Of a stretch of DNA of 64,000 bases, positions 1 to 64,000 are shown one piece after another. The translations under genes were made by a program, and so were the position numbers. The first letter of the stretch is position 1; every line of letters begins with the position of its first letter. The notes beneath the pieces are model-generated. The model had not been told where the DNA came from. It was given only the letters and a program-made list of their open reading frames with translations, and did not search any database. The DNA is from Ruditapes philippinarum. Its lineage: Eukaryota. The stretch is taken from assembly GCF_026571515.1 (NCBI RefSeq), contig NW_026858509.1, positions 372,001 through 436,000 of the forward strand. The letters are read 5' to 3'.

Positions 1-846
1 AACTCAAAAATTATGAAAGGTAGAGTTATCATTCTTGTGCAATGCACACCTCCTGAGTGAGATCTATGCACCTATGAAGTTTAATTTCATGTTGATATCT
101 CAAAGGCTTTTTGAGTTATGTTCTGGACAAAAATTAATTTTGAAAAATAACAAAGGGCAATAACTCAAAAATAATGCAGGGAAGAGTTATCATTCTTGTG
201 CACTGCACTCTTCCTCAATGAGATCTATCCACCTATGAAGTTTTAAGTTGATACCTCAAATACTTTTTGAGATAAGCTCCGGACAAAAAAGCATGAAAAA
301 GAACAAAGGGCAAAAACTCAAAAATTGTATAGGGAAGATTTATCATTCTTGCGCACAGCATTCCTCCTCAATAAGATCTATCCACCTATGACATTTCAAG
401 TTGATATCTCAAACACTTTTTGAGTTATGCTCCACTTAGGTGAAAAATTAAGTATGAAAAATAACAAAGGGCAATAACTCAAAAATTATGAAAGGTAGAG
501 TTATCATTCTTCATGTTCTTGTGCACTGCACACCTCCTGAGTGAGATCTATGATCCTATGAAGTTTCATGTTGATATCTCAAAGGCTTTTTGAGTTATGC
601 TTTGGACAAAAATTAATTTTGAAAAATAACAAAGGGCAATAACTCAAAAAATATGCAGGGTAGAGTTGTCATTCTTGTGCAATGCACTCCTCCTCAATGA
701 GGTCTATCCACCTATGAAGTTTCAAGTTGATAACTCAAATACTTTTAGAGATATGCTCCGGACAAAAATGTCAGACGGAAGGACAAAAATGTCGGACGGA
801 AGGTCGGACGGACGGAGAATATTACTATATCCCCCGCCGCCTTTTG
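1..846. mobile_element. HINE/Helentron-like element with ~160-bp tandem core repeats (truncated by window start)
   Basis: Monomer anchor aactcaaaaa recurs at 1, 162, 316, 476, 641; followed by a GGAC/ACGG microsatellite and terminal atcccccgccgcctt; reverse-complement relative of 28826-29500. Confidence 0.8.
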
Positions 847-926
847 TCTAAGGACAGATGGACAATGCCATATGTCATACGCAGGCATTTAAAATCATGC
901 AACTGTAGAATTTAATTGAATATAAT

Positions 927-1126
927 TGAGCTGTGCCATGAAAAAACAAAAAAAACCATCTGCTCAGTCTGATCAGGATCCATGTTGTTCCCTATCAGTT
1001 TCTCTACTTGAAATAGGGTTTGTAAACAACAGCATGGATCCTGATCAGACTTAGCAGATGCACAGGCTGGTCTGGATCCATGATGGTCGCAAACGCATTA
1101 TGTTGGTTTTGTCATGGCACAGCTCA
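927..1126. mobile_element. Palindromic MITE (decayed copy)
   Basis: Ends tgagctgtgccatga...tcatggcacagctca; internal ctgatcaggatccatg/catggatcctgatcag inverted pair; same family as 47731-47966. Confidence 0.8.
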
Positions 1127-1664
1127 TATGAATTAATATCCCAGATTTCTATTTCTTGACCTGCAGAATTCTTATATTAGATATGCCCTGCTTTGAATTT
1201 GTACAGTCCATATGAAAATCAGGACTTTTCAATATGAAAAACAAAACAAAAATTAAGTACTGTAAAAATCAACAACTGTATAGAGCCTGTTCAGACTGTA
1301 TGTATGTGCACCTGGCTCTTTTCTATTGGCAAAAGATAAATAACTATCACTTCCAGCAGGTTATAGCTTAACCTCGTATCACCATACAACGGAATGCTCG
1401 CCTACCTATCTACATCAGTAAATATGAAAAGTATATAATAAATCCAAAGATTTTTTTGTAAAAAAAAAAAACGTCAACAAAACAACACATATAGCACTTT
1501 GATAAAAAGATTTCAGGTAAAACAGTCAGATTGATATACACAAAATTTAGTGTAAAAGGATATTGAATGAGTGCAAGTTCAATAATTAATTTATTGGACG
1601 AGTTAAATAAAGTTATATCAATCTATTCCATGAGTTCAACAAATTTGGTAATAAACCTACACAA

Positions 1665-2593
1665 ACACTAGAACTCCGCGAGTTGGATGTGTCGCCTTGT
1701 GAACAATGTAGTTTAGGAGAAATGGCCAGGACAAAAATGAAATAGGAAAAATAACAAAGGGCAATAACTAAAAAAGTAATAAGTGCAGAGCAGCAGTTTC
1801 TGTGCACTGCACTTCTTATCAATAAGATCTATCATTCTATGATGTTTCAAGTCAATAGCTTTCATACTTGAGGAGAAATGACCAGGACAAAAATAAAGTA
1901 AGAAAATCAACAAAGGGCAATAACTCAAAAAATAAGAAATGCAGAGTATCAGTTCTTATGCACTGCACTTTTTCTTAATGAGATCTATCATCCTATGAAG
2001 TTTCAAGTCCATAACTTTTATACTTTCGGAGAAATGGCCTGGACAAAAATTAAGTATGAAAATTAACAAAGGGCAATAACTCAAAAAATAAGAAATGCAG
2101 AGTACCTGTTCTTGTGCACTGCACTTCTTCTTAATGAGATCTATCATCCTATGAAGTTTCAAGTCTATAGCTTTTATACATTAGAAGAAATGGCCCGGAC
2201 AAAAATAAAGTATGAAAATTAACAAAGGGCAATAACTCAAAAATTAGGAAGTGCAGAGTACCTGTTCTTGTGCACTGCACTTCTTCTTAATGAGATCTAT
2301 CATCCTATGAAGTTTCAAGTCCATAGCTTTTTTAGTTGAAGAGAAATGGCCCGGACAAAATTAAAGTATGAAAATTAACAAAGGGCAATAACTCAAAAAT
2401 TAAGAACTGCAGAGTAACGGTCCTTGTGCACTGCACTTCGGGTTATTGAAAGAAGCATGCATACCAAGTTTGAAGTCAATCAGACTTATAGTAACTGAGT
2501 TATGCTCCGGACAAGCTTTAGGGGACGCCGACGCCGACAACGACGCCGCCGCCAAAGTAACCCCTATATGTCACCTTTTCAAGGCGACACAAT
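1665..2593. mobile_element. Complete HINE-like element with 156-bp tandem core
   Basis: acaaagggcaataact at 1754, 1910, 2066, 2222, 2378 (156-bp period); GACGCC microsatellite; terminal hairpin tgtcacctt-ttc-aaggcgaca; subterminal inverted repeat gtgtcgcc (~1689) / ggcgacac (~2583). Confidence 0.8.
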
Positions 2594-4414
2594 AATATTC
2601 TATTTATCACATATCTGAAATAAGAACTGTTAGCAGTAAAAAAGAATCACATTTGTGTTAACAAGCCTAAAATATACATTTAATGCTGACATTTATCATT
2701 TCTTAACGCAACATTTGCGTAACTCAAATTATATTTTTTATCAAAACATGGAAACAAATAACTAGATGTTTGACCATACCATACCTTTTTTGCAGCCGCC
2801 AGTTTTGACGACATTTTTTTACCAGTTTGATTTTGACGACAATTTTTCCAGTTTGAACTAATATTAATTATAACAGTCAATGCCAACCAGCATAGGCCCC
2901 TATTTTATTTAAGATTTACCAAAACTCTTGAAAAGTTCTCATAGGACTCTTTTTTGTGTTGAAAATCACACAAGGATATCACAAGTGTTACTGTTACATA
3001 ATTTTGACAAGTAGATTTGATTGAAGTTCTTTAGGTATCCTAAATGAATACATCCTATCCAAAGAGTTCACTCAGAACCCCTGGTTGTTCAGACATGCTA
3101 AAATATATCACATACAATTATCAAAGTCATCATTTGTATCAAATCAGTATTTTGATCACTCATAAAATATTTTATATTAAAATAATAAATAATGCAATTT
3201 TTCAATATATACAATACAACTAATAACAATATCATCTAGGCATATACACACAAAATATTTGCCTATCTTTAATATACAAAATATATAAATGTTTAAAGAC
3301 TTTAAAACAATTTTACAAAATCTATGTGACAAATATCAAAATGTTTCAATGAAAATCTTAAGGAAACATGAATGAAACAAGTAAATTTCAATGAAAATTA
3401 ATTTACATGTATTCTTAACTTCCGATGCTTCAAATAAAAATGAGATGTATCACCTTAAAATTAGAATAACAGTGAAACCTTTATAGAGTGACACTCTGTG
3501 GAGCAATAACCTCCACATAAACAGTCGATGAAAAGCTAAATGCTGTGGGACTTTTCTTTCAAAATCATTATTTCTCATTTAAAGCTATTCTATATAAATG
3601 GTTTATGAAACTATAAGAATGCTCCGTTTTTTGGGCAAAATATTTTTATATATTTATAAAATGCTGCTTAAAAGTAATATTAATCTTTATATACTGATAC
3701 TGATACTTAAAAATTCATATATAGATTTTCCAAAAATAAAATTTGAGAGAAAATATCTCCTTTGTTGCATTTTAATTTGAATACTGACACACTAGTAGGT
3801 AAATCAGCCTTATATAGTAGATAATATCTATTAATATTATGTTTTCAGATCCCAAAGCACAGATTCCATCGCCCATGGCCAGATAATGAAAGAAACCCTG
3901 ATAGTACAAGAAACAGGGGTATATATCTGAAACTTGTGATTTTAAAGAATCACTTTTCAATTTAGTGCACTTAGCACACATTGATTTTTTTTAACAACTA
4001 AAAAAATTAAGGTTTTACTACAGCCATTGAAATTCTGAATTTCTGTGTCTTTACCAGATACCTGGCAGTTGTAGTAACTGCTCATATTTCTTTCTAGTAT
4101 AATAATAAATGTACAATATTATACACCTCAATGTTTTTTTGAAACATCTAAAATTTGAATTAATTCTACACAAGTATTACAGATAATAAATTCAACTTTT
4201 CAACAATTGTTAAGTTAGATCCCAATATCATGTAATGAAGGATTTTTCACAAACACGAAAAATTTAGTCAAAATTCAAGTAGATCTTCTGGATCTTCAAC
4301 TTTCACACCATAAGTATTTTTACAGATAAATATTGCAAAAGCAAAAGCAGGCAAGAAGGATAGACCCACAATTCTTTGAATAGTCAAGCCAAACATGTCT
4401 TTCTTCACAATTTC

Positions 4415-5457
4415 TTATGACCAGTTTATCTCCAAATCCATATTTTGTTTTTTTGCATATTTCTGTAAGATTTCACACTCCTGCCTTCCAATGTTATGAC
4501 ACTTGTGTAGTTCCATTAATGTCAAATCATTGTAACCATAAACTAATTTCTGTATTGGCTCAATTTCTACATTATCACAGAATTTCATCTTTAACTCCTG
4601 CATCATCACCAGCGGGTTGACATCTAAAATTTCTAAAAATAGCTCCGTTGTAATCCAGGACACATACTGCATTGTCAGCTGTTTTAAACTTCGAGCATTT
4701 TTCAGCAGAACTACAAAAGCACTCTTCTGTAGCAAAGACTCATTCATGGGAAATGCCATTTCTAAATTTTGCAATTTGTTAAAGAGATGATCTCTGCCAG
4801 TCATTGGTACCCCAGATAATGTTGATGAGTTCGGCTCATTTTCCTCAGAAAGAAGAACTGTCAACTTCTGTAAATTTCTACAATGATACCCAACAGCTAA
4901 TAGATCAAAATCATTCACATCTGCCAGAGTTAAATCAAACAACTGATTACCTATTTCTTTTAATACAGGTAAAACGCCATTTTCAAATGTCAAGCCGTCA
5001 TTATTGCCTATACCAAGACGCGTTAAATGTTTCAAATTTTTCACAGCCTGAATATTTCTATCACTTATTTTGTAATATAATCGAGCTTCAACTGCTTGTA
5101 GACAAAGCTGACATGACTTTGTAACACTTTCTTCTGTTAAGTAAGACAACCTGATTCCGTGAGTAATAATATTACGCAATTGGTATGGTAGTATTTCTTG
5201 GTTGTTATTCAACTTCTCATTAACATCAAGCTCAATAATTCCACAGACATCGTCAAATCCAAAGTATTGTAATCTCGGAAGATTCTTTAGGCAATGCAGC
5301 GCACCTTGTTCATTTATCATTGTTCCAAAGATCGTTAATTTTGTCAACTTTTTACAACCTTTTTCAGGACTGAATGCTTGACATAGACTGTATGCACCAC
5401 TGTTTGTAACCTTCGTCTGTGTCAAAAGTAACTGTGACATTTCCAAGCAGTTGTTTC
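4415..5457 (-). CDS. LRR protein, last coding exon (4 of 4)
   Basis: Acceptor ttttcttctatcag|GA; LRR-like units (LTKLTIFGT, LQYFGFDD, LTRLGIGN, LQKLTVL, LKQLTMQYV, LMELHKCHNI); phase-1 join gives GGA; stop at 4415. Four exons total 1503 nt = 500 aa. Confidence 0.9.
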
Positions 5458-5812
5458 CTGATAGAAGAAAATGACACATGATTATGATATCAATTCAAGT
5501 CTTGTTTAATGAGTAAATGATTTGATTATTTTATATCAAATACCAACAACATCTTAAAAAAGTCAAAACCACCAATGAAGAGGTAAAACAGCCACTGTCT
5601 GGCCATTGTTGGTTACCCATGGTATATAATCCGTAAATACTACATTATCTTATCGATAATGATAATCTAGATAATGATATCTATTAGATAATGTAGTATG
5701 TACTGATCAATACTGTAGGTAACCGACTTTGACATCTAGCATACTGATTGAGACCTTCTGTCCACACTCACTATCAAAATCATTTTCTCAAAGACAATTT
5801 TACAGGTTTACA

Positions 5813-6036
5813 CAGTGTAAGAAATTAGGGTTTGAATCAACTAGGCTGGTCGGACTACCAGATTGGAATATTCACTAGCCCAAAAGACATTTCACTAGCA
5901 TGATTCATTTGTTTAAAACAGTTGTTTATATTGCCTCTGAAAATGCAGTAGCCTGGTCGGGCTTGTTACTGTGAAAAGTTGGTAGCCCGAGGAGAAATTT
6001 AGTAGACTATAGGACTACTGCTAATTTCGAACACTG
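5813..6036. mobile_element. hAT-like MITE in LRR-gene intron
   Basis: TIR cagtgtaagaaattag / ctaatttcgaacactg; tttaca on both flanks (partial TSD); internal ctagcc/gtagcc subrepeats. Confidence 0.55.
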
Positions 6037-6244
6037 TTTACAGTAGAACAAGGTTAATAAAAAATAATTTCTGATACAAGTGAGCACCAAAGTATAACCA
6101 GTTTAACCACCTTCCTTTCTATAAGCTGTAATGTAGCTGGACAGAATCCAATATAACTTGCTGGATTTTAACCCAACAGTACCATTAATGCACCTTAAAC
6201 ATTAGGCACATCATTCGAACAATTCAAATGACTAGCGGGTCACA

Positions 6245-6463
6245 AACACTTATCTTGCTGGCAGCAACTGATTTTACAGGTGTGACTAGTGCAGACCAAA
6301 AACAGCTGGCACATCTGTGCTGTCTGATCATGGTCTGCACTACTCACTATTCAGTCACTACTAATTTTGAAATTGTCCCTAAAATGATGAACAGTTTTGT
6401 TGTACTGTCCAGATTGAAAGGTGGACAAGTCTAACTATTCACCTTAGTGCAGAAACAGATTAA
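6245..6463. mobile_element. Decayed dispersed MITE family (related copies ~1150-1372, ~31120-31322, ~62850-62990)
   Basis: Shared motifs tgtccagattgaaaggtggacaag / gcccatctttcaatctggaca and cagactgcatggatgtgc; the 31.3-kb copy ends agggttaa. Confidence 0.45.
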
Positions 6464-6553
6464 GTCTTTCAAAATTTAATAGGATATAACTAGTTATTGC
6501 ACTAAGGTGACTAAGTCCATTTTAGATTATTTGGTATGGGTTAATAAACTCAC

Positions 6554-6692
6554 CTATAATGGATAATACTTGATCATTGCAGTTTGTCTTCTCAAGATCC
6601 AGAATTCTCAAGTCAGTCAGGCGTTCTGTCAAATCTGCAAGTCCACGTGCACTGATATTGTTTAAACCAGATAAGCTCAATGACACCAGTTT
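6554..6692 (-). CDS. LRR protein, exon 3
   Basis: catattttcag|AAACTG...ATAG|gtgagt; encodes KLVSLSLSGLNNISARGLADLTERLTDLRILDLEKTNCNDQVLSII, an F-box/AMN1-type LRR pattern. Confidence 0.88.
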
Positions 6693-6804
6693 CTGAAAAT
6701 ATGTAACATACAATTGTGTTTATTAACTTAATGTGTGAACTCAATTTTTTTAATAAATGATGAAATAGAAGAGTTAATCTAACTCTTACTTGATGTAATT
6801 GCAT

Positions 6805-7520
6805 GTATAGTCTGATTTTATTGACCTGTCAATAATGAATACATTATAGCACTCATTTAAATATTCGATCCCACTTCGGTTTTGTCCGTTTATTTTACGA
6901 GAATTAATATGGAGTATTTCACTAACGTTTGGAAAACTCCCACTAGCTTAATGTTAGTTCTCGTAACATCCGCAATAGCACAGTTGGTTAAGTGATTACC
7001 TTATGTATGAGAGGTTCGGGGTTCGATCCCTTCTTTTGACATTCTTTTTAGACTTATTCTGTCTTTATTTTTAGGTATATTTTAAAAGAAAATGGTCAAG
7101 CGCTTGCAAATTTTCTACACGGATATGAAACAACTAAAAGAAACACTGAAATTTCACATTTTGTAATCCGAATGAATTTTCAGTATCAATCTTAAACATA
7201 GTAGTGCATAACATATTAAAACAGAACAACCATAACTTCAAAAATTTTGAAAATAATTATGAATAAGAAAAAAACCCTGGACATACACTGTCTCGATCTT
7301 ACAACATGTAAGACATTTTGATATTATATACCCGGGGTTTACCCTATTGCGCTATAACGGTGAGTGTAGCTAGTTCATAGAAACTAGATGAATTTAATCA
7401 CATCTTACTGCGTACCTCTCACGGAATTTACCGAACATTTATCGAATATTAATATATTCTGTGCATTGACCGTATAATGAGTATGGAATTGACAGGTTAA
7501 TAAAATCAAACAATATATAC
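6805..7520. mobile_element. TIR element carrying a tRNA-like segment
   Basis: TIR gattttattgacctgtcaat (6814) / attgacaggttaataaaatc (7488-7507); A-box TAGCACAGTTGG at 6976 and B-box GGTTCGATCCC at 7020. Confidence 0.65.
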
Positions 7521-7822
7521 ACTGTATGTGTTGTTCTACACACAATGGCAATCTATGTCCCCATGAAGTAATGGGGACATAAAAATCAATATAAAGTGAC
7601 ACTAAAAAATTGTGAGAAAGCTATCAATTCAACAAATCCTTGTATTCCATAGGGAAATGGTTTCTTTTATGACATTCAAATTATAGGTTTTCAACATTCA
7701 CAAAAAAATTGCATTAAGTTAATTCTATAAAAGGAAAGAATCATAATAAACAAATTTGTGTGAATATTTGAAAAATGACCTTACTGGAAAAAGTTGAAAT
7801 AAAAAAAAATAGGAAGACTTAC

Positions 7823-7992
7823 TGGGCACCTGTTAGTAATAGCTTTCACAACTGAATCATTATTAGCAGCTAATCCACCAGTTGAGAGATTTAGATGTGT
7901 AACATTGTGTTGCAGCAGAGCCATAAAATGCTGACGTTTCAAACATTTTTCCTGAATAAGAGCATCTAGCACAGACTGTATCATCTCTGTTG
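7823..7992 (-). CDS. LRR protein, exon 2
   Basis: ctttgaatatttag|CAACAGAGATG...TGCCCA|gtaagt; 170 nt, phase-compatible with exons 1 and 3. Confidence 0.85.
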
Positions 7993-8324
7993 CTAAATAT
8001 TCAAAGAAAAGGTTCCATTAGAAAAGAAACAGGCCACAGATTATAAAACACTCTTGCAACAATGCAATAATGATAAAATTATCATAAAATTATCTCTCAT
8101 AGATCATCAAAAGCAAAATTACTTTCCAACACCTATTTACTATATATAACATATATACCAGTAGAAGTTATAACATTACTCGCAGAAACCTATTACAGTA
8201 ATTTTATAGGCACAGTTAGTCCAACTAATATGACTTCCAGATAGTGTAGGAAAAACTGTCTGTAAAAAGGGTCAAAGACTCAAACCATTCATTCAAATTT
8301 AATAAGAGTACTAGTAGGGTTTGT

Positions 8325-8517
8325 TGACTTCAAACCACTTGACTTGTGTCTCACCACTTTGGGTTTGAATCTGGACTTTGGTTTCTCTCATGTGAGGAAT
8401 CTATCAAGCTAGCTAACACCTTTAAGGAAAGTCGGTGGTTCTACTCAAGTGCCCATTTATGCCTGAAATACGAAAGGGTACTAGAGGTCTTCATCCACCA
8501 GTAAAGCTTGAAAGCTG
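8325..8517 (+). mobile_element. tRNA-derived SINE (family 1), interrupted; tail resumes at ~9145-9170
   Basis: B-box-like gggtttgaatc; body tgtgaggaa..ggtggttctactc..gcctgaaata..ccagtaaagct shared with the 15205-15396 copy. Confidence 0.7.
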
Positions 8518-8639
8518 CTGGTTCTGGCTTCCATAACTTTAAATGTCACTTTTAATTTGACATTGTGATGGCTGTGCAACAGTAATATACTATAAAACCT
8601 GTTCGCTTAAGCTCCTTTCATTAGCCCAACAAAATGAAA

Positions 8640-9030
8640 TTTGTATCATAGTTTGGGGACCTTTCTGCTGAAAATGTGTCATACATACATGCACAGTGCG
8701 TTAACTGGAGTGCAGGTATTAGTAAGCCATGCATGCCCATTGATTGGCTCATTTTTGCTGGGGTTTACTTATTGTGACGGAAGAGAAAGGGAAAGCAACA
8801 GAAATATCATATTCACTAATTCAGATGCTCGTCCATTGGTTACTCTTTCCTGGGGTTTCATATTGTGACAACAGGGAACATGTTTTTATGTTTGACTATG
8901 ATACAAAAGAGAAAGATTTTTACATCAAAACACTCGGCAATCTGATTAATACTCGGGGGCTACGCCCCCTAGACAAATCAGAAAGCCTCGTTGTTTGATG
9001 CTCTTTCTATTACTTGTACGCTTTCGGGCT
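8640..9030 (+). mobile_element. Dispersed ~400-bp non-autonomous element (same family as 61910-62300)
   Basis: Colinear similarity from ttgtatcatagtttggggacctttctg to ctctttctattact, including ctcgggggctacgcccc. Confidence 0.8.
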
Positions 9031-9303
9031 TTATATTATACAACCAATGGTCACCCTTCTGTAAAGAGAGATATATATGTTAAACAAGATTGTAAAATCA
9101 GTCGGTCTTGCAGTCGAAATATTGGCCTGTTTCACTACAAGTACAAAGCTGTCATATGACCTATAATCAGTTTATTACAATACGTTAAGTAGACTTTTTG
9201 GCTAGATGTAAATTATAGTAATAAAAACTGCAAATATTTTGGCTTCGGTCACAGTGACTATAAATAATCACTCCCATTGATCAGCTGATCAACCTGAACT
9301 TAC

Positions 9304-9454
9304 TCAAATTTTCAAAAGGTCCGAGTACATAGAGCAACCTTGGCAGTTCGTGAAATGACTGGTCCATTTCCTTCAGCCAATATTTGTCGAATGATAGTGC
9401 TATTCTTCTGTAACAACATCGTTTTAGTGATTTTACAGATTTAAACCTAGGCAT
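9304..9454 (-). CDS. LRR protein, exon 1 (BC-box-like N-terminus)
   Basis: ATG at 9454: MPRFKSVKSLKRCCYRRIALSFDKYWLKEMDQSFHELPRLLYVLGPFENL + A|gtaagt; phase 1 matches exon 2. Confidence 0.82.
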
Positions 9455-10259
9455 TCTCAATTTTTTAATGTTATTTTGCTAATGTTTGTGCAATCACTAA
9501 AGGCGCTTTCATGTTCATGCTTCAGTTTGACACAGACTATCTGGTTCCAAGCGGGTTTTTCAACATGACTTAATTAAGCAGGGTTTAAGTAAACCGGAAA
9601 TTGTACTGCAGTAGCCGAAAACTCGTGAATTTCGAGCATTTATCAATTCTCTTTTATTTACTTTTGACATTTGAAAAGAAAATGTAAGTAATTTATTATG
9701 TTGTTTATAACATTCAATAAAGTTCATAAAATTATGAGCCAATTGGTGAAAAAAGGGCATTGTTTTTCACTTTTTGAATCTTGAATAGGACTCGGGTACA
9801 ATTTAATTCGGATATTGGTTTTTAATCCATATCTCGATCTTTTAGTAATTTCCCTTTTTTAGTTTTTTAGAACTATCTACAATGTGAAATTGCATGGCAG
9901 TTATGACATTCTTTTACATGTCATCAGTTTTTTGTTTCACCAGACGCATATATTTGTGTAGTCCTATAAAAATGACTTCGCTTTGAGATATTTTTGCTTC
10001 TGGGCAAAGGCCAAAGCAACGTCATATCGAAATTGCTCAAAAACCAATAGCATGTTCCACCAGAAAATCAGGCGGAATGAAAAACAATTAAGACAGCGTG
10101 TATTTACATTAGTTTTGACCTACTTATGAACAAAACTAAAAAATAAATACCTTTTGTCAAAATAATTAAACTGTCACATCTGAAAAATCATGATTAAATC
10201 CTCTCATGTACTTAAATTCCTTTTACAGCCAATAAACAAATGGCGGTCTTTCAATGACC

Positions 10260-10930
10260 CAAAGTGCAGTGCACAAGAATCGTTACTCTGCACTTCTTAA
10301 TTTTTTAGTTATTGCCCTTTGTTAATTTTCATACTTTATGTTTGTGCAGGCCATTTCTCCTAAACTATAAAAGCTGTGGACTTCATAGGATGATAGATCT
10401 CATTAAGAAGAAATGCAGTGCACAAGAACCAGTACTCTGCTCTTCTTATTATTTGAGTTATTGCCCTTTGTATGTTGTTTAACACTTTTGTATATTTACA
10501 TTAATGTATTTATCTATAATTGTGAAAATTTATATATGTATATATACACAATAAAATATGTTTAAACTAAGTACAGTGCACAAGAATTGGTACTCTGTAC
10601 TTTATGATTTTAGAGTTATTGCCCTTTGTTTAATTATAATACTTTATTTTTGTTCGGGCCAATTCTCCTACACTTTAAAAGCTATTGACTTGAAACTTCA
10701 TAAGATAGATAGATAGATCTCATTGAGAAGAAGTGCAGTGCACAAGAACTTGTACTCTGCACTTCATGGTTTTTGAGTTATTGACCTTTGTTAATTTTCT
10801 TACGTAATGAAATTGATTAGGCTTTTCCAGAGGATAACTTGGTCACTTTAAGTTTGATTGACTCCAAATTTGGTATGTAAACTTTTTTCATTGACCTGAA
10901 GTACAGTGCTTAAGGCTCTGCTTTTTTATG
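10260..10930. repeat. Decayed ~156-bp HINE-core satellite array, opposite orientation to 1665-2593
   Basis: ttattgccctttg-like anchor at ~10310, 10459, 10616, 10778; gtgcagtgcacaagaa recurs. Confidence 0.75.
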
Positions 10931-11351
10931 GTATTTTTATTTTTGATGATATAACAGTTTTATTTAGCCTGATGTGACATTGTTACAATCAGTTCAAATG
11001 CCACTAAAGTTAAAGGTACATGTACATTGTAAGAGCAGTGTTTATAAATAACCTATATTTAAGAGTGACAGCTATACTGTTTACAAGGTGACACATCCGA
11101 CTCACAGAGTTCTAGTTTATATAGTCCTTCTCCTGGAATAGACCCAAATGTCAAACCAGAAGTATATATAAGGTTATTTCCCTTCTCTTTAGGTAACTTG
11201 CTAGCCTGCATAGCTCAGTCAGTTACAGCATGACCTTTGTTATCTTTACATTGATTCTCTTTACATTTTGGCATTTATTCTCAAGCTGACCAACTAAAAT
11301 TACTAATGCAGACTTTAGGACGAGACTTTAAATCGAGATGCCATGTATGAT

Positions 11352-11759
11352 TGTCACAGGTTGAGAAAAATGTACAGACTGAAAGGGACTCAAAGCCAGT
11401 ACCCTTGGAACATTGTTCCGGGGCTGTACTAACTGAGCTATCTGGATGATTTATACATATCTTCACCCCTACATGTATATAGGGAACAGGTCTGAACCTT
11501 TTCATACTCGCCTACAATATTGAAATTCATCTTCGAATTTTTCAGGGTTACAGAGAATTGCTAATTAAACTCTAAGATAGAGGCAGTCATGGCCCCATGT
11601 TGGGTGCCAAATGTCACAGGGTGAAAAAAATGTGCGGCCTGACAGGGACTCAAACCCGGGACCCTCGGAATACCCTTCCGCGGCTCTTCCCTGTAACTGG
11701 GCTATCCAGTTGCTAACAGATCTTCTCCCCTAAATACTGAACAGTTCTGAATTGTGACA
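11352..11759 (-). mobile_element. TRIM (miniature LTR element) with tRNA-like terminal direct repeats
   Basis: LTR1 11759-11612 (TGTCACA...TGTGACA); PBS TGGCACCCAACATGGGGC at 11609-11592; ~90-bp internal part; decayed LTR2 ~11506-11352 ending TGTGACA. Confidence 0.75.
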
Positions 11760-12950
11760 GCAGTTCAATTCTTGGTTGAAGACTCGGGATAAGATGCTGA
11801 AAATGGGATATCTTTCTGTATTTGTGTCTTGCACACTCCTCCAAAATATAAAAACACTAAATAATACTCTACTGGAGGACTCACCCATATGGGCAACCTG
11901 CAGCATGTATAAACAAACTCAAATACACACACACATTTATTAGCTTATTATATACAATTTTTACTCCAGAAATATACAATGGGTGCCTGTGTAAGGTACT
12001 TCACCAGGGATTCAGATTGGATGTTTGGCCAAGGGCTTTTGACAGTCACAGATGACTGAGAAGAAAAACACCAATTTTCAGTAAATATGACCAACAAATT
12101 TCTAAAGTAAAAGATCAATATTTGGTTAAACAATTTTATCATCAAGATTACAGATCTGCGGCTTATCCAAGAGATTTTTTAAAAGATTTAATATTAGTCA
12201 TTATCGCTGAAAAAATTAAATAGTTACCAGTATTTTTTATTGGACAAAATAACCTAAATAGTGTTGCACGGCTTTTCACTCAATCCATATAGGAATCACG
12301 CAAACATTTGATTTCCCATGTAATTCTGAGTATATATCTTTTTTGGATGTATCTGCCAATCTCCCTTTATTAAACATAAGAAATATCTGTATTTTTTTTC
12401 TTTCACATTGGATGGAAAAAAGTCATAATTTGTGCTATTAACAACAAAATATTTGCACATATCTTGTCAAGAACAAGAACATACTATTTTCAAATTCTGA
12501 ACAGAAGTTGTCATAAATAAAGCAATAAACTGTTTTTACAACTCAATCAATGTTTAGTTAAGAAGAAGACATTTTCTGAGTAATTGAGTTGACAAAATAA
12601 ACACATTTTCTACATATTATAAGACATTCTGAAACAATTGCCAAAGAAAATGTGTAAACTGATCTGTCTAGAAAAATGAAATTTAAAGAAAAATCTGATA
12701 ATTGCCGTAGAATTAATAAGTGATTCCTCATTTGTGCTAAGAGGCATTAGAGAACAGACATATTTTTAACATATTTTTTAACAATTTCAGTATACAAGTA
12801 AAAGAGGCGAAAATAAAAGAGGCGAAAATAATTGACTTGAGTAACACCAAAGACAGAAATGGCATCTGACTAGGCAAATGTTCTATAAAATTTGACAGTG
12901 GAAACAACTGATTATTGAAAAGAACTGATTTAGATAAAGCAATACTGGAT

Positions 12951-13018
12951 ATGGCCACAAATGGAACGGAAAGTATTGACAAACTTTTGAGTGATACTCC
13001 AATAGAATCACCTTATAG
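12951..13018 (+). CDS. Candidate first coding exon of the large protein gene
   Basis: ATG GCC...: MATNGTESIDKLLSDTPIESPY + AG|gtaatt; phase 2 fits the acceptor at 16019. Confidence 0.5.
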
Positions 13019-14043
13019 GTAATTTTCCTTTGAAAAAATATATCAAGGGGTGATATTATTGCCTGTTTTCCTTTTTTGCTGTCTCTCTTATCAAACTTAT
13101 TCAATATGATTTCCTACAGCACCTTTATAAGAATGATTTGTACAAGTTTAATAAAGCCCATTTATTGCTTTTACCATTACAATTTGTTAGGCATTTGATA
13201 AATGTATTTTCGTGCTTATGTTAATTTCTTCATTGGCCAATTACTGTAATTGCAATTTACTCCTTTAAGTTGCCTCAATGTGTGTCATGTTGAGCATTCA
13301 TTGATGACACTTAATATTTGTAATTTGTGTTACTTTTTGTTCTGAAAAGTTTTATTGTATATCAAAGCAAGTCAAAGATAAAAACTGTGCGTTCCATTTG
13401 CCCCTAGATTTTTCCTTATTTTCATGAAAATTTTGAAGATGAATTTAGTTTAAAGTTAAATATTGTGAAGTGAACAAAGAGAGTAATTTACACATTGCAA
13501 ACTGCTCTTACAGTCCATGCTAATTATCCAAAAAGAGGTCATATATGTTTAAATAGCCCTTGCTGCATTAGAAACGCAGTAGAAATATGGTTATAAATAC
13601 TTCAAAATCAGTCATTATGCACACACAAGATGTAAATTATTACTTGAATCTTTTTACTGAGAATCCAAGTATGTTTTTCATTTGAATGTCTTGAAATATT
13701 TTGGCTCATCTGGAGGAATACAGCTTTAAGTATATCTTCTCTAACATTTGCTTTTTTTGTGACTTTGGAATTTGAAAGATTTTTTTATATCATAATGTAG
13801 GAATTTATTAATGGTATGAAGTATCAACAGATTAATCTCAGAGAACTTGATCCTTGGGTCACTTTAAAATGGTGGCATAGGTTTGTAAGTTTTGCCAAAC
13901 ATACTCAAAATATTAAACTAGCCTAGAAGCACCACCTGTTAAGGGAGGTCACTGTTAATTTAACTATTTTGTTCTCTGAAACATTAATTTCTTTTTGATG
14001 AAACATAGCTGTAAAGTGTCATAAAGATTCTTGTTAGTTTGGT

Positions 14044-14662
14044 TAAGGCAAAAATGAATTTTTATTTGTTTGGGTCGTCAGACCAAACAAATAATGGTAG
14101 CGAAATTTCAGAGTCTGATGCTGTTAATTGCAAATGCCGAAAGTAGGCCGCTTTTTTGAAGCGGTTACTTCCCTTTATATGTACACTAATGCCAAAAAAA
14201 TTCAGGGGAGATCACTGCATAAAGATGGTCAAATGATAGGCGCATTAATTTTCAGGCAAAATAATTCCCGAATGTTCGAAGATTTCTAATATTGTTTTAT
14301 CCTTTATAGATATACATGCTTATAATAAGTTCCATGATTATTAACATCTGTGTTAAATAACAGTTAGCGTCGAAATAATAAGGGTTACAAACCCTAATTT
14401 AGAATAATATGGTTTTCTTCAGGCCTTTTACATATAACTTCACCGTGGCCGAGGGGTCTGGCGTTCAAATCCAGGAAGGCAACTCTTTTTTTTTCAAAAT
14501 TGTTAATTGTTTAAGTCAAATAAACATTGAATTGAATATCAGTGTTGCAATTAGTCTTAAAGCCAATTAACTACAATTAAAACGCTGGAAAGCACTGGTG
14601 GCACTATACAAAAACAAATTGGTTTATAATCTCACAACCTTCACCGAGACCCAAACAAATTC
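14044..14662. mobile_element. Possible decayed TIR DNA element
   Basis: atttgtttgggtc (~14065) is inverted to gacccaaacaaat (~14648); CpG-richer interior. Confidence 0.35.
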
Positions 14663-15204
14663 ATCTTCTTCTGTGCTTTGATTTATGTATGTCATAATTA
14701 AGATTTTGAGTCAACTCATCCCATCAACTTGTCATCTTTATGGTCAACTCAACCCTTTGTTAATTTGTCCCCTAACTCATTACCTATTTTCTTTTATATA
14801 AAAAAGTGCATATATTAATTAACAGAAAATTAACTCTTAGTATAGGTTAAAACATGCTAGTTGGTTACTAAAATATTCCCAAACTTGACACCCAACAGTG
14901 AACTAAGATAGATAGACCTATATTCTTTATACATCTTAATTATGGTAAAGTGTCTTAATTTTGTCTATCATAATTGCAAGGTTTGTTGCCCTATAATTTT
15001 AAAACCTGCACAAGAGATATTCCTTAAAATAATATACAGGTCTGTTTTGTTCTGTTCGCTTTTCAATCCACTTACCTACCTATGCTCGCGTCTGGAAATA
15101 CTATGCAGACCTAGTCTTTGTACAATAACTATATATTATGTATATGAACTGTAAGACTGTAAATACATGTAGTAAAGTGATGCATATGAATTTTGCAAGA
15201 AGAA

Positions 15205-15396
15205 CACCACTTGCCCCTCACACCTGTGGGTTCGAATCCTAACAGGGACTTTGGATTCTTTCAAATGAGGAAGCTTAGATAATTCAGCTAGCTTACAGAA
15301 CGTTGGTGGTTCTACTCACATGACTGTCTGTATATGCCTGAAATAATGCACAGAAAGGGGCATAAAATCTAACTCAACCAGTAAAGCTGAAAAGTA
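15205..15396 (+). mobile_element. tRNA-derived SINE (family 1)
   Basis: B-box gggttcgaatcc at ~15228; same body as 8325-8517. Confidence 0.7.
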
Positions 15397-16018
15397 AAAA
15401 AAAGTGAAGAAAAAAAAAAGAACAACAAATTGAATTTTAAGTGGTTATCTAGCATTAAATAGTGCTTAAATGGGAGTATATCTAAAAAACAAATATAAAA
15501 AGTGAGCTAATAAGTAGATAAATTTTGTAGAATCTGTTGACATTAAAGTTGTGTACTTTTAAATAGGATTTATTCAAGAATGTAAATATAAGAAATACAA
15601 TATATCTTGATTCTGTCTATATACTGGACAAAATGGATAAAGTATTTTTAATTTGGCCCAAATTTATACGGGTTTTTTTTTGTTGGGGAAAAATTTCCCA
15701 ATTTGTAGATAAATATCAAAAACTTTGCACAATTTCTTTTTTAAAAATCAGTAAAATAAATGTCAGCTAGATATGTTTAAAATTTTATAGTAAATTTTAA
15801 ACAAAAATTTTTTAATTTAAATTTATAAAAATATATCTATTGGGAAATTTTCACTTAAAATTTAAACCCTTCTTTTGTTTTAAACCAAATTTTAAATTAA
15901 TAAGACATAATTTTTTTTTCTCAGTTTTTCATTTTTGATATAAAAACATCTTCTTACATAAAAAGTTAATTTTAAACTGTTTTATTCCAACTGATTTAAT
16001 ACTATAATTTTTTTACAG

Positions 16019-19000
16019 ATCTCAGCTAGTTGACTTTGACTCAAAGCTTCCATGTTCACCAGATCCAGAGAATCCAATGTTAAAGAATCTTGTAACATCA
16101 CCAACACATGTAAACATGTGTTCACCTGTCAACAGCTGTGCATTCTCAACAAACAGGGACACTAGTTCATATCCTAACAATAATGCATGTTTTGCAACAA
16201 CAAAGCCCCAAGATGCTTATTTCCAAACTGGTACCTTTGTAGATGGTTCAGTCCCATTCTCAAGTGCTGCAAGTGAATTGTATTCTGCCGTGAAAGTGAA
16301 TTTGAATGGTGCAATCGACCAATCAGAATGTACGTTAATGAGCTCTGGTGACCATAGTAATAATAATAATGAGAACAGCTATCTGGGTCATACAAATGTT
16401 TCTTGTGAAGAGACAAATTTATTCCAAAATAACAACTATAATCCGATCAGTTACAAGAGTTTGGATCAATCTATCAGTAATACATCTACACAGGCAGCTC
16501 AGAATTGCCTAACTTGTTCTTCTGCTGATGCATTTTTATCACAAGGTTCCTACAATTACAAAAACAATGCAGAGGTGAACAATAATGATGACTTGTTGAA
16601 TAAATTTGACTCCAGATTAGAGAGTAATAATGGATGTTATGATCTTTCAACTTCCGAGATTTTTGATTATTCGCAACAACCTGTGGTGAAAGGAAATATA
16701 AAATGTTCAAACCAATTTGTTTTAAGTCCAAGCATAGACTGCAAAGGTGCAGTCAAGCCTATTATGAATTTCAATTTTGAAAACCCTGTTTATGCAGAAA
16801 GAACATTACTGTACAATTTCTCTTCTCCAAACGACATATTGCCCACATGCCGACTTACAAATGTAAATACAAGCCATCCTTTTCAGAGAAAAGAGGAGAA
16901 TGTGGAATCTGAAAATAAAGTTTTAGTAACAGACAGTCCGGGACAGGTAGTCCAAGCAGGATTTTGTAACTGTTTAGACACACTTGATGTTCCCTTTGAA
17001 CAGGTGTTTATCTATAATGGTCAAATGTACCAGTTACCATATTCAGATATTGTTCAAATTGGAAAATTTCAATTTTATTCTTTTCTCAAGGAAGGATTAA
17101 TTTATATTCCGCTTGGGAATTTTTTTCATGTAGTTGGTAAAGAAGTAAGGAATTTGTTTGCAAGTTTCGTTAACTTAAAAAGCATGGCATTGTTAAGTCT
17201 CAGTTTAGATGAAATCTACTTCTTAGAGCAAAAGTGCAGTTTTTACTTTGACAGTTCAAATAAAGACCTCATAGACTTACAATCTCTCAGGGAAGTGTGT
17301 TTAGAACTATTAAATATATGCCCTGGTGATACAAATCTGAAAATGCTAGCGGTGAGCATACCCAGCAAATATGAGTTCAGGTCAAATATGATATGTTCAA
17401 ATTGTGGGTGTAACAAAAAAGGTGCAATAAAAGGTGATTCTTATGTGCCTCTTGTTGGAAATAGTGACTTCACATCTAAAATAAGTGTAACTGTTGGAAC
17501 ATTGATGGTAGGTGATGAAGTATTCACAACATTTGAACAACATGGTAGATGGTATGTAAGTTTCAAAGATTTAGTGACACGAGGAATCATTTCACTCACA
17601 GCCCTTCAAGATAAAATGAAGAGAATACATAGCAAAGCTATAATAGCACCTCCAGACATTGAAAAGTATTTCTCACATCAGTCACTTATGCTGAACAATA
17701 CATTATGGATTGAAATGGTGACATTAAGATGTGTGGTTTGCATGATTAATAGGAAATCAAAACTTGCTGGCCTGATTGCCTGTGGTGAGTACAGCATTAA
17801 CCCATCCACAAATATTCTTTGTGAAGATACCTCAAAATGCAATATAACTTATTCAATAGATGCAAAGAGCTTGACTGTTGATAAAAATTGTGCCAAATAT
17901 AAGTTACAGAATTCAGAACATTCATTTTTTATTACCCGTAAAAGAAAAGAAAGAGCAAGTAAGGTTGAACACTTATCAGCCAATAGTGAAGAAAGGATTA
18001 TGGCTCACAAAACTAGAGGAAGAGGAATCAAAGGAGATGAGAATCCTAAAGAGTTGAAAGAATCTGACAATGTTACAAATCATGATTGTGGCAAAGAAAG
18101 AGTACAGGAAGAAGGAAAATTGAGTGCAGATAAGTTAGATAAGGATAGTCAAAGTGAAGGAAAGAATGTTTGTAGCATGACTCTTAGACCAAGAAAGAGG
18201 AATGTGGTACATACACTGCAAGAAACTGATGATGAAGTGTTCTACAAAAATGAGAGTGAATTAGTTTGTGAAAGAGGCAGGAAGCAGAAAAAATTTCCAC
18301 GTAAACGCGCTGGCTTAAGAAAAAAGAAACAAATGTTCCTTAATGAAGGTGACTACATAATAAGAGACTATGAGACATTTTGTCAGAAGTTGGATGCAGG
18401 TTTGATTGTTAAAAGGGACCATGAGGAAGTGGTTGTTGATCTTTATAGCGAAGACAAAAAAGCAGTCTGTACATTAGAGTCTTTACAAGAACAAGACAGT
18501 CAAGCAAAAGACAACAGCGAGTGGCACGAAGGTGATCCTAACTTATTAAACAAAGCTTTGCATATGTCTGGAATAGCTAGTTTTGATTTTGATCATAACT
18601 CTGAATTAAATGATGTTAAAATTAGAGGTCAACATTTGGAAAGTAAAGATAGTGAAAGTGATAACTTAGGACTTGAAAGTATTTCAATGAAATGTCATGA
18701 TGATAAGGTTAAAGCTCAAACAGAAAACTATAAAGAAGATGATAGTAGTAATTTGCGTGAACATGTATCTGAAAAGATTAACACTGATCAGGAATCGCAT
18801 GTAGTGCTAGATGGTGCTTCAATGGAAGAGCATAGTGTTTTTATTGAAAATTTAGAAAGTGGAATTGTTGATGTAACAAATCCCAAACAAATGAATTTAG
18901 AGATAGAAAATGAAAATAGGGTTTTTGAAATTGTTGAAAGGGAAGTTGAAGATAAAATCAAGAACTTAAAAGTAGTTGATGATTATCATGGTTTGAATGA

Positions 19001-20214
19001 AAATATTGAAGACAGTGAAATGCAGATTGAAAGTAAATGTGATGATCTTGCTTTAAATTTGATGTCTGAAAATACAGATGAGATTTGTGATAATAATAAG
19101 AATACAGTTCATGAAAATGAATATGCCAAAGAGAGTAGTGATCTTCTGACAAGTAAGATGATACATTTTAAATTAGACAGAGAGGAAGAAATACAGAATA
19201 ATGATTCACAAATTGGTGAAATAACTGAAATAGGGAAAAATCTTGAAACACAAAAGAGTATTGGCACAAGAGAAAGTTTGGAACAAAGGGCATATTCTGA
19301 AACAGAAAAATGTTCTGAAATACAAGAATGTTTAGAAAAACTTGAGTTGTCTGAAGCAGGAAAATATGAAATAACAGTTGAATTCACTGGAAAAGGAAAA
19401 CATCCTGAGACATTTAAAACCTCTAAGATGCAAGACCATACTAAAATAGAAGAAAATCAAGAAATGGAAGATAGCCATGATACTGTAAATAATTTAGAAA
19501 TAGAAAAAAGTCCTGTTACAGAAGAAAGAACTGTAGTAATGGAGGATTTTCAAACAAGAGAAAGTATTGAATCAGGAAAAATCTCTGAAAAAGTAAAGAG
19601 TCATGAGCATTTCATTTGCTTTGAAAACAAAGAAGTAATTCTGAATTCTAATGTGTTACAAAATGAAATTCTTGATTGTAGGGAATGTCTAACAGAAAGT
19701 ATTGCAGAATTTAAATCTCAAAACATAATAAATTTTCAGAAAATTGGAGAAGTAGGACTACATGAAGAACAAAATATAATCAGTGCAGAAACAGTTCAAC
19801 CTCTTGATACAGATACACAAACAGAATGTTCCTTTTCAAATGATAGAAATGATTTTGCAGGTGAAAATTTCCCAGAGCATGAATATGGCATGACATATGG
19901 AGATACTGAATTACAACATGAAAAAACGCTCAATGAAGAAAACTGTGATACATTAATGGAAGTTGAAGAACATAATAGAGCATGCACAAATGGTAGAGAT
20001 ATAACCGCAAATGAAGTGGAAACATTCCAAATGATAGAACCACAAACAGAACCACAAACATATGCATGTAGTCAAGATAACATTGATACAGATAAAAGAA
20101 AAGAATGGGAAACAAACATTATTAAGTACCTGGTATTCTCACATGTTAAAGTTGGGCCAAATCCTGGTTTCAAGGTGCTGAAATTCTTGCCTGGAGCAGA
20201 AAAGACTTTCCCAG
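16019..20214 (+). CDS. Giant 4.2-kb exon of an uncharacterised, probably nuclear protein (two Ski/Dach-like domains, basic NLS-like motifs, long acidic disordered region)
   Basis: ttttttacag|A acceptor; frame open upstream of ATG 16077; 1401-aa ORF; donor CCAG|gtaagc at 20214. Confidence 0.88.
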
Positions 20215-20383
20215 GTAAGCAATACACCTTTATACACTGTAATTTTGTGTCAGTTCTAATACCAATTGTTCTTCTAGGTTAAATACTTCATGTTTGAAAT
20301 GTTGCTTTTCATAGCATAATCAATAAGTTTATACTATCAATATGATTGGGCTGCTGTTATATGACCATATACATGTATAAATG

Positions 20384-21245
20384 ATTGTTCACAATATTAC
20401 CAAATGACATGGTTTATATACATGTATAAATGAATGTTCACAATATAACCAAATGACATGGTTTATATCAGCTTACAAAAGTTTATATTTGGCCATATAT
20501 AATGTCAAAAATCTTTATAACTAAAAATTTGTTTGTATTAAAGAAAAATAGACAAAAATTGCTCATTGTTGTCAAGTTCATTGAAACCTTGCACCTTACT
20601 ATGATAAAATATCTGTCACATTTATTGCATTTGAATTAAGAATGCATAATTGATTTGGATTTTAAATGACTTATTTGATATTATATGAAAGTGTTTTCTA
20701 TTGTAGATTTATTTGATTCCAACCTCAAACCTCCAGAAACAAAACGTAAACTTACAGAATTTAAGATAGCTGCTGGCAGATATTTAGATAACATGTTTTT
20801 AAAGTATTAGACAGAAAGGAGGAAGAAAACATCCAGATAAAAGAATTGAAAGAAATTGAACCTCTTGATACAAATTTAATAAGTTGTGATACAAAAACAG
20901 TTGCTGAAAATACATATTGTTCCAAAAGAAGGGAAGGATTGCAATGTAAATAATAGTGTCACCAAACCAGAAATGCCATCAGTTACTGTTACAGTTACTG
21001 ACTCAAAAAGGTGTTGAATATACTAATAAGAGAAATAATGGTCGTAGAAATAAAAGTGTAAATGATCAAAGAACAGATAGGATGAGTTTAAACAATAAGG
21101 GAATACAATCTTTAGAAGTGGTTTCCACTAAGGAGGGAGAAGAGAAGCAAGAAATAAGTGCAGGAGTTGAGACAAATGAGTTTCTGTCCAATCATGACAG
21201 TAATAAAACCAAGAATGGATCTGACATAATTGATCATGTTATAGA
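20384..21245 (+). pseudogene. Frameshifted partial duplicate of the last intron end and last exon 5' half
   Basis: Near-identical to 21462-22321 but with indels (gtattagac vs gtatagac, agaattgaa vs agaacgttgaa, ccaaaagaag vs ccaaagaag, tcaaaaaggt vs tcaaaaggt). Confidence 0.75.
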
Positions 21246-21783
21246 AATGTATTTCCCTAGAATAAAATCTTAAATCAGAATTTTTTAGTTATTAAATTAC
21301 AATTACATGTACTTTTATCTTCCCTACTGATTTGTTTTAAGGTTCATTTAACAACACAGTGCCAAGGATAAAAACTTGCTTGCTAGATAACACTTATCCA
21401 TAATGCCCCCATCTCCATCTAAAGCTTTCGTAAACGGGCGTATTTTGTGACTATGGCACCCTTGTTCACAATATTACCAAATGACATGGTTTATATACAT
21501 GTATAAATGAATGTTCACAATATAACCAAATGACATGGTTTATATCAGCTTACAAAAGTTTATATTTGGCCATATATAATGTCAAAAATCTTTATAACTA
21601 AAAATTTGTTTGTATTAAAGAAAAATAGACAAAAATTGCTCATTGTTGTCAAGTTCATTGAAACCTTGCACCTTACTATGATAAAATATCTGTCACATTT
21701 ATTGCATTTGAATTAAGAATGCATAATTGATTTGGATTTTAAATGACTTATTTGATATTATATGAAAGTGTTTTCTATTTTAG

Positions 21784-23048
21784 ATTTATTTGATTCCAAC
21801 CTCAAACCTCCAGAAACAAAACGTAAACTTACAGAATTTAAGATAGCTGCTGGCAGATATTTAGATAACATGTTTTTAAAGTATAGACAGAAAGGAGGAA
21901 GAAAACATCCAGATAAAAGAACGTTGAAAGAAATTGAACCTCTTGATACAAATTTAATAAGTTGTGATACAAAAACAGTTGCTGAAAATACATATTGTTC
22001 CAAAGAAGGGAAGGATTGCAATGTAAATAATAGTGTCACCAAACCAGAAATGCCATCAGTTACTGTTACAGTTACTGACTCAAAAGGTGTTGAATATACT
22101 AATAAGAGAAATAATGGTCGTAGAAATAAAAGTGTAAATGATCAAAGAACAGATAGGATGAGTTTAAACAATAAGGGAATACAATCTTTAGAAGTGGTTT
22201 CCACTAAGGAGGGAGAAGAGAAGCAAGAAATAAGTGCAGGAGTTGAGACAAATGAGTTTCTGTCCAATCATGACAGTAATAAAACCAAGAATGGATCTGA
22301 CATAATTGATCATGTTATAGACAAGATCGATGAGAATATTGGAAAGGAAAACATAGACAATTCTGTTCCAAAGACAAGCCCAATAATTGTACCAGAGAAA
22401 GCTGACACAGGAAGAACTCCAACCAGATATGAAAATAGAAGAGAAAAGAGAAAACATGGTGAAAATCGAAAAGCATATTCAGGAAACAGATCAAAATTAG
22501 ATGAAGATATTAATGGAAACAGTATTGAAATTCATGAAAATAACAGCAAGGAAACAATTGGGAAGAATACTGGTATAAAGAAGTGCAAAATAACTGCAAG
22601 TGATTCTAGCAACAAGAGAACAAGTTGTAGGAAAAGAGGAAGAATTGCATCAGAATTAAAATCATACAAAAACAAACAAGGAACTAAGCGTTTCAAACAT
22701 TCAGAAAACATCACAAGTGATGATACATGTGTTAACACTAGCTTAAATCATTCTGAGATGAAACAATATGGTTTAAAAAGAAAATATCAGACACATTTAA
22801 ACAATAGTAAGGAAGAGGAAGAGACAGATTGTGATAATCATGATGATGCAGATAAAGAGGTCAGTAGCAAATATCATTGTAAAGATAACAAGAAGGAAAA
22901 TGGCAGTGACAGGAAGGTTTCAATTGTATTGAGAATTAAGGAAACGGATAAAAATAAAGATGCTGAGATCAGGGAGATCTATGATATTCCTGACAGCTAT
23001 GTACTGTTAAAAAGATTGAGTTTTTTGGAGGATGCAGTCTCTGTGTAA
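21784..23048 (+). CDS. Last coding exon of the large protein (Lys/Arg-rich, low complexity)
   Basis: ttctattttag|AT; phase-1 join gives ...KTFP-D-LFDSNLK...; stop TAA at 23048; ~1842 aa total with the candidate first exon. Confidence 0.85.
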
Positions 23049-23342
23049 GATTTAACTTACCACATGGGGAATTTCAAGAGTTCATTAGTTTTTTTTCCCA
23101 GATATACAGCTATGTTATGTATATTACACACTAAAGTTTGTCTGTTTGCTTGAATTGATATATTTAATTAAGATTTTTGTGGAATTGATAAGCCAATTAT
23201 TGTAATATTTTGTAAAAATATCATGAACTTGTACATATTTGATATTTGTACTTTGTATAATTTCTTTTTTTATTGAAAGAACATTTTTTTGTTTGTTTTT
23301 GTTTTAACTTAAGTATGTAAAAAGTTTTAAGATAAGTATGAC

Positions 23343-24801
23343 TTTTTAGCTCACCTGTCACAAAGTGACAGGGTGAGCTTTTGTGATTGCTTTTCGTCCG
23401 GCGTCCGGCTGTCGTCCGTCCGTCCGTCGTCCGTCCGTCGTCCGTCCGTAAACTTTTACTTTAAATGACATCTCCTCATAAACCACTAAGCCAATTTCAT
23501 CCAAACTTCACAGGAATGTTCCTTTGGTGGTCACCTTTAAAGATTGTTCAAAGAATTTAATTCCATGCAGAACTCTGGTTGCCATGGCAACCGAAAGAAA
23601 AAACTTTAAATATCTTCTTTTAAAAAAACATAAGAGCTAGAGCTTAGATATTTGGCATGAAACATCTTCTAGTGAGTGTCTACCAAGTTTGTTCAAGTAA
23701 AAGCCCTGGGGTTAAAATTGGCCCCGCCCCAGGGGGTCATTGATTTTCCCTATATGCATATAGTAAAAACTTAAAAAAATCTTCTTTTAAAGAACCCAAA
23801 GAGCTAGAGCTAAGATATTATAATTTAGCATGAAACATGTTCTAATGGGTGTCTACCAAGTTTGTTCAAATAAAAGCCCTGGGGTCAAAATTGGCCCCGC
23901 CCCGGGGGGTCATTGATTTTCCCTATATGCATATAGTAAAAACTTTAAAAATCTTCTTTTAAAGAACTCAAAGAGCTATGGCTAAGATATTGAGCATCAA
24001 ACATGTTCTAATAAGTGTCTACCAAGTTTGTTCAAATAAAAGCCCTGGGGTCAAAATTGGCCCTGCCCCAGGGGGTCATTGATTTTCCCTATATGCATAT
24101 AGTAAAAACTTAAAAAATCTTCTTTTAAAGAACCAAAAGAGTTAGAGCGAAGATATTTAGCATGAAACATGTTCTAATAAGTGTCTACCAAGTTTGTTCA
24201 AATAAAAGCCCTGGGGTCAAAATTGGCCCCGCCCCTTGGGGTCATTGATTTTCCCTATATGCATATAGTAAAAACTTAAAAAATCTTCTTTTAAAGAACT
24301 CAAAGAGCTATGGCTAAGATATTTAGCATCAAACATGTTCTAATAGGTGTCTACCAAGTTTGTTCAAATAAAAGCCCTGGGGTCAAAATTGGCACCGCCC
24401 CGGGGGTCATTGATTTTCCTTATATGTGTATAGCAAAAACTTAAAATCTTCTTTGAAAAAACCCAAATAGCTAGAGTTTAGATATTAAGCATGAAACATC
24501 TTCTAGTAAGTGTCTACAAAGTTTGTTCAAATAAAAGCCCTGGGGTCAAAACTGGCCCGGCCCCAGGGGTGTCATTGTTTTTAACTTTATGTGTATAGTA
24601 AAAACTTTAAAAAAATCTTCTTTTAAAAAGCCCAATGAGCTAGAGCTTAGATGTTTAGTATGAAACATCTTCTTATGGGTGTCTACCAAGTTTGTGCAAA
24701 TAAAAGCCCTTGGGTTAAATTGGCCCTGCAACGTTGGGGGTGGGGGTTGGGGGGCCTATATACAGGTGAGCGACCTCAGGGCCATCATGGCCCTCTTGTT
24801 T
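23343..24801. mobile_element. HINE-like element with ~166-bp tandem core (~7 monomers)
   Basis: tttttagctcacctgtcacaaagtgacagggtgagc hairpin, GTCC microsatellite, aagccctgggg every ~166 bp, end caggtgagcgacctcagggccatcatggccctcttgttt. Confidence 0.85.
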
Positions 24802-25731
24802 ATTTTCATGCCAATATGTCTTCAGTATTTGTAAAGTTTAAGGTGCAATTTCAATATGTCATTAAGCACTGAAGGTATTTAGTTGGAACATCACACGTTT
24901 TTACAAAGACATTACACTCTTTTTAAGTAAGGATTTATACTGAATTATCCCCCTTAGTTAACTTAAAAAAATATTGATAAGATTTTTACCTGTATCTGTC
25001 AATAACATGATGTATTACACTTACAGTGATTCAGTATTTTGTACAGAATTCAATATACCACAGTCTGCAGGTATTCACTATCATTCAGGGTAATAATTAT
25101 GTCACTAACCAGGCAGATAATAATAGATTATTACTGAATTATTACTTTTTATAAACTTAAGGTTTTTGTTGTGGTTTTGTTTATTATCAAAACTGTGTCA
25201 GTCATCAAGTCCAGTGACTGCTTTTGTAATAATTACTGTATTGATTCCCGTCAAATTTAAGTTTCATGACACTATTTTGGGAAAAGTAATTTGAAAAAAA
25301 AGTGTGTTACAAATTATAATTGTCAGTTCTTGTAAATGTCAAATAACAAGCAAACATGTCATTTGTAATACATGTATTTGTAAATACATGTACTTGTTAT
25401 TTGTTAAATGTACACCTGAATACTAGTCCTAAAGTTCCAAGATATTTTTGTGTACAGTGTATGTTTATTATTAATTATTTGCAAAGTTTTTAGAAATTAT
25501 ATTTTCTCTTTTTTTCATTTAAAGTGTTAAAGATATTCAATTAAAATTTGTTCATGGTACTTTGTTTAAATTATTTGTTTTGAGATCCTTGTTTTCTAGT
25601 TTTAGCTCTCCTGAATACAAAATTGAGCTTTTATGATCACCTGGTGTGTCCATATTCAGTTTCTTTATTCTTGTATTAATTTTTGACAAAGACCACCTCT
25701 GAATAAGGATAACCCTGCAAGTAATGGCCAA

Positions 25732-26520
25732 TTTTTAGCTCACCTGACCATGAAGTGGTCAAGGTGAGGTATTAGTGATGGGGCTATGTCCGTCGTGCGT
25801 CGTTCGTCGTCAACAATTGGGTTGTTAAAAGTCTAGCAGTCACAGTTTTGACTGGATCATTTTCAAACTTTGTCAGAATGTTTGTCTCAATGAAATACAG
25901 ATCAAGTTTGAATATGGGTCATATCCGGTCAAAAACTAGGTCACAGGAGCTAAAAAAAGAAAAAGCTTGTTAACACTTTAGTGGCTGCAGTTTTGATCCA
26001 AATATTCTGGAAATTTGTTAGGAAGGTTGTTTTGATGATTCGAAGATGGGTCATCTCCGGTCAAAAACTAGGTCACAGGAGCTAAAAATAGAAAAAGCTT
26101 GTTTACACTCTAGTGGCTGCAGTTTTGATCCAAATATTCTGGAAATTTGTCAGGAAGGTTGTTTTGATGATTTCTAGGTCAAGTTTGAAGATGGGTCATC
26201 TCTGGTCAAAAACTAGGTCACAGAAGCTAAAAATATAAAAATCTTTATAACACTGAAGTGGCTGCAGTTTTGATCCAAATATCCTGGAAATTTGTCAGAA
26301 AGGTTGTTTTGATGATTTCTAGGTCAAGTTTGAATATTGGTTGTCTCCAGTCAAAAATTAAGTCACATTGCCCAAATATGGAAAACCTTTTTAACACACT
26401 GGAGGTCACATTTTTTACTCAATTGTCATCAAACTTGGCCAGGATGCTTGTCTAAGACATTGCTTGGATGTGGTTGATGGGTCAGGGGAGCGATCCAGGG
26501 CCATCATGGCCCTCTTGTTT
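25732..26520. mobile_element. HINE-like element with ~145-bp core (copy 1), apparently nested in a Tc1/mariner-like MITE remnant
   Basis: tttttagctcacctgacc...; gtcaaaaactaggtcac repeats; end gggccatcatggccctcttgttt; host remnant ends caggtttgactgta. Confidence 0.8.
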
Positions 26521-26978
26521 ATATAATCCTTCATTGATAAATTTGAATAAAGTAACCTTCAAGCAAAGACCACTTGTCTGTAAATTGATCTCCCTCTTTG
26601 GTGACCATTGACAACAGGTTTGACTGTATGTCATGTCAATAAAGTATGATACTGGAAAATGTTTTGTTTTTGTTTTTTTGACAGAAAATGCCAGGTTTTG
26701 AGTTTAGATATTTTGTATGTTGCCCTTGTAACAGTTTTATATATTGTATCCCTGGTGTCAAAAACCAAAAGCCAGAAATTTTAGTGAATTAAAGCATCTA
26801 AATTGCCAGCTAGCAGATTTTTGTTGATTTCATCTAACTGCTACTAATGTGGTAGAATTTTGGTGATGAAAATAGTCACTTTGTAACATACATTTAAGTT
26901 TTATCTGTATTATATCTATACCTTAATTTTTGACAAAGACCACCTCTGAATAAGGATAACCCTGCAAGTAAGGGCCAA

Positions 26979-27638
26979 TTTTTAGCTCACCTGACCACAA
27001 AGTGGTCAAGGTGAGGTAAAGTGATGGGGCTATGTCCGGCGTCCATCGTTGTTCGTCGTCAACAATTGGGTTGTTAACAGTCTAGCAGTCACAGTTTTGA
27101 CTAGATCATTGTCAAACTTTGTCAGAATGTTTGTCTCAATGAAATACAGATCGAGTTAGAAGATGGGTCATCTCCGGTCAAAAACTAGGTCACAGGAGCT
27201 AAAAATAGAAAAAGCTTGTTTAACACTCTAGTGGCTGCAGTTTTGATCCAAATATTCTGGAAATTTGTTAGGAAGGTTGTTTTGATGATTTCTAAGTCAA
27301 GATTGAAGATGGGTCATCTCCGGTCAAAAACTAGGTCACAGAAGCTAAAAATAGAAAAATCTTTATAACACTGTAGTGGCTGCAGTTTTCATACAAATAT
27401 CCTGGAAATTTGTCAGAAAGGTTGTTTTGATGATTTCTAGGTCAAGTTTGAATATGGGTCGTCTCCAGTCAAAAATTAAGTCACATTGCCCAAATATGGA
27501 AAACCTTTTTAACACACTAGAGGTCACATTTTTTACTCAATTGTATTCAAACTTGGCCAGGATGCTTGTCTAAGACATTGCTTGGATGTGGTTGATGGGT
27601 CAGGGGAGCGATCCAGGGCCATCATGGCCCTCTTGTTT
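26979..27638. mobile_element. HINE-like element with ~146-bp core (copy 2, within a tandem duplication)
   Basis: Same ends and flanks as 25732-26520, with one fewer core monomer. Confidence 0.8.
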
Positions 27639-28246
27639 ATATAATCCTTCATTGATAAATTTGAATAAAGTAACCTTCAAGCAAAGACCACTTGTCTGTA
27701 AATTGATCTCCCTCTTTGGTGACCATTGACAACAGGTTTGACTGTATGTCATGTCAATAAAGTATGATACTGGAAAATGTTTTGTTTTTTTTTTTGACAG
27801 AAAATGCCAGGTTTTGAGTTTAGATATTTTGTATGTTGCCCTTGTAACAGTTTTATATATTGTATCCCTGGTGTCAAAAACCAAAAGCCAGAAATTTGAG
27901 TGAATTAAAGCATCTAAATTGCCAGCTAGCAGATTTTTGTTGATTTCATCTAACTGCTACTAATGTGGTAGAATTTTGGTGATGAAAATAGTCACTTTGT
28001 AACATACATTTAAGTTTTATCTGTATTATATCTATACCTTTGTTTAACTATAAATATATTTTCATAAGTTTGATTTTTTGAAGATTTATTTTACTCCGAT
28101 TTATTTTACTCATTTAGCTGTGTGCTTCAATGCTGTAGCCATTCTAAAATCCTTATGTAGAATTTAGATGTAGATGTTATGGTTAAATAGTTATATATAA
28201 CACAACCTATGTTTTATTGATATAGTTTAAAATCACACATCATATC

Positions 28247-28824
28247 TTTTTAGCTCACCAGAGCACTTAGTGCTCGCAGGTGTATTTTGTGATTACAAGT
28301 GTGTCTGTCATTCTTCACTGTTCACAATTTCCTTTAACAACATCTCCTTCTTAACCACTCTGGCTTTTGATCAACCTTTACAGGAATGATTGTTAGGTGG
28401 TCTTTTATAATAAGTGGTTCCAATCGGATCACAGAACTACAAATACATCTTAGAAAATCTTCTTTTCAGAAACTAGAATGTTCAGTGCTTGAATATTTGA
28501 AATGTAGCATCACCTTGCTGTCCTCTACAAAAATTATATAAATCTTGCTTTTGGGGTCAAAATTTGCCCACCCTTAGGGGTCACTTGGTTTAGACATACA
28601 TAGTACAACAATAAATTATGTAAGTTTTTTTGTGTGACATTACAATGCCAAGAGCTGAGATATTTGTCATGAAGTATTAAGTAGCTAATATGTACAAATA
28701 TTTTTTAATTTATGCAGCTAGAAGAAAAAAAAAGACAATTTAAATGTGACCTCATTACTGGCTTTAAGCTTCTCTAGCAATGTATCTTTGGTGAGCGATC
28801 CAGGGTCATCATGGGTCTCTTGTT
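28247..28824. mobile_element. Old decayed HINE-like element
   Basis: tttttagctcacc...; end ggtgagcgatccagggtcatcatgggtctcttgtt; interior resembles the 166-bp family. Confidence 0.6.
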
Positions 28825-28825
28825 A

Positions 28826-29500
28826 TTATCCCCCGCCGAAAGGCGGTGGGGGATATAGAAATAGTCTCCGTACGTCCGACATTTTTGTCCAGAGCATATC
28901 TCAAAAAGTATTTGAGATATCAACTTGAAACTTCATAGGTGGATGGATCTCATTGAGGAGGAGTGCAGTGCACAAGAATGATAACTCTTCCCTGCATATG
29001 TTTTGAGTTATTGCCCTTTGTTATTTTTCAAAATTAATTTTTGTCCAGAGCATAACTCAAAAGGCCTTTGAGATATCAACATGAAACTTCATAGGTGCAT
29101 ATATCTCACTCAGGAAGTGTGCAGTGCACAAGAATGATAACTCTTCCCTGCATAATTTTTGAGTTTTTGCCCTTTGTTCTTTTTCATACTATTTAGTCCG
29201 GAGCTTATCTCAAAAAGTGTTTGAGATATCAACTTGAAACTTCAATATGGATAGATTTTACTGAGGAGGGGTGCAGCACACAAGAATGATAACCTACCCT
29301 GCATTATTTTTCAGTTATTGCCTTTTGTTATTTTCAGCCATCAGTATTCACATAGGTTTCAAATCTGTAATCACTTCAGCCATTAGTTTTCATTACCAAA
29401 AGACCTCTTAAAATTGAATTATTCTGCTCTACTACATATACATTCTTCTAATGAGCAAACACATTCGGCGGGGGATGGCCATGTTGACATGGCTCTTGTT
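28826..29500. mobile_element. HINE-like element, ~160-bp core, same family as 1-846 (inverted)
   Basis: Hairpin atccccccgccgaaaggcggtgggggat; monomers reverse-complementary to 1-760; end cggcgggggatggccatgttgacatggctcttgtt. Confidence 0.8.
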
Positions 29501-30484
29501 GATATAGTTTTTTGCACCATTTTATTTTCACTTTGTTTTGATTGTTGCTGCCAATTAGTAAGGGTCTAGTCAGACTTACGCATGTGTAAGCTAGCTTGAC
29601 CGATACTGGTGGTATCATTGTGTAACTAATACTCAATTCAAGGTTTTAACCCATGTGAAATAGGTACACATCAAGTTTAGAAAAAAATAATAGCCATCTT
29701 TCTCTTTAGGTTTTACTGTCTTAACATTCATGTCTATTCATTCATATTATTTCGTTTTTTTGAGTTCTACTTGTGACACCCATTTTCAGGTTCAAAGGTC
29801 ATGGTCATTAGGACTTGTGATATAAAAACATGAAACTGGCCATTAAAACAAAGTGTCTTTAAATTTGTATGTGAGATCCCCCCACTTCTATTATCAGGTC
29901 AAAGGTTGAAAGGTCAAGGTCACTGGGACATGCAATAACAAAACATAAAACCGGTCATTAAGGCAAAATAAATTGACCTTTGTATAAAGATACACCTGTA
30001 TGACTTCTACCACCATACTTACTAACTCAAAAGGTCAAAGGTAAAGTTCACAATGACTTGTTACAGTTGATTGAAATATTGTTAATGGGTCATAACTTCA
30101 ATTATGACTTTGAAACTTTATATGAATATATATCCTGACCAGTTCTGCCTGTCAAGCCCATTTACGCGTCCAGAAAAAGGTGCAGTTAAGAAATATGGAG
30201 TGTGCTGCTCCTGAGACAGCTCTTGTTTATTTTATTATTATTTTACTTTGTTAAATATTTGTCTAACAATTTTGCTTTTATACTTGCATTGTTGATGTTT
30301 AACAAACCAATATTTTTGGTAGTTCAATAAATGTTGGTACATTTTTTACTGTTCTTTATTTAACCTTTAATCTACCGACTTTATATAAATTGGTTCTATA
30401 AATTGGTTCGTCCGGTGCTGTTTTATTTAGAATAGTCCATACCTAGTTTATAAAGGAATGTCAATGACACAATAGAAAGAAGCC

Positions 30485-30745
30485 ATCCAGTAAGCTCAAT
30501 AGCTAGGTAGAGCGTGATTCCGAATGGTGCAGGTGACTTTCTTTGTGATTGATCATCAAATCCTTTCTACGGTCATTTGCACTGTACCTTTGCTCTAGCA
30601 TGTACTGAAGTTATCAGTTCCTTGCGAAAGTGAAGGCAAATGGTACTGGTAAACTGCTTGACAGCCTGCCCAGGAACCATGCTGAACTGTGATCTTGTAA
30701 GTTAAATGTGACTTACCTGCCGTGATCTGGTAAACCACAAACATC
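30485..30745 (+). mobile_element. tRNA-derived SINE (family 2)
   Basis: taggtagagcg head; body gatcatcaaatcctttct..agttccttgcgaaa..actgcttgacagcctgccc shared with the 45446-45140 minus-strand copy. Confidence 0.65.
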
Positions 30746-33700
30746 ACAATACGAAGGTTTTGAATATTGACATACTTACGGCAATCAAACGAATTCAGTT
30801 TGTTCTATTTTGTTAAAAATTTAAAAAGGGAATGTATACATATATAATTATGGAAATGAGGCTCAGGAAATGTCATCGGAATCCATCGATGGGTTGTAGA
30901 ATATTGACCCTTGGTTACTGAGTAATACTTAATACCGCACCAAATTCTCTCGCGACCCTTTGCCCTCAAACGGTTTAATAACATAATTAAGATGATATGC
31001 TATCATGCATCAGCATAAAACCTTGTTGCCAAAAACTTAACTGCCATCACAATTACAGACAATTAAATTGAATTTATCTATAATAGAAGGTCTGTAAAAC
31101 AATAAATATTTAATATAAATACCTTAAATGGGCTTGCCCATCTTTCAATCTGGACAAAACTATTTGTCATCATTAGGGGAAAAGTTCAAATAATATGTAC
31201 TGACTAAATAGTGAACAGTGCAGGTGTACCATGAGCAGACTGCATGGATGTGCCGGATTGACTTCGTCTCGTGACAGATGGGTCTAGTATATATATGTTG
31301 CCAACCGCAGGCTAAGGGTTAATATACTGAGAGAACATAACTTCTTTTTTTTTTGCTTGCCTGATCGAAACTAGTTTACAAAATTAGTTTTTCCCCAATA
31401 TGAAAGTTGCAATGTGTCACGTAATATGATTTTGATATACATATGTATCTTTATTTATTCTTTTTTCATCATGTAAATAAATCACTATTACTATTTGATT
31501 AGTCGTTCGTTTAAGTTGGTAGTTTGTCTTTCCTGACACAGTGAAGCAAGCGATGTGAATAGTCAAAAAATTGTTGCAAACCGGAAAAACTGAATGTTCC
31601 GTAGGTCAGTATGATATGAAATCAACGGAAAACTCCTGGAATTACGGCTATAATCACACACAACAAAGTAAAAAACAATATTTGGGACAATTCGTAATCA
31701 ATGTAATACATGTAATATTTTTTAATCAATCTTAAGTTTCCAGGTATGGCTCATTAACAAATTACCACATAATTTGATATCGATTTGTAACAATGCAATA
31801 CACTAGAAGTCACGATTTCAAAGTCAAATTTAGTGATTGAAAACCAAACATAGTGAACCACAACTACATTCAGTTGACTTCGATTAAAACTACTCTATCA
31901 AGAGGTCCTAACGACCACAACCCAACTCAGTCATTTTCGCCTCCCCTTACGATCACATTTTTTACGTAATAATGGACGTAAAAGTAACGTTAACGTGCTC
32001 AATCAAATAAAAAAAATACCACAATAACATGATCAATTTTGACAAAAATAACAAAAACAAAAACAACTTTATTACGTACTATGAGTTTAATTCGGTTTAC
32101 TTCAGTTATTACGGTGTAGATAATTCGTTGTCTTATATCGATACAATGTCATTTTCTACACACTATATATAATTCATATAAAAAGTCCAGTCTTAAAAAG
32201 AAGAAAAATGAACGAGTAAACTCAACAATTTTAGTATAGAACTTTAAATGTATCTTAGAGAATCCATAATGAATCTCCGTGAGTTTAAACAATCCATGTA
32301 AATGAATAATTTACACGATGTACACGGTACGTTAACATTCAGCATTCAATAATTCATAATTACACAAAATATAATTGTATCCTTCAACATTTTATGATAT
32401 CAATTACATGTATAACATTAGTTTCAAGAATGCTATGACCTCCGATATATAGTAACTCAAAACTGCAAATTAATAAGGTTTTGGGTGTATTAGGGTTGGT
32501 CCTCCTAGCCAATACGTTCAAAGAACTGAGGCCTCCATATATAGGTTGAGGTTAGCTAATGTATGATCTAAACAATCCTTAAAAAGCTCAAACCGCAACA
32601 CTGGATTGATCTTATATGTATGTGGGAATTGATTGGTATAGATCGCCAATACGTCACTGAATATATGGACTTTTAAAATTAAAAGCCATTCCAGATAAAT
32701 TAATGAAATAATTGTTTATGGTCCTCTTTTTTGTTTTTTACTTCAACGCGGTCCCTCTTTTTTTATTTAGAAATAAAGATGAAAGAGATTATTAAAAAAT
32801 CTTATTTCAAAATATGAAAAATAATTAACGATATAATAAAAAGTGCACGTTATTCACGGGTTTTTTTTCGGGGTATTCCTCACAATATAACCATAGAAAC
32901 AAATGATATATTTCTTTTATTTATTGACAGTGCCTTTTTACTCTTTTATGTAGATTATACGTTTTTTTGTATATTAAATCTTTTATGTTGTAATTTGTAT
33001 TCAGCGGGACTACTCGTAAACAGCATTTTTCCTCAGGTATTTTAAATCTTTTTGAACGTTTGCTTTTAACAGTGTTTGCATAAATTAACATATTTTTTAT
33101 TTCATTAAGAACTGCAGAAGAAAGTTAATGATGTTTAATTAAGAAAATGTAAAAATGTTATATACGATGTTAAATTTCTAAAAAATCTATTTTTTTTTCT
33201 AAAAAGAACTTATAAATATCAATCATTTTTTATTACTTTTGGCGGCAATCACGCCATTATTATACATATTGTTTTCAAGATTAATGTAGTGGTTGAAAAT
33301 TATGATATAAATAATTTACATTCTGATATTTTGTCTGAAAATTTGAATTATTTTGCGTTCCTATATAATATCTGAAAATATATAATTTAGTTATTTTACA
33401 TTTGAATAAGTCTGAAGATATAAAAAAAAAAGTTGGCATTCTAATTAAATGTCTGAAAATATTAATTACCAAGCATTCGATTGTAATGTGTTAGACATGA
33501 TTCATTTAAGCATTTGAATATAACAAATGAAACTATAATTTATTAGCATTCGAATGTTAGCCATAATGGGTACTATGTAAAGTTAGTGTAGCCAATCAGA
33601 ATCAACTCGTGAAAAGCAATATTTTTTTAAATACTTTTAAAATCATTTTTGCACGCGTATGTTTTAATCTTAACAAATATTGTCACTTTCTTTGTAAATA

Positions 33701-33789
33701 TCAAAATATAATAAGATTGAATGCTGAGGACAGTATGCGTCAATCAAAACTGTTTTAATGAATTCCAGCGGACTAAGTCTACTACAATC

Positions 33790-33958
33790 ATGAATAACAA
33801 GCGTCTTGCCACCATTTTCACACTCCTGATCATACAGAGTCTTTTTGAACCAAGTGTCAGTCAGGGATACGGAAGGGGAAGGGGAAGAGGGCGTGGTCAC
33901 CACCATCATCATCATGACGACTACAGGGGCGGTGGCGGAGGTGTATTAGGAGGACTAG
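33790..33958 (+). CDS. Secreted Gly/Tyr-rich protein 1, coding exon 1 (signal peptide, RG repeats, His6)
   Basis: MNNKRLATIFTLLIIQSLFEPSVS|QGYGRGRGRGRGHHHHHHDDY; acceptor ttccag 21 nt before the ATG; donor CTAG|gtttgt. Confidence 0.85.
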
Positions 33959-34171
33959 GTTTGTTTAAATCTTTGTATTATTATAAAATTGCACTGATGC
34001 TAAAATGAGTTCAAGAATATCCATTTAAAAATAAAGAATGTTGTAGACTTAATAAATAAATGATAAACCTTTTTTACTTGAAGTAATCATTAACAACACA
34101 CATCAAAAGTGCTATACTTATAATTCAATACCAAACAAAAACTACGTATTGTTTATATAAAATACTTCCAG

Positions 34172-34515
34172 GAACTGTGCTAGGAATCGCTGGAGCAGGA
34201 TTACTTGCTGGTGCTGTTGCAAGGGGAGCTACTCGTGGATTTGGTGAGGGAGGTTATGCGCAACCGTACGTACAACCAGTGCTTCCGGTTGGTTATGGAG
34301 GAGGCGCATATGGAGGAGGCGCATATGGAGGAGGAGGCGCATATGGAGGAGGCGCATATGCGGATCCCTATCTTCCAGACCAATATGGATCTCAGTATGT
34401 TGGCGGATACTCGTCTCCTTTTGTAGGCGGTGCGGCATACGGTGGGGGATATCTTTCGCCACGTGGCAGTCGAGTGACTACTCTTTCGGACAGGCTTTAC
34501 TCCAATATATATTGA
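34172..34515 (+). CDS. Secreted Gly/Tyr-rich protein 1, coding exon 2 (170 aa total)
   Basis: acttccag|GA phase-1 join; GAGLLAGA, GGGAY repeats, ends YSNIY*; ATTAAA at ~34552. Confidence 0.85.
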
Positions 34516-35180
34516 ATGAATTTGAAATTTGTATGAGTACAATCATATTTAATTAAAGACAAATTCAAGATTGTTTTTCTCTTATTATCTATATACTCGT
34601 AAATACGTAATCAAAAAAATGTGCAATTACAAAACAAATATTTTTTGAACAATTTTGTGCGACGCTGAAAGGGTTAATTAGTTGTTACCATGTTTTTATA
34701 ACGAATCTTAACCAAATTTGTTAGATTTAAATCTATGCATTTGTTATATTGTTTGCTTGCAATTGATCATAAACGGGAGAGGTCAGTAGAGATTTTCAAT
34801 AAATATGGCCAACCGAAAGGTTTTGCTATTTTTGTTTATTTTCAAGCATTGCAATGTCATGTGATAAAGAAGTCTGACACTCGTCGTCATTTAATTCATA
34901 GAGACATGTATAGGCCTTTTTAACTCCGCCCAGAGACCACGTGATCATATATACCCGTGTACCATATAGCACAGTATACAACATATGTATAATATAATAG
35001 CTTATTGTTTACTTTTTATTACTTTCTCCATATATTGTGTTTTCGGTAAAACGTTGTAATCTGACACTACCCCTATCCCACACCGTCTCCAAGTGCCTGC
35101 TACTCGTACAACCTCAAAAGTTATAAATAAAAGTAATATTTCCAAATTTAAAATTCATAACAATTATAATATGGCGATAT

Positions 35181-35256
35181 TATGTAGTCTGATTTTATTG
35201 ACCTGTTAATTATTGCACTCATATGAATTGACAGGTTAATAAAATCCAACAATACT
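35181..35256. mobile_element. Minimal TIR-only derivative of the 6805-7520 element
   Basis: gattttattgacctgttaat-tattgcactcatatga-attgacaggttaataaaatc. Confidence 0.65.
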
Positions 35257-36469
35257 ATCTTCTATATACTTCTATAGTGTTATTTCTACCAAAACTTTAA
35301 GTATATGCATACATTGAAAATTGTCTAATAGATGTAGAAAACTATGAATGAGACTTTTAAAAATAAACCAAGGTAAAATTACATGTAGTTTCAAAAATAC
35401 CGAACATACAAAGAATATAATATTATGAACTTTTCTATACGTACTTTTCTTGTTCAGACGTTAGAAATACAAATTATACTTAATACAACGATTGCTACGT
35501 TTTCAATCTGATCAATATTTTCAGATTTAAGATAATAATACAATAAGTGCAATATATGTTTATAAGATGGATAATTCCAATTATATTCACTGATCCACGT
35601 CTGTCGTGTTATGTTTGTTGTGAAAATAAGTACAAAATGGAACTCCTTTTCTAGTTCACAAAATGAACATTATCTATGTCCAAAATCAATTATATCGTTC
35701 AACCTCAATCCATAAAATTGTGATGAAGATCGGAATTTGCTAAGACACTTCTAAATCTTTGATTTGCGGACTATAATTTTTTTCTGTGCAAACAATCATT
35801 TTTAAAATGGATATAATCAATCAGTTTCCCCAAATTGACAAAAAAAAAAACAAAAAAACAACAACAACAAACATGTTCAGTGATGTTATATCTTTTCGTC
35901 CTTCGCCGTCATTGAGTGTCGAAGATTGAAAACCGATTAGGCCTGTGCTAGTGGGCGTGAGAGAGTTGTACATTACTTAATCTCTTGTTGACAGACTCAA
36001 TCAAACCGAGTGTGCAATTTCCATACAATATTGTTGTTTGCATTACTTCCGAGTTATCAACCACTTTTCCAGATTATTCACAACCAGGTGTTACGTGCCA
36101 TGTGGCAGCTGTCAAAAGTTGCCTCGTACTTAAAATCTGTGTTGTTATATTTTTCTGGTCCTTCGGGATCAGTTTTTCTCCAGTATTGAAAATTGAAAAC
36201 CGCTGAAGCCGGCGCCAGAGGGCTCAAGAGATGTTACGCATCAAACCGAGATAACATTGATGTTTTCATTGCTTCCCTTTTCTTATGAACCAAGTCATCA
36301 ACATGTTTTAACAGATCTTAAGATATCTAGAAGGGTGCAGTGAATATTAATACGTTTCAAAATTTTGAAGTATGTTTATAAACCATTTGAGAATTCCATT
36401 TTATTTAGTTTCACCCATTGTTAAGTCGTTTTGGGCACACCCATATTTTTCACTTGGAGACCGACATAC

Positions 36470-36735
36470 GCCACTTTTCATAGAATGGCACTTACGTGTC
36501 ATTTAAAGGTTCCATGATCAACGCTGTATGAACACACCTGTGGGAGTTGAAAATCAAAAAAAAAAAAAATCATTTCATGAATTTCATTTTTTTGAACTCT
36601 GCTAAAGCCGGTGCTGGGGGCATGGACGGTAGCTTGCATTTATCAGTACCGTCAATGAATAGGCTCAATCAAACTAAGTCTGCAACATTTTCTATTTTGG
36701 GCGTTCTTTAGGGATTCTTATTTTCTCTATTTATA
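36470..36735 (+). repeat. Dispersed repeat family (inverted copy ~38175-38420; partial copies 38772-38895 and ~47600-47670)
   Basis: Shared ctgctXaagccggtgcXXgggggcXtggacggta...caaac...tttagggattct motifs. Confidence 0.65.
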
Positions 36736-38893
36736 AGATATAATCCAAAACTATTCATACAGCTGATACTATGCCGATATACTTTTTTTATATATTTTCT
36801 TATGGTCCTCATCGAGGATTTTTGACATGATGAAACTGGAAAATTCTTTTCGAGATTAAGTTAACATTTGGTGTAGGTCTAGATCTATAACGCTAACTTG
36901 CTTTTTTTTCAGAATATTATTTTGATTTTGAAAAATGATCAAAAAAAGTGTTTAAACATTCTTAAAAGTACATTATGCCCAAGAAACAGATAAATTTGTC
37001 ACTCTTTAGAAAAGGCAAACATGAGTTTTAAAAATACTAAATAATAGCTTAAGAGCATGTTAGATGTGCATTATTGAAACAAAGTACATTAATTTGTCAA
37101 AAAGTAGCAAAATGTGAACAAATTAGTATTTTGACTTCTATACAAAATACTAAATCACTATATAACTGGACTAATGATAAAAATAGCGACAGAAGCAAAG
37201 GCCATTGAGTAATTTTATGGAAACTATAACATGACACCAGAATAAAATCCTTTTGAGAAATATGAGTAAAAAGAACATTTCTAGGGCGCAATGGACCGTT
37301 AACTTAAATCAGACTTAAAATACAACTTTCAAATTTTCAATTTAATGCTGAGTACATTTCTTTATTGTATTTTTAATATCTTTGCGTTTTGGGTGCCCCC
37401 CGATTAGCCATGTAAAGAATGAATTTTAATGTTTTTAGGCTTTTGGACCTCAGTGCAGTCCCTTATATCGTCTTATCTACAGACATAATCGATCAGTAAA
37501 ATAGAAACCAACATACGAAAAACATTTACTTTATCAACATTTATGTTTATCTAACATTATAAACCCCATGATTTTAGCAGTTATCCAACTTCCTCGTTGA
37601 AAAAAAAACAATTACAATACAAAATTCATAAATCAAAATCAGCCGAAGACCCACTACAGTGCTACATGGCCTGCTACAAAAATGAGCATATTATTTCAGT
37701 ATTATCGGAGAACAATAGTTCTCCTTTAATAACATTATCAACTTATTTATAATTGAGGTGTTCAGTTATCAATGCCAGTGTAAGAGTAACAAAATATGTT
37801 GAACTTAATGTCATCACAAGCGTGATGGTCAGGATATGTTAAACTCGTTCCCCATGCGGCCTTTGAAATGCTTTGCCATCTCCCTTACACTTGATTGTCT
37901 TTTACTGCGGGTTCACGGAAAAGGGCGATAAGATGGAGGTCATTCTATGTTATTTGTTTGTTATAAAAAGAAAAGAGAAATCAACGCTGTTGCCACTTAA
38001 TAGCTTATGTTAAGCTTAGATCTGTATAGAGGTTTTTCACATTACATGTCCCACTCCTTTCACCCTTATGTCCGCTTCTGGTTTTTTTGAGTGTGTCGGG
38101 GGCCGCGTCATGTGAACGTTGCCTTTGCCTTGTTGATCTTTATTCTTGTTTTTTTTTGCTACATTTGCTGAAATGAAAATCAAACGCAGAATCCCTAAGG
38201 AACGCCTAAAACGTCAAAATTGAAAATGTTACAGGTTAGATTGAGCCTGTACGTGGATGGTACTGGAACTTGCAAGTTACCGTTCATGCCCCTAGTACCT
38301 ACTTAAGCAGAACTCAACAACGGTACAATTTTGAATTCAGAAACATCCGCAGATGTGTTCATACGGCGGATATCACGGAACCTTCAATGTGAAACGTTTG
38401 TGCAATTCCATAAAAATAAGCTTTTTTTGTACATGTACCGAGTCTGCAATTTTCATGTAATTTTGTTGTGATTGATGTTTCCAGATATTTGAATGTTTTG
38501 AGATGCGCCATGTCATTCAATTATATATTGAAATAAATCTTGCTATATATAATGCAGAGAACTATTTTAAATCCTCTAAATTATCACGATCAGCAGGATT
38601 TTCTTGGTATTGACATTTTTAAAGGTGTTGAATTTTAATATTCATTGTAATAACGACTGCAGTGTTTCTTGCAAAAGAATAATGAAATTCTCGCTTTGGA
38701 GATGTCTTTAGAGCAATGAAAATAAAAACATACAGTGGAAAATAGCAGACTCGGTTTTGTGTTTATATGTTGAATTCTGCTTAAGCCGGTGCCAGGGGGC
38801 GTGGACGGTAACTCGCACTTTCCAGTAACGTCCATGAACAGGCTCGGTCAAACCGAGCCTACAACATTGTCATCGTTTAGGGATTCTGTTTTT

Positions 38894-40305
38894 CTCTATT
38901 TTACTGTGTTCATTAGTATTCTCTATTTTACTGTGTTCATTAGTATTCTCTATTTTACTGTTTTCATTAGTATTCTCTATTTTACTGTTTTCATTAGTAT
39001 TCTCTGTTTTACTGTGTTCATTAGTATTCTCTATTTTACTGTGTTCATTAGTATTCTCTGTTTTACTGTGTTCATAAGTATTCTCTGTTTTACTGTTTTC
39101 ATTAGTATTCTCTATTTTACTGTGTTCATTAGTATTCTCTATTTTACTGTGTTCATAAGTATTCTTTATTTTACTGTGTTCATTAGTATTCTCTATTTTA
39201 CTGTGTTCATTAGTATTCTCTATTTTATTGTTTTCATTAGTATTCTCTACTTTACTGTTTTCATTAGTATCCTCTGTTTTTACTGTGTTCATAAGTATTC
39301 TTTATTTTACTGTGTTCATAAGTATTCTCTATTTTACTGTGTTCATTAGTATTCTCTATTTTACTGTCTTCATAAGTATTCTCTATTTTACTGTGTTCAT
39401 AAGTATTCTCTATTTTATTGTTTTCATTAGTATTCTGTATTTTACTGTTTTCATTAGTATTCTCTATTTTTCTGTGTTCATTAGTATTCTCTATTTTACT
39501 GTGTTTATTAGTATTCTCTATTTTACTGTGTTCATAAGTATTCTTTAATTTTACTGTGTTCATTAGTATCCTCTGTTTTACTGTGTTCATAAGTATTCTC
39601 TATTTTACTGTGTTCATAAGTATTCTCTATTTTTACTGTGTTCATAAGTATTCTTTATGTTACTGTTTTCATTAGTATTCTCTATTTTACTGTGTTCATA
39701 AGTATTCTCTATTTTACTGTGTTCATTAGTATTCTCTATTTTACTGTGTTCATAAGTATTCTCTATTTTATTGTTTTCATTAGTATTCTCTATTTTACTG
39801 TTTTCATTAGTATCTCATAAGTATTCTCTATTTTACTGTGTTCATAAGTATCCTCTATTTTACTGTGTTCATAAGTATTCTCTATTTTACTGTATTCATA
39901 AGTATTCTCTATTTTACTGTTTTCATTAGTATTCTCTATTTTACTGTGTTCATTAGTATTCTCTATTTTACTGTGTTCATTAGTATTCTCTATTTTACTG
40001 TGTTCATAAGTATCCTCTGTTTTACTGTGTTCATAAGTATTCTCTATTTTACTGTGTTCATTAGTATCCTCTGTTTTGCTGTGTTCATAAGTATTCTTTA
40101 TTTTTACTGTGTTCATAAGTATTCTCTATTTTACTGTGTTCATTAGTATTCTCTATTTTACTGTGTTCATAAGTATTCTCTATTTTATTGTTTTCATTAG
40201 TATTCTCTACTTTACTGTTTTCATTAGCTTTCTCTATTTTACTGTGTTCATAAGTATTCTCTATTTTACAGTGTTCATTAGCTTTCTCTATGTTACTGTT
40301 TTCAT
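38894..40305. repeat. 27-bp minisatellite (~52 units), consensus ctctattttactgtgttcattagtatt
   Basis: Direct reading of tandem units; gives FTVFISILY and KIENTNEHS pseudo-ORFs on the two strands. Confidence 0.97.
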
Positions 40306-41885
40306 TAGAGATAATGTTAAATTCTACATCTCTCATGCCCTCTCTAGCACCGACTGAAGAAGTATTAAATCCTAACAACTTAAAAATATTGGAACCAATT
40401 GAAATTCATCTGTATGGATGTCAAACATTATTTACCATCATAGACATATGTTCAAACTTTCTTCCAGATGATAGCTAGATATATAGTATTTAGTTTTCAC
40501 GAAAGTAAACAAATTAAATTGTAAATTACGGCCTACTTAATTTAAATTGTTTAAAGATGGTGTACTTTTTTGTTGATGCTATTTTTTTTTTAAAGTAGGA
40601 TGCCAATGCTGCGGATTTCTTTGTAGCGCTTAAAAATATACTTTACTTAATCGGTTTTTAGGTTTGTTTGCTCGTTGGAAATCGCTCTATCAGAATGAGA
40701 AAACTTTAAAGATGTGTTTGATTAAAAAGATGAAAACACATTTTAAAAAATTCCTAGATGAGATGATTAATCTTAATGACAGATAGGACCTCTGGAAAAA
40801 TAGTTTTATTCTTTGATGACGAATGGCATATATAGATGAAAACATAAAATTTAAGAACAATAAGGGCTATCGGAAGGAAACACTTATCAAAGGTAGGTTG
40901 AATTATATTAATACTTTTAATCATATTGTTTATACGGTAGGAAATCTTTCGTTCAAGGAATGAAGTCATGATTTAGTTACTATGGCAACATGGTCCTCAA
41001 TCTGACTAAGGTTCAGAATCTTCTTGTGCTTAAGAGTGTTTTCAAATATTGTTGAAAACTATAGAAATGTATCATTGAATAAAGAATGTTGATTAAGTTA
41101 TAAGCCGTTTAGAATGACCATTTATCTGATAAATAAAAATATTTTGTTCAAAGAAACTTTATTACCTGCTATGTAAATATAATTATGTAATATCGGATCA
41201 TGTATCTCAGACTTACTAAGAACATCCAAGTATAATTCTTTTGTGGTTCAATTAAGTACCATCAACTTAATTATTCATTGTATTACAGATTTTCAATTAT
41301 ACTCGTAGATTTATTCATTTTAAAAGCTATCAATCTTACCTAGTGAATTATTCTTTGTACGATATTAATTAACTGAATTATACGGTGGAGGGCAATAAAT
41401 ACATTTCTGTCTAATTGGTTTTTTGGGTTGTTAATACATTTTGTGCAATAATATAAAATAATTAAAATCATGATATTCTTTTTTATGTTTGATAATTACT
41501 GAGAGAATCAAACAGATTTTTAAATTAATAAATGAGTTCAGCTAATCTCTACCTTTTTGTGTCCAATTTAAATCGACTACTTAATAGTTAACTGATCAAG
41601 TCAAAATGCTATCGTGCGTAAAATTATTGTGACACAAACATGAGTAATGGATTAATAGGCCATAAGTTACAGTCAATTGTATTTGCATTATTATCATGAC
41701 ATGACTAATTGTATTGATTAGAATGAGTTTTCATCAGGTTAGAAATATTCAAATGACTATCGTACATTCAACAATACAATGGAATACCCAATATTGTTAA
41801 CCAATAGAGTTAAACATCTTTCAAGAGTAATAAATCTTGTGCTTTTATTGTTTTATGTTTGTGTTTATTTCATATACAGATCACA

Positions 41886-42371
41886 ATGAATCAACAAAAG
41901 TTGGCACTGCTTCTAGGCACCATACTGTTGGTTGTCTTGATACCGGCTAGAGCTCAGTATAGTATCTCCTCATATACGAGTCACATGGGTGGTCATGGCG
42001 GAGGTCGGAGAGGAGGTTATGGTATGCCTTACACAGGTGGTCATGGCGGAGGTCATAGCGGTGGTTACGGTATGCCTTACACAGGTGGCCATGGCGGAGG
42101 TCGGAGAGGAGGTTATGGTATGCCCTACACTGGTGGCCATGGTGGAGGTCATAGTGGTGGTTATGGTATGCCCTACACAGGTGGTCATGGCGGAGGTAGT
42201 AGAGGAGGTTATGGTATGCCTTACACTGGTGGTCATGGCGGAGGTCATAGTGGTGGTTACGGTATGCCTTACACAGGTGGTCATGGCGGAGGTCATAGCG
42301 GTGGTTATGGTATGCCTTACACTGGTGGCCATGGTGGAGGTCATATATTTGGCAGGAGAGGAAGATATTAA
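41886..42371 (+). CDS. Secreted Gly/His/Tyr-rich repeat protein 2 (161 aa; 7x GGHGGGxxGGYGMPYT; ends RRGRY)
   Basis: catatacag|atcacaATG; signal peptide MNQQKLALLLGTILLVVLIPARA; 48-bp repeats vary mostly at synonymous positions; AATAAA at ~42598. Confidence 0.9.
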   Translation: MNQQKLALLLGTILLVVLIPARAQYSISSYTSHMGGHGGGRRGGYGMPYTGGHGGGHSGGYGMPYTGGHGGGRRGGYGMPYTGGHGGGHSGGYGMPYTGGHGGGSRGGYGMPYTGGHGGGHSGGYGMPYTGGHGGGHSGGYGMPYTGGHGGGHIFGRRGRY

Positions 42372-43127
42372 TACTTTAGCTCTCAATCATTTGACGGTGG
42401 ACCATTTAAACGTTGTAGAAAAAGTTTTGGAACTTTCAAAATAAGATTCGTTATCAATGTTAAACATCAAATAGGCATACCTCCTTTGTTATTATATCTT
42501 TTTTGCCTGAGATAAGTGAAATTTATTGTACATGTAAACAATTAAATGAAAATGCGATTTGTAAAATATTTTGTTATTTACGTTAATTTATCCTGAGAAT
42601 AAATACAAAAAAAAAATTGTCCGTCCGGAGCTTCAACGTATCTTGTATGATAATGATAATAATATTTTATTCAGAACTGTTTACCAGTGAAATATGGGCT
42701 ATATTATTAAGAATGACCTTATTATTTAGTTATTGCCTTAAATGGATAGCAAACTACATGCACTTGTCGAGTGATATGATTTCGTCGTGTGCATTCTCTA
42801 ATATATATGATTGAATGATAAGAAACTTGAAAGATGACAAATTGAATATTATGTAATATATCAACATAACCATGGACGTAGATTAAATAAACTACTGTTT
42901 TAAACAATGTTAATGTTATTGTAAAGCTGAACTATGAAATTAAAGAAAATAAAACAGTGATTTTTTAGTTTTTTTTGTTTTTTTTTGTTTTTTGTTGTTT
43001 TTTTTGTTTTTGTTTGTTTGTTTAGCTGAACCAAAATTATAACCACAAATGTGTATCACATATCAAGAATGCATTATAATACTGCATGTTTGTAACGTCG
43101 CTTTTTATTGGATAATCGTGGTGTTTA

Positions 43128-43635
43128 TATTATTAGTTATAAAGATTGTTGACAGGTTATATGGTCCTATATAAACAGCTGTTTGTAAATGTAAGGCGAG
43201 GGTTATATTGCAAACATCCGTTTATATACGGCCATATTTCCTGTCAACAATCTTTATAACGAATTTATAATACAGCACGCATCATTTTTAGAGAAAAAGT
43301 AAGATTTCTTAATGAATCGACAGTAGCCGTGTATATAAACGTCATGATAATCCAATGAAAAGCGACGTTACAAACGTGCAGTACTATAAAGTTTTGTATA
43401 CATGTCTTCTGTCGATTCTGAAAAATTCTTACCTTTTTTTCTCGTCGATTCTGAAAAAATCTTACCTTTTTTTCTCAAAAAAAAATAATGCTTGCTGTAT
43501 TATAAATTCGTTATTAAGATTGTTGACAGGTTATATGACCGTATATAAATGGCTGCTTGCAATATAACTCTCGCCTAGCGGCTCGGGTTATATTTACAAA
43601 TAGCCGTTTATATAGGGCCATATAACCTGTCAACA
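43128..43635. mobile_element. Foldback MITE with nested palindromic arms
   Basis: tattattagttataaagattgttgacaggttatatgg / ccatataacctgtcaacaatcttcataactaataata; each arm contains its own inverted copy of the motif. Confidence 0.8.
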
Positions 43636-45139
43636 ATCTTCATAACTAATAATATATGCTACATACTGACATCTATATCATCTCTTCTATGAAATATACA
43701 TTTATTTCACTAGTACTTCGATATTGAAAACAAGAGATATGCCTCACATATTGTATTTACAAAAACTAAACAAATACAATCAGTAAACAAAATCTAGTTA
43801 AAGTTTGGAAATTTCAAATGAATATAAAACGTTAGTAAGTCCTAGGTAATCGGTCTGGGATACTTAATTAAATACTAGTATATACATTTCATGTACATTG
43901 TTGTAGATTATATACGTACATGTACTGAGCAAACCGGTAACAAAGGGCGTTAAAGATATTGCACCTTTTAGCTCGCACGATCAGAAGCAATCATACAATG
44001 TATGTAATTTCACTATCCGTTTAGTTCTCATTCAGAAGGTATGTTAATAATTTTACGGAGAAACTATCCATTGCAGTAACTCACAACTTTGTGATATGGA
44101 TAAAAAGAGGGAGAAAAAAGATGCCCCACAAGGCTGTACATGAACCATGGTAAACGAAATCACTGTTCCTTGTCTTGCGAGCTGACACAATTCAATGCGT
44201 ACCCTGTTCTTTGATTGAAAACACATGATACTTCCGATCACTGTCGTTTTATTGGTATCCTATACATTTTAACTTTTACCTTTCTTGTGATAACTGGAAG
44301 TAGACTTGTTTAGTCAGTGTACCAGAGGTTTTTAAAAGATAAGACATTCAGAAGAAATAATTCGATTATATTTACTGAATGATTGAACACGTGAATATAT
44401 TGCAAAATGATTTTGCAATTTGGTTCAAACAATGTAATAACCAAATGTATTCAGCTCAGGGAAAAAAATGTTCCGTGGTTCATTTCTGTATTGTTTTATT
44501 ATGGTCCTTAAATTATAGAATCTAATACTTACAGTGTTTAGGATTGAATACTGCTTCAGACGGTCCTAGGGGGTGTAGGAGATTTACACCTTTTTAATAT
44601 CTTTCATAAACAGACTATATCTAACCGAGTACTAATCTACACCTTTATTCTTTTGTTTTAAGGTGTCTAGTATTTTAAGAATTTGAAATTAAGAAATCAA
44701 GACTGTAACTTTTGACGATAAATGTTACATCCTCACTAAATGTCTGACACACCCGAACCAAAGGCAACAAAACTTTCTCTAAAAATGACTGCAATTTAAG
44801 TATTGGTAAATATCTAATCGAGGATGAAAGGGTCTAAAAGCATTTTGATTTATTTTTTTCAATAATAGTTCAAATCATCAAAAATAATTCAGATTTGTAA
44901 GACTTACCGTTCAATTTCCTAAAAATGGAAATTGGAGTTTAACCATCATATGTTTTACCGGAAACCAAAATATCTTTCTAACCGATACACATTTCGGTGA
45001 GCCATATGAAGTTGGTCCCCGTCCTCAAATAAAATTTTGATCCCATCAATTATTTTTGAAAGAAATGGTTAAGGCGGTTTAATTTAAGATACGAGATTGA
45101 ATAAGTGAACAGGTGTGGACCTCAACATTTAGCCAACGT

Positions 45140-45446
45140 TGTGGTGTTGGTAGTTTTCACTCCAGGTCAGAACAGTTAGCCAATTCTAGTTTCACCAGAG
45201 CACAGTTAGCAACCACAGCGTTTACGGGCAGACTGTCAAGCAGTGTACCAGTACTATTATCATTTTCGCAAGGAACTAATAACCTCTGCTCATACCAGAG
45301 CAGAGCGTACAGCCGTAAAGGATTTTATGGACCAAAGAAAGGATTTCATGATCATTCACAATGACAGTGATCTGCACCGTTCGGGAATCAAAACCCTTGT
45401 CGCGATTCACGGCCCAACGCTCTACCTAGTGAGATAACCAGGCGGT
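45140..45446 (-). mobile_element. tRNA-derived SINE (family 2)
   Basis: Minus strand ACCGCCTGGTTATCTCACTAGGTAGAGCGTTGGGCCGTGAATC...GGTTTTGATTCCC, then a body matching 30485-30745. Confidence 0.7.
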
Positions 45447-45454
45447 TGTTTAAG

Positions 45455-46635
45455 AAATAATATATCCCAAACTGTGATTTTATCGCTCAATAACATCACT
45501 GTTTGAAGATCGGATGCGAGGAATTGTATATAATGATGCGCATCCGAACGACAAACAGTGATGTTGACAAACAGTGATGTTATCAAGCGAACAAATCACC
45601 GATTTGGATATATTATTTCGACATCATCAAATAAATTTATGCTGCTGTACTTGATATTAAGCTAAATTGAGCCTGATTTGTTTCCGTACTTATTTTTGAC
45701 AGCGCGATACATTTTAGTGGTTATGTCACGTGTATAATGATTACGTCACATGTCTAAATACAGAACGTCAAACAGTGATTTTATTGCACACACTTTCAAT
45801 AGGGAAAATGCGGGTCGTGTTAGAATATACATCTAGGCCTCTATTAATAATTCATCATTGACGTAGAGACAAATAGTTAACCCTCATATGTCTCACTCAT
45901 TCGTTAGTAAAGTTATTTACGTAGTTATTTAGTATTAAATATATAGATCTACATAACAATTTACCACTTTGTTTCTTTCTATATATACTCTTTATTTCCG
46001 CTTTTCATTGATTACAATACATACAAGATGAAATACATACATATGATACATGATTTTGACAAAAGTGCACTTTAATATATTGTTAAACAGACATAATTAA
46101 GTTCAAGTTAATAGTTTCATCTATAAGCTTCTATATGGTTATATTAACAACATATAGATAATATCAAAGATCAATAAGTATTTAAGTGTTATTCTAACAC
46201 GACCCGTATGTTTCTCTATTGAACATAGAAGAACCGAAAGTGTGTGTTATTATCCTATAAAATCACTGTTTGACGTTCTATATTTAGACATATGACGTAA
46301 TCATTATACACGTGACGTTACCACTAAAATGTGACGGGCTGACAATAAGTACGGAAACAAATCAGGCGCAATTTAGCTTAATATCATGTACAGCAGCATT
46401 TATTTGTTGATGTCGTGTTAGAATCGAAATAATATATCCAAATCGGTGATTTTATTGCTGGATAAAATCACTGTTTGTCGTTCGGATGCGCATCATAATT
46501 ATATCACTCGGGCTACGCCCTCGTGATATAATTCCTCGCATCCGGACTCCAAACAGGGATTTTTTGGCAATAAAATCACAGTTTGAGATATATTATTTCG
46601 ATTCTAACACGACATCAACAAATAAATGCTGCTGT
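45455..46635. mobile_element. Pair of inverted ~380-450-bp elements separated by ~360 bp
   Basis: 45455-45827 is the reverse complement of 46190-46600; gggctacgccc hairpin at ~46510. Confidence 0.75.
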
Positions 46636-47730
46636 AGAATCACAAGTCTTACCGAAACGAAATATAAGCTATGCATATTCAAGACTCTATCGTCTTTCAA
46701 CAAAATTAAGAAAATTTGTTCGAGTCTCTTCAAGTGAAGTACAATTTAAGATTCATTGAAGATTAAAGTCACTTGTTTAAGAACCACATTTATTGCATGT
46801 TTTAACATCACTTTGCTTTGCTTCAACAACAACTTTAGCAGTACATAATGCATGTTTAATTGAATTTAGAGTCGGAATTTCTCCATAATATTGATTGGCC
46901 TATATCGGTATGTAAAACTTTTGAAGGCACAAAATCATCATTTCTGTTCATACTTTCTGACCAATGCTGTATACGATATTTGCGTATACAGCGTTAAAAA
47001 AATGTTCGCTTCCATTGTAACTTGTCAGGAAAGATTGTTGTTTGTAAGTATTATATTGCCTTAGAGCTCTACAAATGTCAGGTACATTGTATATATCCGC
47101 TAAATGTCCACTGAAACGTCTGTTTGCATAGAGGTTTAGCCTGAAATTAAAGATTTTTCTTGTCAATAAAGTTAAAGCATTGTGCAACGTTTCTACAGGA
47201 AATAAAGCTTTCTTATGACAATTTCTGCTATAGCAGGTAACCACCCCAGCATGCTTAGAGCCATTTTAGTTCGAGTTCGCCCTGAAAAATGATGAATGCA
47301 TTTGGCAACTAACCGGAGCAACTTTGCCATTTAAAGTATTTCGGTGTCTATCAAATCAATTCATAGTTCTGCTCCGTAAAAAGCAGTTGTAAAAGTAAAT
47401 TCAAGAGTAAGAAAAAACTCGTTTTCATTTCTGAGGCTTCAATAATGTGCATTTAAGGAACGATACATTAAGCTACTAGTCTCAGTGGATTAACAAAATC
47501 ACTGTAACATGTCCATACATTCAAATGTGTACCATATCATTTGTTACTTTTGATTGGGAGCCTAAATGTTTTAACTTCTATTAGATGTTGAAATAGAAAA
47601 AAATAAAGAGCGCACAAAACAACAAAATTGAAAATGTTACAGGCTCGGTTTGATTGAGTCTGTTCATTTATATACTGAATACATTTCAACAGTATAAACA
47701 CACTAAAATCATACAAAGAATAACAAAAAT

Positions 47731-47966
47731 TGAGCCGTGTCACGACAAAACCAACATAATGGGTTTGCGACCAGCATGGATCCAGACCAGCCTGCGCATC
47801 CGCGCAGTCTGATCAGGATCCATGCTGTTCACTATCAGTTTCTCTACTTGTAATAGGGTTTGTAAGCGAACAGCATGGATCCTGATCAACTGCGCGGATG
47901 CGCAGGCTGGTCTGGATCCATAAGGGTCGCAAACGCACTATGTTGGTTTTGTCGTGACACGGCTCA
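47731..47966. mobile_element. Palindromic MITE (well-preserved copy)
   Basis: tgagccgtgtcacgacaaaaccaacata ... tatgttggttttgtcgtgacacggctca; near-perfect ~100-bp arms. Confidence 0.9.
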
Positions 47967-48122
47967 AATGTGCAATTTAAGAATTTTTTAAGTTTGTGTA
48001 TTGTCACTAAGAATTCATTTCATGAATAGTTTAGTATATTTTATTTTGTCTTATTTATGTATTATGTGTACATATAACCTGTACATAGATGAGAATGCAA
48101 TTAAATAAAATAATAAGATAAT

Positions 48123-48712
48123 TGTTCTGCTTTGGTACTAGGAGAATTCTTGTACAACTAAAATACAAAAAGATTTATTTTCAAACTATTTTTTAACTAT
48201 TTCAATCCAGAGTCATGCAATCTATGGCTCTTCAGAGGAAAGGACTTTAGAACAAAAATTCCATAACAAAAATTTTAGCCCCAATAAATTTTACTGTAAC
48301 TCGTAACCCTTTTAAATTCCCTTTGGGTTTAATTTAAAACCAATAAATTTTTAAAATTTTGTGTAACAAAATTTTGGGGAAATCACCATAAAACAATGTT
48401 TAATGTTAATAAAAGTTTTAAAACTGAAACCTGAAAGTTCATGAAAAATTTCAGCTTTGGTTACTGATAGTGTTAAAATTTTTTTTGTAACTTTACTATC
48501 AAAAGGCCCTGAAATAGGTTTAAATTTTATCTTTAAAAACGATTACCGTAGTTTGGGTTTAAATTTAAATTTTTTCCTTTTTCTGTTTTGTTCTTTTTCC
48601 TTCGTTATAAACAAAATTCCCGACATTAAGGTACCTTAAAAAATAAAAGCAAAAAAAAAAATTTAAAAAATGAAATAAAAAAAATAAAATAAAAAATTTT
48701 TAATGCATAATA
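48123..48712 (-). repeat. 3' LTR
   Basis: 48123-48270 is nearly identical to 57978-58140; the remainder matches with homopolymer distortions; adjacent PPT. Confidence 0.9.
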
Positions 48713-49149
48713 CCACCCCCTCCTCTAAATTTTCTTTATTCCTATAAAAGAGTAAAGGGGTAATATATCCAAACTGTATTATTTTTAAACACATCAAGCA
48801 TTCTATGTATTTTAAGTAAAAAATGCATTAAGCATTATATCAGTATTTTTCTAAATAAAGTACAAAAACAGAAGCATATATTTTACAACAATACCAAATA
48901 AATGCATTTTTTTTTAACTGTCATTAAATACCAATTTATATTCTCATGCATATTTGCATATAAGTATCTCAACAGTTTTTGTTTGTTTTTTTTTTGTTTT
49001 TTTTTTTTTATAAAAAGAAAACATATACATATGTACAAAAATCAATATACATCATTGCAAAACATAAAAATATATGACATCAATTTTGATTTATTTCTTT
49101 TCATCTTGTCAAAGTTTGTTCTTAATTGAAAGATAATTCATGAAATAAA

Positions 49150-51550
49150 AATTAAATTATTCACAAAATATTTTCTAAAAAATTTAAAAATTTATTTGCC
49201 CTTAAAAGGTGGTGAAAATTAATACAATTTATTTTTAAAGAAGGGGAAAAAAAAACATGTATTCCAAGTTTGTAAAGGCATAAACAATTGTCAGGGTTGA
49301 AAAAAAAATAGGGACAAAAAGGGGGTAGACATTATAGGGCCCTTAAATTTTTTGGAAAAAAAAATTTTTCCCTGTAATTTGTTTCTATCTGTAAGGGTTT
49401 TGTTTGATAGCTTATTCTTTTTTTAAAATTCCCACCCAGTCAAATGTCCCAATTGGGGGTCCCCCATATTTCTGATGTTTTTTGGTAATGTTTTTGGGTG
49501 CCTTTTTTTGGGGCCAGAAAGGTAGGACAAAAAAGTTAGATTTTTAAGTGGAAAATTTGTACAGAATTTTTTCCCTTTAGGGGATTTAAACCCACTTTTT
49601 TTGGAAATTTTTTCTAAAAACCTTACATGTTTTTTACCCATTAAAAAAAACAAGAAGAATTATGTTTAAATGACAATTAAGGGGGATATAAATTCCGGGG
49701 CTAAATTTAAAAATTTTAAGTTTTCCCCAAAAGAAACATGTCTTTGTTGTAGCTTTTTTGAAAAAGTTAAAAACCCTAATAGGGAACTTTGGGAAGCTCA
49801 AAACCTGTTTGGTACAAGTGATTTGGGTAAGTGGGTACAAAAAATTTAAATTTACTTTTCTAAGCAAAACTTTGGTGTAAATTATAAAAAGCTTTCAGAA
49901 AAAAAGGTGAAACGGGTTTGCTGTGATATTTTAAAATAATGTCATTAGTTGAAATAATTTTAAACCCACCCAAAGTTTATTTCCTGACGTAAAAAATCTG
50001 TGGAGATTGAAAAATAAGTAAAATTTGTCTTTTGGGCTGTTTGTGCCTTTTTTTTGTAATTTAAGATGACTTTGCTGTCTTGCTTATTTTTTTAAATAGT
50101 ATGTTTTGGGAAAATTTAAAAAATTTTGGAAAAACTTTTAAATACCCCAGGGGGTTTTTCAAAAAATTTGAATTATATCAAATTTTTCAAAGAATATAAA
50201 AAAAAAAATTTGTTGAGCAATGAAAGTTTACAGGATGAAAATTTTTGCTGAATTTATTTTCATAGCAGTCGGGTCAATCTTGCAGGAAAAAAATGTAGGG
50301 GATTTTGTAAAACCCTGAAAAATCACATGGAAACATTAAATTATCAAAATTTGCAAAACCTTTATCCATTTTTTTTTCCCATTTTTTACAATCATTTTCC
50401 CAAAGGCCCCAAAACATTAAAAAACTAATTTTTGAATTTTTAAAGATGCAGAAAAAAAAAACCCAAATTAAAAAAAATATATTCAAAAATCAAAAAATTA
50501 AAATTTTTTCTTTGTTTAAAAAATTTTGCCCTTTTTTTTAAACAAGGAAAATTCAAAAGATTTCTTAATAGGCAGGCATTAAATTTTTTAAAAAATTCAA
50601 AATGCCCCTTTTATTAAATTGCTTTTTTTGAATTCCCAAAATTTCCCAAAATTTTGTGAAATATTGAAAAGATAAATTAAGTAATAGCAATATGTTTAGG
50701 TAAATCTAGTATTTGTGTTGCAATTTGAAGTTTTCATTTCGGGGAAAACGGGAAAATAAAGTTATTTAAAATTCATAAAGGGTTTAAAAAAATTGGTGAA
50801 AGGGAAAATTTTTTACAGAAACATATAGAGAAAGAATTTTTTTCTAGCAAAAAAATGTCCTAGCAAAAGGGGGTAGTAAGGTGCTGGGTCTGTATATATT
50901 AGTAAAATCCTATGAACTTTTTTTCAAAAATTTTCCCGGAATATAAATTCAGGGGTCTTGACATTGTTTCAAAGTTAATTAAGTGAGGAGATACCTTAAA
51001 AAATTAAAATTAAAGCTTTAAATAAAAATCCAAAAGTTCATTGAAAAGGGTTTTTCCCAAGCTGTCTAGATTTTGAAATTTTTGCTTAAAAATGAATCCC
51101 ATTAAATTTTTTGAAATGATTTCTTTAAATTAAAAAATTGTTTTTCAAACATTGAGTTTGAATATTTTTCAATACCCAAAATGATTTTTTTTCCAACCTT
51201 TAAAAATTTTTAAATTTCTCTTTCTTAGTATTTTCCATGTAAAAAATAAAATAAATCTTCATGTGTTTCAAACAAAATTAATCAGTTTGTTTTGATATTT
51301 TTTTTAATGAATTGATATGTCTAGTTTAGCATCTTTTACATTTTTTAACTTTTGCTGTGAAAAATATTGATCTTGGGACTTCCAATTTAAAAGGAAAAAA
51401 TTGGCACGTTTTATTTTCCCTACTTTTAATTGAAATTTTTTTTCAGGCAAAAATTTAAATTAAAAATTTACTTTAAAAATTCCCCCAAAACTGTTTTTTT
51501 TTTGTTTCTTTTAAAACCAAAAATATAAACAAATTAGCTTTTTTTGGTAA
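49150..51550 (-). pseudogene. Garbled env-like ORF (F-type fusion-protein-like; inference)
   Basis: Readable islands VSPHLINFETMSR (50994-50956), HRILLIYTDPAPYY (50914-50873), ATQILDLPKHIAIT (50721-50680), HPVN (~50237); located between integrase and the PPT. Confidence 0.5.
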
Positions 51551-52399
51551 TATAATTTAAAAATTAAATAAATTTCCATACTCTTCCTGCCCCTGAAAAG
51601 TTATCCACGGGTTAAAATTAAAAACCCCATTTTTTAAAAACCCGTTGAAAAGTCAGGGCCCTTCTTTCCAGACACCGATGGACTACAAAGTATCATTCCA
51701 AAGGTCGCATCGGGAAAATTTTGGAAGCAACTAGAATAAAAGGAAATGAAAAAAAATCAACAAAAAGGGAAAAAAAAGTGTTTCAGTTTTTTTTCTGCCT
51801 AGCCTTTGAACAAAAATATTTGAAGAAAAAAGAGAAAAAAAAAGAAGACCATTCTTTAATGAACACATTCAGTTCACCCCAAAATTTAAAAAATACAGTC
51901 ATATTTCCAGTTCAAAAGATAGTGCCCCTAATCACCCGTGCACAAAATTTTTGCCATTTTAAATAATAGGGAAACCTGAATAATTTCAAGAAAAAATTTT
52001 AAAATACCATGTGCCAAGTACAAAAAGGCCCAACAACCTGAAAAACTTGAAAATATATAGGGTTCTAAAAAAACATAAAACTAAATGGGGTTTAAACCCT
52101 AAGAAATTGAAACTTAGGGTTTTGAAATTTTATTTTTCTTTTTTTTTTCCTTTCCCAAATTTTTGAAATCGAACAAAAAAAAAGTTTCAGTTCTTTACTA
52201 ACATTTCATATTTTTCCCAAAAGTAGGCTTAAAACTTTTTGGTTGCTCCATTCAATAAGTATTTTTATCCCTTTTTCTTTTTCCCTTAGTTTAAAAATTC
52301 TTTTTTGTTTTGGGGTCCCCAAAAACCCCCAAATCATTATTGTTTGAAGTTTTGGTTTTAGGAGTTTTTTCCCCTTTGAAACATTTAAATTTTTTTAAA

Positions 52400-55370
52400 T
52401 TTTGGTAAACTTACCTGATTTTCTTGGGGTTTTGTGTTTTGGTCATCTTGATTATTTTCAATGTCATTTGTTTTTGTTACATTCCCCTTGATCCGGGTTT
52501 TTTTAAACCCTGATCTTTTATGGTCGGGTAGAACTGGTTTTGTTATAAAATTATTTTCCCTTCCATCAACTTAAAACCTAAAGTTGTCTGGATCATGTCC
52601 CTTTTTAAGTTTTTTTTGCATTTATTTGGGTGCTCTTAAATTTTGTTGTGTATTACTTTCTGAAATTCTGTATTTTATCTGGGGGAAAATTTTTGCCCTT
52701 TATGAAATAAGGACCTTTCTTTATACTCTATTTTTAGTTTGTAAGACCGGGTTTAATGTTTTTTAAATTTTCCCAAATAATATTTTGCTCAAAAAAAGTC
52801 TAAAATCAGAGGGTTGAGTTTTTTAAAATCTTCCCTTTAATTAAAATTCTTGCTGATTTTTTTTCAGTGTTTTTTTTTGCAATTTTATGTATTTTTTTCA
52901 GCCCTTTGAAAAAAGATTGTATATGTTTTTTAAATTTCCCCGGTTCCAAAATGGTTTCTCTATGTTTTAGTTTTTAACATCCATAGGGAGTTCTTTTCCC
53001 CTCAAAAATCTTTTTAAAATTTTTGGGGCAAAACCCTAAAGTTTCAATTTTGGTGAAAACCAAAGGGGGTTTTGAAATTTACTATTGGAAAAAAACATTT
53101 TTCCCAGTTCTTTTTGATTTTAAAAATATACAAAAGTAATGTTTGGAAAATTTGGGGTGGCATTTTGCCTTTAACAAAAAATCCTTTTTCCCTTTGGATT
53201 GAAAATTTAAGCTGTGCGGGGGTCTTTGTTGAAAAAATTGGGTTTAAAAATTTTTCCCACAAAAAACCGGGGATTAAAAAATTTTTAAAAAAGTTTTTTT
53301 GGAGAGGAATTTGTCCTCTAATTGGGTTTACAAAAAAAAAAGGGAACCCAGCTGGTTTTCCCCAAATAAACACAAAAAAAATCATTTTATTTTTTTTAAA
53401 ACCCCTTGCCTTTTTTTTTTTTGAAAAAACAAAAGGAATTTGGTTTTAGTTAATTTTTGGGCGGAAATCCTTTTTTTTTTCCCCGTATTTTGGGAAAAAC
53501 TATCCACAAAATTTTAATAAAATCCATCCATTGTTTTTCCCATATTTCATTTTTTAAGGTTTTAAAAATTGTCAAAAAATTTTTATTATTAAAAAATTGG
53601 GGGAAGCGATCTACCTTATGTGTATTGGTTTTCTTTTTTGCCTTTGTCTTTTGATTTCACAAAAACCCCGGGAAATTTCCCGGGGTTTTTTCAAATTTTT
53701 TGCCAAAAAATTTTTTTTTAAAATTTTTAATTTTTAAAGAAAGGAAGGGTTTTTTGACAAAAACAAATTTTTTTGAACATTTGTTTTAATGGGAAATTTT
53801 TTTTTCGGGGATGGAACCTTCACCAATTTTTAATTTTTTTGGAAGTGAAAAATTGAAAAATAACCCTTATTTTTTCCCTTTTGGGTTTAGGTTTTTTTTC
53901 TCTTTGACCCTTTTTGTTGAAAAGGGAATTTTTAAAAAATTTTAAATCCAAAAAAATTTTAAAAACTTTCTTTTTAACTTGTTTTTCTAAAATTAAAACC
54001 CTAATTTAAAAGGGGTTAATTTTTTTCCACCAAAATTTTCAAATTTGGGGTTTTTTTTTTAATAAAAAATTTTCCGGCAGTTTTTTTTTTTGGTTTTTAA
54101 TTTTTAAACTTTTTGGGGGTCATTAAAAAAATCAAATTTTTTATTTTTTTTTCCTTTTTTCAATTTTAAATCTTTTCCCCGGTAAAATCCAAAAAATTTT
54201 TTTGGGAAAAATTTGTTTTGGGGGAAAAAAAAATTTACGGGCCCGGGGAAATTTAAAATTAAAATTTTTTATAAAAATTTTTTTCTTATTCCTTTTCATT
54301 TTTGCTGGGTTTTAAGGGAAAAATTTGCGGATCCCAACCAAATGGGGTTCCTTTTAGAAAAACCCTTTAAAAACTGTTTTTTTCCCGCAAATAAAAAGTT
54401 GAAAAATGTATTTTAAAATTTGTTTGAAATTCCTAAAATTTGGGGAAAAAATTTAAAAAGATAAAACCTTTGGAAGGGGCATTTTAAATAAAAAATCCCC
54501 CTTTTTTCGGGTGTGAAAACTTTGTCCCCTTTTTAAATACCTTTTAAAAATTATTGCCCATTTTTCAAAAAGCAAAAAATTCAAAAAACCAAAAAATTTT
54601 TGGGGAAAAGTTTTGGTTTTTTAAAAAAAGTTTAAAAAATTAACTTTTATTCCTTGAGATTTTTGGTTTATTTTAAAAATTTAGAGCGGTTGCCCAAAGT
54701 TAAGCTTTAAATTTGGCCTTTAACCAAACAGCCTATGGGGGCCTTAAACATTTCTTTTTCCCTTAAAAAAATTATTTTGGGTTATTTTTTTTAAAAACCA
54801 CCCCAAAAAAGAATGAATTTCGGGGGGGTTTTAACGGGTAAAAATTTTTAAAAAAGTTTTGGGTTTCAATTTAAAAAAATAATTATTTTAAAAAAATAAA
54901 AAAATAATTGCTTGCCGTATTTCCTTTTTTTAAAATAATTTTGGAAAAATTTTATTTGTTTTTTAAAAAGGTTTTTCAAATTCTTTTTTTTAAAAATTTA
55001 AAAATTAAAAAATTCTTTGGTTTAAAATTTTCTTCAAAAATTTTAAAATTTTTTTTAAATCAAAATTAAAAAATTTTGTTTTTTTTAAAAATTACCCTGA
55101 TTTACATTTAACTTCCCTTGAGGTTAAAATAAAAAAAATTTATATAAATTGGCCCAATTTAAAATTGGCCTTTTGCAAGGAAAAATGCGGACTTAAACCG
55201 TCAAAATTTTTAAGGGGTCTGTGCCAAAACCCCTCTTTACTTTTTCTTTTTTTTTAAATAATGAAATTTTTTCTGTGAAAAAGAAAACTTTTAAACCTGG
55301 AGACATTTTTCAGCCCAGTTTGTCTTAATCGCAAAACCCACTTCTTTTAAAATTTACTGAGATTTTTTCT
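52400..55370 (-). pseudogene. Garbled RT C-terminus / RNase H / integrase region
   Basis: Continues from RT; GPYFI motif (GGTCCTTATTTCATA) at 52715-52701; HPQ-like remnant ~53160; frame destroyed by homopolymer indels. Confidence 0.6.
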
Positions 55371-56947
55371 TTAAATTTTGGGGCTAAAGAAAATGATAAC
55401 ATCATCTACATAACAGAGAACAAATTTCCATGAGATACCACTAAGAACTTTCATTAAAAGCGACTGAAAAGTAGCTGGAGCCCCTGACAATCCAAATGGC
55501 ATTTTTCTAAAAGAAAATATTCCTTCGGCACAAATGAATGAAGCTTTCTCCCTACTGTCTTGCTCTAAAGGTACTTGCCAAAATGCTTTACCAAGGTCAA
55601 GAGATGAAAAAAACTGTGAATTTGATTCCCCAATTGCATCAAAGATATCTGACAGGCGTGGTAAGGGATATGCCTGAGGTTTGCTTATCTTATTTAATTT
55701 CCTATAGTCAACTGCAAAACCTATACTCATCAGAACCTGCTTTTTTAACAAGTACAAACTGGTGAATGTCAATTTGAAGAACTTGCATCAATAATTTTGT
55801 TTTCTAACATTTTTTGTACCCAAACCCTTGTTGCTTCTCTTACCACAGGATTTTGTTTATAAGCTGGTAGTTTTACCGGCATTGCATCTCCTGTTTCAAT
55901 CTTGTGAGTTTGTAAATGTGTGCAACCTAAATCATGTAGTCCTTCTGAGAAAATGTCTCTATTTTTGTTTAAAAGATCTAATAACTGTTTTTTCTGGTAA
56001 TCATTTAAATCAGAATCTTTAAGATTGAAATCTAATGTACTACTAGGTTTTGAATTTGTTTTTATGTCTGAAATGCCTAAACTTTGTTCATTTTCAAATG
56101 AATGTTTGTCAACATCACCAATTGAAAATACTGATTTTTTTTCTACTTCTGAAACTGTTGCCAAAATTTTATTTGATTTCAAATAGACAATTTTATTAGT
56201 AGGATTAACTACTCTTAAAGCAGCTTTTCCATTTTCTACATGAACTAGGCATTTAGCACCTAAAATATGTTTATGAGTTAATGACACTAAAGGTTCTAAC
56301 AAAACATTTGAACCAGTTTTCACTCTTGATATTTTCACAGGAATATCAACTTCGGCCTGAGGGAGTATCTTAGTAGATCTTACAGTTCTAGCATAACCTG
56401 TATTTGTGCTAAGAGAACACACTTTCAAAAAGTCATGAATAATAAATTTTTTCGAGGCAATGTCCAAAGAAACCTTGTGTTTTTCCATAAAATCTATGCC
56501 CAAAATCACAGAATGATGTAAATCTTTGATAACATAAAATTTTGAAGCCAAGGTAACAGTCCCAAAACTTATATCTAAATTTACTTCCCCACTAACAGCA
56601 TGATGTGTTCCACCAACCCCTACTATTGTTTTAATTTTTGACTCGCTTATCTTGGGCTTCTTATCAAAGAAAGCTTTGTTAAAAAAGGACTCACTTAAAC
56701 ATGAAATTGATGCCCCTGTATCACATAAAGCACTAGTTTTTGTGTTATTGATACTAACAGAGACTGTGTTTCTAGTCATTATAGTTGAAAATTTTGGATC
56801 AATATATGACACATTAGCACTATCAGACTTTCTTTCATAAAATCTTGTTTGTTTTCCCTTAGTTTTAGCACTGTTTAAGTTGTTATCAATTTGTTTGTAA
56901 ACTATACTGTTATGCCTATCTACTGGCTGTGACCTGCAGACAGGCAC
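55371..56947 (-). CDS. pol: Gypsy pol: aspartic protease and reverse transcriptase (frameshifted)
   Basis: ALCDTGASIS, VILGIDFM, HKIETGDAMPV, VDYRKLN, YPLPRL, SSLDL..FWQVPL, MPFGLSGAPATFQ, YVDD. Confidence 0.93.
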
Positions 56948-56949
56948 GC

Positions 56950-57900
56950 ACCCCTATTGTGTATTATTTGACTGGTTCCAAGACTTTTTGTTAAAAGAAC
57001 TATTATTGTTATGCCCGAATTTTGAACTTTTACATTTATTGCCGAAATGGTTCAGTTTATTACATTATTTATAGCATGTTTTTGCCCATTGCTCTACAAG
57101 AATTAGCAGAATAGCACCTACCTCCACAACGATGACATGACGGAACAGCCTGTTGTTGTTTATTCTTATAGTGTCTGTCTCCATTGTTTCCTTCACGGTT
57201 CTTTTCTGTTGTCAACCTTGTTACAGCTGCTACCAACTGCTCAACTGTCTGTTCGAGTTTAGAAGTTTCTGTCACATTAATCTGGGCACGATCACCTATG
57301 TTTCCATGGATATCCCCCATCCTGGCAGCCAAATTTCGAACTTCTTGTAATGTTTTCGGAGCGTGCGCCCCCATTGCCTGGCCAACCATCCCTTCCATAC
57401 CTTTAAGTGCGATTTGAACTTGTACATTTTCAGGAATGTTGTTGATGTATGTAGCTTGTTCAAGCCTATTTAAAAACTGGTTCAAAGTCTCACCAGGTGA
57501 CTGTTTCATAGTGTAAATATCTAGACTTGCTTCTTTTTCAATTTTGAAATTTTGCGACCAACATATCTTTCAGTTCATTTATTCTTTCTGGTCTTATGTT
57601 TTGCGATTCATACCATAATCTTGCCAAGCCTTTCAAATGCCAGGCAAGTGATGCGACAGCCTGTTCATCTTTAAGAGCCGTTGCTCTAACGTATTCATCG
57701 AATCGTCTCAGATAACGGACAATATCCTGTGTCCCATCCCCGTAAAAATCCTCCATCCTAAATGCACCTGCCATTGGAAAAAAACCAGGTTCACGTGTTG
57801 TTGATGTTGGCAAACCAAGGTCTTGTGGCTGTTCTGGCTCAGTAGGCGGAGTTTGTACACTTCTCAAACTATAATTTGACGGTCTAGACGAAAGTGGCAT
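56950..57900 (-). CDS. gag: Gypsy gag (capsid plus zinc knuckle), frameshifted
   Basis: FYGDGTQD..YLRRFDEY..HLKGLARLWY; KQSPGETLNQF; CHRCG..C; after a frameshift, CYKCNKLNHFGNKC (CCHC). Confidence 0.88.
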
Positions 57901-57977
57901 TTGTTACTCGCTTGCTGATTTTACTGGTTACTCGCTTGCTAATTTGAGAGGTCGGAATCATCCACTACCCCACCAAG

Positions 57978-58567
57978 TGTTCTGCTTTGGTACTAGGGGA
58001 ATTCTTGTACAACTAAAATACAAAAAGATGTCCTTTTTCCTCAATTTATTTTCAAACTATTTTTTAACTATTTCAATCCAGAGTCATGCAATCTATGGCT
58101 CTTCAGAGGAAAGGACTTTAGAACAACAACTTCCATAACAATAATAGACCAATCAATTTTACTGTACATCATGTGACCCTTAATTCCCTTAGGTAATTTA
58201 ACCAATCAATTTTAATTTCGTGTAACGAAATTTGGAATCATCCAATGAAACAATGTTTACATGTTAATAAAGTATTAACTGAAACCCTGTAAGTTTTCAT
58301 GGACAAATCAGCTTATGGGGTTACTGATAGTGTTAAAATTTCTTTTGTAACATTTACTATCGGAAAAGGTCTGAAATAGGATTAATTATCTTGTTAAAGC
58401 GATTACCGTAGATTGGTTAACTTAGATCTTCCTATCTGTATTTGTTCTTATGCCTTCTGTTATAACATATTACCGACATTAAAGCGTACCTTAAGAAATA
58501 AAAGCAAAATAAAAATTAAATAAAAATGAATAATAAAAAATAAAATCAAAACTTTTAATGCATAATA
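57978..58567 (-). repeat. 5' LTR (590 bp)
   Basis: Starts TATTATGC, ends GCAGAACA; followed by CT-TGGTGGGGTAGTGG PBS. Confidence 0.9.
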
Positions 58568-59814
58568 TAATAATCAAATATGCATTAAACATATTCGTCA
58601 AATGATTGGTGTTCATTTCGTACAGGATCGACTGTTTGAATTACCCTGGTTTAATTTTTTTTTTAAACTAATATTAAGCAAATCTTTATTTTTCATTTTT
58701 TTTTTTTTTTTTTTGGTAATCTGTTACATTTTACAAGAAAATCATTTGCAATGTACCTTAGCCACCTTTGCTTCTTTTGCGTGTATTGGCAATAAGTGCA
58801 GTTACTGGGATTTAGTGTTTTGTATTAAAATTAAAATACCACTTTATTCATATTTTACTACCTTTATCACAAATTATTTAACGTTCAAAATTACGTTTTT
58901 TTCCCAACTGATATGCATCTCAGATATAACAACATTATGAATATATGTTTCTACAGAAGGGAAAATATACATGCCTACATTTCTAACGCTTAATGTGCTA
59001 CATGTAATAGTTTTGTGATTTTTATACTGCAAGTGCCTTTTAAGCAGCATGTATTTTTATGAAGTATGTATTAAATGAGCAACATTGTCATATAATGTTG
59101 CAATCGCAACATTTCAACAGTTTCCGTCAAACTTCGGATAAGGATGATTAATGGAAGTCGGCAAATTGTTCCGAATATATGGCGTTACGTATTATCACTG
59201 TTTGTCGTTGTTTGTTAATATTAAACTGCACAAAAAAGTTTAAAAAAGCATTTAGATAACAACTCTATAAAACCGTCATTAATGAATAGGCAGTGATGGG
59301 CAAAATGTACTTAGTCCTAAACAGAGTTCACTTAAATATCTAATGACTTGCAAATTCACTATGGTGAATTCTTAAAACAGTTTTGTAACTAAGGTTTCTC
59401 TTTTGTGAAGGGAATATTCATAAATCATTTCCCCCCAAAAAAGAAGCTTCCAAGACAAAAAGACGCTTTTAAATTGTTTTGTTTGATCAATCTGCAGACG
59501 ATGCATATAAACCTTGCAAGAAAGTTTATTTTTATAAATAGGTTTACATCAAACGGAAGCAAAAAGCATTCACGACCAAAAACCTAAAATAATAAAAAAA
59601 AAACAAAAAAAACACTGTGTCTTTAAGCGTATTTGCGTACGTGAGCGGTAGTGTAAACATATGGCCAAACATTTTGAAATTATAAGTCAGTAATTAAAAC
59701 AGTCATACAGGTGGTTACTGTCATTATTTACAAACGAGACTAATTGAAAGACATCAATTAGTTGCATGAAGAATAACTCATGTGCAAACGACTTTGATCA
59801 CTTTACGATTATCA

Positions 59815-59902
59815 ATCAATAAAAGGGAGAAATTTTGTTAAATATGTAGCAATCACTTTGCTTAAGCCACAAATTTACAACGATTTCTAAGACGAAACTA
59901 AG
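59815..59902 (+). promoter_or_regulatory. Putative core promoter and non-coding first exon of Gly-rich gene 3
   Basis: TATA-like aataaaaggg ~59818, Inr-like atcact ~59852, strong donor AAG|gtgagt at 59902. Confidence 0.5.
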
Positions 59903-60923
59903 GTGAGTTTTATTGTATACATATTTTACACGTTTTCTTTATTCTGTAAGGGTATTTGAGAATTTTCTTACATCAAAGCTTCGGTTTGTATGTGATGTCA
60001 CGGCTTGAATCAAATCCTTATTTCTTTTAACATTTAGCTTTAGTTCTTTATATTTTAAGAAGAATGGAATTGCTTTCAAATCATGTGAAACGCCTATAGA
60101 GGACCTGGGACGGAAGATAACTTCTGTCCCAGAAAGGACATAAACCGCTTAATGTTTGAATTCATTTTTTATAATCTAGCTTAAATATAGTTTTTAATTG
60201 TATATATTATGCAATGTATATTTTATATGTTTATATGTCTTATATACAGCAAAATTACACAAACCGCAACCGATTTTTCGTGTGATTTTTTCGTGTGAAA
60301 TTTCCCGCATATGACCTTTTTCTATCATATATATTTCACTTATATATATTTTATATATACATATGTATACATGTATTATACAGCATTAACGAAGTAAGTC
60401 TGTTAAGTATGTACGTGCAATTGCAATAAAAATATTCTAAGCATTTTATTGCGAGACAAATAATATAAAATCTTCATAATCAATCGATGACATGTGTACA
60501 AGGGCAATGTCATCTACACTTCCCAGATTGGGTTAAAAGAATAAAATAAAGCAAAGAATGAACAAGAAAATTTCTATCGTAAATTGACTTTGTAGTTCTA
60601 TCTGTTATGATTTGTGCAAGACTAACTACTTGTACTACGCGATGAAATTTATTGTAATATTCTGTGTATTGGCAATATCTCCCCTTTGGGTAGAAGCGAC
60701 ATTCTGACCCTGCAGAACAAAATATTTGGCACTTTAATAGATTTGACTATGATTTTTGCTATCAACAATCTTAAATGAGATTGTAATTTTAGGTAAGTAT
60801 TTTAGATAGTTCATATATAAATGAATTTAAAATACATACATATAATTTATAAATCTAAATGAAACGGAACGGAACAAACCATTTAATCTTTAATTTATAT
60901 TAATTTATCTCTTTCAGAACAAC

Positions 60924-61483
60924 ATGGGTGTCAAGACAGCATTTGTTCTTGTTGCCACAATCTTATTGGTTATTACCATACAATGCGATGCTCAATACCG
61001 TGGTAGGCGTGGACGTCATCATCATCATCACCACGGTGGTGGGCGTGGATATTACTCTGGTGGGTTTGGAGGGCCTTTCATTGGTGGATTTGGAAGAGGT
61101 CTTGGAGGCGGTATTGGCATAGGATTACTCGCAGGAGCTTTTGGTGGAGGCGGTTTCGGTTCCCCATTCGGATATGGATATCCAATCGGAGGATTTGGTT
61201 TCGGTGGTTTGGGAGGTTTCGGATATCCTGGATTCGGATTATACTGTAAGTATTAGTAATGATTTTTTCTTTAAAATGGAGAAGAAACATTTTTTCACAT
61301 TTTTCTAATTTAAAAATTATATGCATTTCGCTCTCAAACACTGTTTCGACTTAACCGATTGTGCAATACTGCATTGGTCCTAGTACTCAGAACCATTGTA
61401 TTTGCTTAATTAATACTGTCATGTTTTTTCTATTTCTCATATTTGTTTGCTCAATTTTTCAATATCTCAAATTTATTTCAGAA
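60924..61483 (+). CDS. Secreted Gly/Phe/Tyr-rich protein 3 (107 aa; CDS 60924-61245 + 61482-61483, stop codon split by an intron)
   Basis: ctttcag|aacaacATG; MGVKTAFVLVATILLVITIQCDA|QYRGRRGRHHHHHH..GLLAGAF..GFGLY; T|gtaagt...tttcag|AA gives TAA; AATAAA at ~61694. Confidence 0.87.
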
Positions 61484-61909
61484 TGACGTATGCTAGAAGC
61501 TAGAATGTCGATAAAAGAAACCCACAAATTATTACAAAATGAACTATCTTCATCTTTCTTTTTATTCGTTTTTTAAATCTTACTTTTCTAACTTATTTTT
61601 TCTATCTTGAATTAAATGTTTAATGAATATAGTTTGTATAACTCAATACTCTGTAATGCTAGAAACCAATCTAATACATACTGTGATTCATGAAATAAAG
61701 TTTTCAATTTATAACATATAAACACGTGTACTTTTTATTATTTCAAATTAATATCACTATACCACGCCAATTTATTCAACCATATCTCTCATTTCCTTTG
61801 TCTCGGGCATATGTTAGATATGTATTTCAAAATATGTTTCTTCATATAAAGTCTCTATTGTATCATCTAAGTATTGCGCCAACGTATCGGCAATGTATTT
61901 GATAAATAT

Positions 61910-62300
61910 GATTGTATCATAGTTTGGGGACCTTTCTGTTGAAAAAGTTTCAGAGTTAAATCGTATATATATACATGCACAGTGCGTTAACTAGAGTGCA
62001 GGTATCAGTTACCCGCACTACAGATTATGCCCGTTGATTGGCTCATTTTTGCTGGGGTTTACATGTTGTGACGGCAGAGAAAGAGAAAGCGGCAGAAATA
62101 TCATATTCAGATGCTCGTTCATTGGTTGCTTTTTTTCTGGGGTTTCATATTTTGACAACAGGGAACGTGTTATGTTTGACTATGATACAAAAAAGAAAGA
62201 ACACCAAAACACACTGCAATCTGATATATACTCGGGGGCTACGCCCCCTCGTACACATCAGATAGCCTCGTGTTTCGGTGCTCTTTCTATTACTTATACA
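61910..62300 (+). mobile_element. Dispersed ~400-bp element (same family as 8640-9030)
   Basis: Colinear similarity including gattggctcatttttgctggggtttac and ctcgggggctacgcccc. Confidence 0.8.
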
Positions 62301-64000
62301 ATATACATGTAATTGAATTATTGTACTCATGCTTGAAGATACAAAAAAATTTCCAGTACTTGGGACCCTTGTTTCCGAGTTGTACAAACCACTGACCGGA
62401 TTATCTGTCCGTCAATGTTTATTTTACACAAAGATAATATATTATAACATAAATAATATATAATATATAATAAATAAACACATGGACAAAGCAGGATAAA
62501 AGTCCTCATTGCATGTCGTAGGTTCGGAGTCCTCCACAGACAACAAACTCTCTTTTTCAAGTTCTACTCATGTCGACATATATGCCTGAATCTACTAAAG
62601 GAGGGAAGAGAGAGTTTGACAATGAACCTGCTTGAATCGAAAACAATTAGAGTCACAGACACTTGAGACTTGGGAATTTAGACGTTGAAATATGATTTGT
62701 TTTTGAAAAGGCTTGTATTAAGTTTTTTTTGATATATATGATCAGTACATGTGCTGAGATTGACAAATATACATTTTATTTGGATTTTAAAGGCGTTTTA
62801 AGCTCCACACCCCAAGTGTCTGTGATTAAAGTCAGTGTCACTGGTCAACAAATAGCCAGACCAGCCTGCATATCCAGGCTACATACAACTGTCTGAATAC
62901 GTAGAATTTTCGTCTTAACATCCATTAATCTGATAATGGGCAGCACCGAAATGGAAGCTGGTCAAGTGCAAGCAGGTTGAAGATTAAGCTGGTAATTCAC
63001 GTGGTTTTCCGACCCACACAGATCACAAAATGTCACTCAGGATAGGCACCGTAATCAATGTTTTATAAAATTTTATGTGATAATGTACCATGTACAAGTC
63101 AAAATAAAGTAATGATAATTAAATAAATTTTTAAAAATGTTCATACATTTTCATCCTTGCATCTTACAACACAGAAAACTAAACGGCCAAATGATGCATA
63201 TCCAGGGCGCAACTGTGTCCGTTCCCTTACTACCAAGTGGCACCAACACTGTCCATATTCCTTCCACCTCATCTCGGTAACTCAGGCTATTTATTGTTTA
63301 TTAAATACAGTTGTATACACGGAATGTGTACCTGTGGGTTTCGACGATGCATGAACCTTTGCTTATGGAGTGTAATCATAAATACCCTTTTTAAACATGA
63401 GCGGACAACAAATAGAACCACGAACCTTTCGTACCTTTTAAAACCACAGCACTGAGCGGCAAATAATCGTATGGTCACGAATAGAGTGTGAGTACGATGA
63501 TGATAATTCTAACGATTTGATGTATTGGGTAAAGTAGTGGTAAAATGGATACAGCAATGGTAATATGGATGTAGTAATACGGGTACGGTTATTATAAAAA
63601 CGGACACAGTAATGATATATTATTGTAAAATAACCAAATAGAGTGAAAAAAAAATACCCTTCGAATTCTGTATATATTTTGTAAAAATAACAGTTTAATA
63701 TTTAATAGAAATACGGGTAAAGTAATTAGTAACACGGGTATTATGATATTGGTGCATTAATTGTAATGCGTGTAGAGTTATAGTTATATGGGTAATGCTA
63801 CCAAAATTACTAAAGGGAGGTAAAAAATGCAAAAAATACCATTACTGCGTTAGTAACGCATAGAAATATGGTGATATATGCTACAAAATCGGTCATTATT
63901 TTTACTTTTCTTAAAATTAAAATCTCAAAACATTTTTCTCAAGTTTGATTTTCTGGAAATATTTTAGAACACGGCTTCAAATGCATTTGTCATTAAAGCT

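Follow-up and report, generated by a model that had tools for sequence, protein, structure and literature searches.

Tandem families of secreted Gly/Tyr-rich proteins are well known in molluscs. Among the closest described systems are two from Pinctada, the shematrins and the KRMPs. Shematrins are components of the prismatic shell matrix (Yano 2006, as cited in PMC3896809, PMC4759782 and PMC3191542); such gene clusters are described in pearl oysters (PMC4759782), and the GnY repeat is defined with n = 2,3 (PMC3896809). In KRMPs, the signal peptide precedes a basic, Lys/Trp-rich region that contains six Cys (PMC3896809), and a Gly/Tyr region thought to be quinone-tanned comes next. Here we describe a 64-kb window (the whole stretch of DNA that was analysed) from a venerid clam, in which three genes, A, B and C, resemble the shematrins in encoding secreted, Gly/Tyr-rich, repetitive proteins that are tandemly clustered and lineage-restricted. 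A neighbouring gene indicates Ruditapes philippinarum or a species very close to it. In our assessment, which we hold with moderate confidence, A, B and C form a small tandem family, restricted to their lineage, and encode structural matrix proteins that undergo tanning; these would be shematrin-like in action and outside the shematrin and KRMP families.

The three genes lie on the + strand of the window with the ends given in an earlier note on this DNA (Table 1); three genes would be co-oriented by chance with a probability of 0.25. The same note had placed a splice acceptor 6–21 nt before each ATG, and a CAG is found there in all three, which by itself is weak evidence (a YAG stands 6–21 nt upstream of 897 of the 2517 ATGs in the window). 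Candidate non-coding exons are visible upstream of the cluster genes. The putative gene A intron is 77% AT and has stops in all three frames. If unspliced, gene C would encode 110 aa with one Cys, and Tyr would still be terminal. Of the 18.6 kb that separate B and C, 10.4 kb are occupied by a Ty3/gypsy-type remnant.

Table 1 Features of the three loci and of the intervening retrotransposon remnant (window coordinates)
Feature	Position	Strand	Description
Gene A, whole	33790-34515	+	170 aa
Gene A, CAG acceptor	ends 33768	+	21 nt ahead of ATG
Gene A, coding exon 1	33790..33958	+	signal peptide residues 1-24, Gln25
Gene A, exon 1, onward		+	Arg-Gly run, His6, start of hydrophobic segment
Gene A, intron	33959..34171	+	213 nt, phase 1, GT..CAG; placed from GT..AG and frame
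Gene A, coding exon 2	34172..34515	+	remainder of hydrophobic Gly-zipper-like segment (residues 55-73 overall)
Gene A, exon 2, onward		+	GGGAY repeats, Tyr/Pro/Gly body, final Tyr
Gene A, poly(A) signal	ATTAAA at 34552	+	
Gene B, single coding exon	41886..42371	+	161 aa; signal peptide 1-23, Gln24
Gene B, CAG acceptor	ends 41879	+	6 nt ahead of ATG
Gene B, body		+	7.5 copies of 48-nt/16-aa Gly/His/Tyr/Met/Pro repeat
Gene B, further		+	Gly-Arg-Arg at three sites; C-terminal end basic, last residue Tyr
Gene B, poly(A) signals	ATTAAA 42541, AATAAA 42598	+	
Gene C, whole	60924-61483	+	107 aa
Gene C, CAG acceptor	ends 60917	+	6 nt ahead of ATG
Gene C, main coding exon	60924..61245	+	signal peptide 1-23, Gln24, Arg-Gly run, His6
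Gene C, main exon, onward		+	Gly/Phe/Tyr/Pro body including hydrophobic Gly-zipper-like segment (residues 60-78)
Gene C, main exon, end		+	final Tyr107, then first base of stop codon
Gene C, intron	61246..61481	+	236 nt, GTAAGT..CAG, divides stop codon; placed from GT..AG and frame
Gene C, stop codon, final two bases	61482..61483	+	followed by 3' UTR
Gene C, poly(A) signals	ATTAAA 61611, AATAAA 61694	+	
Remnant of a Ty3/gypsy-type LTR retrotransposon, lying between genes B and C	48120..58567	-	no member of the gene cluster
LTRs of the remnant	48120-48712 and 57975-58567	-	80.6% identical
Protease and RT ORFs of the remnant	55371-56779	-	

The N-termini are hydrophobic, with a best 10-residue Kyte–Doolittle mean of 2.8 (A), 3.2 (B) and 3.4 (C), and each has a putative cleavage site (after residue 24, 23 and 23, respectively) with small residues at −3/−1 and Gln at +1. 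The 23–24-aa signal peptides and mature N-terminal Gln proposed earlier are thereby supported, as judged by hydropathy and the −3/−1 rule rather than by a dedicated predictor; the signal of gene A is the least regular. A Cys-free Gly/aromatic mature body and a C-terminal Tyr, also described before, are found in all three proteins (pI 9.3–10.4). The mature chains of A, B and C contain 31.5%, 45.7% and 44.0% Gly and 11.6%, 12.3% and 8.3% Tyr, respectively, with about 5% Pro and no Cys, Lys or Trp; Met occurs only in B (5.8%), and Phe makes up 11.9% of C. The repeat units of B vary mainly at third codon positions (8 of the 10 variable columns; binomial P 0.003) and therefore support genuine coding. 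A filter for an ATG with a hydrophobic stretch and a Gly-rich follow-on, its thresholds chosen with knowledge of the three genes, returned exactly the starts of A, B and C from both strands of the 64-kb window and none from any of 20 Markov-shuffled windows.

A and C are of one type, in which an Arg-Gly/His6 head is combined with a hydrophobic, Gly-zipper-like segment, and B is of another, built of 16-residue repeats. The shared blueprint that the earlier note had proposed thus stands for the signal peptide, the Gln, the Gly/Tyr richness and the final Tyr, and otherwise splits into these two types; the Arg-Gly and His motifs it ascribed to every gene are present in A and C, whereas B has 13 dispersed GGH in place of the Arg-Gly and poly-His tract. 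A and C also have GxGLLAGA in common. The hydrophobic segment scores 1.79 in A (reached in 1 of 2000 shuffles) and 1.35 in C (43 of 2000), and the A–C similarity is weaker under block shuffles (47/1000). The signal peptides of B and C gave a better alignment than did 999 out of 1000 shuffles. The motif G[YF]xxP[YF], picked post hoc after inspecting the sequences, occurs two, seven and two times in A, B and C, against 0.04–0.07 expected. On these grounds the three genes are probably (not provenly) paralogous. No similarity was detected at the DNA level among the three loci and their flanks (best local scores 28–30), which lends no support to the co-regulation suggested before, and no shared promoter sequence was found among them. 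Neither tblastn nor a composition scan of the 64-kb window revealed a fourth paralogue or any relic.

It is very unlikely, in our view, that A, B and C are not one functional unit, that is, that they are unrelated Gly-rich neighbours or that at least one is silent or mis-modelled. The dissimilar DNA, the intron positions (unlike between A and C, with the coding region of B in one exon) and the tendency of low-complexity proteins to align through composition alone would fit such a situation, but the reading frames of A, B and C are all unbroken and come with signal peptides and poly(A) signals, and the synonymous bias in the B repeats, the exclusive outcome of the start filter, the shared motifs and the B–C signal peptide similarity all count against it. 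An exact look-up among 15 billion proteins, which found none of four sequences and lacked B and C, although the RefSeq protein of a neighbouring gene is present there, again leans towards separate or silent genes.

The other searches bear on whether the family is lineage-specific, a claim supported for B and C in that no relatives were found; A was compared exon by exon with Pfam. There were no homologues of C among 2192 candidates at E≤0.001 or of B among 7999 candidates at E≤0.01 (candidates of 0.55–1.75 times the query length in both cases), in searches whose bias correction lowers power for low-complexity proteins. Against 1.84 billion representatives, C had one match, restricted to its His tract, in an unrelated-looking 312-aa protein. 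None of the 594 and 52 pattern matches in metagenome contigs was confirmed, Pfam returned no family for the four cluster pieces (gene A represented by its two exons), and PDB sequences gave 81 weak matches, those shown aligning the His tract to stretches that resemble an N-terminal His tag. A protein atlas contains B letter for letter, which says nothing on its own about expression (best feature match 0.85; beta-solenoid structure matches under threshold), and yielded no usable match for C. Single-sequence AlphaFold confidence was low (pLDDT 45.6 for B, and 54.2), which is compatible with disorder and common for any orphan protein. A beta-solenoid fold for B was dropped, the AlphaFold run having given no such fold; a homodimer prediction for residues 44–90 of C scored 0.00 and returned no answer. 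We found no published description of the three genes in the literature, where one may still be in print.

Each clam protein has the signal peptide and Gly-rich repetitive body of a shematrin. B, the only one to end in basic residues and Tyr, has seven GnY (n = 2,3) repeats; A has three such repeats and C has none. The shematrin C-terminal motifs (RKKKY, RRKKY, RRRKY, IRRKK or PRKKY) are absent from all three Lys-free mature chains, with B only resembling them, so that the shematrin comparison made earlier did not hold at this level. Unlike shematrins, the clam proteins are His-rich, and A and C have an N-terminal basic patch and the hydrophobic segment. The hosts differ as well: this one is a venerid, and shematrins are reported to be missing even from the Pacific oyster genome. 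As in KRMPs, the proteins are small and secreted and have a Gly/Tyr region, which in A and C comes after a basic region; the Lys/Trp-rich six-Cys region has no counterpart in any mature chain, and an RKYKY-type end is missing from all three. In their signal peptide, Gly/Tyr-dominated chain and lack of a known domain they are also like the mantle 'glycine-rich' proteins of Cepaea and Lymnaea and PM241 of the Pinctada periostracal groove, but with lower Gly (31–46%) and extra His and Arg, the likeness being one of composition.

A structural or adhesive role in another secretion is quite unlikely; it might be the byssus of juveniles, mucus of the foot, the ligament of the hinge or the coat of eggs or gametes. 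Like the clam proteins, abductin and squid-beak DgHBP are disordered chains that are short and rich in Gly; abductin adds Phe/Met and the beak protein His/Tyr, and the terminal Tyr is shared. Abductin has about 116 residues, 58% Gly and a terminal Tyr proposed for dityrosine links, and mussel threads use His–metal and DOPA chemistry (PMC9999432); the Gly/Met repeats of B, and the Gly/Phe repeats and terminal Tyr of C, recall abductin. However, the abductin repeat GGFGGMGGGX is absent from all three proteins, Pro is higher than in abductin (about 1%), and Lys is lacking. The squid-beak comparison made earlier also failed, as neither GHGLY, of which beak proteins have at least two (PMC9999432), nor GHGxY occurs in A, B or C.

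For the tanned matrix proteins that we favour, the most likely site of use is the periostracum or insoluble shell matrix secreted from the mantle edge, and the products are most likely largely disordered proteins for a hardened organic secretion. After removal of the signal peptide, the newly exposed Gln would cyclise to pyroglutamate. Gly richness would keep the chain flexible; Arg, Tyr and Phe would promote condensation, with His conferring pH or metal dependence, and the hydrophobic segment of A and C would drive packing and water loss. Tyr would then be oxidised by tyrosinase or peroxidase; a scan of the long ORFs (11 proteins) brought no recognisable tanning enzyme to light. The cross-links would be Tyr–Tyr or quinone–His, because Lys and Cys are lacking. 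Both DOPA cross-linking and His–metal binding, as proposed for these genes, are suggested by composition only, which does not by itself separate structural from antimicrobial Gly/Tyr-rich proteins.

'Biomaterial or defence', as the earlier note put it, are the two best readings. It is possible, but unlikely, that A, B and C are epithelial or mucosal antimicrobial peptides, by convergence the clam counterpart of the NLP/caenacin clusters of nematodes or of Gly-rich peptides of arthropods. In that case A and C would use the Arg/His head to bind microbes and would insert their hydrophobic segment, and B would be cut at Gly-Arg-Arg (residues 41, 73 and 157), sites that we take to be convertase/amidation signals, to give amidated Gly/His/Tyr peptides. 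The proteins are indeed small, cationic, Cys-free, Gly/aromatic-rich and clustered; the secreted NLP-29-type and caenacin peptides are basic, rich in Gly and aromatic residues and reported from nematodes only (PMC6780910); the C. elegans NLP/caenacin genes are Gly/Tyr-rich and clustered, the nlp-29 genes being an infection-induced cluster (PMC2453101), and Gly-rich antibacterial peptides are reported from snail mucus. Yet YGGYG/YGGWG is missing from all three clam proteins, and A and C have poly-His and a hydrophobic segment; charge is limited to short patches, the bulk of each chain being neutral Gly/Tyr; the B repeats are conserved at the protein level, not diversified; and Arg pairs also terminate structural shematrins (PMC3896809). 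We give an equally low probability to an undescribed clam epithelial defence family in which A and C would be pyroglutamate-capped, membrane-active through Arg/His6 and a glycine zipper and dependent on pH or metal, B would be a polyprotein for amidated peptides, and the products might double as tanned building blocks of the periostracum.

The proteins of the mollusc shell skin and matrix change rapidly in evolution, and most of those known come from pearl oysters, mussels and snails; the locus yields three short, concrete candidates from a major farmed clam. Their module order, from an Arg-Gly/His6 head through a hydrophobic Gly-zipper-like core to a Tyr/Pro/Gly tail, is in none of the named families checked. 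The periostracum is the place where brown ring disease begins. If the products were defence peptides, a clam would have an antimicrobial family rich in Gly and Tyr, which would bear on disease in aquaculture. Under either reading, the kind of gene is expected and would not surprise specialists, and the Lys- and Cys-free make-up of the tanned matrix proteins that we favour makes a specific prediction of their cross-link chemistry.

Three plus-strand genes for predicted secreted Gly/Tyr/His-rich proteins (A, B and C) are real, although their earlier description as a co-oriented set with a shared blueprint holds only partly. The common strand carries little weight, having a one in four chance, as does the splice acceptor seen before each ATG, since a YAG lies 6–21 nt upstream of 897 of the window's 2517 ATGs. 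That the genes are coding is indicated by gene B, whose repeat units vary mainly at third codon positions: 8 of 10 variable columns among the six full 48-nt units compared (binomial P = 0.003), with 50 synonymous versus 17 non-synonymous pairwise codon differences. A start filter, its thresholds fixed after the fact, picked just the A, B and C starts across the window, and all 20 Markov controls gave none. The predicted introns of A and C are GT..CAG, 73–77% AT, with stops in every frame. Poly(A)-type signals, words frequent in AT-rich DNA, lie within 400 nt of each stop. Retention of the predicted intron that splits the gene C stop codon (region 61245–61483) would add three residues, one a Cys, and keep the final Tyr, a possible alternative end.

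Features of the window
Feature	Position	Strand	Details
Gene A	33790–33958, 34172–34515	+	170 aa, two predicted coding exons
Gene B	41886–42371	+	161 aa, single coding exon
Gene C	60924–61245, 61482–61483	+	107 aa, predicted intron within stop codon
Ty3/gypsy-type LTR retrotransposon remnant	48120–58567	−	LTR identity 80.6%
Exon of leucine-rich-repeat-like gene	4415–5479	−	354 aa, conserved in Mercenaria and Mactra
Very long open frames	16077–20282, 21762–23048	+	1401 and 428 aa, acidic/Lys-rich
27-nt repeat	38892–40308		~52 copies in two arrays (34 + 18), open frames on both strands
Short dispersed repeat	36590–36730, 38190–38320		also adjoins 27-nt repeat
Tandem arrays	1–769, 1712–2439, 23599–24726, 25909–26367, 27154–27520, 28881–29334		132–166-nt units
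Inverted repeat pair	45454–46599		420 nt, 77% identical, between gene B and LTR element
Smaller repeat	43112–43650		mixed direct/inverted, between gene B and LTR element

The three genes are probably paralogues, judging from their proteins. Every pair scores above all 1000 plain shuffles in full-length local alignment; shuffles preserving local composition reach the score in 0/1000 (B–C), 1/1000 (A–B) and 47/1000 (A–C). For signal peptides alone, the counts are 1/1000 (B–C), 12/1000 (A–B) and 42/1000 (A–C). That they are instead unrelated or silent genes appears very unlikely. Against common descent, the loci retain no DNA similarity and their introns are placed differently; a duplication would therefore be old, or the divergence fast. 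The distance from A to B is 7.4 kb and that from B to C 18.6 kb, of which the LTR remnant makes up 10.4 kb and other sequence ~8.1 kb. Stop-free stretches of at least 70 codons between the genes are repeat-like or noise-like, and no fourth copy was found in the window.

Each N terminus has a hydrophobic stretch, small residues at −3/−1 and Gln at +1. The mature chains (A/B/C) contain 31.5/45.7/44.0% Gly, 11.6/12.3/8.3% Tyr, 4.1/10.1/7.1% His and 6.8/5.8/7.1% Arg, with no Cys, Lys or Trp and a pI of 9.3–10.4. G[YF]xxP[YF], a motif picked after inspection of the sequences, occurs 2, 7 and 2 times (0.04–0.07 expected). In A and C, but not in B, His6 comes after a run of Arg-Gly, and the word GxGLLAGA occurs. 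This word sits in a hydrophobic 19-residue segment with a small residue at every fourth position (A, residues 55–73, mean 1.79, matched by 1/2000 shuffles; C, residues 60–78, mean 1.35, 43/2000); B has no such segment. The earlier note did not mention it. AlphaFold, run on single sequences of B and C without alignments, gave a low-confidence helix in this region of C, at mature residues 33–51 (mean pLDDT 54.2), and no structure for B (pLDDT 45.6). Gene B's protein repeats a 16-residue unit 7.5 times and has Gly-Arg-Arg sites at residues 41, 73 and 157.

In composition and in the order of their modules, the proteins match a tanned structural secretion, the role towards which we lean on sequence grounds. 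The proteins would be secreted and capped by pyroglutamate, the chains would condense via Arg/Tyr/Phe and His with the hydrophobic segment driving packing, and oxidative cross-links would form, which, with no Lys or Cys, would have to be Tyr–Tyr or quinone–His. Small size, charge, clustering, the hydrophobic segment of A and C and the Gly-Arg-Arg sites of B would also suit defence peptides, an unlikely alternative for which nematode NLP/caenacin peptides offer a parallel, being likewise basic, Gly/aromatic-rich and clustered (PMC6780910, PMC2453101). Byssus, ligament or gamete coat proteins seem a rather improbable identity.

None of the three proteins has the shematrin RKKKY-type C-terminal end (defined in PMC3896809), the KRMP Lys/Trp/Cys feature, the abductin or squid-beak protein motif (both from PMC9999432) or the NLP/caenacin YGGYG/YGGWG, and none is assigned to these families; such absences make membership less likely but leave likeness in working unaffected. 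Homologue searches (proteins, metagenome contigs), which at whole-protein level covered B and C, found no relatives of either, and the cluster has no Pfam family; these negatives are weak evidence because the proteins are low-complexity. Lineage specificity is thus plausible. 'Glycine' and 'shematrin' are absent from the main text of papers on Manila clam development and Mercenaria calcifying fluid. A review of antimicrobial peptides treats Gly-rich ones in passages on crustaceans, and its references for Ruditapes are to defensins and ubiquitin. The proteins could already figure in Marie 2011 or in papers' supplements. Comparison literature also included PMC4759782, PMC3191542, PMC7894901, PMC4944945, PMC9524096, PMC9781830, PMC11767717, PMC8217771 and PMC5854119.

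Elsewhere in the window, the minus-strand exon is a usable synteny anchor, with 99% protein identity to an unnamed JGI protein (other member of its cluster, XP_060599917.1, Ruditapes philippinarum), 74% to Mercenaria mercenaria and 53% to Mactra. This one gene points to the Manila clam, or a venerid very near it, as the source of the window. The very long open frames, with no Pfam family, probably represent big exons from a single uncharacterised gene. The 27-nt repeat is probably a satellite within a non-autonomous element, not a gene; the 132–166-nt arrays resemble core repeats of bivalve Helentron/MITE-type elements, and the repeats in the stretch separating gene B from the LTR remnant are probably old DNA-transposon remnants. 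Homopolymer bases number 218–320 per 2 kb at 48–56 kb versus 20–92 in the rest of 30–64 kb, which suggests poor base calls and makes LTR identity an unsafe age estimate.

The trio, itself unnamed, is of a type familiar among the secreted proteins of molluscs, and its function is inferred.

Follow-up and report, generated by a model that had tools for sequence, protein, structure and literature searches.

Organization of the element

The 64-kb window, meaning the whole stretch of DNA analysed, contains one Ty3/Gypsy element of 10.4 kb, which lies on the minus strand between positions 58567 and 48123 (Table 1). The element is bounded by paired long terminal repeats (LTRs) and by a 4-bp target-site duplication (TSD), ATTA, found at 58568-58571 beside the 5′ LTR and at 48119-48122 beyond the 3′ LTR. 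Following a primer-binding-site-like motif, gag precedes pol (in protease-RT-RNase H-integrase order), and an env homolog and a polypurine tract (PPT) come before the 3′ LTR. The gag product is 35-37% identical to the gag portion of P0073 (E 6e-37), and Pol is 98-100% identical over residues 1-500 to P0001, an intact Pol of 1440 aa. For the chromodomain-like tail of Pol, the match of P0001 to Chromo (E 0.023) is weaker than the cut-off, and the clade mates P0014, P0017 and P0024 carry PF00385. Because Pol reaches ~52118 by way of this tail, the extra region between pol and the PPT, which an earlier sequence-only reading had put at ~3.7 kb, exists but measures ~3.4 kb.

These sequence features identify the element as an LTR retrotransposon of the Ty3/Gypsy type with an env, and hence as an errantivirus in the operational sense (an env-bearing Ty3/Gypsy element). 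Named relatives suggest that its host is a mollusc, probably a bivalve. Classification as a true retrovirus was rejected, as the Pol is of the Ty3/Gypsy type. The sequence-only reading had also called the insertion recent on account of the intact TSD; the duplication is present, but in AT-rich DNA it is weak evidence of recency, and dating by LTR identity was rejected because the 3′ LTR is too corrupted. A tRNA search across the window returned none, and an Rfam search of 46000-60000 gave no match.

Table 1 Features of the element, listed in minus-strand order.
Feature	Position	Strand	Remarks
5′ LTR	57978..58567	-	590 nt, uncorrupted; starts TA (not TG), ends CA
Primer-binding-site-like motif (candidate)	57962..57975	-	starts TGG, two bases past the LTR
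gag	57069..57900	-	frameshift near 57545 breaks the frame in the assembly
pol: protease-RT-RNase H-integrase and chromodomain-like tail	52118..56947	-	from protein comparison
Homopolymer-corrupted tract	48250..55400	.	~7 kb
env (ORF3), F-type class I fusion polyprotein (predicted)	49258..51711	-	~790 codons, heavily frameshifted in the assembly
Furin-type cleavage position and fusion peptide	51340..51417	-	segment score 29.4, null max 12.6, 0/100
F1 core and Cys-rich region	50176..51114	-	holds the islands of the sequence-only reading; 34.2 and 17.9 vs null max 8.1 and 8.3
TM1, anchor of the F moiety	49865..49947	-	HR2+TM1 segment 10.2, reached by 1/100 shuffles
Internal signal peptide (inferred), short luminal linker, TM2	49640..49860	-	placed in the window by colinearity only
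C-terminal tail	49258..49601	-	~115 residues; 33.6 vs null max 8.7; 11.6 vs max 10.3
PPT	48713..48726	-	read directly in the sequence
3′ LTR	48123..48712	-	partly corrupted; 80.5% to the 5′ LTR

Detection of a hidden env

As had been claimed, ORF finders overlook env, a result of the corruption of the sequence; the longest stop-free frame between 52600 and 48600 is at most 86 aa. The window was compared with a frameshift-aware profile of 60 intact natural relatives, using a whole-profile score with per-target background and a null of 100 run-shuffled sequences; an earlier local frameshift-aware score with fixed background was dropped because it failed the tile control. The hidden F-type env that had been proposed between pol and the PPT is borne out by this profile, by the shuffle nulls and by the F-like fold predicted for relatives. 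The whole-profile score is 76.2, against a null mean of −41.0 (sd 6.8, max −19.2, 0/100; z = 17), and the best of the other window tiles (n = 28) scores −0.6. Conserved columns are matched at 49 of 102 positions, compared with 19-30 in 20 shuffles. When the seven segments of the profile are searched separately, five fall in the correct order, and for none of the five do more than 1 of 100 shuffles reach the score. The colinear env is placed at ~51710-49260 (~2.45 kb), and in the intact relatives a homologous family of ~790 residues comes after pol.

The islands that had been quoted as traces of this gene, VSPHLINFETMSR (50994-50956), HRILLIYTDPAPYY (50914-50873) and ATQILDLPKHIAIT (50721-50680), are present on the minus strand, as are PC near 50330, FPARL (50289-50275), CYE (50267-50259) and HPVN (50237-50226), and the islands spread over three frames. 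Chance readings of AT-rich, corrupted DNA with no env would agree with the failure of raw frames to match anything in Pfam or in two protein searches: Pfam returned no family for 6/6 long frames and 5/5 short stretches of the corrupted env and pol, a word search with one 150-residue raw frame kept 0 of 436 candidates, and phmmer with the same frame against 1.84 billion representatives gave 0 matches. Likewise, tblastn HSPs at E < 1e-3 come from only 4 of 80 relatives in the env region, versus 2 of 80 elsewhere in the window. Chance does not, however, produce a whole-profile z of 17 or five independent segments in order, and the env profile scores at null level on the equally corrupted pol region. 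The chance reading is already refuted, its probability being next to nil. In further searches, the env homologs went undetected when 312 locus ORFs were run through tblastn under low-complexity filtering, and the env profile compared with the PDB by sequence gave coiled-coil matches only (best E 0.0047). An intact env nearly identical to the window copy was not found; an intact Pol (P0001) exists elsewhere. A bacterial origin of L001, L004 and L005 was rejected, these being presumably host contigs inside symbiont MAGs.

Origin of the corruption

Within the corrupted tract, runs of at least four identical bases hold 24-58% of the bases, versus 3-22% elsewhere in 40001-64000. Down to ~55400 pol is clean, save for a single stop and a pair of frameshifts near 55770-55710, and below that it is corrupted; past residue 500, its identity to P0001 drops sharply to 30-80%, and 2-15 frameshifts occur per 100 codons. 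Between the LTRs, 33 of 35 substitutions copy the adjacent base. The homopolymer corruption is probably an assembly or consensus artefact. The env could also be genuine and the genomic copy a decayed, dead provirus with biological breaks, as suggested by the stop and several frameshifts in the otherwise clean gag/pol and by a 16-nt gap within the clean end of the 3′ LTR; a few of the lesions in the clean gag/pol part may be real. Decay as the source of the corruption is nevertheless improbable, since it would have to leave 500 residues of Pol 98-100% identical to an intact protein before the sudden drop, and to lengthen the adjacent-base run in nearly every LTR substitution. Both LTRs of one insertion start out identical, so runs inflated on one side only do not fit the usual course of mutation. 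The locus itself adds a further copy to a known group and clearly illustrates how a gene can be hidden by a probable assembly artefact.

Domain architecture of Env

The predicted model of the relative P0086 has an RSV/paramyxovirus F-like (paramyxo/pneumovirus F) fold, which supports the assignment of env as an F-type class I fusion protein with predicted fusion activity. The RxxR site, class I fusion fold and TM helix that the sequence-only reading had expected of such a protein occur in the relatives, and in 55 of 60 the RxxR site precedes a fusion peptide. At the N-terminus, the predicted model of one relative has a helix, and the corresponding window segment is weak (equalled by 8/100 shuffles in one run and 1/100 in another). 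Of the furin-type site in the window, the final basic residues alone are legible. This site and the fusion peptide lie at ~51415-51340; the place to which they had been assigned, 51170-51230, is heptad repeat 1. The TM-like patch that had been noticed corresponds to TM1 (~49947-49865). For QLDIDW, the position agrees with a conserved tail motif of the relatives, P-x-L-x-x-x-W (profile 725, ~49448), but the string as written occurs in no frame, the sequence-only reading having given it after homopolymer collapse.

Downstream of TM1, the segment from the internal signal peptide to TM2 is not significant alone in the window (12/100 and 10/100 shuffles). In the relatives, the linker carries a PSF motif and a positive-inside charge bias follows both TMs; from this bias only, we infer a cytosolic location for the tail. 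The tail of the relatives is predicted to fold into a beta domain similar to the matrix proteins of mononegaviruses, a match that is consistently the best but has a low Z. The Borna disease virus M, Newcastle disease virus M and Ebola VP40 N-terminal domain share 6-15% identity with the tail. These matrix proteins are soluble and each is the product of its own gene, whereas the domain in the element forms the C-terminal end of Env, after TM2, and for this reason it is called matrix-like and not a matrix protein. The sequence-only reading had noticed neither the second TM nor the internal signal-peptidase-like site nor the matrix-like tail.

Alternatively, this may be an ordinary F-type errantivirus env with a two-pass anchor and a beta domain, luminal or cytosolic, that is unrelated to viral matrix and similar through beta-sandwich convergence. 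We consider this rather unlikely: the Borna, paramyxo and filo matrix families align over 85-111 residues, compared with 50-65 for most unrelated rows, Foldseek on a different library separately yields nyami/bornavirus M, the tails of two different relatives give the same match, and the charge bias behind both TMs argues against it as well. When the tails of two relatives were searched in the atlas, no match reached 0.9, and a predicted complex of four tail copies (score 0.00, with the alignment not used and the fold uncertain) speaks neither for nor against either reading.

Comparison with known elements and proposed mechanism

In insect errantiviruses (gypsy, ZAM), env occupies the same position as in the element. 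Insect errantivirus Env and baculovirus F have a single TM and a short tail. Baculovirus F, at 570-660 aa, is shorter and ranks lower as a match to the env model (E 2e-18); a Baculo_F match is seen in 18 of 60 env relatives. Steamer-like elements are likewise bivalve Ty3/Gypsy LTR retrotransposons; the window element has an env, and to our knowledge Steamer is without one.

The novelty implied by the sequence-only reading does not hold, as F-type env Gypsy elements were already catalogued by Chary and Hayashi 2026 (PMC13524379), whose Supplementary file 1 contains 36 bivalve and 10 gastropod rows, all ENV_F. The window element and these mollusc elements have in common an LTR-gag-pol-env-LTR layout of ~10 kb, a Ty3/Gypsy Pol with a chromodomain-like tail, an env of the F type that has a furin site and a fusion peptide, and, probably, bivalve or gastropod hosts; the window copy would fail the intact-ORF filter of that study. 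The F-type "ancient errantiviruses" described there include a chromodomain-bearing Cnidaria/Mollusca/Annelida clade, and the authors argue against a baculovirus source of env, name no donor and call the transmission mechanism elusive outside Drosophila. Their analysis covered ectodomains only, and "matrix", "cytoplasmic", "tail", "alius" and "abalone" are absent from the text. Env-bearing Gypsy elements in bivalves are thus already published, and the matrix-like C-terminal domain of env is the extra feature.

The best explanation, which we judge rather probable, is that the locus holds the env, garbled in the assembly, of an env-bearing Ty3/Gypsy element of a mollusc, probably a bivalve, acting through a two-protein Env with a matrix-like tail. 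An N-terminal signal peptide would take Env into the ER, where it would trimerise; cleavage by furin into F2/F1 would then uncover the fusion peptide and make it available for class I fusion. Past TM1, a short basic loop and the internal signal peptide would return the chain to the lumen, and signal peptidase would free a second, small type-I membrane protein consisting of a ~34-residue Ser/Thr-rich luminal piece, TM2 and a ~120-residue cytosolic domain. Given its predicted mononegavirus-matrix-like fold, this domain would most likely be a membrane-tethered matrix that lines the inner leaflet and joins the envelope to the Gag capsid. The tail may help the particles to bud, and by analogy with the soma-to-germline passage of Drosophila errantiviruses, they may pass between cells. 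For non-insect errantiviruses, a matrix-like domain on Env would offer a budding mechanism that is concrete and open to test.

A broader proposal, offered tentatively as somewhat less than an even prospect, is that the env of mollusc errantiviruses represents an envelope module captured from negative-strand viruses, with a paramyxovirus-like F and a membrane-anchored matrix in one polyprotein split by signal peptidase. The module would also end aliusvirus glycoproteins, and its F part would be common to the mollusc herpesvirus fusogen. Glycoproteins of Aliusviridae/Myriaviridae (Jingchuvirales; Hubei coleoptera virus 3, Shayang fly virus 1 and Hubei myriapoda virus 8) are among the best matches to the whole env model (E 3e-27 to 6e-20), and the tail by itself is matched by aliusvirus proteins as well (TMq 0.50-0.54). 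They differ in belonging to negative-strand RNA viruses of arthropods, in length (1000-1240 aa) and in sharing 12-17% identity. We know of no annotated matrix protein in aliusviruses; if the proposal were true, the glycoprotein tail would supply it, soluble mononegavirus M proteins would be suggested as kin of a glycoprotein-tail domain, and a single entry module would connect a retrotransposon with an order of RNA viruses and with a DNA pathogen of aquaculture. A matrix-like domain in Env would also bear on the origin of env, on jingchuvirus matrix function and on the mollusc herpesvirus entry protein.

The top BFVD match to the whole env is the abalone herpesvirus protein A0A145VUZ2 (801 aa; E 3.5e-28, 816 columns, 17%), which has the same length as env, comes from the same host phylum and is effectively tied with a myriavirus protein; it is not among the best 50 tail matches. 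The relative P0093 (Mya arenaria) is named "Y068-like", Y068 being, we assume, OsHV-1 ORF68. Among malacoherpesviruses, the "envelope fusion protein" HaHV-1 tc2005_p119 is tabulated as the equivalent of OsHV-1 ORF68 (PMC6353905).

A single LTR element with a corrupted 3′ part

The minus strand of the window carries a single LTR element, the features of which are collected in the table. Both LTRs start with TA rather than the usual TG (at 58567 and 48712) and end with CA, the two termini forming an imperfect inverted repeat. The clean start of pol contains protease and RT matches, and a protein search with it yielded 25 relatives (among 4,859 candidates). The top relative, P0001, is an intact 1440-aa Pol that is 99% identical to the window and has a weak chromodomain match at its C-terminus (E 0.023). 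Because P0001 maps on to 52118, the extra 3′ region measures ~3.4 kb and not the ~3.7 kb of the sequence-only reading. The element falls within the structural definition of an errantivirus, and its putative working mode is errantivirus-like.

Features of the element in window positions (shuffle counts are shuffles reaching the observed segment score)
Feature	Position	Strand	Remark
Target-site flanks			ATTA at both element ends
5′ LTR	58567-57978	minus	
PBS-like motif			after 5′ LTR; starts TGG
gag	57900-57069	minus	
pol	56947-52118	minus	from mapping of P0001
env, furin/fusion peptide	51417-51141	minus	0/100 shuffles
env, core			0/100 shuffles
env, Cys-rich region			0/100 shuffles
env, HR2+TM1			1/100 shuffles
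env, tail	49601-49258	minus	0/100 shuffles
Purine tract	48726-48713	minus	
3′ LTR	48712-48123	minus	80.5% identical to 5′ LTR

Between ~55400 and ~48250, runs of ≥4 make up 24-58% of the bases, versus 3-22% elsewhere in 40001-64000. Identity to P0001 is 98-100% over 500 residues, with one stop and two frameshifts; past this point it falls to 30-80%, and every 100 codons hold 2-15 frameshifts. LTR-LTR substitutions copy a neighbouring base in 33/35 cases in the 3′ LTR versus 4/35 in the 5′ LTR. Based on the run excess, the abrupt drop in identity and the one-sided LTR substitutions, the corruption looks technical and is probably a consensus error. Direct searches (Pfam, protein searches) with the raw frames of the corrupted region gave no match, and env was therefore pursued through relatives.

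Env relatives and Pol phylogeny

A Pol scan of genome contigs gave 78 loci, apparently host DNA within bacterial MAGs; L001, L004, L005 and many others of L001-L078 look like animal LTR-retrotransposon contigs that GTDB has within bacterial MAGs. An ORF of ~800 codons lies 3′ of pol in three loci (L001, L004 and the circularised L005), and in L001 and L004 it scores above the cut-off for Baculo_F. These env-bearing loci and P0001 share one 28-row Pol clade (UFBoot 100 / SH-aLRT 99), in a tree of 46 of 96 rows that leaves out reference Gypsy clades and for which this clade was partly gathered by searching with the window's Pol. In L045, the env position directly 3′ of a Gypsy pol from another clade is taken by an ORF of 588 codons (7326-9089) that encodes a BTB/POZ domain (Pfam BTB_2, E 6.6e-13). 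In L007, where a Gypsy element is in tandem or circularised, a 285-codon ORF (5921-6775) without a Pfam match separates pol from the gag that follows.

A search with the aligned three ORFs yielded 80 env relatives out of 5,542 candidates, a minority with animal names (Ruditapes, Mactra, Pinctada, Mya, Mytilus, Haliotis) and two with the name of a bacterial MAG. The relative P0026 is annotated 'envelope fusion protein' of Sedimenticola. Sixty mostly full-length relatives were aligned, and 20 short or fused matches were left out. The nearest to the window's env is P0073 (Mactra antiquata). This host gene model, which fuses gag with env, and P0093 (Mya arenaria), named 'Y068-like', are pieces of this element family.

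A hidden F-type env in the window

Plain tblastn was marginal, with E < 1e-3 in the env region for 4/80 relatives and elsewhere in the window for 2/80. A first local frameshift-aware score was above shuffles but not above repeat-rich tiles, and was replaced by a frameshift-aware score of the whole env profile with the background set per target. The env region scores 76.2, whereas 100 run-shuffles of it reach at most -19.2 (mean -41.0, sd 6.8), bearing out the hidden F-type env that had been proposed past pol. Scores of -33 to -55 come from the controls, namely the opposite strand, reversed DNA, a reversed profile and pol, which is just as corrupted; 28 other window tiles score at most -0.6. 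Conserved columns are matched at 49/102, versus 19-30 in shuffles.

When searched independently, five of seven env segments are found in correct order; signal peptide/F2 (8/100 shuffles) and linker/TM2 (12/100) have no independent placement in the window. P0073 scores 141.9 against the window env (control maximum 26.2) and 33.6 for the tail (null maximum 8.7). With it, the pre-furin part is placed at 51713-51422 (1/100), and the colinear placement of TM1-TM2 falls short of significance (10/100). By these placements, env spans ~51710-49260 with its cleavage site near 51410, not at the possible basic site earlier placed at ~51170-51230. The peptide islands quoted earlier were found, spread over three frames, except that QLDIDW is absent as written; the three main islands coincide with conserved blocks of the env family.

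Fold and membrane topology

The relative P0086 was modelled with AlphaFold (pLDDT 74.8, pTM 0.52), and the model matches F of RSV, hPIV3 and NDV in the PDB. In BFVD, it is matched best by an abalone herpesvirus protein of 801 aa (E 3.5e-28), next by a glycoprotein of a myriavirus (3.0e-27) and by glycoproteins of alius/chu-like type; baculovirus F ranks lower (2.4e-18). Of the 60 aligned relatives, 55 have RxxR ahead of a fusion peptide, and hydropathy gives two TM segments in 50. Basic residues come after, not before, both TMs. Between TM1 and TM2 lie a short hydrophobic segment and a (-3,-1) signal-peptidase-like site, the latter present in 54/58 relatives versus a 32% background in a scoring range picked after inspection, and then a Ser/Thr-rich linker of ~34 residues. 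The simplest topology would comprise three membrane passes, cleavage and a cytosolic tail, although the conserved tail cysteine pair and undepleted sequons call for caution.

Relation to described elements

The survey of Chary and Hayashi contains 36 errantiviruses from bivalves and 10 from gastropods, all of them F-type, as well as an errantivirus clade of molluscs, annelids and cnidarians that bears a chromodomain; in the accessible text, only ectodomains are analysed (PMC13524379). Given these 36 bivalve rows, an env-bearing bivalve Gypsy element is not the novelty that had been implied. Viro3D puts class I proteins of aquatic herpesviruses together with those of Aliusviridae, and its accessible text makes no mention of malacoherpesviruses or a matrix domain (PMC12583693). 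Annotating the herpesvirus fusogen as such is no novelty either, since a HaHV-1 gene matching OsHV-1 ORF68 is labelled envelope fusion protein in the accessible part of PMC6353905. The accessible parts of PMC6651903, PMC13709462, 10.1101/2024.12.15.628590 and 10.1101/2024.11.25.625296 held nothing further. The point of interest is the family's F-plus-matrix-like polyprotein architecture, also present in this copy, in which the C-terminal domain appears to resemble mononegavirus matrix proteins. Neither for a matrix-like domain of glycoproteins from errantiviruses or jingchuviruses nor for an errantivirus-malacoherpesvirus link was a report found in the accessible portion of a literature covering few subscription journals, a silence that is no proof of novelty.

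Other features of the window

Two host ORFs without a Pfam match flank the element (41814-42371 and 60894-61256, both plus strand). They have signal-peptide-like starts and Gly/Tyr/His-rich repeats, and presumably resemble secreted shell or cuticle matrix proteins. A tandem duplication at 20385-22321 (~1077-nt spacing, listed segments 100% identical) is possibly an assembly duplication. Satellite-like dispersed arrays of ~156 nt and ~166 nt and a long 27-nt tandem array occupy 1-2500, 10241-10828, 28867-29336; 23585-24739; 38775-40400. Just past the 3′ LTR, a short MITE-like element with internal inverted repeats (47731-47960) has a 91% copy at 1028-1126.
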